Virus record (IMG/VR): IMGVR_UViG_2919380674_000001
Coordinates: 1 to 64,000 of that record
Length of the DNA stretch: 64,000 nt
Strand: one strand, 5' to 3'
DNA from: a virus
Taxonomy: Duplodnaviria; Caudoviricetes
How positions within the stretch are numbered: the first letter of the stretch is position 1; each line of letters starts with the position of its first letter. Below, piece after piece: positions 1 through 64,000 of this stretch. The notes under the pieces were generated by a model. The model saw nothing but the letters and a program-made list of their open reading frames with translations, was not told where the DNA came from and did not search any database. The translations under genes and the position numbers were made by a program.

Positions 1-693
1 ATGGTGGTGCACGAATTGAAGCAGCAGATTTCAGCGCAAGAGCGTCGCATGGATTACTCGATAACGAATTTTTACCTCGACAATCTTGCAGTGGCAGGAG
101 TTATCAGTTGTGATGAGCTTAGGGCGGCTCAAGATTTTATTTCTGCCGAGCTTAAGGTCTTCAGCGCAGTCCGGAAAATACTTGGCTTTGGCAAACCACG
201 TTCTTTTGGTAGGCAGCTTTCCGGGCGAATTGAATGCGAAGATTGCGGCGCTAAGTACGGTCACAAGACCTGGCATTCTGGTACACCCCACCGGGCGGAC
301 GTGTGGGAGTGCGCAACAAACCACAAGAAACGTGGCAGCTGCGTTACTCCGCATATTTATCAGGAGATACTGCAGCGCAAGCTGGTCGAAAGTCAGCAAA
401 TTCTCGCAGAGCGGCATCAGGATTTACGCAAAGGAGTAGTGGGGGTTCTGCGTAAAATTGGGTGTGTGGCTACGTCTCAGTTTTTGCATGCCCGTATGCG
501 TAGTTTTGAGCGTAGCGGTGATGCGGTGTTGTTCCTTCCTGATTTTCTTGAAATTCTCGAAGGCGGGATGGTGCTTACTAGCAACCAGCTGGGTCTAGTT
601 TTCATCACTGGGGAGGCCGTAACACTCGACCTCCCGCAGCGATGGACTCCAGTGCTATATGCAGATGATTTAGCAGTTAAAGGGCGTTGCTGA
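1..693 (+). CDS. SHOCT-like plus recombinase zinc-ribbon protein with no visible catalytic resolvase domain (may be 5'-truncated by the window edge)
   Basis: LSGRIECEDCGAKYGHKTWHS...WECATNHKKRGSC matches the Zn-ribbon of the recombinase at 54795-56375; the N-terminal YLDNLAVAGVISCDEL segment resembles the small SHOCT-type ORF at 53289. Confidence 0.65.
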   Translation: MVVHELKQQISAQERRMDYSITNFYLDNLAVAGVISCDELRAAQDFISAELKVFSAVRKILGFGKPRSFGRQLSGRIECEDCGAKYGHKTWHSGTPHRADVWECATNHKKRGSCVTPHIYQEILQRKLVESQQILAERHQDLRKGVVGVLRKIGCVATSQFLHARMRSFERSGDAVLFLPDFLEILEGGMVLTSNQLGLVFITGEAVTLDLPQRWTPVLYADDLAVKGRC

Positions 694-807
694 CCGGAGA
701 CACACGCACTCCTCGTCATTATTTTGGAAAAAGTTCGACAGGACAATAAGGGTGAGCAGAGACCTAACGCGGAGCGCTCACAGGCAAGACGGGCAAGGTG
801 AAGCAGA

Positions 808-859
808 AACCGGTTCACTTCTCGTAGGCTCCACCATTGCCACTCAACTTTGGATACAA
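808..859. other. att-like site 1 (hybrid; only the right arm is conserved)
   Basis: Right arm ACCATTGCCACTCAACTTTGGATACAA aligns without gaps (27 nt) to the right arms at 3652-3678 and 56485-56511; the left arm is not symmetric. Confidence 0.55.
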
Positions 860-1027
860 AAGTGTGAGTGCGAACAGAACTCTTCGGGTTCCGCTTTTTA
901 CTTGGTAGAACGTGGAAAACGAGGGGTTTTCTGCGTTCGGGTTGGGTGCGCATCAGGGCTAGAGGAGTCTGGGCGAGGCCCTTTTGGGGAGCCCAGACGT
1001 CGGTCTGGTTGTCCGAGCGCCCGAGGG

Positions 1028-1063
1028 TGTCAAAAAGTGCAGGCCACCGTCAAAAAGTATGGA
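1028..1063 (+). repeat. GTCAAAAAGT direct repeats, 20-bp period, downstream of att-like site 1
   Basis: tgtcaaaaagtgc at 1028 and cgtcaaaaagtatgg at 1048; the whole 841-1063 block is a diverged copy of 3661-3880. Confidence 0.6.
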
Positions 1064-1119
1064 TGGGGGACCGCGTCCAAAGCGAACTACGCCAACGATC
1101 AGGCCGCTACGTCTCACGC

Positions 1120-1770
1120 ACTCCCCCCCCCTCACCAAAATGATCTACTGCGCCGATTGCGGGGGATCTTCGGATGCAAGACCTGGCACTCGAACACCAA
1201 GTACGAACGACGCATCTGGCGCTGCAACAACAAATACGGACACGGCAAGACCCCATGCGCCACACCACACGTCACCGATACCGACTAGAGCAAGCCTTCG
1301 TCGAAGCTCTCGCTGAGCGCGTCAAGTCAAACACCGGTGCCCGCAACGCGCTCGAAATCCTTGAAGCAACAGTTTTTGACACGAGTGAGCTGGAAGCCCA
1401 ACGTGACCGTGCTGCTCAGCAGGTTGAGGAAATCACAGTCTTAATCGACCAGCTGGTTCTCACCGCAGTACAGACCGCGATCGACCCAGACGAGTACGAC
1501 CAGAAGTACGCCGAGCTTGAAGCCCGCTACAATCAGGCCTGCACTAAGCGCGCTGACCTTAAATCACAGATCACCGACCGGCACGCACGCCTCGAACAAG
1601 CACGCACCATCTGCGACTTCCTGGACTCCAACCCGCCGCTCGAGTACCGCGACGACGCCTGGTCGCTACTCGTTGACCATGCCATGGTCGACACTGAAGG
1701 CGCCGTCAGCGTCAGGTTTAAGGATGAGGCCACAGGTGCGTATGGGCCGGAGGTTGGCGGTCAGTTTTGA
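1120..1770 (+). pseudogene. C-terminal remnant of a large serine recombinase (Zn ribbon plus coiled coil) with two frameshifts
   Basis: PLTKMIYCADCGG / IFGCKTWHSNTKYERRIWRCNNKY...CATPHVTD / LEQAFVEALAE... lie in three ORFs and are collinear with the C-terminus of 54795-56375; the shifts fall at a G run (~1165) and at ~1282. Confidence 0.8.
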
Positions 1771-1897
1771 TAGACTTCCAAAGTCAGGACCGTGTTAAGA
1801 CATCAGATATTGAGGAGTTTGTCGTTCCGATGAGCATGTGATTTCCACTCAGCCTTGGCTGAGACGTATCAGAAGTTTCTACGTCCCGGAGATCAGT

Positions 1898-3514
1898 ATG
1901 CTTTCAATTAACCTTGACACTATTTCTTTTTCTTACGGTTCTCACCGTGTGTTGGATCATGTAAGCCTGCATGTTGGCGAGGGGGAACGAGCGGTACTCA
2001 TCGGACCAAATGGCTGTGGTAAGACAACTCTGCTTAAGATCATTAGGGGAGACCTCCAACCAGATTCAGGAAGGGTTGTTTCTTGCACAGCAAATCACCT
2101 CGTGCCAGATCCTGATGGTTTTGAAGGCCAAGTAGCGAAGTACTTTGATGTCGCCCTAGGACCGCTCAACGACTTGTCGGCGCGCTTTAAGCAGATCACC
2201 GTTTCCCTTGCCAACGGTGATAAGGCGCAGGAATCGGAATATGACCGGGTACTAGCGGAAATGACCGCACACGACGTATGGTCCCTCGATGCCCGAGCCG
2301 CTGAAGTACTAGCTGGTTTAGGACTGGCTGGAATTGGCATGTCGTCGGAACGTGACATGTCATCATTGTCTCCCGGCCAGCGCGCGCGTTTACGGTTGGC
2401 AGCGCTGTTACTCTTACACCCCGACGTTCTGATTCTTGATGAGCCAACCAACCATCTCGATATCGCGGCAATCGACTTCTTATCCAACACAATCAAGAAC
2501 TGGGCAGGGCCAGTGCTCCTAGCCAGTCACGATCGAGCCTTTATCGACAACATTGCGACCGTCATTTATGACATGGACGTCACCGTGTGGCGCGAACTTG
2601 CGAAGGCACAAGGTGACACGAGCGTCCAGGGTTTACACCGTAACGCCGGAAACTACTCGGACTACCTGAATGCAAAGGAGACAGCGCGAAGCAAACACCA
2701 TCAAATTCACGCTGAACAACAAACCCAGAAGCGTCACTTGCGAGTGCATCGTCAAGAGAGCATGAAGATCGCACGTGGTGGGGTCCGGCTCGAAACCGCT
2801 TCAGGGAAAGCAAAGAAATTCTACTCCGATCGAGCAGCATCAACGTCAGTTAAGCGAACACGCAATGACGATATGCGACTAGAGCGGCTCGATGAGCGCG
2901 AAGTAAGAAAACCTCGCTACTACGAATTGGAGTTCCCACACCGGCAAGGCCCCTTGACTACCGGAATCGCAGTATCAGCACGACAAGCTGGCGTGGCGCA
3001 TCGACTTACACCACTAGACCTCGATCTTTCAGTAGGGGAGCACCTGTTAGTCACAGGCGCGAACGGTTCAGGAAAGACCACGCTTTTGAACTGGATTGCC
3101 ACCGGCAAACCACCATCAGGCGCAACCGTAAGCGGGTTCTTGTCCCGAGATAGCTCCATCGGTCACGTACCTCAGCGTCTGCCTGTGGAAGAGGATCCCG
3201 GATTCGGTAGTGACATCTGGCGACATGGAATTGGAGCGATTGGCAAAGGAATCTTGCACCCATCGACGTGGTCTAGTCCCATCGCGGAGCTGTCTGCTGG
3301 AAACCAGCGCCGAGCACAGATTGCTATCGCATTAACCAACCACCCTGCACTTCTGATCATTGATGAGTCGACCAACTACCTCGACCTCGATACTATGCAA
3401 GCGCTAGAAGATACTCTACAAACATGGGAAGGAACGCTCATTATCGCGAGTCACGATCGATGGCTGATCGAACACTGGCATGGACGCAGACTTCAACTGA
3501 CGCACAGTAAATAG
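1898..3514 (+). CDS. ABC-F family ATPase, candidate ribosome-protection (antibiotic resistance) protein
   Basis: Two ABC domains (GPNGCGKT, LSPGQ, LILDEPTNHLD; GANGSGKT, LSAGN, LIIDESTNYLD), no TM segments, long basic interdomain linker; ATG at 1898 (ORF open from 1838). Confidence 0.88.
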   Translation: MLSINLDTISFSYGSHRVLDHVSLHVGEGERAVLIGPNGCGKTTLLKIIRGDLQPDSGRVVSCTANHLVPDPDGFEGQVAKYFDVALGPLNDLSARFKQITVSLANGDKAQESEYDRVLAEMTAHDVWSLDARAAEVLAGLGLAGIGMSSERDMSSLSPGQRARLRLAALLLLHPDVLILDEPTNHLDIAAIDFLSNTIKNWAGPVLLASHDRAFIDNIATVIYDMDVTVWRELAKAQGDTSVQGLHRNAGNYSDYLNAKETARSKHHQIHAEQQTQKRHLRVHRQESMKIARGGVRLETASGKAKKFYSDRAASTSVKRTRNDDMRLERLDEREVRKPRYYELEFPHRQGPLTTGIAVSARQAGVAHRLTPLDLDLSVGEHLLVTGANGSGKTTLLNWIATGKPPSGATVSGFLSRDSSIGHVPQRLPVEEDPGFGSDIWRHGIGAIGKGILHPSTWSSPIAELSAGNQRRAQIAIALTNHPALLIIDESTNYLDLDTMQALEDTLQTWEGTLIIASHDRWLIEHWHGRRLQLTHSK

Positions 3515-3545
3515 CTTGATGAATGCTGAAAGCCCTGGTCAGGAA

Positions 3546-3620
3546 GTGGGTGCATGCGACCTGAAATCTGCACCCACCCAGCCAGATTTTGCACCCACCT
3601 GATCTAAAAATGCACCCACC
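3546..3620. repeat. TGCACCCACC repeats: three direct copies at 21-bp period plus one inverted copy
   Basis: Direct copies at 3569, 3590 and 3611; inverted GTGGGTGCA at 3546; the array abuts att-like site 2. Confidence 0.85.
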
Positions 3621-3626
3621 TGGGCT

Positions 3627-3678
3627 TTGTAGCCAAAGTTGAGTACAGACAACCGTTTGTACTCACTCTTGGATACAA
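3627..3678. other. att-like site 2 (symmetric, 52 bp, central AC); probable left prophage boundary
   Basis: TTGTAGCCAAAGTTGAGTACAGAC-AACC-GTTTGTACTCACTCTTGGATACAA is an imperfect inverted repeat. Confidence 0.65.
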
Positions 3679-3845
3679 TGATTTGAGTGAGTTGAGAACC
3701 CCTCGGGTTACATGCTTTGCCTAGTCAAGCGCGTAATCCTAGGGGTTTTCTGCGTTCTGGGTGTGACAGAGTGGTCGCTGGGGAGGGTCGATTGGAGCTG
3801 AATCTGGTGTCTGTTGGGTGGTCTACTGGTCCGAGCGCCCGAGAG

Positions 3846-3917
3846 CGTCAAAAAGAGCAGGCTACCGTCAAAAGTATGGGTAGGCGCCAAAAGTGCTCAC
3901 GGGGCGTCAGAAGACGC
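3846..3917 (+). repeat. CGYCAAAAG repeats (~20-bp period) downstream of att-like site 2
   Basis: cgtcaaaaag 3846, cgtcaaaagtatggg 3866, cgccaaaag 3885, cgtcagaag 3905. Confidence 0.6.
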
Positions 3918-3986
3918 TAGCGGGATCATGGCTGGGACACGTGTGTCCAGACAGGCTTGGTCATCTTCGATTGATAGAATTTCGTC

Positions 3987-4949
3987 ATGGTAGAAGCATC
4001 TGAGATTGAGCGCGAGCTAGAGATAGCCCAAGACACGCTACAGGAGCTAGCTGGCGACGATGTGGATGCGATCGAGATAAAAAGCGTTGAGGCTGATGAG
4101 GCGCCGTTCCTCGCTCGGATCGTCAGCAAACTGAGCCCGATGGTCGGAAATCTTATGGAGCAGCGAATTGCTTCTATTCTCAATGAAGCCGCATCTGACG
4201 GGTTTGAGTGGCATCGGCAGGATCCCGGATTTCCAGACGCGGTGCTTGTCGATAGCACGTCCAGAGAGATTTTGGCAGGGTATGAGATCAAGGCTTGGTT
4301 CGTGTTGAGCACGGAGATTACTGGTCGTTTCCGCGAATCTGTGAATCTGCTTCTGGATCAAAATATCAATGTCGTGATCGTTGCTTGGTGTATGAGCAAT
4401 CTCGTTTTTGGTGAGCCTAAAGTGCTCGGAACGCTAATTGTTTCTGGTGAAGAATTGGCGCGTAGTCGCGATAGTCATTATCACAAACCTCCGCACTATC
4501 TGACGATCGAGCCCAATGATACAAGCAGTCGGACGGCAAATCTTCAGCAATCGAACGTAAATGGGTACAGATTACAGGTTGAGAAGTCTGATCCGAAGTT
4601 GCTCCAAGAGGCCTTGGATCGGGAGTTTTCTACGTCGAACCCGTGTTCTGAAGAGGCTCAAGCTGAGGCTACAGAATTGATGCGTGACCTCGAATATCGC
4701 CTCGATACGAACTTTGCGAAAATTGATCGCGTTGCAAACAAAGATGTCGAGGACTTCAAAAGGCGGATCATGAAATTGAAGTACCTAGACAAAACGATTT
4801 CGAGTTGGAAAACTGTGTTCTCAGATCTTACAAGCACTAATGATAAGAAACGGGAGAAGGCTGAAGCTACCATCATGCAGTTCTACGACTCGATGAAGGT
4901 CGAAGAACCTAAAACATCGGTTTCTGAAGAGTCTGAAGGCGCTCACTAG
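3987..4949 (+). CDS. Putative type II restriction endonuclease (PD-(D/E)xK fold)
   Basis: FPDAVLVD...GYEIKAW motif; convergent with and overlapping a DNA methyltransferase. Confidence 0.65.
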   Translation: MVEASEIERELEIAQDTLQELAGDDVDAIEIKSVEADEAPFLARIVSKLSPMVGNLMEQRIASILNEAASDGFEWHRQDPGFPDAVLVDSTSREILAGYEIKAWFVLSTEITGRFRESVNLLLDQNINVVIVAWCMSNLVFGEPKVLGTLIVSGEELARSRDSHYHKPPHYLTIEPNDTSSRTANLQQSNVNGYRLQVEKSDPKLLQEALDREFSTSNPCSEEAQAEATELMRDLEYRLDTNFAKIDRVANKDVEDFKRRIMKLKYLDKTISSWKTVFSDLTSTNDKKREKAEATIMQFYDSMKVEEPKTSVSEESEGAH

Positions 4950-5928
4950 CCATTTGGTAGAAATCATCGTTGATTTCGGCGGCCCACGGATGTCTTCCTA
5001 GCTGAAGCGCTGCTACGGAAGCGGTACAGAGTCCTCCAAACGGTTCCCAAACTGTATCTCCGGGATTGGTGCTTGCCTGGATGATACGTGTCATCAGGTC
5101 GAGCGGTTTTTGGTTCAGGTGGCTCGCACTCATTTGGGTAGGCTTACCTGCACGCGGGGCAGACTTAATGAGGCTTCCGCGATAACGCTCTCTACCTCTA
5201 AGACTTGGCCTGTCCCAAACGTTTGTTATGCCATGTTCGTAGTTCCAGGGAGATCTAGTTCCCGCCCACTCGTCCGCGGTGACCGGAGATACCCCATTCA
5301 GTGAATAGTAGGGGCGGCCAGCAGGATCGCCGTGCTCGTTTGCGTACGCAACGATTTTCATCATTGCATCGACTGGCGGGTAGTACCAAAGCCAACCTTG
5401 GTCAAAGTACTTGCGAGTGGCAGCGTTTTTCACTCCGCATGCTTCGTTCGCTAGCCGTTGGGGAAGACCAGTTCTCTTCCACTCCGACAGAAGCCATTCC
5501 TTCATATGAATATGCCCAGAACTATTATCGGATGACGAGATAAGTGGCTTGCGGGTGTAGAAAACACATACCTCTGTTACCACAGGGAAGCGACGTATCG
5601 TCTTGGAATTCACGTTACCTGCTACTTGCCCGACGCCCTTATTCCAGATATTTGTGAACTCATATTGCCAGCCGTTCTCATCGAGGACGGGATGCGCATT
5701 TGCCCAGCCGACTTCTGTGTTCCAAAACCACAATGTGGTCGCCAGAGTGGAACGCTTAGACCATTCTTCGATGTGAGGTCTGTACCAATCAGCTAGTCCG
5801 TCTGGGGTTCTAGGGTCGCCTGGAAAGCCTCCAACTCCGTACGCGCCGTCGCTGACAATAGTGTTGGGCGTTTGCCATTGACTGTAGACATCAAGGGCGT
5901 CGTTGTGGAAAAGATTAAAGTCTGTCAT
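4909..5928 (-). CDS. N4-cytosine/N6-adenine DNA methyltransferase (beta-type motif order)
   Basis: Motif IV variant IVSDGAYG near the N-terminus; HLNQKPLDL and VWEPFGGLCT (motif I) near the C-terminus. Confidence 0.85.
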   Translation of the reverse strand: MTDFNLFHNDALDVYSQWQTPNTIVSDGAYGVGGFPGDPRTPDGLADWYRPHIEEWSKRSTLATTLWFWNTEVGWANAHPVLDENGWQYEFTNIWNKGVGQVAGNVNSKTIRRFPVVTEVCVFYTRKPLISSSDNSSGHIHMKEWLLSEWKRTGLPQRLANEACGVKNAATRKYFDQGWLWYYPPVDAMMKIVAYANEHGDPAGRPYYSLNGVSPVTADEWAGTRSPWNYEHGITNVWDRPSLRGRERYRGSLIKSAPRAGKPTQMSASHLNQKPLDLMTRIIQASTNPGDTVWEPFGGLCTASVAALQLGRHPWAAEINDDFYQMASERLQTLQKPMF

Positions 5929-5973
5929 ATCTGCCTCTCGTTGGCTAGATGTTGTCTCTCGTGCTCGCGATAG

Positions 5974-6219
5974 TCAAGTTCGGGTCTCGTTAGAGGTACT
6001 TGAGTCCCGGCGCTCAACTTGGCAAATGTCTGAGATGTTGCAATCCAGTGCTTCGCAAATCCGTAGAAGAATATCCGTGGTGACGTTGCCTCCACGTCCG
6101 AGCTTGGCGATGGTTGCTGGGCTGAGCCCTGCGAGTTCTTGGAGCTGGGTTTTGGTCATGTCACGGTCGATGAGGAGCTTCCACAGGGGTTTGTAGCTGA
6201 AGGTGGGGCTATTGGGCAT
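5974..6219 (-). CDS. Cro/C1-type (XRE) HTH transcriptional regulator
   Basis: SYKPLWKLLIDRDMTKTQLQELAGLSPATIAKLGRG...ICEALDCNISDI. Confidence 0.9.
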   Translation of the reverse strand: MPNSPTFSYKPLWKLLIDRDMTKTQLQELAGLSPATIAKLGRGGNVTTDILLRICEALDCNISDICQVERRDSSTSNETRT

Positions 6220-8083
6220 CGGGTTCCTCCGTGTCGATGATGTCCTCGTCGTGGATGTCTTCGAGGAAGCCGTAGCGGCCGTGACTTTCTTGTTTGGTGA
6301 AGTAAATCAGGTTGCAACGGGATTGCAGTTTGGTGATGTCGGGCATGTATTTGATGTTGTCGACAATGATCATCTGACCGAGATCTTGACGCTCGGTCAG
6401 GAAGTCATACAGGGCTATCGGGATGGTCTCTCGGGCTTCTTGAAGCTCGGGATCGAGCTGCGGGTCATCGAGACCAAGGAGCGGAGTGTCGATCATGAGG
6501 ACACCTGGGCTGTGCATGGCAGCCTCTGAGGCGAAGTATTCGCGCAGCGTGAGCAGCACCGCTGTGTTCACGAACGAACGGTAGCCCTTGCCTTGCTTGC
6601 TTTTCGTTTTCCCGTTGACCACGCCATCAAACAGTTCACGCGAGAACGTTGCACGGTCAAGACGCGGGAACGCACACGCCCCAAGAGTGTCGAGCAAGCC
6701 TTCGCTCATCTTTTCCCAAAACGATTCCGGGAACTCATTGGTGGCATTGAAATTACCTTTGGGGAACGTCTTAGCTTGGCGCTCAGCGATTTCTTGCTCG
6801 ATCGCTGTTTTGCGCTCGCGGAGTTCTTCCAGTTCGGTTTGCATCGCAACGACTGCATTGTTGGCGGCAATGCTGGATGCGAGGGCATGTAGTTGCGGGC
6901 GTAGCTGGTTTTCAATGTGTTCTGTAATGCGCCGGGAGTGGAAGGCTAGTTGTTGTTCTTCTGCAACGAGTGGTGCGTGTTCGGTTTCCATTTGGGTGAT
7001 CGTCTGGCGTAGCCCGTCAAGCCTGGTGAGAAGGTTTTGCCGCTCGCGCGGATCAGGTTCAGCCGCGGCAGGCGTCTTGTCTGCTGGCAGGGTTTGCTCA
7101 CAGATGGGACACGATTCAGGTGCGGGGATAGCACTGGTAAGCACGTGGCCTTCGTGAACGAAGTCGAAACGGTCGATTTTGGCTTGGTAGGAGGACGCGA
7201 GTTCTTCGTAGCGATGCCGAAGCGCGCCAGATTCGGCTAACTGGTCACGGATTTCTTGGAGCCGGGAGGCTACCTGTTCACCTTCACGTGCAGCGTTCTC
7301 AATGAGCGTGTTGACGTGTGCGACCTGTGCAGATAGTTCGTCGATAGTGCGTTGGGCTTGGTCGGGGTTGCTGGTTTCGAGGGCTGCTTCGAGGGTATCG
7401 ATGCGTTGGCGTAGCTCGTCTGGTTTTGGAGTCAGGTAGTCGATGATCGCGTTGTTTCGTAGCTTCTTGGTTTCGTTGTTCTCCTCGCGTGCGTATGCGG
7501 CGTAGTCCTTGTCGGTGATGAACGCTGCGAGCGTGCATTTAGCGGCGGTGTGTGCCGTGTTTTGCTCTGGTAGGAGGATAGGGGCTTTCTTGGTGATGTT
7601 GTCTTCGTCAGCGTAGAACGCGTGGGAAACTGTGCGCCATGTTAGGTTTTGAACGTCGTAGTTCTGGTTCTTGATGACCTTGAGTTCATCAGGATTCTCG
7701 AACCCTGCTAGGCGCAGCCACAGGGAGTTGAGTAGCGCCCTGTTTTTGGTCTTGTTGAGCCGGTATTGTCCTGATGGGATCCGTTTGTCGGTGCTCGTAA
7801 CGTCGACGATGGTGTGGCCTTGCCCGATTGGGCGTGTGAGCGTTAGTTGTCCGAACGGGGTGCGTAGCCCCATGCGTACTTCGGTGTATCCGGACTGCTC
7901 GTCGATGGCGAAATCCTTGGTGGCCGCGCCGAACATGTAGTCGATTGATTGCAAGACCCAGGATTTTCCGGTGTTTGATGGCCCGCACACGATATTGAGG
8001 CCGTCGGTGAGGTTGATGCGGGAGTCTTCGCGGGTGGGGTGTCCTGCCACCGTGATGTGAGTAATCCAAAAGCCTGGTTTCAT
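6209..8083 (-). CDS. ABC-three-component/Lamassu-like SMC/Rad50-type ATPase (LmuB-like)
   Basis: Walker A GPSNTGKS, long coiled coil with a CPIC zinc hook, C-terminal KQGKGYRS and VLMIDTP Walker B. Confidence 0.8.
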   Translation of the reverse strand: MKPGFWITHITVAGHPTREDSRINLTDGLNIVCGPSNTGKSWVLQSIDYMFGAATKDFAIDEQSGYTEVRMGLRTPFGQLTLTRPIGQGHTIVDVTSTDKRIPSGQYRLNKTKNRALLNSLWLRLAGFENPDELKVIKNQNYDVQNLTWRTVSHAFYADEDNITKKAPILLPEQNTAHTAAKCTLAAFITDKDYAAYAREENNETKKLRNNAIIDYLTPKPDELRQRIDTLEAALETSNPDQAQRTIDELSAQVAHVNTLIENAAREGEQVASRLQEIRDQLAESGALRHRYEELASSYQAKIDRFDFVHEGHVLTSAIPAPESCPICEQTLPADKTPAAAEPDPRERQNLLTRLDGLRQTITQMETEHAPLVAEEQQLAFHSRRITEHIENQLRPQLHALASSIAANNAVVAMQTELEELRERKTAIEQEIAERQAKTFPKGNFNATNEFPESFWEKMSEGLLDTLGACAFPRLDRATFSRELFDGVVNGKTKSKQGKGYRSFVNTAVLLTLREYFASEAAMHSPGVLMIDTPLLGLDDPQLDPELQEARETIPIALYDFLTERQDLGQMIIVDNIKYMPDITKLQSRCNLIYFTKQESHGRYGFLEDIHDEDIIDTEEPDAQ

Positions 8084-8526
8084 CGGGACTCTCCTGGGGT
8101 GGCTGCGGTGAGAATGAATGATGTGAGCGTGTTGGTGTCTTGGTCGTCGACACGCTCAATGGTCTCCAGCGCGGCGTTGAAAAAGTCCGTGGCGTATTGG
8201 GTGCTGAGCCGGTTAACCAGCGTGGCGCCTTCGTCACTGATGACGAAGCGTCCATGCCCGTTGTCCTGGGTGTAGTGGACGAGCCCTTGGATGGTCATGT
8301 GCTGCAAGGCTTGGGTCATGAGGTTGGTGCGGGCGTTCAGTTCGCCGGAGGCGAGCCGGTGGGTGCCGTTCACGTTCGTTTCGCCCAGACCGAAGGTGTG
8401 TGCATTGACGGTGAGCGTGTCAAGGCATGCCAAGTAGTCCACGTCGGTTGGCTCGTCGAGAAGGAATAGGAAGATCAGGGCGCGAAGCTCGGCTTCGAAG
8501 CTGGTATCGAGGGCTGAAAGTCTCAT
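8080..8526 (-). CDS. ABC-3C middle component (MC2 / LmuC-like)
   Basis: FEAELRAL...YLACLDTLTV...FGLGETNVNG...GELNAR...GLV pattern; ATGA overlaps with both neighbours. Confidence 0.75.
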   Translation of the reverse strand: MRLSALDTSFEAELRALIFLFLLDEPTDVDYLACLDTLTVNAHTFGLGETNVNGTHRLASGELNARTNLMTQALQHMTIQGLVHYTQDNGHGRFVISDEGATLVNRLSTQYATDFFNAALETIERVDDQDTNTLTSFILTAATPGESR

Positions 8527-9518
8527 GCGTCCACCCACGACAATCTGCCTTGTGCGGCCAGTTCATGACATGAGCCTTTACGACTCCACACGTCGATAAG
8601 GGTGATGATTTGATCGAGCCGCTGACGATCGAGTTGGACTTGAACAGCTTGGGCTAGGGTGGCCAGGAGCCGTTCGACACCGTTTGGGTAGGTGCGCAGG
8701 TTTGTGTCGGTGACTCCGGCGTGCATGCTGTCAAGGAACTCGTCGAACATTGCCTTGCCGTTATGGATACAGCTCCATGAGGCTTCTCGTACCCATTCGG
8801 CGCTGTAGAACGCTTTGCGTTGGTCTTGGAAATGAGCCGACCAGCGTGGCGGAATATCGTCAATCACCGGTTCTAGATTGCTGGTGGGCAATCCTTCGCA
8901 GTAGGCGTGCAGTAAGGCGGCGACGTAGATGAGTTCGTCGGGCTGAATATGTTCGGGAACGTCCTTTTTCGGTGGAAGCCCCACTGATTGATCGCCAAGG
9001 CGCAGCCGGTTGGTTTTCTCATCAATATACGGAGCAACCGACTGCGGGGCGGGTGTGGGCAGGTTGAGCGAAACCTCGAGTGGTGACGGGGCGGTGTCGC
9101 GGATAGAGACGAGGACTTCGCGGATGAGCGCACCGAGACCACGTCCAACATTGCCTTTGTTGATTCTCGCATCGATATGGTGCAACCTGTCGGCGAGTTC
9201 ATTGAGAACGGGCTCTTGATACCAGTCGAGCAGGTTCGAGGAGAATTCTTCTTCATCCCACCTTCCAGCAAGTTCACCTGCAAAGTCCGGCTTCATCGGA
9301 TACGAGCCGTTCGCATACCCCTTCCACGTGGAAACGGCACGCAGCTCGATAGCTGTCCGTTCATCACCCGTGTCAGGTGCTGGTACGAGTCCCAGGTCGA
9401 TGACGAATGCGGTGAACTCGCCAAGCTTGCGGGTGCCTTTCATCATTGGACGAAGCGCATCGACGAGTTGCGTGAAGTTATTCTTCTCGCCCAATTTCAC
9501 CTCCGCAATCGCGTTCAA
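8523..9518 (-). CDS. ABC-3C effector-position protein (CTD6-like C-terminus, LmuA-like) with an apparently non-enzymatic N-terminal domain
   Basis: C-terminal HFQDQRKAFYSAE...RKGSCHELAAQGRLSWV; first gene of the triad; likely start is TTG at 9494 after GGAGGTG. Confidence 0.72.
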   Translation of the reverse strand: MNAIAEVKLGEKNNFTQLVDALRPMMKGTRKLGEFTAFVIDLGLVPAPDTGDERTAIELRAVSTWKGYANGSYPMKPDFAGELAGRWDEEEFSSNLLDWYQEPVLNELADRLHHIDARINKGNVGRGLGALIREVLVSIRDTAPSPLEVSLNLPTPAPQSVAPYIDEKTNRLRLGDQSVGLPPKKDVPEHIQPDELIYVAALLHAYCEGLPTSNLEPVIDDIPPRWSAHFQDQRKAFYSAEWVREASWSCIHNGKAMFDEFLDSMHAGVTDTNLRTYPNGVERLLATLAQAVQVQLDRQRLDQIITLIDVWSRKGSCHELAAQGRLSWVDA

Positions 9519-9697
9519 TCGCTGTCAATCGGTTGACCATCGCCTACTCACGCGCAGATTCGTTTAATGGAAATGCAAGAGCGGAACGAGTGACAACATC
9601 CTTTCTGATTATACAGTCTCGCTTCACTCTTGGCGTGTTCATCTACGCGAACGCGTAGTCGTGTCGCAACGAGCGTGGGCAGGAGGTGAGAAGAGAC

Positions 9698-9841
9698 ATG
9701 GGTAAACGAAACATGAAGCAGACGTCTCGGCTGGTAGCCACCAAGGCATCGGCACTTCTGCGCGATGGCCGAACCTCAGCCAGGACGAAGTCCGTAGCAG
9801 GCTCCGCGCTGGCCCAAGCCAAGCCGCGTAAGGGCAAGTAA
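9698..9841 (+). CDS. 47-aa highly basic small protein (absent from the ORF track)
   Basis: MGKRNMKQTSRLVATKASALLRDGRTSARTKSVAGSALAQAKPRKGK with a strong AGGAGGTGA RBS at 9681-9689. Confidence 0.75.
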   Translation: MGKRNMKQTSRLVATKASALLRDGRTSARTKSVAGSALAQAKPRKGK

Positions 9842-10127
9842 CACCCTCGCTGGTGTTTCGCAGCGCGGTCGACAGCCGCGAAACACTCTCTCATTTTCCT
9901 TTTCGGCGATGCCGCACCGGTCAACCGGCACGCTGAAACCTTTCTCCTACTTTTCCGCATGCGCAGAGCCGTATTCGGGAAGACCACCGTTGAGCGCTTG
10001 ACGGGCACCACCTCAATCCGGGTTTAACCCGGCGGGGCTGGTGCCCGTCACTGCATCCGCTCAACATTTCGGTCTTCTCTCGGCAGTCCTCAACGGGGTC
10101 TCCCTTTACAAGAAGGGAACCCCACTC

Positions 10128-10658
10128 ATGGGATTCATTACCTATACGTCTGTTGTCGGTGATCCGATCGTTGTTGAAGCTGAGGATCGGTGGGTTGAGA
10201 TCGTCACTGATCTTGACCGGGCTGAATACAACAACGAACACGGATATCACCGTCAAGACCGTAAAGGCGTCAAGTTCTGCTCGTGGGATGCCTACAACTC
10301 CTACGGCAACCAGGAAGCCGGATCCACGCCGTCAGCCGAAGACATCGTATGCGAGAACGAAACCGCCACTGAACAAGAGCACCTTCTCCAGGCCGTTGGC
10401 GAGTTGCTGGTCGAGCTCATCAAGAAGCTGCCGCCTGCGCAGCGGGAAGTGTTCATCGCCATCCGTGTCCAACAGCGGCCTGCAGTGGAGGTGGCCGCTG
10501 CCCGTGGCGTGTCAAAAGCGGCGATCTCGAAAACGTTGAAGAAAGCCACTGAACACCTGCGTGAGGGACTGATCGCGGCAGGGGTTAACTCCAGCGATCT
10601 TCATGGCCTCCCTATGAGCGAGGCACACGGCACCGCTCAGGAAGGAACGAACAAATGA
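10128..10658 (+). CDS. Phage sigma-70 region 4 domain protein (ECF-like sigma factor)
   Basis: LIKKLPPAQREVF...EVAAARGVSKAAISKTLKKATEHLR region-4 HTH. Confidence 0.8.
   Translation: MGFITYTSVVGDPIVVEAEDRWVEIVTDLDRAEYNNEHGYHRQDRKGVKFCSWDAYNSYGNQEAGSTPSAEDIVCENETATEQEHLLQAVGELLVELIKKLPPAQREVFIAIRVQQRPAVEVAAARGVSKAAISKTLKKATEHLREGLIAAGVNSSDLHGLPMSEAHGTAQEGTNK
10581..10620 (+). promoter_or_regulatory. Phage motif A copy 1 (GGGGTTAACTC-N12-TGGCCT-N5-TGAGMG)
   Basis: Identical spacing at 10581, 16238 and 52829, each just upstream of an operon start. Confidence 0.7.
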
Positions 10659-10906
10659 GTACCAAGCTCAAGCTCAAGATCGGCAAAAACCCCAACCCCG
10701 ATGCGGCACTGTCGGCAAAGGAAATCCGAGTCACCACGCGGATGCTGCGCGCCATCTTCGGCACCACCACACCGCTCCACAAGATGGCGATCCTCCTGCC
10801 CGGATCCGATACCACGAACGTCGAAGTCCAGATCACTGAACCTGATGACGACCTCATGGCCTTGGTAGATGCTCTGGACGGGCGCGCGGGAGGTGGAGGG
10901 CGATGA
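10655..10906 (+). CDS. Phage hypothetical protein
   Basis: Coupled ORF with RBS in the early operon. Confidence 0.65.
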   Translation: MSTKLKLKIGKNPNPDAALSAKEIRVTTRMLRAIFGTTTPLHKMAILLPGSDTTNVEVQITEPDDDLMALVDALDGRAGGGGR

Positions 10907-11316
10907 TGGATTTCCAGACACGCAACCAACTAATCGGCGCATGGAACCAGGCTGCCGCCTATGCGTGTGAGCAGGCGCAGGCCCTCGAGGACGACTGGTA
11001 TGAGCAGGTTGAAGACCATGCGGGAATGATCGGTGACCGCCCGATACCAGCTGCACGACTCATCGGCACATCAGAACCAAGCTGTTCCCCAGCGCACGAA
11101 GAAACACCAGACATGTCTCCAGTTGCGGAGCCTGAACCTGCGGTGACGTTGGAGGACGTGCGCGGCGTGCTCGCTGAGGTCTCGGCGCAAGGTCACACGG
11201 CAAAGATTCGCGAGCTGATTGTTGCCACCGGCGCGGACAAGCTCTCGGCGGTTGACCCGTCGAAGTACGGCTGGCTTCTTGAGCGGGCGAAGGAGATTGC
11301 TGATGGCACCGTCTGA
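10903..11316 (+). CDS. Conserved phage protein upstream of DUF2800
   Basis: C-terminal VTLEDVRGVLAEVSAQGHTAKIRELI...GADKLSAVDP. Confidence 0.75.
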   Translation: MMDFQTRNQLIGAWNQAAAYACEQAQALEDDWYEQVEDHAGMIGDRPIPAARLIGTSEPSCSPAHEETPDMSPVAEPEPAVTLEDVRGVLAEVSAQGHTAKIRELIVATGADKLSAVDPSKYGWLLERAKEIADGTV

Positions 11317-12439
11317 TCACGCACTCCTCTCAGCTTCTGGTGCTCACAGGTGGCTCAACTGCACCCCGTCGGCGCGTCTGGAGTCTGATGAGCCGGAGTC
11401 GACGTCGGCTGCGGCCGAACAAGGCACTGTCGCTCACGCGCTGGCTGAGCACAAGCTCCGCCGAGTGTTGAAGCAGCGCTCGAAGCGGCCAGTCTCAACT
11501 TGGGTTGATGACGAGATGGAAACCCTCACGGATGACTATGTGGCGTTCGTGCAAGAACGCATCTCCATCGCCCAAGAATCCTGTGGTGATCCGCAGGTGC
11601 TGATCGAGCAGCGTCTCGACTTCTCCCACATTGTTCCGGGAGGTTTCGGCACCGGCGACTGTGTGATCATCGCCGAACCCACCTTGCAGATCATTGATCT
11701 CAAGTACGGGCAAGGCGTGCTGGTCGAGGCCGCACACAACCCGCAGCTGATGCTCTACGCGCTCGGAGCCGTCCACGTTTTCGGGGACTTGTATGACATC
11801 GAGACCGTAGCGGTGACGATCTACCAGCCTCGCCGGGGCAACGTCGACACCTGGGAAACCTCCGTCGCAGACCTCCTCGCGTGGGCTGAGACGGAGGTCA
11901 AGCCGAAGGCTGAGCTGGCCTCGGCGGGTGGGGGCGAGTTTTGTCCAGGCTCGTGGTGCCAGTTCTGTCGCATCGCACCGACGTGTCGGGCACGAGCCGA
12001 AGCCAACCTCACCCTGGCAAAGCACGAGTTCGCCCCACCGGCCGAGCTGTCTGATGTGGAGATCTCGGATGTGCTGGCTCGGATTCCGGATTTGAAGTCT
12101 TGGGCAGCCGACGTGGAGGCCTACGCGCTCTCGAAGGCCGTCAATCAAGGCGTGGTCTTTGAGGGGTTCAAGCTCGTCGCTGGACGTTCTGTACGCAAAT
12201 ACACCTCCGAAACCGACGTGGCTGCGGCGGCTGAGGCGGCTGGATATAGGGACATTTATGATCGCAAGCTCATCACGCTCACGGCAATGGAACGGCTCAT
12301 GGGTAAACCCGCCTTCAACGAGATCCTCGGCGATCTCGTGACTAAGCCTGCCGGCAAACCAACCCTGGTCCCTGCATCCGACAAACGGCCGTCGCTCGAC
12401 CTGGTGAGTGCGGCCACCGATTTTCAAACAAACAAGTAA
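11303..12439 (+). CDS. DUF2800 Cas4-like PD-(D/E)xK nuclease
   Basis: HALLSASGAHRWLNCTPS, GFGTGDC, IIDLKYG, QLMLYALG, WCQFC...C. Confidence 0.88.
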   Translation: MAPSDHALLSASGAHRWLNCTPSARLESDEPESTSAAAEQGTVAHALAEHKLRRVLKQRSKRPVSTWVDDEMETLTDDYVAFVQERISIAQESCGDPQVLIEQRLDFSHIVPGGFGTGDCVIIAEPTLQIIDLKYGQGVLVEAAHNPQLMLYALGAVHVFGDLYDIETVAVTIYQPRRGNVDTWETSVADLLAWAETEVKPKAELASAGGGEFCPGSWCQFCRIAPTCRARAEANLTLAKHEFAPPAELSDVEISDVLARIPDLKSWAADVEAYALSKAVNQGVVFEGFKLVAGRSVRKYTSETDVAAAAEAAGYRDIYDRKLITLTAMERLMGKPAFNEILGDLVTKPAGKPTLVPASDKRPSLDLVSAATDFQTNK

Positions 12440-12461
12440 CTAGTAGAAAGCAGAAAAGATT

Positions 12462-13013
12462 ATGACTACTCAGAATCCGACCCGTATTGTCACCGGCGAA
12501 GTACGCCTGTCCTATGCCCATGTGTGGGAGCCGAACTCCATCCAAGGCGGAAAACCCAAGTACTCCGTCTCCCTCATTATCCCCAAATCCGACACCGCCA
12601 CGATTGCGGCTATTGAGAAGGCCGTGGATGCCGCCATCGAGGCCGGGATCGGGAAGTTTGGCGGGAAGCGACCCAACAAGGCCGCCCTCAAGTTGCCGCT
12701 GCGTGATGGGGATATTGAGCGTGACGACGAAGCCTACAAGGGCGCCTACTTCCTCAACGCCAACTCCCTGACGGCTCCGCAGATCGTCGACGAGCATGTG
12801 GCACCGATTCTTGATCGTGCCGAGGTCTACTCAGGCTGCTACGCCCGCGTTTCCTTGAGTTTCTATGCGTTTAACACGAATGGCAACCGTGGCATCGCCT
12901 GCGGACTGGGGAACATTCAAAAGACCCGTGACGGTGAGAGCCTTGGCGGCGGGCGTGTCTCGGCTGAGACCGACTTCGGTGCCTTCGCCGCTGATGACGA
13001 CTTCCTGAACTAA
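12462..13013 (+). CDS. DUF2815 phage ssDNA-binding protein
   Basis: VRLSYAHVWEP...LPLRDGD...VYSGCYAR...GLGNIQK, acidic tail ending DDDFLN. Confidence 0.9.
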   Translation: MTTQNPTRIVTGEVRLSYAHVWEPNSIQGGKPKYSVSLIIPKSDTATIAAIEKAVDAAIEAGIGKFGGKRPNKAALKLPLRDGDIERDDEAYKGAYFLNANSLTAPQIVDEHVAPILDRAEVYSGCYARVSLSFYAFNTNGNRGIACGLGNIQKTRDGESLGGGRVSAETDFGAFAADDDFLN

Positions 13014-13090
13014 CCATCCCCACACGTGGAGGAAACCAGCACATGCCGTTGGTTCCCTCCACTTTTCCTCTATGTGAAAGGAACCTCGTC

Positions 13091-15058
13091 ATGCGAACAC
13101 TCTTCTGCGATATCGAATCTTTCAGCCCCGCCCAACTCGCCAAGACAGGCGTCTACCCGTATGCCGACCACCCCGACTTCGCCCTGCTACTCTTCGGATA
13201 TTCGGTCGACGGCGGCCCGGTCGAAGTGGTGGATCTTGCCAGCGGCGAGACCCTGCCCGATGAGGTTCTCGCAGCACTGGTGGATCCGGATGTGGTCAAG
13301 TGGGCGCATAACGCCGCCTTCGAACGTGTCTGCTTGTCCGCTTGGCTACGAGCGCATCATCCAGAGCTTCTCGCTGATGGGTTTCTTGGCCCAAGGCAGT
13401 GGCGGTGCACCATGATCTGGTCGACCTACCTTGGTCTGCCGATGAGCCTCGACGCGGTTGCCACCGTCCTCAAACTCGACGTCCAAAAAGACACAGTAGG
13501 CAAGAAGCTGATAAAGCAGTTCTGCACACCCGCCACACCCTCAGTCCTGAACGGCGGCAAACGCAGGAACCCACCATCAGCTGACCCGACCGGGTGGGCG
13601 CGGTTCATCGAGTACAACCGGCGCGACGTCGAAGTCGAGCTCGCCATCCACGAGCGGCTCTCATCATTCCCGATGCCCGATGACGAGTGGGACACCTACA
13701 CGCTCGACCAACGCATTAATGATGCTGGGATTCTTCTCGACCACACGCTGGTCGATCACGCGGTTGCCGTCGACGATCATCACCGCAACGCGACACTCGC
13801 TCGGGCACAGACATTGACCGGGCTGGAGAACCCGAACTCACCCATCCAGCTGAAGGACTGGCTCACCACCCACGGCTGCCACATCGACTCACTCGCCAAG
13901 GCTGACGTCGATGCCGCCCTTGACACCGCGACCGGTGAGGTGAAAGAAGTCCTCGGACTCCGTGGTGATCTGGCGAAATCGAGCGTGAAGAAATACCAGG
14001 CGATGCACAACGTCGCAGGATCCGATGGCCGGGCGCGCGGGCTTATCCAGTTCTACGGCGCAGGACGTACCGGACGTTTCGCCGGACGCCTCGTCCAAGT
14101 CCAAAACCTCCCGAGGAACTATCTGCCTGATCTCGACCAAGCACGAACCTTGGTCAGAGTGGGTGATCTTGATGCGCTTGAGCTGCTGTATGACTCCGTG
14201 CCCGACACTCTCTCGCAGTTGATCCGCACCGCCTTCATCCCTAGTACCGGCAATCGGTTTATTGTCGCGGACTTCTCTGCAATCGAGGCGCGCGTGATTG
14301 CCTGGCTCGCAGGAGAAACCACCACCCTCCAGGCCTTCCGTGAGGGCAAAGACCTCTACTGCGAAACCGCCTCCCGCATGTTCGGCGTCCCAGTAGAAAA
14401 ACACGGCATCAACGCCGAGCTTCGCCAGAAGGGGAAGATTGCGGTGCTCGCCTGTGGTTATGGCGGCTCTGTTGGTGCGCTGAAAGCTATGGGTGCCCTG
14501 CACATGGGACTCGCCGAGCATGAGCTCAAACCGGTCGTCGATGCCTGGCGGCAAGCTAATCCACATACTGTGCAGCTCTGGGCCGACGTTGAAGAAGCCG
14601 TGATTGCCGCGATCTCGTCGCGCCAGCCGATTCGACTACGGAATCTGCGCTTTAGTGTTGAGTCTGGGATTCTCTTCATCGAACTACCATCCGGTAGACG
14701 GTTGGCGTATGTGCAGCCGCGTCTGGGCGAGAACCGTTGGGGCGGTACCTCCATCACCTACACCGGCACCACCACTGCACGGCGCTGGGGACAACTCGAA
14801 ACCTACGGTGGAAAACTCGTCGAGAATATCGTCCAGGCGATCGCTCGTGACCTGCTCGTCACTGGCATGCACGCAGTCGCCAAGGCGGGGCATCGGATTG
14901 TGATGCATGTTCATGACGAAATCGTCATCGATGAACCCACAAACTCGGACTTCACCGTCGCCGATGCGTGTGAGTTAATGTCCACGCTCCCAGCATGGGC
15001 GGAAGGCCTTCCGCTGGATGCGGATGGGTATGAGTGTGCCTATTACCGCAAGGATTAA
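13091..15058 (+). CDS. Phage family A DNA polymerase
   Basis: 3'-5' exonuclease DIES, motif A DFSAIEAR, motif B RQKGKIAVLACGYG, motif C HVHDE. Confidence 0.93.
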   Translation: MRTLFCDIESFSPAQLAKTGVYPYADHPDFALLLFGYSVDGGPVEVVDLASGETLPDEVLAALVDPDVVKWAHNAAFERVCLSAWLRAHHPELLADGFLGPRQWRCTMIWSTYLGLPMSLDAVATVLKLDVQKDTVGKKLIKQFCTPATPSVLNGGKRRNPPSADPTGWARFIEYNRRDVEVELAIHERLSSFPMPDDEWDTYTLDQRINDAGILLDHTLVDHAVAVDDHHRNATLARAQTLTGLENPNSPIQLKDWLTTHGCHIDSLAKADVDAALDTATGEVKEVLGLRGDLAKSSVKKYQAMHNVAGSDGRARGLIQFYGAGRTGRFAGRLVQVQNLPRNYLPDLDQARTLVRVGDLDALELLYDSVPDTLSQLIRTAFIPSTGNRFIVADFSAIEARVIAWLAGETTTLQAFREGKDLYCETASRMFGVPVEKHGINAELRQKGKIAVLACGYGGSVGALKAMGALHMGLAEHELKPVVDAWRQANPHTVQLWADVEEAVIAAISSRQPIRLRNLRFSVESGILFIELPSGRRLAYVQPRLGENRWGGTSITYTGTTTARRWGQLETYGGKLVENIVQAIARDLLVTGMHAVAKAGHRIVMHVHDEIVIDEPTNSDFTVADACELMSTLPAWAEGLPLDADGYECAYYRKD

Positions 15059-15813
15059 ATCTTTGGATCTTCGCGATGGATTGGCTCAGGAGACAGCCCA
15101 AGGTGCTGGTTTGACGGGTTGAGCATGCTTGCGAGGTTTGCGAGCGATCCGTCCTCTAGAAGCGCCGGGTTCTTGACCATCTCGATAATTAGAGCTTGCA
15201 ACTGCTCAGAAGGAATCTGCGAGAGTGCTTGTTCAATTTCTGCGTAATCTTCAACCTCGACGATTCGCGCGGATTTGACCATGCGTAGTTGTTCGTCGCT
15301 ATACGCCTTTGCTGCAAGCCCAGCGATAATCCGTGCCATTGCTTCTTGGCGGGACATGATCTGTCGTTGATCCAGTTCGATGGCGGCGTGTTCATCGCGT
15401 GCTGGATTTAGCACCTGTGTCTCGGGCTCGTCAGACTTCTTCTTTCTTCCGATGCTCCGGATCCATTTCGCCTGACGGTTCACAGCAGGTCGCGCCGTTT
15501 CTTGCCACCATTGTTTGACGTGAGGAGCCGCCTTGGCTATCCCTGCCACCGTAACTGCGACAATAAGTTCACCGATAACTTCGGCGAGCTCATTGGATTC
15601 TTCAGATTCGCGGCGATGGTCAGAGGTGACGAATGTGTTCTCATACGAGTATTCGTCTGCCGGATTCAAGCGATCTTCATCGGGTACGAATCGGGCGTGA
15701 CCGGACAATACTCGATCTTCGTTGTATAGGTTCTGATGAAGCGAACCATCGATTCTGTGTCCAGGGTTGCCAACTGTCTCATCCCACTCGTAGTAGCCGT
15801 AGATCCTTCCCAT
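15055..15813 (-). CDS. Antisense moron, hypothetical protein with one hydrophobic segment
   Basis: 252-aa ORF filling the gap after polA on the opposite strand. Confidence 0.7.
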   Translation of the reverse strand: MGRIYGYYEWDETVGNPGHRIDGSLHQNLYNEDRVLSGHARFVPDEDRLNPADEYSYENTFVTSDHRRESEESNELAEVIGELIVAVTVAGIAKAAPHVKQWWQETARPAVNRQAKWIRSIGRKKKSDEPETQVLNPARDEHAAIELDQRQIMSRQEAMARIIAGLAAKAYSDEQLRMVKSARIVEVEDYAEIEQALSQIPSEQLQALIIEMVKNPALLEDGSLANLASMLNPSNQHLGLSPEPIHREDPKI

Positions 15814-15906
15814 GACGCAATTCTAGTTTCGTATCGGACGAGAGACATCTCTATCTCCAAGGCGAGTTGACGAACACGCCCTGTGATGGAACTAGCCAGC
15901 GCGCTT

Positions 15907-16089
15907 CTACTGTTCGTCAAGGATAATGCTCGGGTCGGTTTCCATGAACTCTCGCAGATACGCGGCTATCTGTTGGTTTACAGCACTCGGTGCTGGGTCA
16001 TTGTTGAGGTCGCGCAGGTATTCCATGAAGGCGAATAGCCGCATGTTTTTCGCCATCGCCCACACCGTGGCTTTATCCATCTCACCCAT
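15907..16089 (-). CDS. Small hypothetical protein (60 aa)
   Basis: AGGAG RBS before MGEMDKATVWAMAKN... Confidence 0.5.
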   Translation of the reverse strand: MGEMDKATVWAMAKNMRLFAFMEYLRDLNNDPAPSAVNQQIAAYLREFMETDPSIILDEQ

Positions 16090-16163
16090 ATCTCCTGCTC
16101 GCCCGCGCTGCACTGTTTGTCTGCAGGGTATACCCGGCATCTCGGGAAGCAATTTTCATGACA

Positions 16164-16277
16164 CCCGTCCGGATTAGGTGGTGCTCGAGGGCGTATGTGC
16201 GAGAGCCCCAAAGCTCAGTGACCACAAACCCATCCTGGGGGTTAACTCCTTGAAGGTTTGTGGCCTACCACTGAGAG
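16164..16277 (+). promoter_or_regulatory. Tandem phage motifs B (16164-16197) and A (16238-16277)
   Basis: CCCGTCCGGATT-N11-GAGGGCGTATG followed by GGGGTTAACTC-N12-TGGCCT-N5-TGAGAG; the same tandem recurs at 52767-52868. Confidence 0.7.
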
Positions 16278-16336
16278 TCGCTCGCACCAATCGGTGCACC
16301 TTTCGTCTATTTGGCTCTCAGAACAGGAGCCTTGTT

Positions 16337-17119
16337 ATGGGAAACACCATTCAAACCTTTACCAATGACCGTTTTGGGCAGGTACGTAGCTTCGCCGCCG
16401 ATGATCAGACGTGGTTCATCGCCGCCGATATCTGCCAAGCCCTCGAGCTAACGAACCCATCGGTTGCTGTCTCGCGTCTCGACGATGATGAGAAGGCTAA
16501 GTTCAACTTAGGGTTCTCCGGCGGTGCCACATGGTGCGTCAACGAACCCGGCCTTTACGGGCTGATCATGGCATCACGCAAACCAGAAGCCCGAGCATTC
16601 AAGCGTTGGGTCACCCACGAGGTGCTGCCATCGATCCGCCACCGTGGCCTGTATGCCACTGATGAGCTGGTCACTAATCCTGAAGCGCTCCTCAAAGTGC
16701 TTGATGCCTACGTCGCGGAGCGCCGCAAAACCGCAGAGCTCACGTTGCAGAATCTTGCGCAAGCTCAAGCCTTGGCTGAAGCGAAACCGAAACTGTCCTA
16801 CTACGACATGGTACTCAAAGCCAAGGACGCTCTTCCGATAACGGTGATTGCGAAGGATTATGGGCTTTCTGGTCGCAAGCTCAACCAGCTCCTGCACAAA
16901 CTCGGTATCCAGTACAAGCAATCGGGCGTGTGGCTGCTCTACGCCCAGCACGCTGGCAACGGTTACACCGACACCAAAACTCATGTCATTGACGACGGTA
17001 ATCGCACCCGGATTCACACCTACTGGACACAGAAAGGCCGCTTGTTCATCTACGAGGCTCTCAAGAACCAGCTCAGCATTCTGCCGGTCATTGAGCGTGA
17101 GGGCCAGGTGCAAGCATGA
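16337..17119 (+). CDS. Phage antirepressor (Bro-N plus ANT/KilAC)
   Basis: FGQVRS...VNEPGLY...FKRWVTHEVLPSIR; IAKDYG...WTQKGRLF. Confidence 0.92.
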   Translation: MGNTIQTFTNDRFGQVRSFAADDQTWFIAADICQALELTNPSVAVSRLDDDEKAKFNLGFSGGATWCVNEPGLYGLIMASRKPEARAFKRWVTHEVLPSIRHRGLYATDELVTNPEALLKVLDAYVAERRKTAELTLQNLAQAQALAEAKPKLSYYDMVLKAKDALPITVIAKDYGLSGRKLNQLLHKLGIQYKQSGVWLLYAQHAGNGYTDTKTHVIDDGNRTRIHTYWTQKGRLFIYEALKNQLSILPVIEREGQVQA

Positions 17120-17553
17120 CCGTCACGACTCTTGATATTGGGTTTTCGAAGAAGAACACCGAAGGCTATCTGGACCTGACAAGCTACCACGCTTTGAAGA
17201 AGCTCCAGCGCGAGCAGTTTGGCTACCGCCCGCTCGTCTATATCTGCTCACCGTATTCGGGCGACACGCAGGCGAACGTTGAGCTCGCCCGCCAATTCTG
17301 CGAGCTCGCAGTAGCAGCAGGCAAGATCCCGTTCGCCCCGCATCTGTTATTTCCGCAGTTCATGGACGACGCCGATTCTGATCAGCGTGAGTTGGCGATG
17401 TTCTTCAATAGGGTGCTGCTCGCCAAATGCGAAGCCCTGTGGGCATACGTCGGACACGTCAGCCCTGGTATGCGCCTGGAAATTGGGTGGGCACGCGACC
17501 TCGAGTTGCCGATTAAGTATTTCGATTCTGATTTCAAGGAGGTCATGCCATGA
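17116..17553 (+). CDS. DUF4406 / nucleoside deoxyribosyltransferase-like protein
   Basis: VYICSPYSGD...APHLLFPQF...SPGMRLEI. Confidence 0.75.
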   Translation: MTVTTLDIGFSKKNTEGYLDLTSYHALKKLQREQFGYRPLVYICSPYSGDTQANVELARQFCELAVAAGKIPFAPHLLFPQFMDDADSDQRELAMFFNRVLLAKCEALWAYVGHVSPGMRLEIGWARDLELPIKYFDSDFKEVMP

Positions 17554-19811
17554 CCACGCCTTTCACCTTGTACGCCGCAAATGTGAGCGGCGTGCAGAAC
17601 AATAACCGCTACCCGAACAAACACACCATCGCCGACGCGGCATCCCTAGTGGCGGTTGCTGGCTTTGATCATGTGGCCGCAACCTATGTGAATGACCGTC
17701 GCTCAACTGCAACGTTCATGTCTTCGGATTGCGTGGTGATGGATATCGACAACGACCATACAGAAACCCAGGCCGAGTGGATTACACCCGAGAAGGTCGC
17801 TGAGGTGATGTCTGGTGTGGAGTTTATGACCGCGACTTCCCGCAACCACATGAAGCCGAAGGGCGTGCTTTCGGCGCGGCCGCGTTTCCATGTCTACTTC
17901 CCAATCCACACGATCACGAACGCGGACGACTATGCGGGGCTCAAGCACCGCCTCGCATCACGGTTCTCCTTCTTCGATCGCAACGCTCTCGACGCAGGAA
18001 GGTTCATCTACGGGGCGTCGAACGCGGTAGTGACGGTGCATGAAGGCGACCAGATCCTCGATGCCTGGCTCGATAACGCTGACGAGATCGACGTATTCGC
18101 CACCTTCGATGCTTCCACTCTTGTGATTGGTGAAGGGTCACGCAACGCTACGCTCTCGCGCTTCGCAGGCAGGGTGCTCATCCGCTACGGGCAGACCGAC
18201 CAGGCACGTGACTTGTTCGACCGTAAAGCGAATCTATGCGAACCACCACTCAGTGACAGCGAGCTGACGACGATTTGGAACTCGGCGTGCCGGTTCGCCG
18301 CCAAGGTCGCAGCCAACCCCGACTACCTGCCGCCCGAGGCGTATGCGCAGTTGACCACGTTGAAGCCGGAGGATTTCACTGACGTCGGCCAAGCCATGGT
18401 CCTCGCCAGTGAGTATGCGAATCGGATCTGTTACTCGCCTGCGACAGCGTGGATGGTTTACGAAGGCGGGGTGTGGGAGGAAAACGAACCTAAAGTCCAA
18501 CACGTCGTACAAGAACTGACCACCCGCCAGTTAGAGCAAGTCGATGCTGAGCTGGAGGCGATCAGTCAACGCGCCAGCGAGCTCGGGGTGACGGCGATGC
18601 TCGTGGCCATGACCAAAGCTAAAGCTCTCGGCATGTTTACACCTGAGCAGGCGCGGGTGTATCGGGAGCTGACGGCGGCCCAAGAGTGGCAGAAGTTCAT
18701 CTACAAATGCCGCTCAGACCGCACGATCCAGGCGGTCATGCGCCAAGCCCGACCCCTCGCCCTCATCAATCCCGAAGTGCTCGACGCTGACGCGTATTTG
18801 TTCAATACGCCCTCAGGAACGTTTGATCTGCGGGACGGGAGTAGGCGTGAGCATGACCCAGCGGACATGCTGACCAAGCAAACCGCAACCGACCCCTCCG
18901 ACGAGGGAGCACAGGTCTGGCGTGATTCCCTCGAGCTGACCTTCGGCGGCGATGCCGAGCTGATCGCCTACGTCCAACGCGTCTGCGGGCTGGCCGCGAT
19001 TGGCAAAGTTCTCATCGAAGCCCTCATCATCGCCTACGGGGATGGAAACAACGGTAAGTCGACGTTTTGGAACACCATCGCCCGCGTCCTCGGCTCCTAT
19101 TCGGAGACCATCTCGGCGGAGGTGCTGATTGCGGGGAAGAAGAACAACGCCAAGCACGAAATGGCAGAAACCCGAGCCCGCCGCCTCCTGATCGCTGGCG
19201 AGAACGATGAGGGCGTGCGTCTATCGACCTCGTCGACGAAGCAGCTGGCCTCGACGGATAAGATCGCAGCGGAGAAGAAATACAAAGATCCCTTCTCCTT
19301 CACACCCTCCCACACCCTCGTGCTCTACACAAACCACCTGCCCAAGGTCGGGGCGATGGATACCGGTATCTGGAGGCGCCTTGTCGTCATCCCCTTCACC
19401 CAAACCATCCAGCCCAGTGTGGATGTGAAGAACTATGCCGACCACCTCTATACCCACGCAGGCGGAGCAGTGCTGGCCTGGATTATGGAAGGCGCACGCC
19501 TGATCCATGCCGAGAATTACCGGCTCGCCCCACCCGCCTGTGTAGTAGAAGCGTCGGAGAAGTATCGGGCGGCTAACGATTGGTTCGCCCATTTCCTCGA
19601 CGAATGCTGCGAGCTCGACCCGGGTCTTGAAGAGAAGTCTGGGGCGCTCTATTCCTCCTACAGGGCTTGGGCGCTTAGCCGTAGCGAGTACGTGCGCTCA
19701 ACGAGTGATTTCTATGCGGCCGTGGAGAAAAACGGCTTCACCTCGCGTCGAAACAATCGCGGAAAACTCATCCGAGGACTTCGCTTGCTTGACGAATTCG
19801 AGCTCAACTAA
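17550..19811 (+). CDS. P4-family primase/SF3 helicase (D5-like)
   Basis: PriCT EGSRNATL, D5_N region, Walker A GDGNNGKST. Confidence 0.92.
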   Translation: MTTPFTLYAANVSGVQNNNRYPNKHTIADAASLVAVAGFDHVAATYVNDRRSTATFMSSDCVVMDIDNDHTETQAEWITPEKVAEVMSGVEFMTATSRNHMKPKGVLSARPRFHVYFPIHTITNADDYAGLKHRLASRFSFFDRNALDAGRFIYGASNAVVTVHEGDQILDAWLDNADEIDVFATFDASTLVIGEGSRNATLSRFAGRVLIRYGQTDQARDLFDRKANLCEPPLSDSELTTIWNSACRFAAKVAANPDYLPPEAYAQLTTLKPEDFTDVGQAMVLASEYANRICYSPATAWMVYEGGVWEENEPKVQHVVQELTTRQLEQVDAELEAISQRASELGVTAMLVAMTKAKALGMFTPEQARVYRELTAAQEWQKFIYKCRSDRTIQAVMRQARPLALINPEVLDADAYLFNTPSGTFDLRDGSRREHDPADMLTKQTATDPSDEGAQVWRDSLELTFGGDAELIAYVQRVCGLAAIGKVLIEALIIAYGDGNNGKSTFWNTIARVLGSYSETISAEVLIAGKKNNAKHEMAETRARRLLIAGENDEGVRLSTSSTKQLASTDKIAAEKKYKDPFSFTPSHTLVLYTNHLPKVGAMDTGIWRRLVVIPFTQTIQPSVDVKNYADHLYTHAGGAVLAWIMEGARLIHAENYRLAPPACVVEASEKYRAANDWFAHFLDECCELDPGLEEKSGALYSSYRAWALSRSEYVRSTSDFYAAVEKNGFTSRRNNRGKLIRGLRLLDEFELN

Positions 19812-19815
19812 CGAC

Positions 19816-19918
19816 GGGTGTGTTGGTCGTGTACGTCGGTACTAGCCCTTTATATAGAAGCCAAAAAAATACTTCTATATAGAGGTTTAGAACTAGACCT
19901 ACATGACCAACACAACCC
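19816..19918. repeat. Long imperfect palindrome after the primase gene, candidate replication origin
   Basis: GGGTGTGTTGGTCGTGTACGTC...TATATAGAAG / CTTCTATATA...GACCTACATGACCAACACAACCC around an A-rich centre. Confidence 0.6.
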
Positions 19919-19939
19919 TTGACAACTCAAGGAAAAGTC

Positions 19940-20218
19940 ATGAATGAAAGAACAATCGAAGCTCAGCTTAAGAAAGCCATTGGAGACATCGGTGGCTTGT
20001 GCTGGAAGCTTGTCTGCCCTGGAACCACGGGTGTACCTGACCGGATATGCCTGATGAGAAACCGCGTAGTTTTCGTTGAGCTCAAAGCACCAGGCAAACA
20101 ACCACGCCCAATCCAACAGCATCGGATGAACCAACTGCGCGACCAGGGATTCCAGACCTTCGTTGTCGATTCGGTTGACGGGATCGAGGAGGTGCTTGAT
20201 GCACTACACGCCGCATAA
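19940..20218 (+). CDS. VRR-NUC domain nuclease
   Basis: GVPDRI...FVELKAPG...Q. Confidence 0.9.
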   Translation: MNERTIEAQLKKAIGDIGGLCWKLVCPGTTGVPDRICLMRNRVVFVELKAPGKQPRPIQQHRMNQLRDQGFQTFVVDSVDGIEEVLDALHAA

Positions 20219-21572
20219 CTACCAACGCCAGGCGACCGATTTCATCATCGACCATCACGAGGCGGCGATCTTTCTTGGGATGGGTTTGGGCAAATCGGTG
20301 ATCACGTTGACGGCGATCTGGCAGCTCATGCTCGACTATTTCACCATCCACCGCGTCCTCCTCATCGCTCCATTACGCGTCGCGCGAGACACTTGGCCTG
20401 CAGAAATCGCGAAGTGGGATCACCTGCGAGGTTTGACCGTATCGGTCGCTGTTGGCACCAAACAAGACCGGCTGGACGCTCTCGCGGCGTCTGCGATGGT
20501 GACCATCATCAATCGCGAAAACATCCCATGGCTCATTAGCCAGCTTGGGAGTGCGTGGCCGTTCGACATGGTCATCATCGACGAACTGTCCAGCTTCAAG
20601 AACCATCGTGCGAAGAGGTTCACTGCGCTGGTGAAAATGCGCCCATACGTTAAACGCTGGGTTGGCCTGACCGGAACGCCAGCGTCGAACGGGCTGATGG
20701 ATGTGTGGGCTGGGTTCCGTCTTCTCGACGGCGGCGAGCGTTTGGGCCGTTTCATTACTCGTTATCGTGAGCGGTGGTTTGTGCCCGATAAGCGCAATGG
20801 GATGCAGGTCTTCACCTATAAGCCCCGTGTGGGTGCTGAGGATGAGATCTATGGGGCGATTGGTGACATGACGTTGTCGATGCGAACCACCGACCACCTC
20901 CAACTCCCGCCGTTGACGGTCACGACCACGCCCGTCACGTTGGAGCCGAAAGAACGCAAGGTCTACGAGCAACTCAAGGCAGACCTCGTCCTCGACCTTG
21001 ATGAGGCGACGGTTGATGCCGCGAACGCCGCAGCTTTGTCCGGAAAGCTACTCCAACTCGCGAGCGGCGCGATCTACACCGGCGAGGGTGACTGGGCTTC
21101 TGTGCATGAGCGCAAGCTCGACGCTCTAGAAGACCTCATCGAGGCAGCCAACGGCAACCCACTGCTCGTGGCCTACTGGTTTACCCATGACCGCGAACGC
21201 ATCGTCTCCCGGTTCCCGCAGGCTCGCGAACTCAAAACAAGCGCGGATATCGAAGCGTGGAATCGCGGAGAAGTCACGTTCGGACTGATTCACCCCGCGT
21301 CGGCCGGCCACGGGCTGAACCTCCAGAGCGGTGGGCATCTGCTGGTGTGGTTCTCGTTGACGTGGAGTCTCGAGCTCTATCAACAGACGAACGCCAGGCT
21401 TTATCGGCAAGGGCAATCCGAACCTGTGACGATCACGCACCTGATCTCTGAAGGGACGCTCGATGAAGTCGTGCTCAAAGCCCTTGATGCGAAAGATGCT
21501 ACGCAGGCTGCGTTGATCGACGCGGTCACAGCAGAAATCACAACCACTGAAAGGACAAGCTCATGCATGTGA
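20199..21572 (+). CDS. SNF2-family helicase
   Basis: MGLGKS, IIDELS, LTGTP, GHGLNLQ, QTNARLYRQGQ. Confidence 0.92.
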   Translation: MHYTPHNYQRQATDFIIDHHEAAIFLGMGLGKSVITLTAIWQLMLDYFTIHRVLLIAPLRVARDTWPAEIAKWDHLRGLTVSVAVGTKQDRLDALAASAMVTIINRENIPWLISQLGSAWPFDMVIIDELSSFKNHRAKRFTALVKMRPYVKRWVGLTGTPASNGLMDVWAGFRLLDGGERLGRFITRYRERWFVPDKRNGMQVFTYKPRVGAEDEIYGAIGDMTLSMRTTDHLQLPPLTVTTTPVTLEPKERKVYEQLKADLVLDLDEATVDAANAAALSGKLLQLASGAIYTGEGDWASVHERKLDALEDLIEAANGNPLLVAYWFTHDRERIVSRFPQARELKTSADIEAWNRGEVTFGLIHPASAGHGLNLQSGGHLLVWFSLTWSLELYQQTNARLYRQGQSEPVTITHLISEGTLDEVVLKALDAKDATQAALIDAVTAEITTTERTSSCM

Positions 21573-22021
21573 TGACGAAATACCTCGACACAAGGAAAGC
21601 CGCGATTGCAGCCCTGCAGGATTATGCGGTGATGGAACAGATCATCGAGAGTACCGACGAGCAGATCAAGGCCGCCTATGCTGATGCGGCCAGCCCAGCA
21701 TCCCCGCGCATGGACGGCACACCACCATCTGGCGATCTGCATGCGTCCGAGAACAGGATCGTGGCCACGATTGAACGCATCGACACTTACAAGGCTCGCT
21801 ACGCTGAGGCTCGTCAGTACATGGACTGGTTCCTGCCCGCATGGGAGATCCTCTCCGGGGATGACCGGCTGGTGTTGGAGGCGTTCTTCCTCGGCGAGGG
21901 CACACAAGATGAGGCCGTGCAGCAGATCTGTAACCACTTCTACGTCGAGCGCACCACCGCTTACCAGAAGAAGTCGCGTGCCTTGGCTCGGCTTGCGACT
22001 GCGCTGTACGGCCGTTTGTGA
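21563..22021 (+). CDS. ArpU/RinA-like late transcriptional regulator
   Basis: Position before HNH/cos; C-terminal HTH-like ICNHFYVERTTAYQKKSRAL. Confidence 0.65.
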   Translation: MHVMTKYLDTRKAAIAALQDYAVMEQIIESTDEQIKAAYADAASPASPRMDGTPPSGDLHASENRIVATIERIDTYKARYAEARQYMDWFLPAWEILSGDDRLVLEAFFLGEGTQDEAVQQICNHFYVERTTAYQKKSRALARLATALYGRL

Positions 22022-22181
22022 GGGTTTTTCGCCTTTGCGCCAAAAGGTGTCAAGAACAGCGGATGCATTTGCCTGTTTCGGCCTGCAATACTGTAGGTGG
22101 TTGAAAAGTAGGAGAAGCCCCAAGAACCCACACACACGGGAATCTTGGGGCTTCACCACATCCAGTGGGAAGGAGCCAGCG

Positions 22182-22559
22182 ATGCCGGTCAAACCAGCCT
22201 CTCCATGCTCATATCCTGGCTGCCCTGAACTGACCCGTGAACGCTTCTGCGAGGCCCATGCCAAGGCTGAGGATGCTCGGTATCGGAAGTATCAGCGTGA
22301 TCCGAAGATTAACCGCCGCTACGGCTCACGGTGGCGCAAGATTCGCGCCGCCTACGTCGCAGCCCATCCGCTCTGCGAAGACTGCCTAGAGCAAGGCAAG
22401 TACACGCCTGTGCAAGAGGTTCACCACGTTCTCCCGCTCGAACACGGCGGCACCCACGACTTTGAGAACCTTCGCTCGCTGTGCAAGCCCTGCCACTCTC
22501 GCCAGAGCGCGCTCGATGATGACCGGTGGCGGCAACAATCTCGGGTCTACACCTACTGA
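22182..22559 (+). CDS. Terminase-associated HNH endonuclease
   Basis: CSYPGC...HPLCEDC...VHHVLPL..GGTH..NLRSLCKPCH. Confidence 0.92.
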   Translation: MPVKPASPCSYPGCPELTRERFCEAHAKAEDARYRKYQRDPKINRRYGSRWRKIRAAYVAAHPLCEDCLEQGKYTPVQEVHHVLPLEHGGTHDFENLRSLCKPCHSRQSALDDDRWRQQSRVYTY

Positions 22560-22659
22560 CGAGCGCGCGTTGCCCGCTGTCGCGTCAAAGTTCTGGAACC
22601 TCAAAGATGCCCATCTTGATGGTGTTCGTTGGACACGGGGCAATGTCGAAAGCCTGGTG

Positions 22660-22752
22660 AGGGGTTGGGGCCTCTCGATCTCTACGGCCTTCGGAGGGGT
22701 CAGCGGGCGGGGCCAACCGTGCATAAAGTTTCTGAATCAAACAGGGTATTAA
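22660..22752. other. Probable cos region
   Basis: G-rich non-coding stretch directly after HNH, as in HK97-type cos phages; exact cohesive end not determined. Confidence 0.4.
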
Positions 22753-22787
22753 CCTGTACTGAACCCCAATTCTTGGACAGTGTGATT

Positions 22788-23636
22788 CTATCCGATGGTG
22801 GTTAGTGCGTGTTGCCGGTATTCGTTTGGGGTCATCCCTCCGAGCCGTTCTTGTATACGCCCAGTGTTGTACCACTGTATGTACTCGTCAATCGCTGCGC
22901 GTAGCTCGCTGATGGAAACGAATGAGTCATTGTTGAACATTTCTTCTTTCAAGTGAGAAAAGAAGTTCTCCATCACGGAGTTATCGTAACAATTGCCCTT
23001 ACGGCTCATGGATTGAACGCACTGATGCTCAACTAGCTGACTGATCCATGACTGGTGCTGATAGTGATAACCCTGATCAGTATGAACAAGAACACCTTCA
23101 GGATCACCCGCTACACGAAAAGCCTTTTTCAGGCTCAACGCGGACACTTTCGTTGTAGGAGACACCGAAAGAGTGTGAGCAAGAATCGAATGATCACACA
23201 AATCCATCACCGGAGACAAATACAGCTTCTGTCCCGAGATCTGGAACTGGGTAATATCGGAGACCCATTGTTGATTCGGCTTTTCCGTGGCAAACCGCCG
23301 ATCTAAATGATTATCAGCCCGACGTGACGTTGTACCGCGGTAAGAGTTGTAACACTTACGCTTCCTCGTTTTAGAGCGTAAACCGAGCTGCCTCATCAAC
23401 TTAGCAACAAGCTTGCGCGACACACACCACCCATCGCGCAGCAGCTGAAGCCGCACACGGCGATAACCATAACGCTGATGGCTTTTATCGAAAATCTTCC
23501 GAATCGCCTGTTTCAACTTCACATGCCGGTCCTGAGCCTGCATCTGCCCCAGCTGATAATAGAATGTCGATCGCGCCAGATTGGCTACCTGTAACAGTAC
23601 CGGCAACGGGTATTCAGATCTGACAGTGGCAACCAC
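22788..23636 (-). CDS. IS3 transposase OrfB (DDE)
   Basis: WVSDIT, HTDQG, CYDNSVMENFF. Confidence 0.93.
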   Translation of the reverse strand: MVATVRSEYPLPVLLQVANLARSTFYYQLGQMQAQDRHVKLKQAIRKIFDKSHQRYGYRRVRLQLLRDGWCVSRKLVAKLMRQLGLRSKTRKRKCYNSYRGTTSRRADNHLDRRFATEKPNQQWVSDITQFQISGQKLYLSPVMDLCDHSILAHTLSVSPTTKVSALSLKKAFRVAGDPEGVLVHTDQGYHYQHQSWISQLVEHQCVQSMSRKGNCYDNSVMENFFSHLKEEMFNNDSFVSISELRAAIDEYIQWYNTGRIQERLGGMTPNEYRQHALTTIG

Positions 23637-23644
23637 ACGGGTTT

Positions 23645-24145
23645 TCAGCCTTGCCCCTGCTCCCTCAGATCTCGTAATTTTTTCAAATACGCTACCTCTG
23701 CTTTTAACCTCGTATTCTCCTCAATCAACGCAGCATCCGGAACCATCGCGCGCCTCTCGGGATCAGGGCTAGCGATTAACGTTTTCGGCTTCCTGCCACG
23801 CCTTTTCGGGCGTAAGCCCTCATCGCCAGCTAAACGCCACACCCGCACCCAGGAATACACGATATCAACCGAAGAAAAATTGAACTCTGCCGCCAGCTGC
23901 GTCGCGGTCTCGCCAGCAAGAAAGCGAGCAACAATCGAGCGCTTGAACTCCCACGAGTAAACAGCTTTCGTATCACGTGCCACAAGCGCCATTCTCCCAT
24001 GGAGAGCCCACCTGTCATAAAGAAGATTCACCGGCCGAAACGGCAACCCAAGTTTTCTCGCTGTGGCTCGAGAGCCATACCCCGCCTCAAACGAATCAAC
24101 AGCCGCCGCTCGCTGCTCCACCGACAACGAACTATCAGGACGCAT
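23645..24145 (-). CDS. IS3 transposase OrfA (HTH)
   Basis: HTH repeats and the EVAYLKKL end; an A6 run at 23678-23683 is a candidate -1 frameshift site. Confidence 0.88.
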   Translation of the reverse strand: MRPDSSLSVEQRAAAVDSFEAGYGSRATARKLGLPFRPVNLLYDRWALHGRMALVARDTKAVYSWEFKRSIVARFLAGETATQLAAEFNFSSVDIVYSWVRVWRLAGDEGLRPKRRGRKPKTLIASPDPERRAMVPDAALIEENTRLKAEVAYLKKLRDLREQGQG

Positions 24146-24276
24146 AACACCCCCAACCCTAAAACTGAACAAATAAACATCCAACTTTCAGGGTTCAGTA
24201 CAACCTTTCAAGTTTCGTTGGCAGTTCTGCAAAGAGGCGAAGTGCCGTCAAGTTTTTCTCAGATTTCCTTTTCGTG

Positions 24277-24310
24277 CCCGTCCGGATTTGGGCTTTCTTG
24301 AGGACGTATA
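24277..24310 (+). promoter_or_regulatory. Phage motif B copy upstream of the hydrolase moron
   Basis: CCCGTCCGGATT-N11-GAGGACGTATA. Confidence 0.65.
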
Positions 24311-24425
24311 TGCGAAGGCGATGAGTAGCAGGGGTGATAAAACGCCTTGCTTTGAAGCCTTCCTTGTAGGCGAGTAATCCTGCTCGCCTTGTGAAAACAC
24401 GACATGTTTCCTGAAGGAGGAAATA

Positions 24426-26771
24426 ATGACCGATCAAATGGTATTAGCGACACAAAAATGGTTGAACGAAACCTATCGGAGCAGAACAGGATTCGGCTCG
24501 GTTGAAGAGACGGGGAAAACAGGATGGGCAACAATTTACGCGCTCATTCGTGCATTACAGATCGAACTAGGGATTACGGCAACCGCGAACAATTTCGGTT
24601 CTGGAACACAATCACGTTTCAAGAACCGCTGGCCAAACGGCATTCGCCAGACTGGTAACGATGACAAAGTATATGGGATTATTCAAGGAGCTTTGTGGTG
24701 TAAAGGCTACCCGGCTGAATACGGTGGAATCACTACCAAGTTCACCGATAATGTGGCAAGCTCGATTCGACGGATGAAGTCCGATATTGGGCTGTCTGAC
24801 ACGAGCGCCACGGTTGATCTCGAGATGATGATGGCGCTGCTGTCAATGAAACAGTTCCGTCTACTTGCAGCTTATGGTGGCAAAACGACTATCCGCACTG
24901 CGCAACAAGCCATCAACCGAAATTACAAGAATTACACGGGGATCGTCCCGACCGATGGATTATATAGCCGTGAAATGAATAAGGCGCTAATCCAGGTTCT
25001 CCAATCCCTACAAGGCTTTACCCCAACGCAGGCTACTGGCAACTTTGGTTCAGGAACACGGTCTCGGCTTCGTACCATTTCTTCTGGCACAAGCCAATGG
25101 GTGTGGCTTGCGAGCGTAGCACTCGTGTGTAACGGCTACCAGATCACTCCAACCGAATCATGGTCATCCACTCTTACAGCTACGATTCGCAAGTTCCAAC
25201 AAGACTATGCTCTGCCCGTTACTGGCGTTGTCGATCCAACCACATGGATGAGCCTGCTTACCTCCAAAGGAGATCCTGACCGTGACTGCGTAGCGTGTGA
25301 TACGCGCTTCGAAATCACTGAAGAACTTGCTCAGTATCTTAAAGCTGATGGATACCAGATTGTTGGCCGCTATTTGACTGAGCCAGGAATGGGAGTATTG
25401 AAACCAGAAAATTATTTCAAGGCGTTGAGACCAGGCGAGCTCGAACGCATTGTCAAGCATGGGTTGAAGTACTTCCCGATTTTCCAAGAATACTCAACCA
25501 AGCTCACTCATTTCACTGTTGACAACGGACACCGTCACGCGAAAGAAGCACAAGATGCTGCTCAACGCCTTGGCGTGCCACCAACAATCATTTACTTCGC
25601 TGTCGACTACGATGCCACAGACCCTGAAGTGACCAGCCACATCCTTCCGTACTTCGAAGCAGTCGCTCAAAGCCTGGGCGGAGGATACCGAGTAGGGATC
25701 TATGCCTCACGAAACATCTGCACCCGCGTATCACAAGCAGGCTACGCAGCAGCGTCCTTTGTTTCAGACATGTCCACAGGCTTTTCAGGAAACCTAGGAT
25801 TCCCGATTCCTGAAAACTGGGTATTCGACCAATTCCACGAAATCAGCGGATACCGAGGAAAATGGGACCTCGATCGCGTCGCATACTCGCGAGCAGCCAC
25901 TGTATGCTCGACTGTTGAACGCAATTATGCGGCTTCTGATCCGCTACTGAATTGGGTTAAAGAGACAGAAAGTCAATGTCTCGCAGCAATGAGTGGATTT
26001 ATGAATCCCGCTGCACCATACAAAGGATTTGTAGGAGAATTTATTCTCGAATGGTTGCGTAAGCCAGAATATTGGTCGCAAGGACAATTTGCTCCAATCT
26101 TGTGGAAGACGTACACCCCTGAGATTGCACTACCTGCAGAATTGGTTTCAGCGCGTCTAGTTTGTGCTGAGGTATGCGGCAAACAGCCAACGATTAAAGG
26201 AACTTTGTCAGAACGAGATATCGCCCACATGGCCGCAACGACTTTAGGATATTTGACGTGGGGAGCTGATTATCCTGTTGACGAATATGGTCTTGGCGAT
26301 CTTGGCGGATGGCCTTTAGACTTGCTCCAGATATGGGGTCAGTACCAAAATAATGCAAAGTCTGTCGACCTGTATTCATGGGTTAGTTCCCATCTTGGAA
26401 GCCCGCGTGATGGGCAGGGCTTTGGGTACGCTGATGTTCTTGCTGATGCGGACGCATGGTTGATAGCTAGGTATATGAAACAGCACTCTGGAGAGCATAG
26501 TCTTTCGCAAGCAATGGAAGATACATTCAAAGATAGCGAGACAAATCGGATTAAACGCTTCTACAAAGAACGATTCGCTGGTAGTGCCGATAACCTAGTT
26601 GCAGCTTTCCAGGTAGTCACGGATGGAATTGATGCCATGGGTTTGACGAACATCGTCGGAACGCAACAGTTATTGGAGCTCGCTTCTCATGCAAGCTCTC
26701 TTCCCAACGCTGGTGAGGCCGAGATTCTAGCGCGAGCGTACGCAGCATTCCTTGCATCACCCAACCGCTAA
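24426..26771 (+). CDS. YbfG/YkuG-like protein: peptidoglycan-binding repeats plus DUF1906 (GH25-like) hydrolase domain
   Basis: MTDQMVLATQKWLN...ALIRALQIELGI; FQQDYALPVTGVVD; IVGRYL, IYFAVDYD, GIYASRN, SDMSTGFSGNLG. Confidence 0.85.
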   Translation: MTDQMVLATQKWLNETYRSRTGFGSVEETGKTGWATIYALIRALQIELGITATANNFGSGTQSRFKNRWPNGIRQTGNDDKVYGIIQGALWCKGYPAEYGGITTKFTDNVASSIRRMKSDIGLSDTSATVDLEMMMALLSMKQFRLLAAYGGKTTIRTAQQAINRNYKNYTGIVPTDGLYSREMNKALIQVLQSLQGFTPTQATGNFGSGTRSRLRTISSGTSQWVWLASVALVCNGYQITPTESWSSTLTATIRKFQQDYALPVTGVVDPTTWMSLLTSKGDPDRDCVACDTRFEITEELAQYLKADGYQIVGRYLTEPGMGVLKPENYFKALRPGELERIVKHGLKYFPIFQEYSTKLTHFTVDNGHRHAKEAQDAAQRLGVPPTIIYFAVDYDATDPEVTSHILPYFEAVAQSLGGGYRVGIYASRNICTRVSQAGYAAASFVSDMSTGFSGNLGFPIPENWVFDQFHEISGYRGKWDLDRVAYSRAATVCSTVERNYAASDPLLNWVKETESQCLAAMSGFMNPAAPYKGFVGEFILEWLRKPEYWSQGQFAPILWKTYTPEIALPAELVSARLVCAEVCGKQPTIKGTLSERDIAHMAATTLGYLTWGADYPVDEYGLGDLGGWPLDLLQIWGQYQNNAKSVDLYSWVSSHLGSPRDGQGFGYADVLADADAWLIARYMKQHSGEHSLSQAMEDTFKDSETNRIKRFYKERFAGSADNLVAAFQVVTDGIDAMGLTNIVGTQQLLELASHASSLPNAGEAEILARAYAAFLASPNR

Positions 26772-26780
26772 CAGTCCGAT

Positions 26781-26818
26781 GCTTGCCCAGGTAAAACACG
26801 CTGATTATCTGGGCAAGC
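26781..26818. terminator. Hairpin between convergent genes
   Basis: GCTTGCCCAG...CTGGGCAAGC. Confidence 0.55.
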
Positions 26819-26829
26819 TACCCGACTTT

Positions 26830-27285
26830 TCACGAGCTGAAATATATGAGTCCGTAGACAAAGTAACCCCACGATGACAAGACGAGCACTGAACACGTCA
26901 CACACCAGACGATGACCTTCTGAATGATTTTTCGAGTATTACAGTTTACAAGTGTTTCTGTATCTTCTTTGCGAAGGATCTCAACAAATCGGATTATTCG
27001 GTTCGCAATCCACGACAGGTATCCACAAGCTATCGAAAAAACAAGATATTTTGAGGCGAGAACTGTGTAAGTCCAAGATCCTTCACTAAATGGCGAAACA
27101 GCCTCAATACTTGGAGCTCCCGAAAGAAATGCTATAACCGCATCATCATTAACATACAGGAAAGTGACTGGAGCGAAGAAGGCGAGACCAACCCACCATA
27201 GTCCTCGACGAACGCGATAAAGCCTCACTAAAATGTGATCCTCATGAATGGAAGATTCCCCACTGTGGTGACGCATCGGCGGCAT
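26830..27285 (-). CDS. Low-GC membrane protein (about 3 TM); start uncertain
   Basis: Three hydrophobic segments; ORF open to 27429. Confidence 0.55.
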   Translation of the reverse strand: MPPMRHHSGESSIHEDHILVRLYRVRRGLWWVGLAFFAPVTFLYVNDDAVIAFLSGAPSIEAVSPFSEGSWTYTVLASKYLVFSIACGYLSWIANRIIRFVEILRKEDTETLVNCNTRKIIQKVIVWCVTCSVLVLSSWGYFVYGLIYFSS

Positions 27286-27625
27286 TTCCTCCAAACTAAA
27301 TTCTAGTTTTGAAATCACATAACTATATTCATACAACACGTTCGCAACTCTTGCGCGTTTCGTCAAGAGTGGCGACACTGAGATTGACCTTGCTGCAAAG
27401 CGATCCGATGTAACTTCTGCCGATTTCATTGAACCAGTGTCAGATACTCAAGCGAAATATCGCAGACCTCTTAGCTACCGCTGACGAATCATCTATGTAA
27501 GACAAACGCGGCAAGAGGTGCTGCAAAAAAGGATAGGCGGGGCAACGAGAGGCGTCTGCGGTATCGGATGTGCCCTAACAAAACAATTCTACTCACGGTC
27601 GGCAAATACAACATTATGCCTAACC

Positions 27626-27950
27626 TCATGCTGGAAATGGCAAAAACATAGACAGGTTATACCTGCGCATAAACAACCCGACTGTTATGAAAACTGTGAT
27701 GAGAACAAGCAGGAAAACTATCGCTAGGGCAAACAGCTATCCCGCTTTTGAGGAGTAAACCAATCAATATTGTCAGCGAACTCAGTTCAAGTAGAGAGAC
27801 CAGAAAGTCACCTGCTTCATTCACCCTACTGACAAAGTGAAATAGTATAAAAGCGAATAACTGAGATGATCCTATAAAAGCGCAACATTTGAGGATAGCG
27901 ACACATGTTTGCGGTAATGAATGCGGCTGCTTAACAGCGTACTCCTTCAT
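27626..27950 (-). pseudogene. Frameshifted membrane-protein gene
   Basis: GGAGG RBS plus MKEYAVKQ...; the hydrophobic continuation LFALAIVFLLVLITVFITVGLF is in another frame after ~27735. Confidence 0.45.
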
Positions 27951-28016
27951 TTTTTTACCTCCGTGCCCTTCACACAATGCTACCTGCCCATCCCATAATT
28001 TATCTGGAGAAAATTC

Positions 28017-28589
28017 ATGGCAAAAGACGGCACTAACCGGGGCGGTCGCCGCGTCCGTGCGGGAGCAAAGCCTGACCCGTTGAATGAGAAGCTTAGCTCT
28101 GGTCGCCCAGCAACCCGCCTTGAGGATCCGCTGGGTGAGCCTTTTGATTTTGAGGGCGGCGATATTGGGGATGGTGCGGTGCTTGCTGGCGAGACGATGC
28201 CCGAACCCTCCGACTACCTCTCTGACATTCAGCGTGATGGTAAACCACTCGGTGCTGACCTTGTCTACCGGGAAACGTGGCAGTGGCTTGATGCTCGTGG
28301 TTGTTCCCAGTTCGTCGCACCGCGCCTGATCGAATCCTATGCGCAGGCATTCGCCCGGTATGTGCAGTGTGAGCAGGCGATCTCGAAATTCGGTCTGCTT
28401 GGTAAGCATCCGACGACGGGTGCTGCGATAGCGTCCCCGTTCGTCGCGATGTCACAGAGTTTTGGTAAGCAGGCGAACGTGTATTGGTATGAGATTTACG
28501 AGATTGTTCGTGCTACTTGTACCAGTGATTATTCGGGTGTGGCTCCTGGTGATGAGGTGATGGAGCAGTTGCTTAAAGCCCGCTCGTAA
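28017..28589 (+). CDS. Terminase small subunit (P27 family)
   Basis: MAKDGTNRGGRRVRAG...LLGKHPTTGAAIASPFV. Confidence 0.88.
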   Translation: MAKDGTNRGGRRVRAGAKPDPLNEKLSSGRPATRLEDPLGEPFDFEGGDIGDGAVLAGETMPEPSDYLSDIQRDGKPLGADLVYRETWQWLDARGCSQFVAPRLIESYAQAFARYVQCEQAISKFGLLGKHPTTGAAIASPFVAMSQSFGKQANVYWYEIYEIVRATCTSDYSGVAPGDEVMEQLLKARS

Positions 28590-28594
28590 CCGTC

Positions 28595-28735
28595 TTATTT
28601 TTCGTCGTCTTCGTCTTTATTGAAGATGATCTCGTAGATCAGGCCGATAAGGAAGCCAATACCTACACATAGAGCGATGTTGTCCAAAAGGACACCAATC
28701 GCAGTTCCCATAATCAGGCCAATCCCGATCCCCAT
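28595..28735 (-). CDS. 46-aa glycine-zipper membrane peptide
   Basis: MGIGIGLIMGTAIGVLLDNIALCVGIGFLIGLI with a GGAGGAG RBS. Confidence 0.6.
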   Translation of the reverse strand: MGIGIGLIMGTAIGVLLDNIALCVGIGFLIGLIYEIIFNKDEDDEK

Positions 28736-28817
28736 TGATTCTCCTCCCCGTATTGACGCCGCTACGTCATCTAGTATCTCCCAAATATTTGTCCGCCCAT
28801 GGAAAGTGAGTGTGTGT

Positions 28818-30008
28818 ATGTCTATCACGAAGAGTGCTGAGGCTGTGTGTATTGGCCATCCCGATAAGCTCTGCGACAGAATCGCTGACACGATCCTTGA
28901 CGATATTCTCTACGAAGACCCCGCCGCCCGCGTCGCTGTCGAGGTCATGGCATCTGGCCACAAGATTATCGTGACCGGTGAGATCACAACGAAGGTACGT
29001 CCGCGTATTCGTGAATCGGTGCGCTACGCGTTGGTGGAGGCTGGTTATGTGCCGTGGAAGTTCCTTGTCTTCGTTTTCACTCGCCGCCAGTCCCCAGACA
29101 TCAACGCAGGAGTCACCCGATCGCTCGAGGCGCGCTTTGGTGATGATACCGAGTTCGCGTTGCAGGGTGCTGGCGATCAAGGAACGGTTTACGGTTACGC
29201 CACTGCTGAGACTCCTGAGCGTTTACCGTTGCCGCTTGTTTTGTCGCATGAGATTTGTCGCCGTCTTGATAATGCTCGTAAGGATGGCACTATTACTGGT
29301 ATTAAGTCTGATGGTAAGGCGCAGGTGACAGTTCGTTATGACGACGCTGGTAGGCCAGTTGCAATCGAGACCGTTGTGGTGTCGATCCAACACGATAAAA
29401 CCAAGGATCTGGATGAGCTCGCGGCTGAGGTGAAAACCCTGATCGTCGCACCTGCCTGTAAGCCGTACCTGCCGGTCAGCGCTGACACCGAGATTCTGGT
29501 GAATCCGTCGGGTGTGTTTACGGTGGGTGGGCCGAAAGCCGACACTGGCCTAACGGGTCGCAAGCTCATGGTTGATACTTATGGTGGGCTTGCCCCACAT
29601 GGTGGTGGGGCGTTCTCGGGTAAGGATGCTTCGAAGGTTGACCGGTCGGCTGCATATATGGCGCGCCTGATCGCTAAAACCATCGTCGATGCAGGTCTTG
29701 CTCGCGAGTGTCAGGTGAGTATTAGTTTTGCGATTGGGAAGGCTGACCCGGTTGCTTTCAGTGTTGACACTCTCGGCACGGGTGAGTACTCCGACGAGAT
29801 ACTCACGGCTGCAGCTTCCGAGGTGTTCTCGTTGCGTCCTGGTGGGATTATTGATGTTTTGAATCTTCGTAGACCTTGTTATGTCAGGTGTTCAAGTTAT
29901 GGGCATTTCGGTCGTGTTGGTTTGCCTTGGGAGAACTCGTTTGTTTATGTTGACGTGCTAGTAAAGGCGGTGAAGAAGCATGCTCATGAAAACGATGCCA
30001 ATCGCTGA
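28818..30008 (+). CDS. metK: Phage-encoded S-adenosylmethionine synthetase
   Basis: GHPDK, GAGDQG, DTGLTGRK, GGGAFSGKD. Confidence 0.95.
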   Translation: MSITKSAEAVCIGHPDKLCDRIADTILDDILYEDPAARVAVEVMASGHKIIVTGEITTKVRPRIRESVRYALVEAGYVPWKFLVFVFTRRQSPDINAGVTRSLEARFGDDTEFALQGAGDQGTVYGYATAETPERLPLPLVLSHEICRRLDNARKDGTITGIKSDGKAQVTVRYDDAGRPVAIETVVVSIQHDKTKDLDELAAEVKTLIVAPACKPYLPVSADTEILVNPSGVFTVGGPKADTGLTGRKLMVDTYGGLAPHGGGAFSGKDASKVDRSAAYMARLIAKTIVDAGLARECQVSISFAIGKADPVAFSVDTLGTGEYSDEILTAAASEVFSLRPGGIIDVLNLRRPCYVRCSSYGHFGRVGLPWENSFVYVDVLVKAVKKHAHENDANR

Positions 30009-31230
30009 ACTCACACCTGCTGACTACAATCCGCGTAAGGATCTCCAGCCAGGGGATCCCGAGTATGAGAAGCTCAAGCGGTCATTGTCCGAGTTTGGTT
30101 ACGTCGAGCCTGTCATCTGGAACCAAACGACTGGCAACATTGTTGGTGGTCATCAGCGTTTGAAGGTCCTTGAAGATCTCGGCCACGAGCATGTCGAGGT
30201 GATTGTTGTTGAGCTCGATTCGACGCGCGAGAAAGCACTCAATATCGCGTTGAATAAGATTAGTGGCGAGTGGGACAATGACAAACTCGCACTCTTGATT
30301 GCTGATCTTGACGCGAGTGATTTTGATGCTGAGCTCACCGGTTTTGATGAGGCTGAGATTGCGCAGTTGATTGGTTCGCTCGATGAGGGCGAAGTCGAGG
30401 ATGACGGTTTCGATCTCACCGCTGCACTTGAAGCGGCTGCGTTCGTGGAGCGTGGGGATGTGTGGACGGTTGGTCGCCACCGCCTCGTGTGTGGCGACGC
30501 CGCCTCGCAAGCGGATGTTGAGCTGTTGATGGATGGCAAGAAAGCCAATCTTGTGTTGACCGATCCGCCGTACAATGTCGCCTTCGAATCAGGGTCGGGT
30601 TTGTCGATTAAGAACGACAAGATGGATGGCGATAAGTTCTATGACTTCTTGCTATCGGCGTTTACGAATATGGCTGGGGTGTGTGAGAAAGGCGCGTCCG
30701 CTTATGTTTTCCATGCCGACACTGAAGGCTTGAACTTCCGTCGCGCCTTCGCCGAGGCCGGATTCTATCTTTCGGGGTGTTGTATCTGGGTTAAAGATTC
30801 CCTCGTCCTGGGCCGATCCCCGTATCAGTGGCAGCACGAGCCTGTTCTGTTTGGCTGGGTGAAGACGGGTAAACACCGGTGGTATACGGATCGCAAGCAG
30901 ACCACGGTGTGGAATTTTGCTAAGCCACGCAAGAATGCCGATCACCCAACCAGCAAGCCACTGGATTTGTTGGCGTATCCGATTGGGAACTCGACCCAGG
31001 TCAACGCGATAGTGCTCGATATCTTCGCTGGCTCAGGTTCCACGCTCATGGCGTGTGAGGCTACCGACCGCATCTGTTATGCGATGGAGCTCGACGAGAA
31101 ATACGCCTCCGTGATTTTGCGCCGGTATGCCGAACATACAGGGGACGCGGCAGGAATTACCTGCCTTAGGGGTGGCAGAGAATACGCGTATTTGGATTTG
31201 ATGCGCGATGTTGATCGGGGTGAATCGTGA
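29980..31230 (+). CDS. ParB-like domain plus N6/N4 DNA methyltransferase
   Basis: YNPRK...GGHQR ParB domain; TDPPYN, HPTSKP, DIFAGSGST. Confidence 0.92.
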   Translation: MLMKTMPIAELTPADYNPRKDLQPGDPEYEKLKRSLSEFGYVEPVIWNQTTGNIVGGHQRLKVLEDLGHEHVEVIVVELDSTREKALNIALNKISGEWDNDKLALLIADLDASDFDAELTGFDEAEIAQLIGSLDEGEVEDDGFDLTAALEAAAFVERGDVWTVGRHRLVCGDAASQADVELLMDGKKANLVLTDPPYNVAFESGSGLSIKNDKMDGDKFYDFLLSAFTNMAGVCEKGASAYVFHADTEGLNFRRAFAEAGFYLSGCCIWVKDSLVLGRSPYQWQHEPVLFGWVKTGKHRWYTDRKQTTVWNFAKPRKNADHPTSKPLDLLAYPIGNSTQVNAIVLDIFAGSGSTLMACEATDRICYAMELDEKYASVILRRYAEHTGDAAGITCLRGGREYAYLDLMRDVDRGES

Positions 31231-32738
31231 GTGCTTTGACGTTGGGGTCCTTGTTTGATGGCTCGGGCGGTTTCCCTTTAGCTGCCAAAATGGTTGGTAT
31301 CAAACCGATGTGGGCATCTGAGGTAGACCCCTTCGCTATCCGGGTAACTAGGAAAAATCTGCCTGAAGTGACCCATGTTGGCGATATTAATTTGTTAGAT
31401 GGTGGCCGGTTACAACCGGTGGATGTGATCACGTTTGGTTCACCTTGTCAGGATTTATCTATCGCAGGTAAAAGGAGCGGGATTGAAGGGTCTCGCTCCT
31501 CACTGTTTTACCAAGCTGTGCGAATTATTGAAGAAATGAGGCAAGCAACTCATGGTATCTACCCAAGATATGCTGTGTGGGAAAACGTGCCAGGCGCATT
31601 CTCCTCAAACCACGGGGCCGACTTCGCCGCGGTCTTGCAAGCGTTTATCGAGGTATCCTGCCAGCAAACGCCACGCATTCCTGTTCCTGAAACCAGCTGG
31701 GCAACCAGCGGATACGTCTTGGCAGATGGGGCATCACTTGCATGGCGAGTGCTCGATGCTCAATTTTTCGGAGTGCCCCAACGTCGTCGTCGTATCTTCC
31801 TTGTCGCAGATTTTGCAGGACAATCCGCACCCGAGATTCTATTTGAGTCCCGAAGCAGCACAAGGAATCCTGACGCGAGCAAAGAAGAAAAACAAAACCC
31901 TGCCCAAGCAATTAGCCCAAGCACTACAGGCAACCGGTGCGGGGCGTTAACTCTTCGTATGCGTGCCGGTAAGCCAGGCGGTGGTAAAGGGCCGTTGATT
32001 CAGCATGACCTTTCAGGCACATTGGGAACTGGTGCTGACCAAGTCTTATTTGAACCTAGCATGCAGGTGATGCTTGATTACCATCCCAATGATTCACGCA
32101 TTGAAATTGGCGACCAGGTAACAAGTCAAACCTTAACTTCACGAATGGGAACAGGAGGTGGAAATGTTCCACTCCTACTCGACCAACCTGTATACGGTAT
32201 AAATTCCGTCCACGACAATCGTAAATATGGTGGTGAATGCGGTTACGAAACCACTGTGGCAAAAACTCTTGATTTAGCTGGCGGTAATCCCGCATGCAAT
32301 CAAGGCGGAATGATCATACTCGAACCAGTCTATACTTCTTCGAAATCTGATCATTTCACCAGGGCAACCACAAATGTTGCTGGTGCACTTTTGGCGAGTG
32401 ATTCACACCAGCCACCCATTGTTGGTAATACAATGCTTCGCCCACGCAAACTCACACCCCTTGAATGTTCTCGTCTACAAGGATTCCCAGACTATTGGTG
32501 TCAAAACCTTGAAAACCTGACTCCTGAAATCGATGAAATCATTTACTGGGAAAACATTTGGAAACACTGGAACCAGATACGAGCGGTAAAACCGAAAACT
32601 CGCAGTCAAATCACTACTTGGCTGAAAACTGAGCCAACTGATTCAGCACAGTACAAACTGTGGGGAAATGGGGTGGCATTACCAGTAGTGAAATACGTCC
32701 TAAACAGACTACAAAAAACAGCCAAAACAACTGGATAA
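31227..32738 (+). CDS. C5-cytosine DNA methyltransferase
   Basis: SLFDGSGG, GSPCQD, ENVPG, QRRRR, RLQGFP, GNGV. Confidence 0.92.
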   Translation: MSALTLGSLFDGSGGFPLAAKMVGIKPMWASEVDPFAIRVTRKNLPEVTHVGDINLLDGGRLQPVDVITFGSPCQDLSIAGKRSGIEGSRSSLFYQAVRIIEEMRQATHGIYPRYAVWENVPGAFSSNHGADFAAVLQAFIEVSCQQTPRIPVPETSWATSGYVLADGASLAWRVLDAQFFGVPQRRRRIFLVADFAGQSAPEILFESRSSTRNPDASKEEKQNPAQAISPSTTGNRCGALTLRMRAGKPGGGKGPLIQHDLSGTLGTGADQVLFEPSMQVMLDYHPNDSRIEIGDQVTSQTLTSRMGTGGGNVPLLLDQPVYGINSVHDNRKYGGECGYETTVAKTLDLAGGNPACNQGGMIILEPVYTSSKSDHFTRATTNVAGALLASDSHQPPIVGNTMLRPRKLTPLECSRLQGFPDYWCQNLENLTPEIDEIIYWENIWKHWNQIRAVKPKTRSQITTWLKTEPTDSAQYKLWGNGVALPVVKYVLNRLQKTAKTTG

Positions 32739-32772
32739 GCACGGCACTCTATGGCTGACGCTTCTATATTTG

Positions 32773-33852
32773 TCAAGCTGCGAGAGTGACTTGTTTGCGG
32801 GTTAGTTCTTTGGTGAGGTGCCGGTAGATTTTGCGTGCGAGGTAACGTTTTATCAGCCGAATAGTCTCGCGTTTGGTTTTTCCTTCGGCTAGTCGTTTTT
32901 CCATGTAAGCGCGGGTCTGGTCATCGTTTCTCAGGCGTACGAGAGCCACGGTATGTAGAGCGTTATTGAGTGCTCGGTCTCCGCCTCTGTTGAGCCGGTA
33001 GCGTACCTTGTTTCCTGACGATGCTGGTATAGGGCTTGTCCCCGCTAGGGCAGCGAAAGCCGCTTCGCTTTTGACCCTGCCCACGTGGGAGTAAGAGATA
33101 ATCATTTGCGCGGCGGTGACAGGGCCTACTCCTGGCATTTCAAGTAGTGTTGGGGCTACTAGTTCAACGAGCATTGCCAGTTGTGCTTGGTTTTCTGCCA
33201 GTTGTGTTCGAGCGTCAATGATGGTTTTGGCTAGGCGTTTTGCTTCTTGTTTGGCAACGAGTACGTCGATAGCGTCACCGGGTTGTGCCTCAAGTGCGGC
33301 GATTTGGTGGATCTGTTTTACCGACAGTGCTCGTCTGGCATCAATGCCAAGGTCTGTACAGCGGGTCAGAGCTGTCAACGAGTTGATGTTAACGGTTGTG
33401 GCACGTGTGAGCTGTTTCCTAGCAGCAACCAGGATACGCAGAGCCTCACGATAATCTCCTTGTTTTGGGATAGTCAGCTCGGTTTCATCTTTACCAAGAG
33501 TCCTAGCGGCGATCTGAAAGGCGTCAATTACATCGTTTTTAGCGAGTTTCTTACGACCCCTTACTAACAGGCGTGGGGCTTCAACCACGCGGTAACCTGC
33601 CTGCTCTAAAGCAACACGGAACCTAGTGCCATAGGAGGCTGTGCCTTCCATAGATACTAAAACCTCACGTAAATCAGCTCTTGTGTGTTTGGTGATCCAT
33701 TCTTGCGCGCGGACGTGTCCTTGAGAAGTGTTGGCGAACGTCTGACAGACGATTTCAGCACCTGTGGCGCACTCTAGGATCGATAACACATGGTTTCTGG
33801 CGTGTGTATCGACGCCTACGATGAAACGGTAGAGGTGTGCGACAATTGCCAT
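32773..33852 (-). CDS. IS110 DEDD recombinase/transposase
   Basis: VGVDTH, MEGTASYG, KNDVIDA, PGVGPV, PIPASSG...RLNRGGDR. Confidence 0.95.
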   Translation of the reverse strand: MAIVAHLYRFIVGVDTHARNHVLSILECATGAEIVCQTFANTSQGHVRAQEWITKHTRADLREVLVSMEGTASYGTRFRVALEQAGYRVVEAPRLLVRGRKKLAKNDVIDAFQIAARTLGKDETELTIPKQGDYREALRILVAARKQLTRATTVNINSLTALTRCTDLGIDARRALSVKQIHQIAALEAQPGDAIDVLVAKQEAKRLAKTIIDARTQLAENQAQLAMLVELVAPTLLEMPGVGPVTAAQMIISYSHVGRVKSEAAFAALAGTSPIPASSGNKVRYRLNRGGDRALNNALHTVALVRLRNDDQTRAYMEKRLAEGKTKRETIRLIKRYLARKIYRHLTKELTRKQVTLAA

Positions 33853-33944
33853 ATGGATTCAACCTCCTCGGTTGTTGAAACGTTGGGTTGTTTCTTACCT
33901 TGAGGTCTGATCCGGCATCGCGTTCTTAGAGTCGTGTCTAGGAC

Positions 33945-34150
33945 TTGGTTTGCTGGCAATACTGTGACGAGTCACGCCAACGAAAACTGGCGGACATGCT
34001 TCTAATCAAGCCAATACATACCGGCCGGGTCAGACCACAACCCCGGTAGCGGACATGTCAGCCAAAAAGCACCAGAAACTTTGCTCCCCCTTACAGGGAG
34101 ATCAATATCTCTGCGCCGGTATATACACGAGTCACGCCACCAGAGCTATG
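33945..34150 (-). ncRNA. IS110 bridge RNA (boundaries approximate)
   Basis: Non-coding region 5' of the transposase contains four short segments matching both target flanks and both element ends, plus duplicated GAGTCACGCCA and GCGGACAT scaffold motifs. Confidence 0.7.
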
Positions 34151-34236
34151 GTCTAATCCTGCCAGCCGATCCCAGACCAGCCACACCCAAAAGTCTCACA
34201 GTATGTACATGACCAAACAAGAGAAGGAGCAAGGTC

Positions 34237-34431
34237 ATGAACAGCTTCGAACGCGACAAGCAAGCCATCCACGACGGTGACACCATCGAGGTAATGCGCC
34301 GCCGCAAGGCCGAGATCACCGCCCTAGAAAACAAGCTGGGACGGGAGAAGAACACCTTCCGCGCCTCCATCATCGTCCACCAGCTCGAAGCCCGCCGGGC
34401 CGAATACGCCGCGCTCGACGCCCTGATCTAA
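34237..34431 (+). CDS. Small hypothetical phage protein
   Basis: AAGGAG RBS, 64 aa, followed by a terminator. Confidence 0.65.
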   Translation: MNSFERDKQAIHDGDTIEVMRRRKAEITALENKLGREKNTFRASIIVHQLEARRAEYAALDALI

Positions 34432-34490
34432 ACCCCAGCACAACGCGCCTGTACCTACATGGTTTGGGCGCTGTGCTCTGAGAACTTTTC

Positions 34491-34514
34491 GCCCCGCTTG
34501 TTGGGGCTTTTCTT
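34491..34514 (+). terminator. Rho-independent terminator
   Basis: GCCCC-gcttgtt-GGGGC followed by TTTTCTT. Confidence 0.55.
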
Positions 34515-34541
34515 ATGCCACTGGAGAGGAGGTGAATCGCG

Positions 34542-36146
34542 ATGCGTCAACTAGACACCTATACGCCAACCCGGTTCATGGCTGACGGCTCAACCTATGA
34601 CAAGCGCAAAGCCGACTATGCGGTGGCCTTCATCCAAGCCTTGAAGCACACGAAGGGTCGCTGGTCAGGCAAACCCTTCCAGCTCATTGATTGGCAAGAG
34701 CAGATCATCCGTGACCTGTTCGGAACCGTCAAGGCTGACGGGTTTAGGCAGTTCACTACCGCCTATGTTGAGATCCCTAAGAAGATGGGCAAGTCGGAGC
34801 TCGCCGCCGCCGTCGCGCTCCTGCTCACCTGCGGGGATGGTGAAGAACGCGCCGAAGTTTATGGGTGCGCTGCAGACCGCCAGCAAGCATCCATTGTGTT
34901 CGAGGTCGCGGCTGACATGGTACGCATGAGCCCAGCCCTCTCGAAGCGAGTAAAGATTCTTTCTTCACAAAAGCGCATTATTTACAAGCCCACCAACTCC
35001 TTCTACCAAGTCCTAAGTGCAGAGGCGTACAGCAAGCACGGGTTTAATATCTCCGGGGTCGTCTTCGACGAACTCCACACCCAACCAAACCGCGCCCTCT
35101 TCGACGTCATGACCAAAGGTTCTGGTGATGCTCGCACCCAGCCGTTGTACTTCCTCATCACAACAGCGGGTACCGATACACATTCGATTTGTTATGAGCA
35201 GCATGAGAAAGCCGAAGACATCCTCGCAGGCAAGAAACATGACCCGACGTTCTATCCAGTGATTTACGGGGCGGAGCGCGAAGACGACTGGACGGACGAA
35301 AAAGTCTGGGCGAAGGCTAACCCTTCTCTAGGGATCACCGTCCCGATCGAGAAGGTTCGCCAAGCCTGCACGAGCGCGAAACAAAACCCAGCCGAAGAAA
35401 ACACCTTCCGACAACTTCGCCTCAACCAGTGGGTCAAACAAAGCGTGCGGTGGATGCCCATGCACATCTGGAACGCTAACAACGCACCTGTTGGTCTGTC
35501 CGATTTGGAGGGGCATGTGTGTTACGGCGGGCTTGATCTAGCCTCGACGACAGATATCACGGCGTTCGTGCTCGTCTTCCCACCCGAAACCGGTGATGAA
35601 GCGTATGTGATTGCGCCGTGGTTTTGGATACCTGAAGACAACCTCAAACTAAGGGTTTCCCGTGACCACGTGCCCTACGACCTATGGCAGCAGCAAGGCT
35701 ACCTAAATACCACGGAAGGTAACGTCGTCCACTACGGCGCGATCGAAACCTTCATTGAACAGCTAGGTGAACGGTTTGATATTCGTGAGATTGCGTTCGA
35801 CCGGTGGGGAGCAGTCCAAATGAGCCAAAACCTCGAAGCCTCAGGTTTCACCGTTGTCCCGTTCGGGCAAGGCTTCAAAGACATGAGCCCGCCCTCGAAG
35901 GAGCTGATGAAACTCGCACTCGAAGGACGCCTAGCGCACGGCGGGCACCCGGTGCTGTCATGGATGGTCGACAACATTCACGTGCGTACCGACCCGGCAG
36001 GCAACATCAAACCTGACAAACAAAAGAGCACCGAGAAGATCGACGGCGTGGTCGCAACCATCATGGCCCTCGACCGCGCCATCCGAAACGGCACCGGACA
36101 CATCAGCGGAAGTGTTTATGACGAGCGCGGATTGTTAGTATTTTGA
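34542..36146 (+). CDS. terL: Terminase large subunit
   Basis: IPKKMGKS, VFDELH, GLDLAST, KIDGVVA. Confidence 0.95.
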   Translation: MRQLDTYTPTRFMADGSTYDKRKADYAVAFIQALKHTKGRWSGKPFQLIDWQEQIIRDLFGTVKADGFRQFTTAYVEIPKKMGKSELAAAVALLLTCGDGEERAEVYGCAADRQQASIVFEVAADMVRMSPALSKRVKILSSQKRIIYKPTNSFYQVLSAEAYSKHGFNISGVVFDELHTQPNRALFDVMTKGSGDARTQPLYFLITTAGTDTHSICYEQHEKAEDILAGKKHDPTFYPVIYGAEREDDWTDEKVWAKANPSLGITVPIEKVRQACTSAKQNPAEENTFRQLRLNQWVKQSVRWMPMHIWNANNAPVGLSDLEGHVCYGGLDLASTTDITAFVLVFPPETGDEAYVIAPWFWIPEDNLKLRVSRDHVPYDLWQQQGYLNTTEGNVVHYGAIETFIEQLGERFDIREIAFDRWGAVQMSQNLEASGFTVVPFGQGFKDMSPPSKELMKLALEGRLAHGGHPVLSWMVDNIHVRTDPAGNIKPDKQKSTEKIDGVVATIMALDRAIRNGTGHISGSVYDERGLLVF

Positions 36147-36327
36147 ATTCCAAATCAATATGCTTGTTGACTGTGCGAATGAAGAGTGCGTTAGAATAAC
36201 GCTAACACTTTAAGCAACAAGGAAGTTGTGTAATAGTGTGTTGTTCCGTGGCGGACATCAATACTCACTGTGGGGCAGATGTTGCCAGAGCAAAATCATG
36301 TAATGAAGCATGCTAAGGAGAAATATT

Positions 36328-36888
36328 ATGACAGCTAAAACAGCGATTATAGCAGCTATCACGAGTGCTACCCTCTCTATGTCAAGCGTAGGAGTCGCAA
36401 CAGCTGCAGATATAAATACTGTAGGTGGAGGAAATACTGAAGTCTCTGTAATGAACTCCGATATAGCTTCGAGCCAGGAATTAGAGCAACTTGCGCAAGA
36501 GCTAGAAAATATTTTTGCTACATATTTGTCTCAGAATGATGCAGGACGTTGGTATGTCACTGAGGCGGGGTATATGTCGCATGTCAATAAAGCGGATCTT
36601 GAAGTGATAGCAGCAAGATTGAATGGCGAGCCATTTGTCAATAATACTGCTATTCAAACTAGATCCAGCGATTACACAAAATGCGTAATTGATGTTACAG
36701 GGCTTGGAGCTATTGCGGGATTATTTACTGGAGCTTTTACCAAGCTAATCGAAAGACAACTTTGGAAGGAAGCTGCTCTTTATATCGTTAAAATTGTAGG
36801 GAAAAATGCAATTAAAGGCGGCGTTGTAGGTCTTGCTGCATCATTGGCTGCATCTGCTATTTGGTGTGCGACTCCGTGGTCGCGGTAG
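36328..36888 (+). CDS. Secreted bacteriocin-like protein (moron)
   Basis: Signal peptide ending VATA-A; hydrophobic Gly/Ala-rich C-terminal domain bracketed by two Cys; low GC. Confidence 0.55.
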   Translation: MTAKTAIIAAITSATLSMSSVGVATAADINTVGGGNTEVSVMNSDIASSQELEQLAQELENIFATYLSQNDAGRWYVTEAGYMSHVNKADLEVIAARLNGEPFVNNTAIQTRSSDYTKCVIDVTGLGAIAGLFTGAFTKLIERQLWKEAALYIVKIVGKNAIKGGVVGLAASLAASAIWCATPWSR

Positions 36889-36913
36889 TGAAACGGGAGG
36901 GAGGAAGATTCTC

Positions 36914-37111
36914 ATGTCACAGAAGCTCCGATACGTTTTACAGGCGGTTGTATGTACAGCATTGATCGGTCTCTTATTTTTTATTGGTACCTTGACTTCT
37001 GAGTTTTTTAACGACATAGTGCACGAGAATATGGCTGCAGTTGTGGTGATCTCGGTGGTATTTCCCGCAGTTACCATGTATTTAAAGTACGACTCCGAGA
37101 AACAAAAGTAG
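36914..37111 (+). CDS. 65-aa two-TM protein, candidate immunity protein
   Basis: GGGAGG RBS; two hydrophobic helices; directly downstream of the secreted protein. Confidence 0.55.
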   Translation: MSQKLRYVLQAVVCTALIGLLFFIGTLTSEFFNDIVHENMAAVVVISVVFPAVTMYLKYDSEKQK

Positions 37112-37127
37112 TATTTTCTTCCATTGG

Positions 37128-37164
37128 AATTGCCCTTCACATTTCCCAAGGTTGAAGGGCAATT
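37128..37164. terminator. Hairpin closing the moron
   Basis: AATTGCCCTTCA...TGAAGGGCAATT. Confidence 0.6.
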
Positions 37165-37197
37165 TCATGTTGTCAGCTTTAGAGAGGCTGGTTTCTT

Positions 37198-38502
37198 GTG
37201 AGTTTTCTGAATTGGCTGCGTGGCGACACCACCCGCGTTACTGAGGATCGCGCGATTGGCTCGGGTTATAGCTTTTTCTTCGGGGCTGCGTCGTCTGGTC
37301 GTCCGGTGACTGAGCGTAGCGCGATGCAGTTGACTGCCGTGTATTCGTGTGTGCGGATTTTGGCTGAGGCGGTCGCGGGTTTGCCGTTGCATGTTTACCG
37401 GCAGAGTGCTGATGGGGCGAAGGTGAAGGCGCTCGATCATCCGCTCTATAGGTTGTTGCATGATGAGCCGAACCTGGAGATGACGTCCTTCGTGTTCCGT
37501 GAAACGTTGATGACTCACTTGTTGTTGTGGGGTAATGCGTTTGCTCAGGTGATTCGTAATGGTCGTGATGAGGTTATCGGCTTGTATCCGCTTATGCCAA
37601 ACAGAATGACCGTGGGCAGAGATGAGCAAGGTCGTTTGTATTATGAGTATCAGCGTACATGGGATGAACCAAGTGGCAGGTTCGAAACTGTACGCCTGTC
37701 ACCGCATGAAGTGTTACATATTCCAGGGTTGGGTTTTGACGGCCTGGTCGGCTACAGCCCGATTGCGATGGCAAAAAACGCTATCGGCTTGGCTCAAGCG
37801 ACGGAGGATTATGGTGCGAGCTTTTTCGCGAATGGTGCGGCTCCCGGTGGCGTGTTGGAGCATCCAGGAACAATCAAAGACCCAGCTCGCGTCCGCGAAT
37901 CATGGCAGTCGACGTTCGGCGGAGCGAGGAACGGCAACAAGATCGCCGTGCTGGAAGAGGGCATGAAATACACGCCCATCAGCGTCTCACCTGAGCAGGC
38001 CCAGTTTTTGGAGACGAGAAAGTTTCAGATCAACGAAATTGCTCGAATCTTCCGTATTCCGCCGCACATGATTGGCGACCTCGAAAAATCCTCGTTTTCC
38101 AATATTGAGCAGCAATCGCTCGAGTTCGTGAAGTACACGCTGGATCCGTGGGTGATCCGCTTCGAACAAGCCATCAGCAAAACCCTCCTTGCTGAGCGTG
38201 AGAAACCACAGGTGTATGTGAAGTTTAATCTTGAAGGCTTGCTGCGTGGGGATTATAAGTCGCGGATGGATGGGTATGCGGTGGCGCGGCAGAACGGGTG
38301 GATGAGCGCTAACGATATCCGCGAGTTAGAAAACCTCGACCGCATCAGCATCGAGGCAGGCGGTGACCTCTATTTGGTGAACGGGAACATGCTCCCGCTC
38401 GGGCTTGCTGGAGCCTACGCGCAGACAACCGCATCTGAACCAGAGCCTGAACTGGCCCAGGAACCTTCGAGTAACGAGCTTCCCTTAAGGAGGAGGATAT
38501 GA
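37198..38502 (+). CDS. Portal protein (HK97 family)
   Basis: AVYSCVRILAE, GNAF, GYSPI, IARIFRIPP, SFSNIEQ. Confidence 0.95.
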   Translation: MSFLNWLRGDTTRVTEDRAIGSGYSFFFGAASSGRPVTERSAMQLTAVYSCVRILAEAVAGLPLHVYRQSADGAKVKALDHPLYRLLHDEPNLEMTSFVFRETLMTHLLLWGNAFAQVIRNGRDEVIGLYPLMPNRMTVGRDEQGRLYYEYQRTWDEPSGRFETVRLSPHEVLHIPGLGFDGLVGYSPIAMAKNAIGLAQATEDYGASFFANGAAPGGVLEHPGTIKDPARVRESWQSTFGGARNGNKIAVLEEGMKYTPISVSPEQAQFLETRKFQINEIARIFRIPPHMIGDLEKSSFSNIEQQSLEFVKYTLDPWVIRFEQAISKTLLAEREKPQVYVKFNLEGLLRGDYKSRMDGYAVARQNGWMSANDIRELENLDRISIEAGGDLYLVNGNMLPLGLAGAYAQTTASEPEPELAQEPSSNELPLRRRI

Positions 38503-39389
38503 GACGTTTTTGGAACTGGCTCACCCCCGAGCCAAACAATTCTGACCCGGACGCGACAAGTGTCCGGGTTTTGCGTATTAGCGGCACGATCGCTGAAGAG
38601 TCCTGGTTCGATGACGACATCACACCCAGTATCTTCGCCCAAGAACTGAACGCCGGTTCTGGTCCGGTGACGATCTGGCTCAACAGCCCCGGAGGGGACG
38701 TGGTGGCTGCGGCGCAGATCTACAACATGCTCATCGACTACCCAGGCGAGGTGACCGTCAATATTGATGGTATCGCCGCGTCTGCTGCGTCTGTGATTGC
38801 AATGGCAGCATCTACTGTGGCTATGTCGCCGGTGTCGATGTTGATGATTCATAACCCGGCGACGATGGCGGTCGGTGATAAGGATGAACTTGCACGTGCA
38901 ATGAACATGCTTGATTCGGTCAAAGAATCAATCCTGAATGCATATCAGGAAAAGACGAACCTGAGTCGGGCGAAGTTGTCGAAGCTCATGGACGCTGAGA
39001 CGTGGATGGATGCTCGTGCTGCGATCGATATGGGTTTTGCCGATGAACTTCTCACCGGCCAACGCGACCCAATGTTTGCGGTCTCGCCTGAGAAGCCCGA
39101 CGACCCGGATGACGATGAGGACGAGGGCGACTCCCCAAAGGAACCCGAAGAGTCTGACGTGGACGATGAGGACTATGAGCTGAAGCATCCACTGTTCCCG
39201 CCTAAGAACGTGGGGCAAGGCACGGTGTTTTCCCGCCGCGCCTTCGAACAAAACCTCGTCGCACACCTGACCGTCACCTCGCCGCCGTCGAAGCCGGTGC
39301 GTCCACCGCGCCCTGCTATTACTCCCGCTGTGCCTGTTGGTCGGCGGGTTTGTGATTTGTACGCCGCATTGATCAATCAACCCCACTGA
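38499..39389 (+). CDS. ClpP-like head maturation protease
   Basis: LNSPGGDV, IAASAAS, MIHNP, ETWM. Confidence 0.92.
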   Translation: MRRFWNWLTPEPNNSDPDATSVRVLRISGTIAEESWFDDDITPSIFAQELNAGSGPVTIWLNSPGGDVVAAAQIYNMLIDYPGEVTVNIDGIAASAASVIAMAASTVAMSPVSMLMIHNPATMAVGDKDELARAMNMLDSVKESILNAYQEKTNLSRAKLSKLMDAETWMDARAAIDMGFADELLTGQRDPMFAVSPEKPDDPDDDEDEGDSPKEPEESDVDDEDYELKHPLFPPKNVGQGTVFSRRAFEQNLVAHLTVTSPPSKPVRPPRPAITPAVPVGRRVCDLYAALINQPH

Positions 39390-39401
39390 AAGGAACCACT
39401 A

Positions 39402-40628
39402 ATGACTACCTCTATGACTGTTTCTGACCTTCGCACCAAGCGCTCAGATGTGTGGGAGAAGGCGAAGGCCTTCCTTGACGAGCGCCGCGACACCACCACC
39501 GGTTGCCTGTCAGCTGAAGATGATCAGGCTTACGCGAAGATGGAAGCCGAAATCGATCGACTCACCAACGAGATCGCACGCTCCGAACGAGCCCTGCGCC
39601 GCGACGCCGACCTCGCCAAGGCAACCAACACGCCGCTCACCTCAATGCCAGGCATGAACCCTGACGATGAAGCCAAGCCGACTGCACCTCGAGCAACCGC
39701 CTCGTACAAACGGGCGTTTTGGGATGCCATGCGACTGAACATCTCACCGATGGAAGTACGCAACGCCCTCTCCGAAGGCGTAGACACTGAGGGCGGCTAC
39801 TTGGTACCTGACGAGTTCGAACGCACACTGATCTCCTCACTGGAAGATCAAAACATCATGCGCTCCTTGGCGAAGGTCATTCAAACCACCTCAGGTGATC
39901 GCAAGATCCCGGTCGTCTCTACCCACGGCACCGCAGGCTGGCTCGATGAAGGCAAGCCGTATACGGAATCTGATGAAGCCTTCACGCAGGTGACGCTGAG
40001 CGCGTTTAAGCTCGGCACCTTCCTCAAAATCAGCGAGGAGCTGCTCAACGACGCCGCGTTCGACGTCGAGCAGTACCTGGCGGCGGAGTTTGCTCGCCGT
40101 ATCGGCGCTGCCGAAGAAGAAGCTTTCCTCACCGGGGACGGGAAAGGTAAGCCCACCGGCATCTTCGCAGCCACTGGTGGTGGTGAGAAGGCTGTGACCA
40201 CGGGTAAGGCAACCGATATTACGGCTGATGAACTCATCGACCTGCACTATAGCCTGCGCGGCCCGTATCGCAAGAACGCAGTGTGGCTGATGAACGACTC
40301 CACCGTGAAAACCATCCGCAAGCTCAAGGACGGCAACGGTCAATATCTGTGGCAGCCAGCCCTGACCGCAGGAACCCCAGACCTTGTCCTTGGCCGCCCG
40401 GTCCACACGAGCACCTTCGTGCCTGAAATCAAGGCTGGTGCCTCGACGGTGGCTTTCGGTGACTTGTCGTATTACTGGATTGCCGACCGACAGGGCCGCT
40501 CGTTCAAGCGGCTAAACGAATTGTTCGCAACCACCGGGCAGGTCGGCTTCCTAGCCTCGCAACGTCTGGACGGGAAGCTCGTCCTGCCTGAAGCAGTGAA
40601 GCTATTGACCCAAAAGGCAGGAGCATAA
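39402..40628 (+). CDS. Major capsid protein (HK97 fold)
   Basis: EGGYLVP, ISEELLND, LKDGNGQYLWQP. Confidence 0.95.
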   Translation: MTTSMTVSDLRTKRSDVWEKAKAFLDERRDTTTGCLSAEDDQAYAKMEAEIDRLTNEIARSERALRRDADLAKATNTPLTSMPGMNPDDEAKPTAPRATASYKRAFWDAMRLNISPMEVRNALSEGVDTEGGYLVPDEFERTLISSLEDQNIMRSLAKVIQTTSGDRKIPVVSTHGTAGWLDEGKPYTESDEAFTQVTLSAFKLGTFLKISEELLNDAAFDVEQYLAAEFARRIGAAEEEAFLTGDGKGKPTGIFAATGGGEKAVTTGKATDITADELIDLHYSLRGPYRKNAVWLMNDSTVKTIRKLKDGNGQYLWQPALTAGTPDLVLGRPVHTSTFVPEIKAGASTVAFGDLSYYWIADRQGRSFKRLNELFATTGQVGFLASQRLDGKLVLPEAVKLLTQKAGA

Positions 40629-40651
40629 CCGACCCCGCACATGGAGAGGAG

Positions 40652-40978
40652 GTGGCCGCAATGACCACGGTTGATTTGGTTGCGCAGGTGAAGGCGAACC
40701 TGCTCATCACCTTCGATGATGACGATCAATTGATCGGCGCGCTGATCAACTCGGCCACCTCCTACGCCTGCTCCTACCAACACCTTGATGAGGGCTACTA
40801 CGAGACCCACGACATGTCTGGGGCAACCAGGCAGGGCATTGTCATGCTCGCCTCCCATTTTTATGAGTCTCGTGATGGTTCCACGGCAGGGTTTTGGGCA
40901 GATAAGCCGGATGCGGCGCGGGCGGTGTGGAACGCCGTTAACAACCTGCTACGCCTGGACCGTGAATGGAAAGTCTAA
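40652..40978 (+). CDS. Head-tail connector (gp6-like)
   Basis: VKANL...DDDQLI...HFYESR. Confidence 0.85.
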   Translation: MAAMTTVDLVAQVKANLLITFDDDDQLIGALINSATSYACSYQHLDEGYYETHDMSGATRQGIVMLASHFYESRDGSTAGFWADKPDAARAVWNAVNNLLRLDREWKV

Positions 40979-40992
40979 GAAAAGGAACATTC

Positions 40993-41331
40993 ATGGCTTC
41001 TCTTGGATCCATGACCACCACCATCGACCTTATACAGCCAAGGGTTATCCGCGATAAGGCGGGGTTCACCACCACGCGCGATGAAGTGAAGGCGACGGTG
41101 CGGGCGCAGATCGAGGTGCGGCACGCATCGAGCGCGTGGGTGAACCGGGCAGCGTACTCAAAGGCCGACGTCCTCTTCCGCATCAGATCTTTTCCCGGAC
41201 TGTCCGTGACCACTGATATGGAGATCAGTGGCCCGGATGGGCGGTATGTGATCGACGCCGTCGAGGTCATCGGTAGATACGTGGAGATTCTTGCCCACCA
41301 GACCACGCCCGAAGGAGACGCCCATGGCTAG
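40993..41331 (+). CDS. Head closure / head-tail adaptor
   Basis: Synteny; DKAGFTT...FRIR. Confidence 0.75.
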   Translation: MASLGSMTTTIDLIQPRVIRDKAGFTTTRDEVKATVRAQIEVRHASSAWVNRAAYSKADVLFRIRSFPGLSVTTDMEISGPDGRYVIDAVEVIGRYVEILAHQTTPEGDAHG

Positions 41332-41761
41332 AGTTCAGATTCGCTTGCCGAACGCGTTCATTGATTCCCTCAACGCCGCCAGCCGTGTACTGGAGTATTC
41401 AGCTGATGAGGTACTCAAGGCGGGAGCCGCCGTAGTCGAGCCGCGTATGCGAGCAAACCTCACGAGCGTAATCGGCCGGAACACCAAACAGACATCACGC
41501 TCGACAGGGCAACTACTCGCAGCACTGGGCACAACGAGCGTGAAGGTGAACAGTCGAGGTGATCACAACATTAAGGTCGGCTTCGCTGAAAACCGGCGTG
41601 ACAGCAAAGCGAATGCGTTGATCGCCAACGTCCTCGAACACGGCCGCAGCAATCAGCCTGCACGCCCGTTCCTTGCACCCACACGGTCGCAAACACGGCG
41701 TGGTGCAATCGAGGCCATGAAAACGACGCTCACGGCGCGGATCGAGCAGGTGAGACAATGA
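41324..41761 (+). CDS. HK97 gp10-like neck protein
   Basis: STGQL...LEHGRSNQPARPFLAP. Confidence 0.85.
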   Translation: MARVQIRLPNAFIDSLNAASRVLEYSADEVLKAGAAVVEPRMRANLTSVIGRNTKQTSRSTGQLLAALGTTSVKVNSRGDHNIKVGFAENRRDSKANALIANVLEHGRSNQPARPFLAPTRSQTRRGAIEAMKTTLTARIEQVRQ

Positions 41762-42102
41762 CCGCATTACTAGAACAGCTCACGAATATTGCTGACAAGC
41801 TCGACCTACCATTCGAAATCGGCTTGTTTACTACAACACCAGCGCCAGATACGTATCTGGTAACAACACCACTGGCTGACGTGTTGGACGTGTTCGCCGA
41901 CAACCAGCCCAGCGTTGAGGTTGAGGAAGTCCGCCTCGCACTCTTCACTCGCGGAAACTATCTCGACCTGCGTAGCCGCATTACCCGCGCCCTGCTCGAC
42001 ACTGGACTGACGATCATTGCCCGTACCTATGTCGGCTTCGAAGCGGATACCGGATTTCACCATTACGCGATAGATGTCGCAACCCACCACACCTACACAT
42101 GA
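41758..42102 (+). CDS. Tail completion/terminator protein
   Basis: Synteny; FEADTGFHH. Confidence 0.7.
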   Translation: MTALLEQLTNIADKLDLPFEIGLFTTTPAPDTYLVTTPLADVLDVFADNQPSVEVEEVRLALFTRGNYLDLRSRITRALLDTGLTIIARTYVGFEADTGFHHYAIDVATHHTYT

Positions 42103-42115
42103 AGGAGCATTACTC

Positions 42116-42712
42116 ATGGCGACTATTGGTTTAGACAAGCTCTACTACGCCACCATCACTGAAAACCCCGACACGGGCGAGGAGACCTACGCCAAACCCA
42201 AACCCCTCGCCAAAGCCATCTCCGCAGAACTCAGTGTTGAGGTCGCTGAAGCGATTCTGTATGCCGATGACGGGCCGAGTGAGATCGTCAAGGAATTCAA
42301 ATCCGGCACCCTGACTTTGGGTATTGACGATCTGGGTGGTGAAGCAGCCGCAGCCTTGACGGGTGCGACCGTGGATTCCAACGGGGTGCTCATCTCCGCT
42401 TCCGAGGACGGCGGGGCTCCGGTGGCGATCGGTTTCCGAGCCGCACGCTCTACGGGGAAGTATCAGTATTTCTGGCTGTACCGGGTCAAGTTCGCCCTGC
42501 CCACCGAAACCCTGGCAACTAAAGCCGACTCGATTACGTTCTCGACACCCTCGATTGAGGGCACGATTTTGCGGCGTAACAAACCCGATAGTAAGGGGCG
42601 TCATCCGTGGAAGGCAGAAGTGCTAGAGGGCGCAACCGGCGTCAAGCCCGAGACGATCACGAACTGGTATGCCCAGGTTTATGAACCCGCCAGCACCACA
42701 TCTGAAGCCTAA
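42116..42712 (+). CDS. Major tail protein (phi13-like)
   Basis: MATIGLDKLYYA...LYADDG...YFWLYRVKF. Confidence 0.92.
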   Translation: MATIGLDKLYYATITENPDTGEETYAKPKPLAKAISAELSVEVAEAILYADDGPSEIVKEFKSGTLTLGIDDLGGEAAAALTGATVDSNGVLISASEDGGAPVAIGFRAARSTGKYQYFWLYRVKFALPTETLATKADSITFSTPSIEGTILRRNKPDSKGRHPWKAEVLEGATGVKPETITNWYAQVYEPASTTSEA

Positions 42713-42724
42713 GGAGCATGAGCC

Positions 42725-43141
42725 ATGACAACCAAGAAGAAGACTGAATCAGTTGTTGACCCAGGGCGCTCCGCCACTGTCAGCATCGGCGGTACCGACT
42801 GCGAGCTTGTCTTGACGACGAAAGCCACGCGGCTGATCGCTGAGCGTTACGGCGGGCTCGAACATCTGGGTAACGCCCTGGAAATCTCCGACGATCTGGG
42901 CAAGACGCTCGGTGAGGTGATTTGGTTGATCACGCTGCTGGTCAACCAGTCCATCCAGATACACAACCTGCGCCACCCAGACGACAAGCGCCCAGAGTTG
43001 ACCGAGGACGAGGTTGAACTACTCACTGTGCCTGCTGATCTGGCGGATTATCGTGGCGCGATCGCCGAAGCCCTCCAGCGCGGAACACGACGAGACATCC
43101 TTACCGAGCCAGCCCCAAAAGCACCAGCAGCGGACGCATAG
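42725..43141 (+). CDS. Tail assembly chaperone (G)
   Basis: Between MTP and TMP; ends with the C CCA AAA slippery site. Confidence 0.8.
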   Translation: MTTKKKTESVVDPGRSATVSIGGTDCELVLTTKATRLIAERYGGLEHLGNALEISDDLGKTLGEVIWLITLLVNQSIQIHNLRHPDDKRPELTEDEVELLTVPADLADYRGAIAEALQRGTRRDILTEPAPKAPAADA

Positions 43142-43335
43142 TCGAAACCGACAATGCCGTGTTCACGCGGCTGACATATATCGGCATGGCTCACCTTCAC
43201 CTATCGCGGGTGGAGGTGGGCTTAACCGTGTTTGGGGAACTCTTGGATCTGGTCGACTGCTGGCGACTCGAAACCGGCAGAGCCCAACCGCTACGTCAAT
43301 GGTTCATCGACGACGTGATTCCTGCCGGGATCTAG
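43114..43335 (+). CDS. Tail chaperone -1 frameshift extension (T; absent from the ORF track)
   Basis: Slippery C-CCA-AAA at 43114-43120; the -1 frame is open to ...FTRLTYIG...IDDVIPAGI* at 43335. Confidence 0.75.
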   Translation, partial: PKSTSSGRIVETDNAVFTRLTYIGMAHLHLSRVEVGLTVFGELLDLVDCWRLETGRAQPLRQWFIDDVIPAGI

Positions 43336-43949
43336 ATACTATTCCAGTGGGCTTTTAGTTCGTGAGCGAATTGTGTGGGCATTGATTGATGCCATTGATG
43401 ACCCGCGTCTGGCACAACGATGAGGCGGGCTGGTGGGATCTGTTGGCTGATGGTGCGGGCGGCAGGAAGATTCGCGCGGTCTTTCACACCGCACGCAATC
43501 GTTGTTGGAACCGTGATATTTCCAAGCTCTGGCTCGAAATCAATGGCTGATATTTGACGCAGGATTTCCAGCAACTGTTGCTTGGAAATCTATGGTGGGC
43601 ACACGAGACGCTCAGGCAAGACTCGCATGAGAACGCTTTGAATGCGCATCAATGCTTTAGGCGGGCGTGCTTGAGGAGCTGAAAGAAACAGGGAGCGAAC
43701 CATGTGCGGGTGCCGAATTGCCAGATCAAGACCCATAACCGCGCCAAGAGATAGCCCAACCACGTCGACTGGATCATTCAGTGACGCGGCGAGTTCGTCC
43801 GTGCGCTCATGTAACGACCATGGCGTTCCTGATGGCTGATCGACAACAGTGGGCGTGAGCGCGTCAATGCTCTCGAACTCGTTGATGACGCCATTCCAGG
43901 CTTGCGGGGTCTCGCCGAGTCCGTGGAGGAAAAGTACCGGAGTGCTCAT
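43332..43949 (-). pseudogene. Alpha/beta hydrolase interrupted by one in-frame TAG
   Basis: FLHGLG, GLSLG nucleophile elbow, GVKD, AGH; TAG at 43590-43592 is in frame with both halves. Confidence 0.82.
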
Positions 43950-44146
43950 CGCTGCAAACCACGAGTGGCAAGATGCCACGCTACAAGCCCGATCGCACAT
44001 ATTGCGAAACCTGCTGCATTAGCGACGCCCGTGACGGGATGCACGACACCGCTCATCCACAAAACAGCGAAAACGACCGTACCGATGACGAGTAAAGCAA
44101 ACAACGGCCATACCCACCGGCGATTAGTTACAAAATTGGCCCACAC
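43946..44146 (-). CDS. Small two-TM membrane protein
   Basis: GAGGAGG RBS; overlaps the hydrolase start. Confidence 0.6.
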   Translation of the reverse strand: MWANFVTNRRWVWPLFALLVIGTVVFAVLWMSGVVHPVTGVANAAGFAICAIGLVAWHLATRGLQR

Positions 44147-44205
44147 GATTCCTCCTCATCCTCTAGCCAATTTTAAACCCCAGCAACACGAAGGAATACA
44201 GACCT

Positions 44206-46884
44206 ATGGCTGACTCCAGTTTTGGTTTGAAGATCGGGCTTGAGGGTGAGCGTGAGTTCAAGCGCGCGATCACGGATATTAACCGTGAGATGCGAGTGCT
44301 CGGCTCGGAGATGAAGCTCGTAGCCTCCTCGTTCGATAAGAACGACCAGTCCGCCGAAGCCCTCACCGCCCGTAACCAAGTGCTGGGCAAAGAAATCGAA
44401 GCTCAAAAAGCCAAGATCGAGACCCTACGCGCCGCACTCGAAAACTCCGCCACGAGCTTTGGTGAGAACGATAGCCGGACGAAGAACTGGCAAATCCAGC
44501 TCAACAACGCAGGCGCTGAACTCAACCGGCTCGAAAGTGAACTCAAATCGAATAATGACGCCCTGTCGGATTTCGGGGACGAAGCAGACGGTGCCGGTGA
44601 CGATGCTAAAGACGCCGCCAAGGACGCGGGCAAACTCGAGGGCGCAGTCGATGATCTCGGCGACGAGATGGACACCACCAGCTCCAAGACCCGCATTTTC
44701 GGCGACGTGTTGAAAGCGAACCTCGCCTCCGAAGCCATCATCGCCGGAGTCAAAGGTATCGGGCATGCGATCGCCTCGATCGGTCGCGGCATGGCCGAAG
44801 CCTTGAAAGAGGGCGTGGAATACAACGCCCGCATGGAGCAATACTCCACGTCCTTCACCACGATGCTCGGCGACCAAGCCAAAGCCCAACAGCTCGTCAA
44901 CGATCTGAAAGTCCAGGCGGCGAAGACTCCGTTTGGTATGGAGGACCTCGCGGGCAACATGCAAACCCTCCTGAGCTTCGGCATGAGCCTGGAGGATGCG
45001 AAAAAGCACCTCAACGAAATCGGCGACATCTCCCAAGGAGATGCGGTGAAGATGGAATCGCTGACCCTTGCCTTCGCCCAAATGTCCTCGACCGGCAAAC
45101 TCACGGGTCAGGACTTGCTGCAGATGATCAACGCCGGATTCAACCCCCTCGAAGAGATCAGCCGCAAGACCGGCAAGAGTATTGGTGAGCTCAAGGAGGA
45201 AATGGCCAACGGCGCAATCAACGCTGACATGGTTGCGGACGCGTTTGCTTCTGCCACGGCTGAGGGCGGCCGCTTCTACGGGGCTATGGACGCCCAATCC
45301 CAAACCTTCAGCGGGCAGCTCGCAACAATGCAGGACGGGATCGAAAACCTCAAAGGCCTCCTCGCAGGCGGAGTCTCTGAGGCGTTGGCTGGGTCGGTGA
45401 TGCCGATGGTCAACGGCTGGATCGACGAACTCACCGCGGCGTTCGAAGAAGGCGGAACACCCGCCCTCATCGACACCCTCGGCACCGTCTTACAGGAAGC
45501 CCTAGCGTTTATTGCTGAGCAGTTGCCGATGGTGGTCGAGACCGGCATGTCCATCCTCACCGCCCTGTTAGAAGGCATCATCGAGGTGCTCCCGCAGGTG
45601 GCCGAGACGGCGGTGACGCTGATCATCGCTTTAGTAGAAGCAATCATCGAAACGTTGCCGTCTTTGTTGGAGGCGGCGATTCAGATCATCGCCACCCTCG
45701 TCTCTGGCATCAGCGAAGCACTACCGGAACTGGTTCCGGCTGCGGTGGAGATGCTCATGGCTTTAGTGCAGGGCCTGGTCGATAACCTCCCGTTGCTTCT
45801 TGATGCGGCGTTGCAGCTCATCACCGGCCTGGCAGAGGGACTCATCGCAGCGATCCCCGTCATCATCGAAGCCCTCCCACAGATCATCACCGGCATAGTG
45901 ACCTTCCTCGTCGGGGCGATTCCACAAATCATCGAAGCAGGAATCCAACTACTCACCGCCTTGATCGGGGCGCTGCCTCAGATCATCACAGCAATCGTCG
46001 CAGCACTCCCACAGATTATTACTGCGATCGTGGGCGGCGTGGTCGGCGCAATCCCACAACTGATCCAAGCAGGCATTCAGTTGTTGACGGCGTTGATTGG
46101 GGCGCTACCGCAGATCATCACGACGATCGTGGCCGCGCTCCCGCAGATTATCGGAGCTATTGTGTCGGCGATTGGTGGGGCTATCCCGCAACTCGTCCAA
46201 GCAGGCATCCAACTCTTGACCGCGTTGGTACGAAACCTGCCGCAGATCATTTCCACAATCGTCGCAGCAATCCCATCGATTATTTCTGGGATTGTGTCTG
46301 CTGTTGGGCAGGGCGTGTGGCAGATGGTGGAGGCGGGTAAGAACCTCGTCTACGGCCTGTGGAATGGCATCCAAGGCTTGGCGGGCTGGTTGTGGAATCG
46401 GGTCTCGAACTGGGCAAGCGGGATATGGGACTCGATCACCGGCTTCTTCGGCATCCATTCACCGTCACGCAAGATGGCGTGGGCAGGACAGATGCTCGTT
46501 GAAGGCCTCGCAGGATCCATCCGCACGGACGGCAACAAAGCCGTCACCGCCGCTACTGGTTTAGCTAGGGACACGATAGACGCCTTCGCCGACCTTGAAG
46601 ACGGGCTGAGCGTCCCGATCGAGACGATGGCAGACCTGCAGGTACCTGCCGTTGACCTCACCCCACAACCCATAGCTATCAGTCGCGATACGAGTGGCGG
46701 TGCTGATAGTGATCGTGTGGATGTCGCTGGGATCGTGGACGCGACTGCGAAGCGGATCCTCGGCTCGCTCGACATTAGCGTGACGTTGTCGGATGGGACG
46801 CTGGTGGGCAAGCTCGCACCCGCTCTCGACAAGCAACTCGCGCGCCTTGATCGGCGGCAGACTGTGATGGCAGGAGGCTACTGA
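44206..46884 (+). CDS. Tape measure protein
   Basis: FGLKIGLEGEREF, AAKTPF tape-measure domain, LPQII repeats. Confidence 0.93.
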   Translation: MADSSFGLKIGLEGEREFKRAITDINREMRVLGSEMKLVASSFDKNDQSAEALTARNQVLGKEIEAQKAKIETLRAALENSATSFGENDSRTKNWQIQLNNAGAELNRLESELKSNNDALSDFGDEADGAGDDAKDAAKDAGKLEGAVDDLGDEMDTTSSKTRIFGDVLKANLASEAIIAGVKGIGHAIASIGRGMAEALKEGVEYNARMEQYSTSFTTMLGDQAKAQQLVNDLKVQAAKTPFGMEDLAGNMQTLLSFGMSLEDAKKHLNEIGDISQGDAVKMESLTLAFAQMSSTGKLTGQDLLQMINAGFNPLEEISRKTGKSIGELKEEMANGAINADMVADAFASATAEGGRFYGAMDAQSQTFSGQLATMQDGIENLKGLLAGGVSEALAGSVMPMVNGWIDELTAAFEEGGTPALIDTLGTVLQEALAFIAEQLPMVVETGMSILTALLEGIIEVLPQVAETAVTLIIALVEAIIETLPSLLEAAIQIIATLVSGISEALPELVPAAVEMLMALVQGLVDNLPLLLDAALQLITGLAEGLIAAIPVIIEALPQIITGIVTFLVGAIPQIIEAGIQLLTALIGALPQIITAIVAALPQIITAIVGGVVGAIPQLIQAGIQLLTALIGALPQIITTIVAALPQIIGAIVSAIGGAIPQLVQAGIQLLTALVRNLPQIISTIVAAIPSIISGIVSAVGQGVWQMVEAGKNLVYGLWNGIQGLAGWLWNRVSNWASGIWDSITGFFGIHSPSRKMAWAGQMLVEGLAGSIRTDGNKAVTAATGLARDTIDAFADLEDGLSVPIETMADLQVPAVDLTPQPIAISRDTSGGADSDRVDVAGIVDATAKRILGSLDISVTLSDGTLVGKLAPALDKQLARLDRRQTVMAGGY

Positions 46885-46886
46885 TC

Positions 46887-47579
46887 ATGTTTGGCTTCAC
46901 CCTGAACAACACGGTGACTTCGGCGTCGCTTGGTCTGCGACTCACGGCACCGGTGGCGATTCCAGCAGCCGTCCGCGCGGTGGATGATATTGAGGTCGAA
47001 GGAAGAGCAGGTACCCTCACGCGCTTCACGGGCTGGGAGGATACCGAGATCGAGCTTGAGCTCGCCGTGTCTATCCGTGACGGGCTACACCAGTATAGAC
47101 AGGCTTCTCACGAGCTGACGGGCGCGTCCATGATCGCGTTCACTGGTGAGTCGGGTGTGTATCGGAAGGTTAAGCACTGCGAAGTTGGCGAGCTGCGCCG
47201 GGAGCTGTCGGGGTGGGGTTTCTTCACCGTGCGCCTGACCTGCCAACCCTTCACTTACCTGACTGAGGGCTTGAAGTCGGTAACGATGTCGGAGTCGGGG
47301 ACGATCACCAACCCCGGCCTACTCGATGCCGATCCGATCATCACCGTTACTGGCACCGGGGCGCTCTCGCTGACGATCAATGCGCGCGTCTATCACGTGA
47401 ATTCGCCAGCAGGTTCCGTCACGCTCGACAGCGCGCGTCTCGTCGCACACGTATCTGGTCGCGTGCAGACCGATGCGCTCACCGACGCCTTCCCAACCTT
47501 TAAGCCTGGTTTGAATCGGATCACTCTCGGCACCGGCATCAGCAAGATCGTGATCACGCCGAACTGGCGCAACCCCTAA
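46887..47579 (+). CDS. Distal tail protein (Dit)
   Basis: Synteny; EVEGRAG, TCQPF, ITNPG. Confidence 0.82.
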   Translation: MFGFTLNNTVTSASLGLRLTAPVAIPAAVRAVDDIEVEGRAGTLTRFTGWEDTEIELELAVSIRDGLHQYRQASHELTGASMIAFTGESGVYRKVKHCEVGELRRELSGWGFFTVRLTCQPFTYLTEGLKSVTMSESGTITNPGLLDADPIITVTGTGALSLTINARVYHVNSPAGSVTLDSARLVAHVSGRVQTDALTDAFPTFKPGLNRITLGTGISKIVITPNWRNP

Positions 47580-47651
47580 CACCCAACTCACGCAAGTTCC
47601 GATGGTCATCCCTTCGTGGGGTGGCCGCTATTTTTGTTTGGAAGGCTCCTC

Positions 47652-50483
47652 ATGATTACGGTTCACGACCGCACCGCCACCACATTCACCACCACCGGTC
47701 TCGGCGTCCTCGACCGGGAAATCATCAACCCGATCGTGGTCGAGGAACTCGGCGGCGAATTCTCCCTGACCTTCACCTACCCAGCAGATGGACCTGCAGC
47801 CCAGCACCTGACGCTGGAGAACATTGTGGCAGCGCCCGTGCCAGGACTGGAGCAACGTCAAGGTTTCCGCATCTCCGAGGTTGTCACCACCCTTGACGGC
47901 ATGCTCGAAGTGAGCGCGTTTCATGTCTTCTATGATCTGGCGGAGAACCTCATCGCCGACACCTACGTGGTCAACAAGACCGCCAAGAGCGCACTCACTC
48001 AGATTCTTGGCGCGGCAAACACGAAACACGGGTTTACTGTTACCTCATCGGATACGGTGACGCGGGCATCGGCGCGGATCGTGCGCATGCCCATCGCCGC
48101 CGCTCTCATGGATGCGGGCGAGGACAACACGCTCATCTCGCGTTGGGGCGGCGAGCTTACGCGTAATAACTGGCTGATCCATCACACGCCCATGCGCGGA
48201 GCCAACCACGGGGTGGTGATTCGTGACCGCAAGAACCTCACCGGCTTCGAATCATCCATTGATTTTTCGACGGTGGTGACGCGGATTCTTCCGGTCGGCT
48301 ACAACGGCCTGCTCTTGCCTGAGCTCTATGTGGATTCGCCGAAGTTGGGCGATTATGTGGTGCCGCGTATCCGCGTCATCCGCTACGGACAAGTCAAAGC
48401 CATCACCGACACGGACAATCCGCGCGAAGGCGAACTCCCACTCGACCAAGCCCACTCTGAGCTGCGCCGACTAGCAGCAGCAGAATTCAGCGCAAGACAT
48501 GTCGATGAGCCGTCCGCTTCGTACAAGATCCGCTTCACTGACCTTTCACAAACCCGTGAATACGCAGACCTCGCGCGGCTCGAAACCATCGAAATTGGCG
48601 ACACCGTGACCGTCCGCCACAGTGATCTTGGTGTTGCGCTGACGGCACGGGTCGTGGCATACAAATACAACCCACTCACAGGCCAGTACATTTCGGTCGA
48701 ACTGGGTTCTACCGCTCGGAAGTTCACGTCCGTCACCCGCCAAGTCAAGATCGCCATCAATACGGCGGTGGCTGCGTCGAATGCGGCCGGATTCGCGTTG
48801 GCTAGTGCGGATGGGAAGAACACCAACCACTACGGCAGCATCCAGCCCGCCACCGCGCAGCTGGGTGACACATGGTTTAAAAGCAACGGCGAAACCACAG
48901 AAATCTGGATCTACCGGCTCACCGACACCGGACAGCCCGGCTGGGTCGCCCTCGCCACCGATCTGAATCATGCCCAGGTTCAGGCTGAACTCGACGCCGC
49001 CCGCGCAGAGGTCAACCACGCCCTCGCCGCCGCACAAGACGCACAAACCGCCGCCGATGCTGTCGCCACTCAGATAGCTTCGGCGCAGGTCGATATTGAC
49101 CAGGCCAAGACCGCAGCCGCTGGTGCTACCCGGTTGGCGCAGGATGCTCACAATATTGCGGTTACCTCGGATGGGCGGCTCACGGTTGCCGTTGTTGACC
49201 CGAGCGTAGCGGACGCGGCTGGCAGGCCAGAGGGCGCGCTGTGGCAAGTGCGCGTAGACGGAGTGATCGCCCGCCAATATCTCCTCACCAACAACCAATG
49301 GGAACAAACACCGGTGGGTGCCGCGATGATTGGGTCGAAAGCGATCAGCCAAGCACACATCGCAGATGCCGCCATCGGCACCGCACAAATCGCTGATGCC
49401 GCGATCACCGACGCGAAAATCGCCAACCTGTCAGCGAGCAAGATCACCACCGGCTACCTGGCAGCGGCACGCATTCAGGCTGGATCCATCACCTCGGACA
49501 AGCTGACGATCGCCAATGGGTTTATTACGAATGCGATGATCAAGGATGCGGCGATCACGGATGCGAAGGTTGGCAGCCTATCGGCGAACAAGATTACGAC
49601 CGGTACTTTATCGGCTGCACGCATCGCAGCAGGGTCCATTACCTCCGATAAGCTGACGATCGCTAACGGTTTTATCCAGTCCGCGATGATCAAAGACGCT
49701 GCGGTCACATCGGCCAAAATTGCTTCGCTGGATGCTGGGAAGATCACCACCGGGACGTTGTCGGCGGCTCGGATTGGGGCGCGCTCGATTACGGCCGACA
49801 AGCTCGCCACCAACGCCATCCAAGTAGGGCTGGCAGGCTGGACGCAATCTATCAGGATTAGCCCATATCAAATCGCTTGGTATAACGGGGACACGCTGGA
49901 AGGCAAGATCACGAGTGCTGGGATGCAGTTTTGGTACGGAACCCGCTATATCGGCGAGTTCGCACGCAGAGCCCATAAAGATAAGCCCGATGTGCAAGGC
50001 ATCGTAGGCCAGCTCGCCTATAAAGGCGACTACGTTGCCTGGACCTACCAAGACACCGAAGGCGGCAACTACTACACGTGCCTGACCCTTGACCCGAAAG
50101 GCTTGTTTTACGGCAAAGCCGGAATCCACCTCGGCTCCGACCTGCGTACTGGTGGTTACAAGTTCTACACCACCGGTTCACGCTACGTCACCTTGCAAGA
50201 CTGCACGCTCACAGGCAGCGGCACGCACTCGGGCTGGGTGGGACAAAGCGGGCTGTCGAAAATCGTCTTCCACACCTACGACCTGATGGTCGTCACCAAC
50301 GGTTCGTATTACAACATGACCCGCCTGTTCGATCGCACCAAGGATTTGATGAGCCGAGTGAATTCACTGATCTCGCTCCTTAACCACGGATGGATCACCA
50401 CCATTTCACGCTCAGGAACAAACATTACTTGGCAGTACTACTCCAACACCGGCCTATCTACCATGTCTACCAACCTCGCATAA
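47652..50483 (+). CDS. Tail-associated (Tal/endopeptidase-like) spike protein with internal repeats
   Basis: N-terminal prophage tail endopeptidase-like domain; ~50-aa repeats IKDAAITDAKV..LSANKITTG. Confidence 0.85.
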   Translation: MITVHDRTATTFTTTGLGVLDREIINPIVVEELGGEFSLTFTYPADGPAAQHLTLENIVAAPVPGLEQRQGFRISEVVTTLDGMLEVSAFHVFYDLAENLIADTYVVNKTAKSALTQILGAANTKHGFTVTSSDTVTRASARIVRMPIAAALMDAGEDNTLISRWGGELTRNNWLIHHTPMRGANHGVVIRDRKNLTGFESSIDFSTVVTRILPVGYNGLLLPELYVDSPKLGDYVVPRIRVIRYGQVKAITDTDNPREGELPLDQAHSELRRLAAAEFSARHVDEPSASYKIRFTDLSQTREYADLARLETIEIGDTVTVRHSDLGVALTARVVAYKYNPLTGQYISVELGSTARKFTSVTRQVKIAINTAVAASNAAGFALASADGKNTNHYGSIQPATAQLGDTWFKSNGETTEIWIYRLTDTGQPGWVALATDLNHAQVQAELDAARAEVNHALAAAQDAQTAADAVATQIASAQVDIDQAKTAAAGATRLAQDAHNIAVTSDGRLTVAVVDPSVADAAGRPEGALWQVRVDGVIARQYLLTNNQWEQTPVGAAMIGSKAISQAHIADAAIGTAQIADAAITDAKIANLSASKITTGYLAAARIQAGSITSDKLTIANGFITNAMIKDAAITDAKVGSLSANKITTGTLSAARIAAGSITSDKLTIANGFIQSAMIKDAAVTSAKIASLDAGKITTGTLSAARIGARSITADKLATNAIQVGLAGWTQSIRISPYQIAWYNGDTLEGKITSAGMQFWYGTRYIGEFARRAHKDKPDVQGIVGQLAYKGDYVAWTYQDTEGGNYYTCLTLDPKGLFYGKAGIHLGSDLRTGGYKFYTTGSRYVTLQDCTLTGSGTHSGWVGQSGLSKIVFHTYDLMVVTNGSYYNMTRLFDRTKDLMSRVNSLISLLNHGWITTISRSGTNITWQYYSNTGLSTMSTNLA

Positions 50484-50498
50484 GGAAAGGAAACATCC

Positions 50499-50921
50499 AT
50501 GGAAATCATGATCGCCAACCAGCATCTACAACCCATCGCAGACCTACTCACCAGCATGCCCTTGAAGTCCGCGCAGTCTCGTGCCCGCTCGAAACTGCTC
50601 ACCTTGGTGAAGGAGGCGATTGCCCGGTTCGGGGAAGACGAATACGACCTCGTCACCGCCTACGCCACGCTCGACGAGCACGGCCGCCCAGTATTCGCAG
50701 AAGACGGAACCTTCGCCCTCGCCAACCCCGAGAAAGCTGGTGAGTTCCTCGATGCCCGCCAAGCACTACTCGCCTCGGTCGCTGAAGTCTCTGGCCCGAC
50801 CTACGACGGCCACGACAAGGACGTGAAAGCACTTCTTGATGGCTATGACGGTGAGCTGTCTGGCGAAGCGGCCGAGGCCTACGACGTCCTCTACGACGCC
50901 ATCACCAAGGACAACACATGA
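50499..50921 (+). CDS. Phage hypothetical protein
   Basis: AAGGAAAGG RBS, coupled ORF. Confidence 0.7.
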   Translation: MEIMIANQHLQPIADLLTSMPLKSAQSRARSKLLTLVKEAIARFGEDEYDLVTAYATLDEHGRPVFAEDGTFALANPEKAGEFLDARQALLASVAEVSGPTYDGHDKDVKALLDGYDGELSGEAAEAYDVLYDAITKDNT

Positions 50922-51139
50922 GCGCCGAGGAAGAAAAGAGCAAAGAACTCACCGAAGTCTCCGCTGATGAGTCAACGCCTGACGATGAGGTGCAGTTGCC
51001 GATCGTCCCAATTGAATCCGATGCCACGCCTGCACCACCAGCAGAAACCATCGAAACCCACGAACTCCCAGCACCCAAGGCGGGGTCGTTCGACTTGAGT
51101 CTGCCGATCTTGGAGGTCTTGACTGACCCGACCATGTAA
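50918..51139 (+). CDS. Small acidic phage protein
   Basis: ATGA overlap, AAGGA RBS. Confidence 0.6.
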   Translation: MSAEEEKSKELTEVSADESTPDDEVQLPIVPIESDATPAPPAETIETHELPAPKAGSFDLSLPILEVLTDPTM

Positions 51140-51223
51140 ATCGCTGCGCTACACCAATTTTTGATGCCTTCACCCCAGATGGGTGTGGGCAATTTTTTAT
51201 GCCCACAGAAAGGAATCATTCCC

Positions 51224-51679
51224 ATGTCTCTTCACGCCATCTGGCATGCCATCCAAACCGGCCTCGCCGGTGTCGGTGCTTGGCTCGCCGCCTACCTTGG
51301 AGGCCTCGACGGCCTCGTCTATGCCCTGATTGTTTTCGCTATCGCCGACTACATCACCGGCGTGCTGGCCGCCATCAATGAGCGTCGCCTCAGCTCATCC
51401 GTCGGTTTTAGGGGTATCAGCCGCAAGATCCTCATCTTCACTCTCGTCGGACTCGCCCATTTGATCGACGTCCACGTTCTCGGTGCACCCGGTGTGCTTC
51501 GTGCGGCGGTCATTTTCTTCTACCTGTCCAACGAAGGCATCTCGCTGATGGAGAACGCCACCCGGCTCGGCCTGCCTGTCCCTGCCCAAATGCGTGGGGC
51601 GCTCGATGCGATCGCTAACCGCGCCGAAACAAGACCCTCATTGACCGAAACGACCACTGAAAACACAAAGGAGAACTAG
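51224..51679 (+). CDS. Holin (phage holin 4 / TcdE-like)
   Basis: DYITGVLAA...LSSSVGFRGISRK...NEGISLMENA. Confidence 0.92.
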   Translation: MSLHAIWHAIQTGLAGVGAWLAAYLGGLDGLVYALIVFAIADYITGVLAAINERRLSSSVGFRGISRKILIFTLVGLAHLIDVHVLGAPGVLRAAVIFFYLSNEGISLMENATRLGLPVPAQMRGALDAIANRAETRPSLTETTTENTKEN

Positions 51680-51681
51680 TC

Positions 51682-52659
51682 ATGAAGAATTGGCTCGCGC
51701 TTGAGGCTGACATCGACCTCATCATGAACAAGCACTATACACCCGGCAGGAACGGTCGGCGGATCGATAAGGTGATCATCCACCACAACGCCGGAAACCT
51801 CACGATTCGTGGCTGCTATGACGTGTGGCAGTCCCGTCCAGCGTCGGCCCACTACCAAGTCCAATCCGACGGACGCATCGGCCAGTTGGTGTGGGACCGG
51901 GATACCGCCTGGCATGCAGGAAACTGGGTAGCCAACACCACCTCCATCGGCATCGAACACGCCGACATGACTAGTGATTCATGGGCTGTGTCGGAGGCGT
52001 GCCTTGATAACGGCGCACACCTCGTGGCCGCGATCTGCAAGTTCTACGGTCTTGGCCGCCCGGCGTGGGGGAAGAACGTGTTCGGACACAAGGACTTCTC
52101 TGCGACTGCTTGCCCGGCATCTCTTGCTGGCTCCCAGCACGCGGCATACATGGCCCGCGCCCAGTCTTGGTATGACCAGATGACCGGTAGCGCACCAGCA
52201 CCTGCTCCTGCAGCGCCGAACATCGATGCCCTCGCAGATGCGGTTATTCGTGGCGAGTACGGCAACGGGGACGAGCGCAAGCGTCGCCTCGGAGCGAACT
52301 ATGCGGCTGTTCAGGCTCGCGTGAATGAGAAGCTTTCCGGCAACGCGCCCACGCCAACACCCGCACCAGCACCAGCCACACCGAACATCGACGCATTGGC
52401 TGACGCTGTCATTCGCGGCGAGTACGGCAACGGGGATGAGCGCAAGCGACGCCTCGGAGCCAACTACGCCGCCGTCCAACAGCGAGTCAACGAAAAGCTC
52501 TCCGGCCGAACGCCCGCGAAGCCCGCCGCACCCAACATCGATGCCCTCGCTGACGCCGTGATCCGTGGCGACTACGGCAACGGTGAAGAGCGTAAGCGCC
52601 GCCTCGGAAACCTTTACGGTGCGGTGCAGGCGCGAGTCAATGCCAAGCTCGGCTACTAA
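51682..52659 (+). CDS. Endolysin: Amidase_2 plus three CW_7 cell-wall-binding repeats
   Basis: IIHHNAG, SAHY, AWHAG, SIGIEH, TACP; three copies of IDALADAVIRGEYGNG.ERKRRLG. Confidence 0.93.
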   Translation: MKNWLALEADIDLIMNKHYTPGRNGRRIDKVIIHHNAGNLTIRGCYDVWQSRPASAHYQVQSDGRIGQLVWDRDTAWHAGNWVANTTSIGIEHADMTSDSWAVSEACLDNGAHLVAAICKFYGLGRPAWGKNVFGHKDFSATACPASLAGSQHAAYMARAQSWYDQMTGSAPAPAPAAPNIDALADAVIRGEYGNGDERKRRLGANYAAVQARVNEKLSGNAPTPTPAPAPATPNIDALADAVIRGEYGNGDERKRRLGANYAAVQQRVNEKLSGRTPAKPAAPNIDALADAVIRGDYGNGEERKRRLGNLYGAVQARVNAKLGY

Positions 52660-52686
52660 CCCCGCACGCCCCTGTGGCGTATTGAA

Positions 52687-52745
52687 GCCCCGTCATCACT
52701 GTGACTTCCCGGATTCTCGGGGAGCAGTTCATGGCGGGGCTTTTC
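52687..52745 (+). terminator. Terminator after the lysis cassette
   Basis: GCCCCGTCAT...ATGGCGGGGC followed by TTTT. Confidence 0.55.
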
Positions 52746-52766
52746 ATCATTCTTGAGGCTTTCTTA

Positions 52767-52868
52767 CCCGTCCGGATTCGCAGGTGCCCGAGGGCGTATG
52801 GGCAGAAGGCTCACAACACCTCGGTTGAGGGGTTAACTCGGCACACATTCGTGGCCTTCTACTGAGAG
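52767..52868 (+). promoter_or_regulatory. Tandem phage motifs B (52767-52800) and A (52829-52868) upstream of the recombinase module
   Basis: Same motifs and internal spacing as at 16164-16277. Confidence 0.7.
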
Positions 52869-52875
52869 GAGGCCA

Positions 52876-53292
52876 GTGATGGCGTTAGACGAGAGAGAAA
52901 AACAAGCAGCCAGGCGCATGCGCTTGGGCGGGCTCGGGTATAAGGCGATCGCTGCACGTCTTGCGGTCAGCCGCGACCAGATCCGCGCCTACGTCACCCG
53001 CACAGGTATCGAACCAACAGCGAAAGCTGACCCTGATGGGCGCTGGTGCCGCTGGTGCGGAATCAAACTGCCGCAACGCGCGGATGGGAAGAAACCATCA
53101 TTTTGCTGTAGCGAGCATCGGCGGGCCTTCTGGCATACCCACCCAGAAGCAGGCACCCGTAACGCCTTCTATGAGTTCACGTGCGCCTACTGTGGTGAGG
53201 GGTTCGAGGCGTATGGGAATGCGGGGCGTAAGTACTGCTGCCATGCCTGCTACATCCGCCACCGGTTCGGCACCAAGGGTGGCAGTCGATGA
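52876..53292 (+). CDS. HTH plus Cys-rich zinc-finger protein of the recombinase module
   Basis: GLGYKAIAARLAVSRDQIRAY; CRWCG, FCCSEH, CAYCG, YCCHAC. Confidence 0.78.
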   Translation: MMALDEREKQAARRMRLGGLGYKAIAARLAVSRDQIRAYVTRTGIEPTAKADPDGRWCRWCGIKLPQRADGKKPSFCCSEHRRAFWHTHPEAGTRNAFYEFTCAYCGEGFEAYGNAGRKYCCHACYIRHRFGTKGGSR

Positions 53293-53477
53293 CAAAGAGC
53301 GTGTTTGATGCCGAGGTTGATCTAGCCAGGGTTGTGGGGTTCATTGATCGGCTCACTGACACTGGTGCACTGACCGACAGTGAAGCCCGCGTGGTGTTGA
53401 CTCGTGTGGCGGGGGAATTTCCTGCTGTTGTTGGTGGGCTGATTTTGCGGGTTCGACTGGATAAAACGCGGGTTTAG
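53289..53477 (+). CDS. SHOCT-like small protein
   Basis: FIDRLTDTGALTDSE; ATGA-coupled. Confidence 0.6.
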   Translation: MTKSVFDAEVDLARVVGFIDRLTDTGALTDSEARVVLTRVAGEFPAVVGGLILRVRLDKTRV

Positions 53478-53541
53478 AGCGTAGATGGATACAACCAGCT
53501 GAACCCCTTATTTATTAGGGGAAACGAGCAGTGTAAGGAGA

Positions 53542-54798
53542 TTGAGATACATGGGTGAGATGAGGGTGATCCCGGCGAGACCAGCACGGCCGCAGCGGTT
53601 GAGGGTAGCGGCCTACGCGCGGGTGTCCACTGAGCACGAACGGCAATTGTCGTCGATCGCCGCCCAGGTGTCGTACTACTCCCATCTGATTCAATCCACC
53701 CCTGGGTGGGACTATGTCGGGGTGTTTATCGACGAAGGTATTACCGGCACCTCCACCAAGCATCGCGATGGATTCAAACGCCTCATGGACACCGCTAGGG
53801 CAGGCGGCATTGACGTTATTTTGACGAAGTCGATCTCGCGCCTTGCCCGCAACACTGTCGATCTGCTTGATGCGGTGCGCGAGCTGAAAGCCCTCGGGGT
53901 GGCGGTGCGTTTCGAACGCGAACAGATCGACACCCTCAGCGCTGACGGGGAACTCCTACTGACGCTGCTGGCATCGTTTGTGCAGGAAGAATCTCGATCC
54001 ATGTCAAAGAACGTCAAGTGGGGGATCAGGAAGAAATACGCCGACGGGTCAGTGCATTCGCGCCAACCCTACGGCTACCAATATTTAGGTGGCGACCTGG
54101 TCATCATTGAGGCCGAAGCCAAGATTATCAGAAGGATATTCGCGGAGTTCCTCGCAGGCATCTCACCCGAAGCCACCGCCACCCGGCTCAACGCTGAAGG
54201 GGTCAAGCCCAGGCGGGGAGCCAAGTTTCGTGGGAAGACGATCCGCAAATGGCTCGAAAACGAAATCTACACAGGCCGCGCGGTGCTGCAAAAGTATTAC
54301 CGTCCAAACGTTGCAGAATCGAACTGTCATACCAACACAGGTGAGCTGCCCCGCTATCTTGTCGACGAATCCCACCCGGCCATCATCGACCAAACCACGT
54401 TCGACGCCGTCCAAGCCGAACTTGTCCGCCGCAGGCACCTTGGACGTGGAGCCACACCCTCAGGTGGCACGACCGGGCTCACCTCACGGATCGAATGCTT
54501 TGTCTGTGGCAGGTTCTATCACCGACGAACTAAGACAGGCCGCCACCGTTCTTACAAGTTCTGGTGGTGCGAAACCGCAACCAAAGGCAAAGGCAACCCC
54601 TGCCACGCACCCCAAATCCGAGAAACCCGCCTCACCCGGATCTGCACCCATGTGCTCGGCTTCGATGCCTGGGACGACGACACGGCTCTGACCAGCCTGG
54701 CGAAGATCGTCGTCAACCCGGATCGCACGCTCACCATCCACACCACCCGCACCGAAACGCCAGTGACGGTGAAGCTGGACGAGAGGAGCACACGGTGA
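53542..54798 (+). CDS. Large serine recombinase 1
   Basis: AAYARVST, TKSISRLARN, recombinase domain, CFVCG Zn ribbon; no long coiled coil. Confidence 0.93.
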   Translation: MRYMGEMRVIPARPARPQRLRVAAYARVSTEHERQLSSIAAQVSYYSHLIQSTPGWDYVGVFIDEGITGTSTKHRDGFKRLMDTARAGGIDVILTKSISRLARNTVDLLDAVRELKALGVAVRFEREQIDTLSADGELLLTLLASFVQEESRSMSKNVKWGIRKKYADGSVHSRQPYGYQYLGGDLVIIEAEAKIIRRIFAEFLAGISPEATATRLNAEGVKPRRGAKFRGKTIRKWLENEIYTGRAVLQKYYRPNVAESNCHTNTGELPRYLVDESHPAIIDQTTFDAVQAELVRRRHLGRGATPSGGTTGLTSRIECFVCGRFYHRRTKTGRHRSYKFWWCETATKGKGNPCHAPQIRETRLTRICTHVLGFDAWDDDTALTSLAKIVVNPDRTLTIHTTRTETPVTVKLDERSTR

Positions 54799-56375
54799 CC
54801 ACGACGCAGATTCGGCGGAAGCGGGTCACCGCGATCCCAGCCACGAAAACACCCGGCCACGCTACGGTGCTGGGTGTTCAGCGTCGGCGTAGAGTGGCGG
54901 CCTACGCGCGGGTATCCACCGAAGCTGAGGAACAAGCCTCCTCCTACGAGGCACAGATCGACTACTACACCCACTACATCCAATCCCGCACCGAGTGGGA
55001 ATTCGCAGGTATGTATGCCGACGAAGGCATCACCGGCACGAGCACGAAACACCGCGAAGGCTTCAAAACCATGATCGCCGACGCCCTGGCAGGCAAAATC
55101 GACCTCATCCTCACCAAGAGTGTGTCCCGGTTTGCTCGCAACACCGTCGACTCCTTGACCACCGTGCGCAAGCTCAAAGACGCAGGCGTGGAGGTCTACT
55201 TCGAAAAAGAAAACATCTGGACACTCGATTCCAAAGGCGAACTGCTCATCACCATCATGTCCAGCCTGGCGCAAGAAGAATCCCGCTCAATTTCCGAGAA
55301 CGTCACCTGGGGCCACCGTAAACGCTTCGCCGACGGGAAAATCATGGTCCCCTACGCTTCACTGTTGGGCTACAAGAAAGGCGATGACGGAAACCTCGCC
55401 ATCGACGAAACCCAAGCCCCGATCGTGCGGCGCATCTACGCCACCTTCCTAGAAGGCGCAACACCTCAAACCATCGCCAAAGAACTCACCGCTGATCAGA
55501 TTCCTACACCGCGTGGCAAACAAATCTGGTCGCCATCCACTGTGCGATCGATCCTGACCAACGAGAAATACAAAGGCGACGCGCTGCTCCAAAAGAGCTT
55601 CACTACCGACTTCCTGACCAAAACCATGAAAGTCAACGAAGGCGAAGTACCCCAGTACTACGTCACCGGCAACCACGAACCCATCATCACCCCAGCCACC
55701 TGGGACGTGGTCCAAGCAGAACTCGCCCGCCGCGCAGGCAAAGGCACCTCCAATACCCACCCCTTTGCCAACAAGATCACCTGCAGCGAGTGTGGTGGCT
55801 CGTTCGGGAGGAAAGTGTGGCACTCCACCAGCAAATACCGCCGCTATATCTGGCGCTGCAACAACAAATACAAGAAAATTCATCGTTGCGCGACACCCCA
55901 CGTCACCGAGGAGCAGATCAAAAACGCCTTCGTCGCCACCCTGGCTGAGCACGTCACCAACACTGACGTTCTCGATAACACCATGTGCCTGCTCGACGAA
56001 ACCGTCTACGACACCCGCGAGTTGGAAACTCAACAGGCCACGCTAGGGGAGCGGATCGAAGAAACGATCACGCTGATGAACCAACTCATCACCACCGCAG
56101 CAGCCACAACCCACGACCCCGACGACTACGACCGCCACTACCACCAGCTCGAAACCCGACACCGCCAACTCGAGACCGAGCACCAGCACATCACCGACAA
56201 GATCGACGACCTGCGCCACCGCCGAGCACAAGCCATCAAAGTCCACGTCTACCTCGCCACCCTGCCACCACTCGCATACAGCGACCAAGCATGGAACACC
56301 CTCGTCGACCACGCCATTATCAACACTAATGGAGCCATCAGCGTCATCTTCAAAGACGAACAATCGGCCAGCTAA
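54795..56375 (+). CDS. Large serine recombinase 2
   Basis: AAYARVST, TKSVSRFARN, CSECG Zn ribbon, coiled coil; GTG start overlaps the upstream stop. Confidence 0.93.
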   Translation: MTTTQIRRKRVTAIPATKTPGHATVLGVQRRRRVAAYARVSTEAEEQASSYEAQIDYYTHYIQSRTEWEFAGMYADEGITGTSTKHREGFKTMIADALAGKIDLILTKSVSRFARNTVDSLTTVRKLKDAGVEVYFEKENIWTLDSKGELLITIMSSLAQEESRSISENVTWGHRKRFADGKIMVPYASLLGYKKGDDGNLAIDETQAPIVRRIYATFLEGATPQTIAKELTADQIPTPRGKQIWSPSTVRSILTNEKYKGDALLQKSFTTDFLTKTMKVNEGEVPQYYVTGNHEPIITPATWDVVQAELARRAGKGTSNTHPFANKITCSECGGSFGRKVWHSTSKYRRYIWRCNNKYKKIHRCATPHVTEEQIKNAFVATLAEHVTNTDVLDNTMCLLDETVYDTRELETQQATLGERIEETITLMNQLITTAAATTHDPDDYDRHYHQLETRHRQLETEHQHITDKIDDLRHRRAQAIKVHVYLATLPPLAYSDQAWNTLVDHAIINTNGAISVIFKDEQSAS

Positions 56376-56459
56376 CTCGCTCACAGCAATAAAACCAGCA
56401 ATTCCTACCCCGTCTTTGGAAAACACCCCCTACCGAATGAATCTGCCCCCAAGCCAGTC

Positions 56460-56511
56460 TTGTATCAAAATGAACGTGTAAGTAACCATTAGGACGCTCA
56501 TTTTGATACAA
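56460..56511. other. att-like site 3 (symmetric, 52 bp, central AC); probable right prophage boundary
   Basis: Perfect 14-bp IR TTGTATCAAAATGA / TCATTTTGATACAA about 85 bp after the recombinase stop. Confidence 0.7.
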
Positions 56512-56691
56512 AGTATCGAGGTGAGCGTCTTTTGTTGTGCGGGCGGTGTTGGTGCTTGTCAGGGCGGTATTGGTGGTTGTTTTGAGGCGGTTCTTGCCCT
56601 GTCTTTGGGGCGTTTGGTGAGGGGTTGCGGCGGGGTTTTCGACCCCTTTTGCCGTCGGTTTACGTGGCGTGGAGTGGTCGGTCCTTGTTGC

Positions 56692-56804
56692 CGCTAAAAA
56701 GTACGAGTTCCGCTAAAAAGTATGGGGTGTCGCTGAAAAGTATGGCTTGGTGCTAAAAGGTTTGGGTAAGCGTTAAAAAGTATGGGTCTGTGCCGAAGTT
56801 TGGG
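56692..56804 (+). repeat. CGCTAAAAAGTATGGG array, ~20-bp period, 5-6 copies
   Basis: Copies at 56692, 56711, 56731, 56751, 56771 and (degenerate) 56791; two more near 56985-57020. Confidence 0.85.
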
Positions 56805-57035
56805 TCGGGAATGAGAGTGGATTGGATACAAAGTTAGTTTCGACTTTGGTGCGATTTGCTGAAGCTTATGGCTTGTGAGCACAGCAAAAGGATGATTCCG
56901 CAGGTTAGCGCTTAGTGCGTTGATGCGTGTGAAGAACTTGAGCCAGTTCGGACTAACGCTGGCATAAATAGCCAACTCCCCCTTACAAAGAAGTATGGGA
57001 GTAACGTCGAAAAGTATGGATAGCACCGAAGGTTG

Positions 57036-58163
57036 TCAACATTCCTCCGGTGCCCATACGGTGAGAGCTACAGACGTGTCTGAGACCAGCTTCTTACGTG
57101 GTCGGTCAACAACAATTGCGACAGAGTGCTTGGCGCGGGTTACTGCGACGTAGAATGAACAGGCGCTTTTGTCGTCGAGCTGCTGGTTCTTAAGGCAGAA
57201 ATCCTGAATGGACTTCGTTGCGAGGATCATTACGCGTTCATAGGTGCGCCCTTTGGCGACCCCGAAGTTGATGGGGTGAAGCGCAGCTTGATCTTTCCAC
57301 GATGCTTTTGAGTGGCGCAGGATGGTTGGCGCAAAGGCGGTGTAGTAACTTTCAAGGTCTTGTTTGGCTACAAGAAAGACGCCGTTATGAGATGAGCTCT
57401 CGTGCATCAACGATATGGTTGGAGCAAATTCGAGGCTTGCAGGAAAGATGGTGTCTGAGAATTCAGCAATAGCCTGGTTGAACCGATACGTTTCGGTTTT
57501 TTCTGTGATTTGTAGACATCCTTGCTTCTCGAACGCTCGATACCAATGGACAAGGTTTTGACGGTCTGCGCCTTTGTTCCTGTTTGATGACAGGCTACTG
57601 TCGAGTAGTGATTGGCGGCTGTCTCCCACAATTAGGCATCGAACATTTTCCTGCTTGAGGAGCTGGGCGATGACATCTAAGCCGCTACGGCTGATATCCT
57701 GGGCTTCATCGATAAGTATTTCGTCATATATTTGTGAGAGACGATTCTCTACAAGGCCATTAGCCTTGAGCATGATCTGTGTGGCAAGTTCTTCCAGATG
57801 ATCTTTGTAAACGAGCCCATTTGTGGTGAAGTATCTCTGTGGGTCGGTTTTCTTTATGTACCGAATCTTTGCACGCGCTTCACCGGCATCAAAGATGAAA
57901 CCATTGATCCTCTGCTTGGGGAACGCTAAGGGCAAGTAGGGACGGACTACGTGATGTAGGAGAAAGGCGTACCAGCCTTCTATCTCGGGGAAACGTCCAG
58001 ATTGCGTAGTGCTAGTTTTAAGACGTCCTTCAATCTCGTCTTGACCGGCGAGTGTTAACGTGAGAATCAATCTCCGTGTATCGGCTTTCTCTTGTGCACA
58101 GTGGTCAATGATGTGCTGAGTCTTTCCCGACCCTGCACATGCATGAATGAAATGGTGCTTCAT
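57036..58163 (-). CDS. gajB: Gabija UvrD-like helicase
   Basis: ACAGSGKT, IDEAQD, VGDSRQ, AKGRTY, YVAVTRAK; coupled to an OLD nuclease. Confidence 0.8.
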   Translation of the reverse strand: MKHHFIHACAGSGKTQHIIDHCAQEKADTRRLILTLTLAGQDEIEGRLKTSTTQSGRFPEIEGWYAFLLHHVVRPYLPLAFPKQRINGFIFDAGEARAKIRYIKKTDPQRYFTTNGLVYKDHLEELATQIMLKANGLVENRLSQIYDEILIDEAQDISRSGLDVIAQLLKQENVRCLIVGDSRQSLLDSSLSSNRNKGADRQNLVHWYRAFEKQGCLQITEKTETYRFNQAIAEFSDTIFPASLEFAPTISLMHESSSHNGVFLVAKQDLESYYTAFAPTILRHSKASWKDQAALHPINFGVAKGRTYERVMILATKSIQDFCLKNQQLDDKSACSFYVAVTRAKHSVAIVVDRPRKKLVSDTSVALTVWAPEEC

Positions 58164-59794
58164 GGCTGCGCCTCGATTATTTTCTCGATGGCCATGAACG
58201 CTTCTTTGAAATACTCAGGTGGATTCAAGGTGTGATCCGATTCTGCGATTGCCAAAGCCGACTTAGTTTTATTTCCATTCTTTTGCATCCATAGCGCAAT
58301 GGGATCTAACCTGACATTTGGGAAAATTTGTTTCAACAAAGCGTTGTTTCCTGCGCTTTCAATTTGGGGTTCAAGCGTGTTTCCCAAGTCTGGGTGGCCG
58401 ACGAAGATGTAGCGCTTTCCTTTTTCGAGATAATCTCTAAAGCTATTTTGCCAATGCTCTATGGAATGCCCATCGTTATCTCTAAGGGCAAACAGCGGTT
58501 TGTGCAGTAATTTGGCCAGCTCGAAACATCTTTTGAAAGAGACACCGTTAACTGCCATGACATCAACTCCGCAGTCCAGAGGTTCTCGCCCGAAATAGTC
58601 ATGAAAGAACCTATTAAAGATGATTTCGTCTGATGGTCCCTCGACGACGACCATGAGGTCCGCGAGGATCAATCGAAGTGTGTCAAATCCGGAGAGTTTT
58701 TGAAAATATTGAATTGTTTCGCTTTCAAGGGACTCGAATCGAGCTGGATGCCCATTGGAGATCAAAGTGATTTGGTTGAGTCCAAGTCGGTTAAGAATAT
58801 AGGAGCTATGGGTTGTAATGAATACTTGTCGGCCGTGAGAAGCCTCTTGGATGTAGGAAATGAGCTGACGCATCCGAGTATGGCTGAGGTGATTCTCTGG
58901 TTCCTCGACAAAGATGAGACTGCTCTCATTAGCGTTTCGCCCTAACGCAAGAATCGTTTTCGCCACAGACTGGTTTCCTTGTCCTGCCATTGACAGCGGC
59001 ACGGAATCAATGTCTGGAATCAAAGTGCTTTCCCATGAAGCCGACCGTGATTGGTCGACTTGCAAACCAACCACTGCCCCAGGGATTGAGTGGCTTTCAT
59101 CACAGAGCGTGCTGTTCAACTCCTGCAGAACATCGCGGCCGAGCGTTGCACGGAGTTTTCGGTGCTCAACAGACACTTTGCTCCGGTCCTTGGAATCAAG
59201 CCGTGTCTCAAGAATTTGTCTCGTGTAATAGTTGATACCGCGTTCGGATTGGATTGTGCGACTGTCGATTAGCGAAACAATCAGGTCTTTCGGTCGACGC
59301 AAGACTGGAAATCCTGCAAAACTTAGCCATTCGACTATGTAATATTCGGCTGGCAGGATTTCAGGGCAGTCCTCTTGTTTGACATACTCGTTGAGCTCTT
59401 GCGTGTATTCGGGATCGGGATGTGCCCATATGGAGAGGCCTACAGAATCTTCGTTTGCCATGTTATTGACGCCCCGGAGCTTCTGTAGCTCTCCCTTCTC
59501 TGTATCGAAGTAAACATCGATACGGAATTCAGGAGCAGTTTGGTAATTACGGTCAAGAGGGTCTTTAGAGAAGAACTCACTCACCAGTTGTTGATTGAAC
59601 CAATACGGGTTGAGGTAATCTGTAGCTCGCGTACCATTGACGTGTCCGGTGAGTGCCAGTGTTATCGCTTCGATAAGTGTTGACTTGCCAGCTTCGTTTC
59701 CGCCAACGATGATGTTGGTTCCAGGTGTGGGTTCAAACGTAAACTCTCTGAATCTCCGATAACCAAGTATTTGTACCTTCGATAGTATTGTCAC
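58160..59794 (-). CDS. gajA: Gabija OLD-family ATPase/TOPRIM nuclease
   Basis: GGNEAGKS, AGQG, VEEPENHL, ITTHS, TOPRIM VEGPSD and RDND. Confidence 0.82.
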   Translation of the reverse strand: MTILSKVQILGYRRFREFTFEPTPGTNIIVGGNEAGKSTLIEAITLALTGHVNGTRATDYLNPYWFNQQLVSEFFSKDPLDRNYQTAPEFRIDVYFDTEKGELQKLRGVNNMANEDSVGLSIWAHPDPEYTQELNEYVKQEDCPEILPAEYYIVEWLSFAGFPVLRRPKDLIVSLIDSRTIQSERGINYYTRQILETRLDSKDRSKVSVEHRKLRATLGRDVLQELNSTLCDESHSIPGAVVGLQVDQSRSASWESTLIPDIDSVPLSMAGQGNQSVAKTILALGRNANESSLIFVEEPENHLSHTRMRQLISYIQEASHGRQVFITTHSSYILNRLGLNQITLISNGHPARFESLESETIQYFQKLSGFDTLRLILADLMVVVEGPSDEIIFNRFFHDYFGREPLDCGVDVMAVNGVSFKRCFELAKLLHKPLFALRDNDGHSIEHWQNSFRDYLEKGKRYIFVGHPDLGNTLEPQIESAGNNALLKQIFPNVRLDPIALWMQKNGNKTKSALAIAESDHTLNPPEYFKEAFMAIEKIIEAQP

Positions 59795-62763
59795 TGCGCT
59801 ACCACCTGTTTGATGAGTGCGACGATGTCGTCGTGCTTGAGCTGTGGTGCGAACTGGACGTTGATGTTCTCGTCGCTGATGGAATCGAAGAATTTCTTGG
59901 CTGCCTTGAACCGTAGCTTCTCTGACTCGCGTAGGTCGGATTGGGCGTTGACGTCTTTTGTCTCGATGACGAAGTTCAGTGACATTTTGCCGTCTGCGCC
60001 TTTGAGTACGTACATGAAGTCTGGGCTTGTAGTACCACCGAAATAGACAGGGACACGAATGGATCGCCTGGGGATCTTGCCGTAGACGACGACTTCGTCG
60101 AGCGCGTCGGAGTCTTGGATGTTGTCCTTTTCTTTCGGCGAGTCGTAGACGAACGCGTCGTAGAGGAACTTGTTTGGCACTTTCGCGCTGGTATCACGGT
60201 AGATGCCGATGTTGCCCTGGACGATGTCTCGTAGCGGCTTCCCGTCTGGTTCGGTCAGTGCTGTGGCTCCTAGTGGCGCGTCGATGCGCGTGTAGGAGAA
60301 GCGGTTGATGAACTCGCGTTGCATCCATTCATGGAACTGTGCGACGAATTTGGCGAGCGTAGCCTTATTGAAAAATTCCTCCGGCAACGGGTGCTTGGCG
60401 TTGTAGCGCACAAGACCGGCATTGATCGCCCGGATAGGCAAATAAGTCTGTAGGTAGGCAGCTTTGAGCCAGTCTCCATAGGTGAGCGTGTCATCGACGG
60501 AGAACACAGCCTTAGTTGATGCCTTTGCAACGAGCCCGCCATCATTGTCATGCTCGATTGTCTCTTGCATGAACCGCCTCACCTGAGCGGTGTAGATTCC
60601 TGAGTCCAAAATGTCGTCGATACAGCTGTCGATTTCTTGCTCAGTGAGGTTGTCGAGCCGCAGGTAATACTTGGCATTCACGGTCTCCCACAAGTCTTTA
60701 AGCTCGGCGTAACGCCCAGAGCGGATACCCACTTTGGTTTTGGTCTTGTTCGTCACCACCTTATCGGGCTTGAGTTTGCCCACATTGAACTGCGGATAAG
60801 ACTCCAACAGTTCTGATTCTCTTCCCTCAATAATGTTTTTGTCCGTATCGACAAATCCAGCCTGTAAGAGGCGAATAAACAAGTCGGTTTCTATAATTCC
60901 GAGCTCTGCCGCGACCTTGGGCAGGAGTTCCTTCACTGACGGTGTTGCCACTGTAGCGTCAGAGTTGATCTCGCCAATTAGCGCGTTTGCAAACGACTTC
61001 TCGGTGTAGTCGATCAGGTAGGTGAGGTAGAACTGTTCGTTTGCAAGCCGTGTACCGTTCACGTCTACAGGCAAGCGCAGACCGCGTCCGACTTCTTGAA
61101 GCTTGGAAATCTCTGAGCCCGAGGAACGGAGTTTGACGATCTGGAAGACGTTCGGGTTATCCCACCCCTCACGCAGCGTCCACTTCGAGAAAACGAAGCG
61201 CATCGTATTGGGTGTGCCATCCGGATTCGTGAAAGAGAGCAACGCCTGCTTGTCTCGCAGGATTTGATCAACCTCAGCTTGGATCACTTCATCACTCGAA
61301 GAATTATCCGCCGCAAAGTAGCCGCCATTCGTTGCCGTCACATCCGTCAGTGACGCACGCAGATAGGCAGCGTACTCCTTTCCGACTGTGGATGCGTCGT
61401 TCTTGTGTTCCTCAATCTGCTCGTTCAGTTTCGCGGTGAGAAGTTCATGGAACCGTGCACGCAGATGTCCTGGCCCATCCTCACCACGGTAGGATTCAAT
61501 CGAGTCGATGAAAAACAGTGTGAGTGTTTTAACCTTGGTGGAGCGACGGAAATTTTCCCACTCGGCTTCGAAGTGATTATCGAGCGCTTGTTTCATCATC
61601 AAGCTCTGGTACGTCTCTGAATACACACGGCTAGCCACAATATCGCCCGTCGCGAGGATTTGCCCGTTCGACAACGTAACACCGGATTTGATCAACGTGT
61701 TCTCGGTCTTGCCCACACCCTCAACTGTGAGACCAGCGAAATCGCCATCGACATCGCCCAGGGATTCACCTACTCGCAGCGTGATGGACTTGCCGGTATC
61801 GAGGTTATTGAACGTGACACTCTTCGGTTTTGAGCGCGACATACTAGTGAGCTTAAGCCGCACGGACTCACCGCCGTCATCTTGCGGGTACTGTATCGCC
61901 ACACCCTTAACGAGTTGCTCGTTGAACGCCTCAATCGACCCGAGGTTAAACACAAGATTGTTGTAATCCGTCGCCCCTGATTTATCTAACTTCGGGAATG
62001 TTGCACCGAACCGGAAGATAGCTTGTGGTTGGATCTGCTCAAGCAGCACTTGATAGGCCTTGTTCTCGCGGCGGAACCTGTGCGGCTCGTCAATGATCAC
62101 CACTGGGCGGGTCATCGCCAATGCCTCATACGGTTGGCTCGACATGCCCAGCACTGTATGGTCGTACACGGTTGCCATCGTCGCTTTCGACTGCAACATC
62201 CCGTCCGTCATCAACAACGCGCTAATACGGCCTTTCGCTAAGCGGGAGGTCTGCACGAAATTTGAAATCGCCGAGGGGAACATCTTGCGGCCCTTGCGTC
62301 GCTTCTGTGGATCAAGCACCTCCAGATCCAACTTATAGCGACCACCGTAGGTGTCATCAAAGTACTGGCGGGCGTAGTCCGCTTTCATGAACGACCGGGT
62401 ACCTTCTTTGATCGGCGTCGAGGGCACCAGAATGATGAACTTGTGGAACCCGTAAAGCCGGTTCAGCTCAAACATCAACTGCGTGTACACCAAGGTTTTA
62501 CCAGTACCAGTCTCCATCTTGATATCCACGCCCAGCACACCATCATCGCTGCGGGTACGCCACGCGCGCGGCACAGCCGCCACCCCGTCAACAGCCCCAG
62601 CCTGTATCTGCGCGATGTTATGTGCAATCTGCGGATTACTCACCTCAAAAACCGGATTCGCTTCCGCAGGACTAGTGAAGCTCAAATCAACACCAGCGAA
62701 TACACCAGTCGCCGCTTTCAACGCACGCTGTTGATGCTCAAGGGTTTGAAGCCTAATCTGCAT
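59791..62763 (-). CDS. res: Type III restriction endonuclease Res subunit
   Basis: METGTGKT, IIDEPH, LREGWDNPNVF, QEVGRGLR, SPDF...IETK. Confidence 0.93.
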   Translation of the reverse strand: MQIRLQTLEHQQRALKAATGVFAGVDLSFTSPAEANPVFEVSNPQIAHNIAQIQAGAVDGVAAVPRAWRTRSDDGVLGVDIKMETGTGKTLVYTQLMFELNRLYGFHKFIILVPSTPIKEGTRSFMKADYARQYFDDTYGGRYKLDLEVLDPQKRRKGRKMFPSAISNFVQTSRLAKGRISALLMTDGMLQSKATMATVYDHTVLGMSSQPYEALAMTRPVVIIDEPHRFRRENKAYQVLLEQIQPQAIFRFGATFPKLDKSGATDYNNLVFNLGSIEAFNEQLVKGVAIQYPQDDGGESVRLKLTSMSRSKPKSVTFNNLDTGKSITLRVGESLGDVDGDFAGLTVEGVGKTENTLIKSGVTLSNGQILATGDIVASRVYSETYQSLMMKQALDNHFEAEWENFRRSTKVKTLTLFFIDSIESYRGEDGPGHLRARFHELLTAKLNEQIEEHKNDASTVGKEYAAYLRASLTDVTATNGGYFAADNSSSDEVIQAEVDQILRDKQALLSFTNPDGTPNTMRFVFSKWTLREGWDNPNVFQIVKLRSSGSEISKLQEVGRGLRLPVDVNGTRLANEQFYLTYLIDYTEKSFANALIGEINSDATVATPSVKELLPKVAAELGIIETDLFIRLLQAGFVDTDKNIIEGRESELLESYPQFNVGKLKPDKVVTNKTKTKVGIRSGRYAELKDLWETVNAKYYLRLDNLTEQEIDSCIDDILDSGIYTAQVRRFMQETIEHDNDGGLVAKASTKAVFSVDDTLTYGDWLKAAYLQTYLPIRAINAGLVRYNAKHPLPEEFFNKATLAKFVAQFHEWMQREFINRFSYTRIDAPLGATALTEPDGKPLRDIVQGNIGIYRDTSAKVPNKFLYDAFVYDSPKEKDNIQDSDALDEVVVYGKIPRRSIRVPVYFGGTTSPDFMYVLKGADGKMSLNFVIETKDVNAQSDLRESEKLRFKAAKKFFDSISDENINVQFAPQLKHDDIVALIKQVVAQ

Positions 62764-62767
62764 CGCC

Positions 62768-64000
62768 CTACAGCCTCTCAATCACAGACACGATACGACC
62801 AGATTTCAGCACCGAGAGGTTTTTCTTCAACTCATGCATCACCGAAAACGTCACTGAATACCCAAACACCACAACCCGAGAAACCGCAAGATCCCCGTTC
62901 TCAAGCAGGCGAACAAGCTCCACCACGTCATCACTCGTCAAACCCGGAGAGATGATATAAGCAGAATCTCCGCACACATCCAGCTCGTAGCTCTCCAGCC
63001 GCACTTTCTCAGCAGAGGTTGTTAGCCCGTAACCGTCCTTCACCAACCACGTCGCCAACACAGTGTCATGCCCGGGCGTACCGTTCAGGTCGAATTTTGA
63101 GACATAATCCCCAGCTAGCAACGTACCGTCCTGCTTCGGATCAAACGTCAGCAGATCATCAAGAACCTGCCCAGACGGCTCCTCCAAACGATACAAGCGG
63201 AACCCATAATCAATATCCGCACCAGTCTCACCCTTAATCTTCGCAGCAGCACGCTTAATCCGCTCACGACCAATCTCGTCAATCGTGCGGTAACCAGCAT
63301 CATAAGCAGGTTTCTTAGGATCAATACACTCTGGCAATTGAACGAGAATAAAGCGACGATTACCATTATCTTCAGCGTTGAGTTGCATCAAAGCATCAGC
63401 TGTTGTTCCAGAGCCAGAGAAGAAATCCATTATCACAGCTGAGGAGTCCCAGTGGAGTGAGATTAGATATTTAACTAGAGCAGTCGGTTTTGGCTGTGAG
63501 AACACCTTATCTGAATTAAGTAGAGCCGCAAGTTCCTTTGTCCCATGGCTGTTATATCCCACGTCTTCAGTTCGCAAAAGGGCGTCGCCAGGCTGTCCTT
63601 CCTGTACTGTCCACAAGTACCGCTTAGCAGAAGGATTGCCGTCTTTGGAGAAAACAATCTGTCCGGTCGCCTCCATCGATCTGAGCGTTTCTTCTGAGTA
63701 CCTTGGGAAAGATCCTTCTGGTGCTGTCCAGATAATCCCATTCTTAAAGGTGTACGTGTACGGCTTCGCATAGTTTCGTGCGTAGATCGGATCTAATTTA
63801 TATGGCCCTTTACCGTCCTGGTCATCACGGTTGTATGCCTTTGATTTGTCGTACTTTGCGCGCAGTCGAAACCGATCGTCGCTAACGTATGTATCCCTAT
63901 TTGTGAGGCTAACTACGACAAAATCTGTATTTTCATTCATATCTTCGGAACTATTGCGAACGGTATGCAAAGCTTTTCGAGTAAGCGTTGCGACTGCATT
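62768..64000 (-). CDS. mod: Type III methyltransferase Mod subunit (5' end outside the window)
   Basis: QPKPTAL, DFFSGSGTT, RRFILVQL; frame open to the window edge. Confidence 0.92.
   Translation of the reverse strand, partial: NAVATLTRKALHTVRNSSEDMNENTDFVVVSLTNRDTYVSDDRFRLRAKYDKSKAYNRDDQDGKGPYKLDPIYARNYAKPYTYTFKNGIIWTAPEGSFPRYSEETLRSMEATGQIVFSKDGNPSAKRYLWTVQEGQPGDALLRTEDVGYNSHGTKELAALLNSDKVFSQPKPTALVKYLISLHWDSSAVIMDFFSGSGTTADALMQLNAEDNGNRRFILVQLPECIDPKKPAYDAGYRTIDEIGRERIKRAAAKIKGETGADIDYGFRLYRLEEPSGQVLDDLLTFDPKQDGTLLAGDYVSKFDLNGTPGHDTVLATWLVKDGYGLTTSAEKVRLESYELDVCGDSAYIISPGLTSDDVVELVRLLENGDLAVSRVVVFGYSVTFSVMHELKKNLSVLKSGRIVSVIERL

Follow-up and report, generated by a model that had tools for sequence, protein, structure and literature searches.

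The att-like sites of the DNA studied here are probably attachment-site junctions, produced by the tandem accretion of elements encoding the recombinase pair rec1 and rec2 at the ends of tRNA or tmRNA genes. The window, positions 1-64,000 (64,000 nt) of the viral record IMGVR_UViG_2919380674_000001 (Duplodnaviria; Caudoviricetes), belongs to an array of 65.7 kb in which a prophage and three smaller cassettes, as successive insertions, follow the end of a tRNA-Ala gene. Such a pile-up of mobile elements is of a known kind; its form here is unusual. The original prediction is partly supported by these sequence comparisons: its structural core, junctions between stacked units, is upheld.

Junctions of the array

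Five junctions, and not the three first proposed, were found along four units arranged head to tail downstream of tRNA-Ala(GGC), on which the array is anchored. The junctions have a geometry of 25 + 2 + 25 nt:

549-600 nt upstream of the window: S0, at the 3' end of tRNA-Ala(GGC)
808..859, + strand: S1, left arm 808-832, centre AC 833-834, right arm b' 835-859; attL-type
3627..3678, + strand: S2, arm b 3627-3651, centre AC 3652-3653, arm b' 3654-3678; P/P'
56460..56511, + strand: S3, arm a 56460-56484, centre AC 56485-56486, arm a' 56487-56511; P/P'
65075-65126 in window coordinates, 1.1 kb beyond the window end: S4, a/c'

The order is tRNA/a' - U0 - tRNA-like/b' - U1 - b/b' - prophage - a/a' - U3 - a/c', with unit sizes of 1.4 kb (U0, a stub), 2.8 kb (U1, with an ABC-F gene), 52.8 kb (prophage) and 8.6 kb (U3). 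The tRNA gene ends 572 nt upstream of the window with the bases ...GCTCC/AC/, followed by an arm a' that is identical to the S3 right arm at 26 of 27 positions. To the right of S4 lies a flipped, gutted prophage remnant that retains its own recombinase pair.

The three sites within the window lie where they had been placed, and their right arms (27 nt, centre included) align without gaps, with identities of 20/27 for S1-S2 and 19/27 for both S1-S3 and S2-S3. S2 and S3 are indeed 52-bp inverted repeats centred on AC: the left arm matches the reverse-complemented right arm at 19 of 25 positions in each, and at 5 of 25 in S1. The S1 left arm had been called unrelated, but it is identical to the 3' end of tRNA-Ala(GGC) at 18 of 25 positions, that is, it mimics a tRNA 3' end, so S1 is of the attL type (tRNA-like/P'). 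This arm gave no exact match in the metagenome collection. For the right end of U0, a tRNA-like arm is hard to reconcile with a simple P arm.

A degenerate 52-nt pattern (TTGTANC, 18 N, AC, 18 N, GNTACAA) matches the window twice, at S2 and S3, with 0.00 matches expected from 100 shuffles. One genome of the window's species was compared; in its contig of ~2.01-2.03 Mb the pattern occurs at three distinct places, S2, S3 and S4, all within the array, and it also matches the copy of S2 in the 22.7-kb overlap between the contig ends. These counts argue against the reading of the sites as chance palindromes or mere tRNA-terminator hairpins with no role in recombination, which we regard as very improbable. 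On folding, the right arms of S3 (-27 kcal/mol, z -5.18) and S4 (z -2.81) do form the 5' halves of terminator-like hairpins; however, the hairpins tested at S0, S1 and S2 were not significant, the P arms follow recombinase genes rather than tRNAs, and the synteny breaks on the site centres, described below, already contradict this reading.

Contents of the units

The features of the four units are as follows:

1..693, + strand: U0 gene, 230 aa, Pfam Zn_ribbon_recom (E 4.9e-9)
860..1070, + strand: U1 left-end module, hairpins, then AAAAGT-type repeats (1029-1068)
1174..1770, + strand: rec2-type C-terminal fragment (198-aa ORF), lacking the catalytic domain
1838..3514, + strand: ABC-F ATPase, 558 aa, two ABC_tran domains (Pfam)
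3570..3620, + strand: three GCACCCACC repeats with 21-bp spacing, just inside the U1 right end
3679..56459, + strand: prophage, 52.8 kb centre to centre, left-end module to 3893
3987..5928: type II R-M pair, endonuclease 3987-4949 (+) and methylase 4909-5928 (-)
6209..9518, - strand: Lamassu-type operon LmuB, LmuC, LmuA (PADLOC and Pfam)
22788..24184, - strand: IS3-family insertion sequence in the prophage, one ORF with Pfam rve and HTH_21, the other with HTH_28
32773..33852, - strand: IS110-family transposase in the prophage, Pfam DEDD_Tnp_IS110 and Transposase_20
53542..54798, + strand: rec1, large serine recombinase, 418 aa, Pfam Resolvase, Recombinase and Zn_ribbon_recom
54564..56375, + strand: rec2, large serine recombinase, Pfam Resolvase, Recombinase and zinc ribbon
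56512..56830, + strand: U3 left-end module, terminator-like hairpin overlapping arm a', then repeats
57036..59794, - strand: Gabija pair, GajB 57036-58163 and GajA 58160-59794
59791..64000, - strand: type III R-M, Res 59791-62781, Mod from 62768 and cut by the window end

Homologous left-end DNA, a hairpin followed by AAAAGT-type repeats, opens every unit, and the right ends bear phased GCACCCACC repeats; both kinds of module are common to different units. Positions 1002-1055 of U1 are 87% identical to 3820-3873 of the prophage, and the U1 left-end module holds repeat families D5, D6 and D11. The U3 module has five 20-bp AAAAGTATGG-type repeats (families D5/D6) and, across 324 nt, has 87.7% identity with what follows the tmRNA gene. 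The only other cluster of at least three GCACCCACC repeats in the genome is at the right end of a tRNA-Ala(TGC) cassette, and the motif occurs upstream of P arms at five loci in other genera.

Recombinase-derived sequence, noted earlier in each unit to the left of a site, is present, but its form differs: a zinc-ribbon-only protein in U0, a C-terminal fragment in U1 and two full-length recombinases in the prophage. By Pfam the U0 protein has neither a catalytic nor a recombinase domain. It is intact and belongs to a conserved family of ~230-aa proteins having the zinc ribbon only (41 database proteins at E<=1e-5, most of 227-232 aa). Proteins homologous to it over their full length are encoded by this genome's tmRNA-linked element (43% identity) and by the A. 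ihumii prophage, at its left end. The U1 fragment is 41% identical to rec2 residues 370-522 and matches rec2 C-termini from five other genera; contigs of other organisms differ to the left of it, one run having there a sequence that resembles the zinc-ribbon region of rec2. The neighbouring frame 1838-3514 encodes no recombinase but, by Pfam, an ABC-F ATPase. It is a candidate ribosome-protection resistance gene judging from its sequence, and copies of 90-99% likeness occur in contigs from four other runs. The proposed resistance cassette ends at 3652-3654 elsewhere. Its resistance label finds no support in the best NCBIfam model, ribo_prot_ABC_F, for which the score of 286 bits is below the curated cut-off of 380.

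The prophage runs from defence through replication, packaging, head, tail and lysis genes to the two recombinases at its right end, with Pfam matches to DUF2800, PolA, D5 primase, TerL, portal, ClpP protease, capsid, tape measure, holin and amidase. The genome contains a related prophage with 77-91% nucleotide identity across most of its length. The type II pair rests on PADLOC REase_II (E 6.3e-48) and MTase_II and on Pfam N6_N4_Mtase, and the Lamassu operon on PADLOC E-values of 8.4e-155 (LmuB), 8.8e-25 (LmuC) and 4.7e-47 (LmuA), with Pfam matches to ABC-3C MC2 and CTD6. The N-terminus of rec1 reads ...AAYARVSTE..., and rec2, 44% identical to rec1, is listed as an ORF of 603 aa, with homology to relatives beginning near 54807 (~520 aa). 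The pair is kept in Corynebacterium, Lawsonella, Varibaculum, Gleimia, an Actinomycetaceae MAG and A. ihumii. The left arm of the window prophage is b', that of the A. ihumii relative, whose rec2 is 92% identical, is a' (arms alike at 18-19 of 27 positions); because of this difference, the present left end of the window prophage may differ from its original one.

The supposed defence block beyond 56511 does encode defence systems, Gabija (PADLOC E 6.9e-96 for GajB and 2.6e-155 for GajA) and type III R-M (endonuclease 1123 bits against an NCBIfam cut-off of 564; Pfam T3RM_EcoP15I_C and N6_N4_Mtase). It is not open-ended, however, but a bounded unit, U3, which continues past the window to S4.

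Breakpoints in other genomes and the probable course of accretion

Contigs from four metagenome runs were compared, in which neither circles of excised DNA nor empty sites nor junctions at read level were seen. In those of three other organisms the match to the ABC-F cassette ends at 3652, 3654 and 3654, beyond which they diverge into three different sequences; in one of them the divergent part is a further b'-type arm and a left module like that of U0. In a fourth contig, 109 nt connect the AC of a tRNA 3' end with the ABC-F cassette. Arm a followed by AC has three different right sides (S3, S4 and IMG/VR L127), and a variant of it followed by TC has two others (A. ihumii and L131). Arm a' is joined at AC to the 3' ends of tRNA-Ala(GGC), tRNA-Ala(TGC) and tmRNA; in A. 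ihumii the tmRNA 3' end is followed, again at AC, by a b' arm that differs by one base. The comparative breakpoints lie no more than 2 nt from 3652/3653, and at the centre for arms of the S3 and S1 types; S1 itself is spanned by none of the contigs of the four runs. These comparative breakpoints support the earlier proposal that the symmetric sites join the right end of one stacked unit to the left end of the next (P/P'). A second example is a Propionimicrobium lymphophilum contig with three P/P' joints in 6.4 kb.

Some points favour the idea that S2 and S3 are intact attP sites of a large composite element that entered whole, accretion having taken place elsewhere, or else internal resolution or inversion sites. 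Both have attP form and lie 85-113 nt past a gene run, and the transfer of composite islands as whole arrays is described in the available part of PMC5704250. The ABC-F cassette, however, is found alone and beside other partners in other organisms, and the A. ihumii prophage is a single insertion with hybrid ends, from tRNA-Gly(CCC)...GC/TC/a' to a/TC/native terminator (25 + 2 + 25); moreover, all centres point in one direction, which is unsuited to inversion. We consider a composite origin improbable.

It is somewhat less improbable, though still unlikely, that homologous recombination, deletion and inversion among related prophages built the stack, with the symmetric sites as by-products. 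Related elements occupy at least three other places in the genome (66-78 kb, 216-235 kb and 1129-1176 kb), U0, U1 and U3 are clearly products of deletion, the remnant right of S4 is flipped, and a deletion scar forms one of the junctions at the tRNA-Ala(TGC) locus; mosaics also exist, since a metagenome contig pairs an a' arm with a b'-type left module. Yet homologous exchange would not place the joints of S2, S3 and S4 all on the same 2-nt centre, nor repeat such centre joints in other organisms with different partners.

The preferred reading, accretion, would involve a family of temperate phages and their decayed derivatives, integrated by rec1 and rec2 at the final bases of tRNA or tmRNA genes. 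A newcomer attP (P/P') would recombine with the resident tRNA-proximal junction (tRNA/P'), retaining the tRNA arm and leaving a symmetric P/P' joint between neighbours. With that arm retained the tRNA-proximal junction would still be a usable target, and the units would therefore have arrived from right to left. U0, U1 and U3, which have no working recombinase, are probably deletion derivatives that kept both ends, so the prophage enzymes could in principle mobilise them in trans. Integrases of the phiC31/Bxb1 type are not known to permit the attP x attL pair; accretion would therefore need enzymes tolerant of the right half of the target.

Either a native tRNA terminator or the end of the flipped prophage remnant could have supplied the S4 right arm. 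An outer breakpoint of the array is seen in G016, from another genus, where a tRNA-Ala 3' end identical to the one here runs at AC straight into this arm; the match extends ~90 nt past the joint (82.8% over 116 nt), which is compatible with both origins; no recombinase was found among six ORFs scanned within 8 kb of that locus. Among 18 tRNA-Ala loci of relatives, 16 have no GATACAA-type arm there, one has c' and one an a'-like arm.

Relation to known systems

The phiC31, Bxb1 and A118 integrases are likewise three-domain enzymes with an imperfectly symmetric attP of ~50 bp, a 2-nt central crossover that sets polarity and an integrase gene adjoining attP; unlike here, they act as one enzyme and target protein-coding genes. 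We know of no report of tandem stacking by integrases of this type. According to the available part of the 2014 Islander paper (PMC4383910), no integrase of the serine family was then known to target tRNA genes. Accretion of the ICESt1/ICESt3 type, in the part of PMC5704250 available, resembles the present case in its resident element decayed to an att-flanked cassette (CIME) and its tandem product, which may move together; it differs in relying on a tyrosine recombinase, long identity segments and conjugation, here replaced by serine-recombinase phages.

The closest precedents are the SCC/Ccr composite islands and the Dehalococcoides ssrA islands. SCCmec and other SCC elements of Staphylococcus (CcrA-CcrB), described in part in PMC3146451, share two adjacent serine recombinase genes, a single target in the chromosome (the 3' end of a conserved gene), tandem stacks with recombinase-less cassettes between repeated att-like junctions, and resistance or defence cargo. 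Their target is rlmH, whereas here it is a tRNA or tmRNA gene, the carrier here is a tailed prophage and the junctions are 52-bp P/P' palindromes; nor are rec1 and rec2 members of the Ccr group, since they score 63-142 bits on Ccr models with cut-offs of 700-900. The Dehalococcoides islands (DsiB/DsiA; McMurdie et al. 2011, PMC3146451), in the portions of that account available, likewise have two serine recombinases, one of them CcrB-like, insert in the 3' part of the tmRNA gene and form multiple tandem islands; for islands lacking an integration module, cis-mobilization by accretion was proposed. Their integration module adjoins attL on the reverse strand, as in the flipped remnant and prophage 2 here. 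By the same account, their boundaries are 20-bp ssrA direct repeats, whereas only 2 nt are common here; insertion is in the T-loop, and not at the discriminator/CCA end; and DsiA, of ~200 aa, has no DNA-binding domain, unlike the full three-domain rec1. In the present system phages are the carriers, and tRNA-Ala and tRNA-Gly are also among the targets.

Junction geometry and layout of the array

The three 52-bp sites on which the original prediction was built are present in the window at 808-859 (S1), 3627-3678 (S2) and 56460-56511 (S3), and their 27-nt right arms align without gaps, with identities of 20/27 for S1-S2 and 19/27 for both S1-S3 and S2-S3. S2 and S3 are inverted repeats around the central AC (19/25 each), and S1 has no such symmetry (5/25). 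The left arm of S1 had been described as unrelated; instead, it matches the tRNA-Ala 3' end at 18 of 25 positions, which gives S1 the form of an attL. A tRNA-like left arm occurs in S1 only: in S2, S3 and the additional site S4, the central AC is the sole part shared with the tRNA end. A degenerate 52-nt pattern, in which just the two outer heptamers and the AC at the centre are specified, matches S2 and S3 in the window, with an expectation of 0.00 (100 shuffles). Across the whole 2.03-Mb contig it finds one extra distinct site, S4 (genome 65575-65626, equivalent to window 65075-65126), as well as the copy of S2 inside the contig's terminal overlap. The sites thus have the layout of short (~40-50 bp), imperfectly symmetric sites with exchange at a central dinucleotide, here 25 + 2 + 25 nt. 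The position of exchange can be resolved only to the shared 2-6 nt, and the arms meet varied partners at AC, or at TC in relatives.

The window covers bases 501-64500 of a single contig from an Arcanobacterium, whose first 22,730 bases (genome 1-22730) recur at its end (2010308-2033041) with 99.96% identity and small indels. This terminal repeat is most likely, and most simply, the overlap of an uncircularised long-read assembly; as a result, the assembly contains U0, S1, U1, S2 and 18 kb of the prophage twice. Read across the overlap, a tRNA-Ala(GGC) gene ends 572 nt upstream of the window, and its end (...GCTCC/AC/) directly abuts an arm 26/27 identical to the right arm of S3, forming the junction S0. 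The array spans 65,675 bp and is laid out below, with a and b for left (P) arms, a', b' and c' for right (P') arms, and a slash at each arm joint.

Junctions and units of the array, with centre-to-centre lengths
S0, upstream of the window: tRNA-Ala/AC/a'
U0, 1,408 bp: stub with a single gene (window 1-693) for 230 aa with a recombinase-type zinc ribbon only (Pfam)
S1: tRNA-like/AC/b'
U1, 2,819 bp: C-terminal recombinase fragment (41% to rec2 residues 370-522) and an ABC-F ATPase
S2: b/AC/b'
Prophage, 52,833 bp: full replication, packaging, head, tail and lysis gene set; type II R-M pair and Lamassu operon near the left end; IS3-family (22788-24184) and IS110-family (32773-33852) insertion sequences; recombinases rec1 (53542-54798) and rec2 (54564-56375) at the right end
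S3: a/AC/a'
U3, 8,615 bp: Gabija and type III R-M; no recombinase
S4, beyond the window end: a/AC/c'
Right of S4, genome 65627-78500: flipped, gutted prophage remnant; apparently full-length recombinase pair (423 + 517 aa) adjoining S4; truncated portal gene and terminase gene; two response-regulator genes in and beside the remnant

The proposal that the sites are junctions of stacked units is supported by these data and extended. The locus is a tandem composite in which U0, U1 and U3 contain no intact recombinase and are each bounded by junctions. U3 lies between a' and a, which are also the types found beside the recombinase end of the prophage, and U1 lies between b' and b, with b' also found at the left end of the prophage. 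By arm type, U1 and U3 are therefore att-flanked, recombinase-less units lying beside a unit that encodes recombinases of matching specificity. The right arm of S4 may be something other than just the native tRNA terminator, since in this genome the recombinase pair of the remnant starts within 190 nt of it.

Gene content and end modules

Both rec1 and rec2 combine Resolvase, Recombinase and zinc ribbon domains in one protein (Pfam, E 1e-5 to 1e-34), which places them among the large serine recombinases. Their N-termini both read ...AAYARVSTE..., in which we take the serine to be the catalytic one. The naming of U1 as a resistance cassette does not hold at curated resistance cut-offs: its ABC-F protein has two ABC domains but scores 286.2 bits against a cut-off of 380 (ribo_prot_ABC_F) and 256.4 against 800 with the TlrC/CarA/OleB/SrmB model. 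The Gabija genes of U3 overlap and are recognized by PADLOC as GajA (ATPase-TOPRIM, E 2.6e-155) and GajB (UvrD-like helicase, E 6.9e-96), with the Pfam domains OLD-like TOPRIM and UvrD-helicase.

Every unit opens with homologous DNA, consisting of a hairpin at or after the P' arm, then, 100-250 nt further on, a run of 20-bp AAAAGT-type repeats, located 150-300 nt inside that arm. The hairpin is terminator-like at S3 (z -5.18) and S4 (z -2.81); the hairpins at S0-S2 gave no significance in the same folding test. A second kind of repeat, GCACCCACC, occurs at right ends, as before S2.

Phased repeats and zinc-ribbon-only genes
Window 1029-1068, 3840-3893 and 56690-56800: left-end AAAAGT-type repeats
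Window 3570-3620: three right-end GCACCCACC repeats with 21-bp spacing before S2, just inside the P arm
Window 1-693: zinc-ribbon-only gene
Locus L003, 8760-9494: zinc-ribbon-only gene
Locus L119, 7276-8421, minus strand: zinc-ribbon-only gene

The one other cluster of at least three GCACCCACC copies in the genome belongs to a second ABC-F cassette, at tRNA-Ala(TGC), where it likewise precedes the right end. Similar clusters precede P arms in an Actinomycetaceae MAG, Gleimia, a Propionibacteriaceae MAG, Schaalia canis and an IMG/VR locus (L127). We know of no accessory sites resembling these phased repeats for large serine integrases.

In a'-type elements, the leftmost gene encodes the conserved ~230-aa zinc-ribbon-only protein. 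A reading of the window ORF at 1-693 as a truncated recombinase pseudogene was rejected because full-length homologues of ~230 aa are common. Such homologues are encoded at the left ends of two elements, namely the tmRNA-linked one in the same genome (43%) and the prophage of Arcanobacterium ihumii, the same-genus comparison genome (G014). In a database search, 41 proteins matched at E<=1e-5, most of them 227-232 aa long. Relatives from Propionimicrobium (93% identical), Actinomyces, Cutibacterium and Corynebacterium are annotated in the source just as 'zinc ribbon domain-containing protein'. The protein is rare, being present in 5 of the 401 genomes sampled from the order, and at two outside loci (L140 and L142) its gene has no tRNA within ~1.5 kb on either side. 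It may act as an accessory factor or in directionality.

Breakpoints and related loci

Breakpoints in other organisms fall at several of these junctions. The original prediction placed one at S2, and Logan contigs from four runs, aligned over the stretch from the tRNA to S2 with none covering S1 or the greater part of U0, bear this out: matches to the ABC-F cassette end at window 3652, 3654 and 3654 in three organisms, whose contigs continue in three different sequences. One such contig runs into a b'-type arm and a U0-like left module, which makes another P/P' joint, and a contig of another organism has a tRNA 3' end up to its AC, then 109 nt, then the ABC-F cassette. Near-identical ABC-F cassettes with the same end junction thus occur in assemblies of several other organisms. 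At the far end of the array, a genome from another genus of the same family (G016) has an identical tRNA-Ala 3' end joined at AC to the right arm of S4; the likeness extends ~90 nt past the arm (82.8% over 116 nt), and none of six ORFs scanned within 8 kb of the joint encodes a recombinase. Among 18 tRNA-Ala loci of relatives, 16 are followed by unrelated sequence, one by c' and one by an a'-like arm.

The arms recur with different partners. Arm a with AC has three right partners, namely a' (S3), c' (S4) and an unrelated terminator (L127). In A. ihumii, the prophage (rec2 92% identical) occupies tRNA-Gly(CCC) as a single insertion, with the joints ...CCCGC/TC/a' on the left and a/TC/native terminator on the right, and another IMG/VR locus (L131) has the same a/TC followed by yet another sequence. 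With TC at the centre and 25 + 2 + 25 nt kept, the register in the tRNA end shifts by 3 nt. The b' arm of S1 also recurs in A. ihumii, with one base different, joined at AC to the tmRNA 3' end. A scan of viral contigs for arm a gave 14 loci. Only L127 and L131 are relatives in P-arm context; L123, L124 and L133 show the palindromic counterpart of a'-type arms beside tRNA-like ends, and the remaining nine are unrelated coding sequence. Exact-pattern searches gave 0 matches each for the tRNA-like arm of S1 and the S3-type a/a' centre in a metagenome collection, and 0 each for the a/a' centre and arm b in IMG/VR, both being collections from which the host group may be absent.

In the same genome, a' arms also follow tmRNA and tRNA-Ala(TGC). 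The latter heads a second small stack (genome 1295500-1298154, minus strand), in which tRNA-Ala(TGC)/AC/a' leads into two small ORFs, then an oppositely oriented ABC-F gene (560 aa) and four GCACCCACC repeats. The stack closes with the stub of a P arm, which runs directly into the 3' half of an a'-type hairpin; this fusion resembles the scar of a deletion across a P/P' joint. Related elements lie outside the window at genome 215795-235000 (after tmRNA) and 1128679-1176899. The former has the joint tmRNA/AC/a' and a left module 87.7% identical to that after S3; the latter, a related prophage of ~47 kb, adjoins the tRNA-Gly(CCC) 3' end with its recombinase end first. Elements thus occur in both orientations relative to the tRNA. 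A Corynebacterium contig has tRNA-Ala/AC/a' with the same left module, and a Propionimicrobium lymphophilum contig (L157, about 7490-13900) carries three P/P' joints within 6.4 kb, which adds an independent case of stacking from another family. One of its joints has an a' identical to that of S0, with TC as its centre, beside an ABC-F gene. The rec1-rec2 gene pair is conserved in A. ihumii, Corynebacterium sp., Lawsonella, Varibaculum, Gleimia and an Actinomycetaceae MAG. Relatives of rec2 occupy at least 570 stretches in the genome collection, of which many, at 51-55%, are from Clostridia.

Proposed mechanism and comparison with known systems

Growth of the locus by accretion is the most likely reading of the junction geometry, the shared end modules and the recurrence of arm types with different partners at the centre. 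In this scheme, rec1 and rec2 would jointly exchange strands at the central dinucleotide, with the phage attP (P/P') as one partner and a tRNA or tmRNA gene, at its 3' end, as the other. Among the occupied and empty targets observed, the right halves show little likeness, comprising c', three unrelated terminators and several P' arms, from which we infer that it is mainly the tRNA arm that is recognized. In that case, each insertion would leave a joint beside the tRNA that is still a target for the next one, giving a head-to-tail stack with P/P' joints and the newest unit beside the tRNA, and later internal deletions would shrink units to att-flanked cassettes. However, several points count against accretion: to our knowledge, attP with attL is not a combination that classical serine integrases recombine; the left arm of the prophage is b', whereas its close A. 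ihumii relative has a'; the scheme does not account for the tRNA-like arm of S1; and no excision product appears in the contig data.

A broader reading, which we regard as possible but rather unlikely when all of its parts are taken together, is that twin-recombinase phages and islands across Actinomycetota read only the tRNA or tmRNA half of the target and so create an open-ended platform. As parts of that single reading, the tRNA-proximal junction would always be a target, the locus would collect and reshuffle defence and resistance cassettes, and the central AC or TC would determine how insertions are oriented and in which register they sit in the tRNA end. Directionality would be controlled by the zinc-ribbon-only paralogue and the 20-21-bp phased GCACCCACC/AAAAGT-type repeats as putative accessory binding sites; we know of no such directionality parts for serine integrases. 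The genera in which this putative family was seen are Arcanobacterium, Corynebacterium, Propionimicrobium, Lawsonella, Varibaculum, Gleimia and Schaalia.

Should the junctions be live, the recombinase pair of one prophage could move three neighbours (the candidate ABC-F resistance cassette, the Gabija and type III R-M cassette, and the stub), and further cassettes could keep being added at one tRNA gene. This would offer a simple route for defence and resistance modules between skin- and mucosa-associated actinobacteria, and compact att sites with a switchable central dinucleotide are on offer for study. Searches of the open-access literature turned up nothing on prophages that use twin serine recombinases at tRNA genes, nor on prophage integration in Arcanobacterium. 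Live junctions would also add tRNA genes to the targets of serine integrases, which the 2014 Islander paper stated were not known for this family (PMC4383910). The concept of accretion and CIMEs stems from tyrosine-recombinase elements (PMC5704250).

Two serine-recombinase systems offer the closest comparison. Composite SCC islands are a known case of stacking by such enzymes, and the present locus resembles them in forming tandem composites that include recombinase-less cassettes. Yet SCC elements target the 3' end of rlmH (orfX), and here the target is the 3' end of tRNA-Ala(GGC); the best score against the CcrA, CcrB and CcrC models (141.8 bits, rec2 against CcrB) misses cut-offs of 700, 900 and 900, respectively. 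With scores so far below cut-off and a tRNA target, the locus is, judged from its sequence, not a Ccr system. Stacking is also known from the Dehalococcoides ssrA islands, in which a CcrB-like DsiB and a small DsiA lie beside attL; accretion was proposed as the way in which tandem islands lacking integration modules move (PMC3146451). Those islands carry a 20-bp direct repeat of the target 3' end at each boundary, which is missing here, and their second recombinase has ~200 aa and no DNA-binding domain, whereas rec1 has 418 aa with Recombinase and zinc ribbon domains. The missing 20-bp repeats and the full-length second recombinase indicate that the locus is not a Dsi-type island either.

Follow-up and report, generated by a model that had tools for sequence, protein, structure and literature searches.

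The window analysed here is the whole stretch of 64,000 nucleotides taken from a Caudoviricetes record of IMG/VR. Four open reading frames called on its minus strand succeed each other in the same direction, namely lmuA, lmuC, lmuB and a gene encoding a small HTH_26 regulator, and they are followed by a restriction-modification (RM) cassette (Table 1). The lmuA start is likely the TTG at 9494, which gives a protein of 323 aa and has a GGAGG at 9500-9504, and lmuC likely starts with the ATG at 8526, in an ATGA overlap with the lmuA stop. A second ATGA overlap joins lmuC to lmuB, while lmuB and the HTH_26 gene overlap by 11 nt, with a GGAGGA upstream. Pfam, PADLOC and these overlaps agree with the initial annotation, which described four coupled genes encoding a CTD protein, a middle component, a zinc-hook ATPase and an XRE HTH.

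Table 1. Coordinates of the features of the locus and of its surroundings in the window
Feature	Coordinates	Strand	Basis or remarks
Type II restriction endonuclease	3987..4949	+	PADLOC REase_II PDLC03583, 6.3e-48
Type II DNA methyltransferase (N6_N4)	4909..5928	-	Domain searches
HTH_26 (XRE-type) regulator, 81 aa	5974..6219	-	Pfam HTH_26, 5.4e-18
lmuB, Rad50/SMC-like ABC ATPase	6209..8083	-	Pfam AAA_15/AAA_23; PADLOC LmuB PDLC03867, 8.4e-155, residues 4-611
lmuC, MC2 middle component	8080..8538	-	Pfam MC2, 2.5e-22; PADLOC LmuC, 8.8e-25
lmuA, N-domain + CTD6	8523..9518	-	ORF opens at TTG 9518; PADLOC LmuA PDLC03857, 4.7e-47, residues 14-330
CTD6 of LmuA, residues 195-328	8535..8936	-	Pfam PF20282, 1.6e-25
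LmuA N-domain, residues about 10-150	9069..9491	-	Eight helices, acidic, without known fold
Divergent control region	9495..9697	.	minus-strand -10-like TGTATAAT (9608-9615); palindrome CTACGCG-AA-CGCGTAG at 9643-9658
47-aa basic protein, conserved, 13 K+R, 1 D+E	9698..9841	+	SD GGAGG; first rightward gene
Sigma-70 region-4-like protein	10041..10658	+	First large gene of the early operon

By its sequence, lmuA-lmuC-lmuB is a short Lamassu (ABC-3C) operon that combines a CTD6, an MC2 middle component and a LmuB with a Walker A motif and a CxxC hook. Three features of the short three-gene form are found, i.e. ATPase motifs in LmuB, lmuC located between A and B, and a CTD on LmuA. LmuB displays a Walker A motif (GPSNTGKS, residues 34-41), a CPIC hook (residues 325-328) and a Walker B-like VLMIDT (residues 528-533); its match to a solved chain, 9hqu_A ('DUF3732 domain-containing protein'), is marginal, with E 0.0023. 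CTD6, which AF2 modelled poorly, is expected to be the part of LmuA that docks on LmuB/LmuC. Lamassu subtypes of such kind are presumably those called 'Lamassu-Hypothetical'. An apparent second copy of the locus at 2.01-2.03 Mb of the genome corresponds to the untrimmed circular overlap of the record, and a duplication is ruled out.

As initially annotated, the Lamassu and early operons are transcribed away from each other. In the early operon, the first large gene, encoding a sigma-like protein, is followed by genes for an exonuclease, SSB, PolA, Ant and a primase-helicase; a search of viral contigs with the sigma-like protein alone gave no match. The 522-bp gap between the two operons includes the gene of the 47-aa protein, which is followed by its own terminator-like hairpin (9853-9886) and which has 308 related protein clusters, with no functional name among those listed. 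The control region displays 75-83% identity in three related loci (L001-L003), and its palindrome is unconserved in these loci and in L021; the promoter assigned to this region is putative. The absence of an S24 repressor and of an ImmA protease, also noted initially, was confirmed by Pfam, which detected no S24 or M78/ImmA domain in 47 ORFs of the window, about nine small ORFs of the structural region being outside this set. PHROGs named no repressor among the 38 window ORFs scanned, and an antirepressor gene, Ant, is present at 16178-17119. The 81-aa HTH_26 protein consists of the HTH alone, with neither an S24 domain nor an M78 partner, and is not of the cleavable or protease-partnered type of repressor. 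Since the prophage yielded no other repressor, HTH_26 may serve as the phage repressor, be it in addition to another function or in its place.

The N-terminal domain of LmuA (N-domain, ~140 aa) has a confidently predicted, all-helical fold and carries 16 K+R versus 22 D+E. The initial annotation recognised no enzyme motif in it, which agrees with the lack of any Pfam or NCBIfam match. No PDB match was obtained, either by comparison of the domain model (Foldseek, VIA) or by searching PDB chains with its sequence and profile. The model of full-length LmuA returned only helical matches of low confidence, and the ESM Atlas only unnamed clusters and the CTD6 cluster of the protein itself. The resemblance of the segment STWKGYANGSYPM to an XRE recognition helix, initially noted, was not confirmed: no HTH family of Pfam matches the domain at E up to 0.01, hhalign gives a probability of 0.2% against the operon's own HTH_26, the domain is acidic, and no HTH protein is found among the top matches listed in the PDB fold searches. 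Neither a transmembrane segment (highest 19-residue hydropathy 0.93) nor a catalytic signature that would point to toxicity was found in the N-domain, an observation that counts against a defence reading.

This domain is shared by proteins of various architectures. Among the 59 profile matches scanned, it is associated with CTD6 (9/59), CTD11 (11/59) or NACHT (2/59), and it also occurs as many stand-alone proteins of 140-250 aa with no other domain. Two sister prophages of the same genome have it on their CTD11 proteins, and it adjoins the PADLOC candidate defence NTPases PDC-S06 (L092) and PDC-S53 (L039). Furthermore, two genome loci found with LmuA (L007, L008) lie within chromosomal BREX clusters, without HTH and without phage genes. 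Because of its CTD11, NACHT, PDC-S06/PDC-S53 and BREX contexts, the N-domain would appear to act like a modular defence effector that can be carried by CTD6, CTD11 and NACHT proteins. These same contexts and the lack of any HTH signal argue against the proposal of the initial annotation, i.e. a defence sensor repurposed as a lysis-lysogeny switch in which a DNA-binding transcription factor is tethered. So does the finding that HTH_26 widely heads RM cassettes in loci that lack ABC-3C.

The HTH_26 gene is located 43-46 nt upstream of the methylase gene, on the same strand; the interval revealed no terminator-like site and the methylase is probably co-transcribed with HTH_26. The restriction endonuclease gene is convergent with the methylase gene and overlaps it by 41 nt. 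HTH_26 is found in many phage contigs that lack ABC-3C genes, and the gene downstream of it encodes a DNA methylase in 23 of 57 viral-contig cases, bearing in mind that many loci are kin and that locus counts overstate independence. A methylase gene or fragment lies 3' of the HTH or of an HTH remnant in all ten loci examined closely (the window, L001-L004, L009, L010 and L017-L019). One of these, L019, carries the HTH, Mod and Res without upstream ABC-3C; it was considered as a deletion remnant of an ATPase gene and rejected as such, since homology ends ~15 nt before the HTH gene begins. In two other loci (L121, L144), HTH_26 directly precedes an NgoFVII-type restriction enzyme, and in L054 it is fused to a C5 methylase. 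Owing to its wide occurrence without ABC-3C, to the methylase that follows it in the above-mentioned viral contigs and to the restriction enzyme directly after it in two loci, HTH_26 looks like a controller of the RM module, whose layout in the window is that of C proteins, with a small XRE-type HTH just upstream of a co-directional methylase gene. The coupling of HTH_26 to the ATPase is nevertheless tighter than expected of a chance neighbour: HTH_26 overlaps the ATPase stop in the CTD6 and CTD11 classes alike, and the trio of N-domain protein, NTPase and HTH_26 is found repeatedly, with four NTPase types. No enriched gapped palindrome that could be a shared operator was detected, by a crude method, in 91 distinct HTH_26 upstream regions. 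The recurrence of N-domain, NTPase and HTH_26, the overlap with the ATPase gene and the lack of a shared operator palindrome are also to be counted against a defence reading.

The survey of synteny proposed by the initial annotation shows that ABC-3C, HTH_26 and RM are present in the same slot in the two sister prophages of the genome and in many viral contigs. In the two sister prophages and in G048, it is CTD11 systems with N-domain, HTH_26 and RM that stand beside the sigma-like early gene. More distant relatives (L127, L153) carry ImmR/ImmA in the equivalent slot.

Globally, the locus is probably a prophage-borne defence island with a Lamassu layer and an RM layer, HTH_26 being the RM controller; its appearance is that of layered defence more than of a novel switch between lysis and lysogeny. 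The best-supported reading is the one that the initial annotation mentioned only as an alternative, a defence system with a new effector, and the three Lamassu components match over their full length with the expected motifs and coupling. A leftward promoter in the control region would drive lmuA, lmuC, lmuB, HTH_26 and the methylase as one transcript in the lysogen. LmuA would be held by LmuB2-LmuC through CTD6. It is known for Cap4-type Lamassu that sensing of DNA ends leads to LmuA release; here, an invading phage or plasmid would likewise be sensed through its DNA ends or replication intermediates, and LmuA released. The freed N-domain would be a toxic effector of non-enzymatic appearance, switched on by clustering. 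HTH_26 would most likely be a C-protein-like controller of the RM cassette, outside the Lamassu machine, and the phage would offer two layers, restriction first and Lamassu as a back-up. The block fills the slot by the early promoter that is taken by ImmR/ImmA in more distant relatives. Prophages, actinobacterial ones among them, have already been reported to carry systems of the Lamassu family (10.1101/2022.05.11.491447; PMC10023795). Literature searches on Lamassu together with prophage, repressor and lysogeny, which covered listings and the passages cited, brought up no account of a regulatory role.

HTH_26 could alternatively be the lysogeny repressor itself, the Lamassu genes upstream and the RM genes downstream being morons on the repressor transcript; the small HTH alone would then suffice for immunity and the Ant protein would provide induction. 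We regard this as unlikely. It would fit with HTH_26 being the sole classical HTH of the leftward operon in a prophage that carries an antirepressor gene and yielded no other repressor, with the ImmR/ImmA pairs in the slot of relatives, with distant HTH_26 genes directly preceding a tyrosine integrase gene in five loci (L066, L069, L083, L086 and L096) and with an HTH located 1.5 kb from the early genes without ABC-3C (L068). However, the recognition helix SPATIAKLGRG/D is identical in three of the four copies of the genome and nearly invariant across genera, whereas immunity repressors diversify. Furthermore, L127 has both ImmR/ImmA and, further down the same strand, HTH_26, and in L080 and L081 HTH_26 lies within a structural module, flanked by a head-completion gene and an EcoRI-type methylase gene.

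The possibility that ABC-3C senses DNA ends and that the released N-domain inactivates or sequesters HTH_26, which would derepress RM and defence or the prophage, is quite improbable; the module would then be a functional analogue of ImmA/ImmR or CapP/CapH. This is what survives of the initially proposed switch once its tethered transcription factor is discarded: the module stands in the position held by ImmR/ImmA in relatives, the N-domain is devoid of enzyme signature and co-occurs with HTH_26 over CTD6 and CTD11 ABC-3C, PDC-S06 and PDC-S53, and a weak CapP-like match (3.1e-6) is shown by a 622-aa protein encoded divergently from HTH_26 in L121 and L144. Against it, the N-domain is found without HTH_26 in four loci (L005-L008) and on NACHT proteins, and HTH_26 is widespread without the N-domain, the latter being present in only 2 and HTH_26 in 9 of the 31 loci of an exonuclease-seeded sample. 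It would be as great a surprise if, in one lineage of temperate phages with a serine integrase, ImmR/ImmA had been replaced by an N-domain NTPase sensor (ABC-3C, PDC-S06, PDC-S53) and HTH_26, the N-domain acting on HTH_26 and gating RM or the prophage without RecA. We also give little credence to an N-domain that would be non-toxic itself and serve as an adaptor recruiting an unlinked effector of the host or of the phage. Effector-associated domains are such an adaptor family in other conflict systems, and the N-domain is small, helical, non-catalytic and N-terminal on NACHT and ABC-3C proteins, with many stand-alone relatives; yet the loci examined offered no second N-domain protein with a fused enzyme, and no Pfam EAD or Death-like match was obtained.

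A confidently folded and uncharacterised putative effector domain is common to Lamassu-type systems, NACHT-type systems and two candidate defence NTPases, and is therefore a clear starting point in the search for new means by which bacterial immunity stops infection. The recurrent set of three layers (ABC-3C, small HTH, RM), fixed at one slot in a widespread family of temperate phages, also offers a simple system to ask whether restriction and Lamassu cooperate, and whether the small HTH regulates phage-borne RM cassettes in general. If the sensor did act via HTH_26, a defence sensor would gate RM or prophage transcription without RecA.

Among known systems, the locus is related to short (type II) Lamassu/DdmABC, such as LmuA(Cap4)-LmuC-LmuB of Vibrio cholerae, with which it shares the A-C-B gene order, a Rad50-like LmuB of ~600 aa with a Walker A and a short-type Walker B, a small middle component and a CTD tethering the effector. 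The short-type Walker B is given as hhhhD[QSTE] in section 5 of PMC12663957, and 10.1101/2025.03.14.643221 places the CTD6 and MC2 classes in a diverged sub-family named there. The differences from the V. cholerae system are an effector that corresponds to no named domain, Cap4 included, a single CxxC hook in LmuB, a fourth gene, HTH_26, which overlaps lmuB and precedes an RM cassette, and a sequence similarity to solved chains that is marginal. The ABC-3C systems CTD11-MC7-DUF2326 (PADLOC PDC-M68) share the N-domain, the downstream HTH_26 and RM and the slot by the sigma-like gene, but differ in their CTD, middle component and ATPase clade.

RM controller (C) proteins are small XRE-type HTH proteins encoded on the same strand as an R or M gene and immediately before it. 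HTH_26 shares this position, the classical C-then-R order is found in L121 and L144, and the fusion to the C5 methylase in L054 points in the same direction. However, RM modules of types I, II and III and BREX-like modules are all served by a single conserved HTH subfamily, the 91 upstream regions revealed no C-box and HTH_26 is translationally coupled to the upstream ATPase. With the ImmR/ImmA and CapH/CapP pairs, the likeness is that of the equivalent slot in L127 and L153, whereas no M78 protease is encoded by the 47 window ORFs, and a functional analogy is speculative. In lambda cI-rexAB, rexAB ride with cI, i.e. defence genes are expressed with the repressor by the immunity region. The locus described here would likewise have defence genes co-transcribed from a lysogenic promoter by the immunity region, but its defence genes precede the HTH, whose role as a repressor is putative.

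The Lamassu-like ABC-3C operon that the initial annotation had recognised is made up of four minus-strand ORFs extending from 9518 to 5974, identified by Pfam and PADLOC as lmuA, lmuC, lmuB and a gene encoding an XRE-type regulator, HTH_26. Their coupling is also confirmed: ATGA overlaps are found at both the lmuA/lmuC and lmuC/lmuB junctions, and HTH_26, which has GGAGGA ahead of its start, shares 11 nt with the end of lmuB. LmuB carries a Walker A motif GPSNTGKS (34-41), a single CPIC hook (325-328) and a Walker B motif VLMIDT (528-533), which is of the short-Lamassu type as defined in section 5 of PMC12663957. The TTG at 9494 is the likely lmuA start, as it is preceded at a distance of 5 nt by GGAGG and homologues are 322-323 aa long. 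This is a true short Lamassu operon, whose LmuA is already covered at full length by the PADLOC model.

Features of the window and their coordinates
Feature	Coordinates	Strand	Evidence and remarks
lmuA	9518 side of operon	-	CTD6 (Pfam); PADLOC LmuA 4.7e-47, residues 14-330
lmuC	between lmuA and lmuB	-	MC2 (Pfam) and PADLOC
lmuB	between lmuC and HTH_26	-	PADLOC LmuB 8.4e-155
HTH_26 regulator, 81 aa	5974 end of operon	-	Pfam
Type II methylase	5928..4909	-	after HTH_26
Restriction enzyme	3987..4949	+	convergent with methylase; PADLOC REase_II 6.3e-48
ABC-F ATPase, left arm	1838-3514	+	resembles ribosomal-protection ABC-F proteins; 286 bits, under the NCBIfam cut-off of 380
47-aa very basic conserved protein	9698-9841	+	first rightward gene; own SD and terminator-like hairpin
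252-aa ORF (minus strand), divergent from 83-aa ORF and Ant	15055-17119		252-aa ORF without family; Ant antirepressor, Bro-N plus KilAC
Transposase genes (IS elements)	22788-24184; 32773-33852		inserted within prophage
S-adenosylmethionine synthetase, ParB-methylase fusion, second DNA methylase	28677-32738		perhaps a module for self-protection or anti-restriction
alpha/beta-hydrolase gene	43332-44000	-	tail region; broken into two ORFs
GajB (Gabija)	57036-58163		right of prophage integrases
GajA (Gabija)	58160-59794		
Res (type III RM)	59791-62781		beyond Gabija
Mod (type III RM)	from 62768		region 57036-63970 and locus L019:269-2403

The window belongs to a 2.03-Mb single-contig genome. Its positions 1-22230 are repeated at the record end (genome C1:2010808-2033041) with 99.96% identity; this is most likely the untrimmed overlap of a circular assembly, which gives the locus a duplicated appearance, and a real duplication was rejected. 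A siphovirus-like prophage spans about 10 kb to 56.4 kb, with genes for a sigma-r4-like protein, exonuclease, Gp2.5-like SSB, PolA, Ant and primase-helicase, then terminase, portal, capsid and tail genes, holin, endolysin and two large serine recombinases. The left arm comprises the Lamassu-HTH-RM (restriction-modification) block, the ABC-F gene and a recombinase fragment, and housekeeping genes lie directly left of the window. The third prophage of the genome displays the same order (flank, recombinase fragment, RM, HTH, ABC-3C, sigma-like gene), which supports the view that the left arm is phage DNA. The prophage, with its IS elements and broken hydrolase gene, may be partly decayed. For the 47-aa basic protein, 308 related clusters occur in Actinomycetota and Bacillota, with no functional name among those listed; a role as an early regulator, Cro-like or otherwise, is possible. 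Positions 15058-16765 have no counterpart in the sister prophage at 1.13 Mb, and the 15055-17119 region may constitute a second locus of regulatory or moron type.

In an AlphaFold model using 29 homologues, residues 13-142 of LmuA reach a pLDDT of about 88 and the CTD is poorly modelled; the N-terminal domain (N-domain, about 140 aa) modelled alone forms eight helices (pLDDT 89.7, pTM 0.83) and matches three uncharacterised phage proteins in BFVD (TM 0.69-0.78). It has no hydrophobic segment. The XRE-like recognition helix previously proposed in this effector is unsupported, since the domain matches no Pfam or NCBIfam family and no PDB sequence, is acidic (16 K+R versus 22 D+E) and reaches a probability of 0.2% when its profile is compared with that of HTH_26 from the same operon.

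A profile search of 1.84 billion representatives retrieved 73 N-domain matches at E up to 0.001. Among the 59 covered by a Pfam scan, CTD6 is found on 9, CTD11 on 11 and NACHT on 2, of which one is 759 aa long and also has SNaCT14; a single protein joins a partial N-domain to Mrr_cat_2, another is a chimera containing the C-terminal half of HTH_26, and 34 carry no Pfam family; an insect allergen repeat was discarded as a false positive. In viral contigs, short N-domain proteins adjoin an AAA_13 ATPase (PADLOC candidate system PDC-S06, L092) or an SF1 helicase (PDC-S53, L039). Such a distribution is typical of a modular effector, or of an adaptor, in conflict systems. P0066 (229 aa), in which the N-domain is joined directly to the C-terminal half of HTH_26, apparently arose by deletion of the CTD, lmuC, lmuB and the HTH 5' end.

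With LmuA as the seed, a genome scan yielded 10 close loci, which come from Actinomyces, Brevibacterium, Mobiluncus, Varibaculum, Bifidobacterium and Alloscardovia. The HTH gene follows lmuB in five (L001-L004, L010) and persists as a remnant in L009, with an identity (66-76%) exceeding that of LmuA, LmuB or LmuC; in all six, an RM methylase comes next (four of type III, one of type I and one type II D12 plus HNH). The other four loci (L005-L008) lack the HTH: BrxA follows in L007, and L008 is embedded in BREX, being flanked by BrxC and a PglX-like methylase. Three of these four, the Bifidobacterium loci L005, L007 and L008, carry a DUF4417 gene divergently upstream of lmuA, and an EndoU nuclease and an ApeA-like gene lie near L008. 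Two more related prophages of the same genome, L017 (215000-232000) and L018 (1120000-1135000), harbour a CTD11-DUF2326 ABC-3C operon beside the sigma-like early gene (MC7 middle component confirmed in L017 only), whose first protein carries the N-domain (PADLOC LmuA positions 1-136 and 1-147; 4e-8 and 7.7e-5), followed by HTH_26 and type III RM genes or type I methylase fragments, respectively. A genome of another genus (G048) shows the same layout. A fourth HTH_26, directly right of the window, heads the type III Mod-Res plus Gabija block with no ABC-3C upstream, and its homology to the other copies extends no further than about 15 nt ahead of the gene; beyond it lie the inversely oriented serine recombinases of another prophage.

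Throughout the surveys many loci are kin, so that the counts are not independent; genes were called by longest-ORF heuristics, and the left arm is often truncated by the prophage borders set in IMG/VR. When viral contigs were scanned with the HTH alignment as the seed, 76 loci were obtained. ABC-3C ATPases account for 27 of the 44 qualifying upstream genes (adjacent, on the same strand and no shorter than 80 aa): 9 of LmuB type and 18 of DUF2326 type. Local profile searches found an ABC ATPase in 31 loci, near the HTH in 29 and far downstream in L089 and L090; all 23 loci with both ATPase and N-domain are within these 29. Downstream, the 57 genes tested include 23 DNA methylases of many kinds, 5 tyrosine integrases, 4 SNF2-type helicases, 3 UvrD-PDDEXK proteins, single BrxA, DUF499, ICEA restriction enzyme, HhH-GPD and Schlafen genes, and 17 without family. 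The window's layout, with SSB, exonuclease and p137 homologue divergent from the N-domain gene, NTPase, HTH and RM, recurs in fifteen contigs (L021-23, L025, L027, L028, L030, L038, L039, L043, L044, L050, L057, L061, L064). In L054 (2718-4196), a second HTH_26 fused to a C5 methylase N-terminus directly follows a free-standing one.

The uncharacterised N-domain is shared with other defence-type NTPases and present in BREX islands, and its most economical reading is therefore as a defence effector that would become active once released or clustered. For Cap4 Lamassu, both steps, release and oligomerisation, have been demonstrated (PMC12663957, 10.1101/2025.03.14.643221), and by analogy the LmuA of the window would behave likewise. 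Defence with a new effector, which had been offered as the alternative, is preferred, and the originally favoured idea, a defence sensor repurposed as a lysis-lysogeny switch, is retained as unlikely.

For HTH_26, a controller-like role fits best: it accompanies RM cassettes of many types in many positions, including the classical controller-then-R order. The HTH_26-methylase gap is 43-46 nt, with no terminator-like site within. HTH_26 could equally be a phage repressor, because no other repressor was found among the prophage ORFs scanned, in agreement with the earlier failure to recognise one of cI type; against this role, three of the genome's four HTH_26 copies have an identical recognition helix.

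The site beside the early promoter was also surveyed with less bias by taking the exonuclease as the seed (80 loci kept of at least 548). Among 31 loci with at least 5.9 kb upstream, HTH_26 is present in 9 (one weak), the N-domain in 2 and the ATPase in 2; the three closest contigs of the 80 (L098, L099, L101) carry the module. A WYL regulator occupies the site in L174. In L121 and L144, an NgoFVII-type restriction enzyme directly follows HTH_26, and a 622-aa protein is divergent from them (L121:6583-8451, L144:6511-8379); neither copy has a Pfam match and the L121 copy weakly resembles CapP (PADLOC 3.1e-6), a hint that a protease may partner some of the HTH_26 proteins. In L127 and L153, the site holds HTH_3 plus Peptidase_M78, an ImmR/ImmA-like pair, with an additional HTH_26 further down the strand in L127. 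The synteny, for which a survey of related prophages had been advised, is real and forms the most interesting result. The HTH gene is coupled in translation to ATPases of two distinct clades, and in this actinobacterial phage lineage an N-domain sensor, HTH_26 and RM fill the position that holds ImmR/ImmA in relatives.
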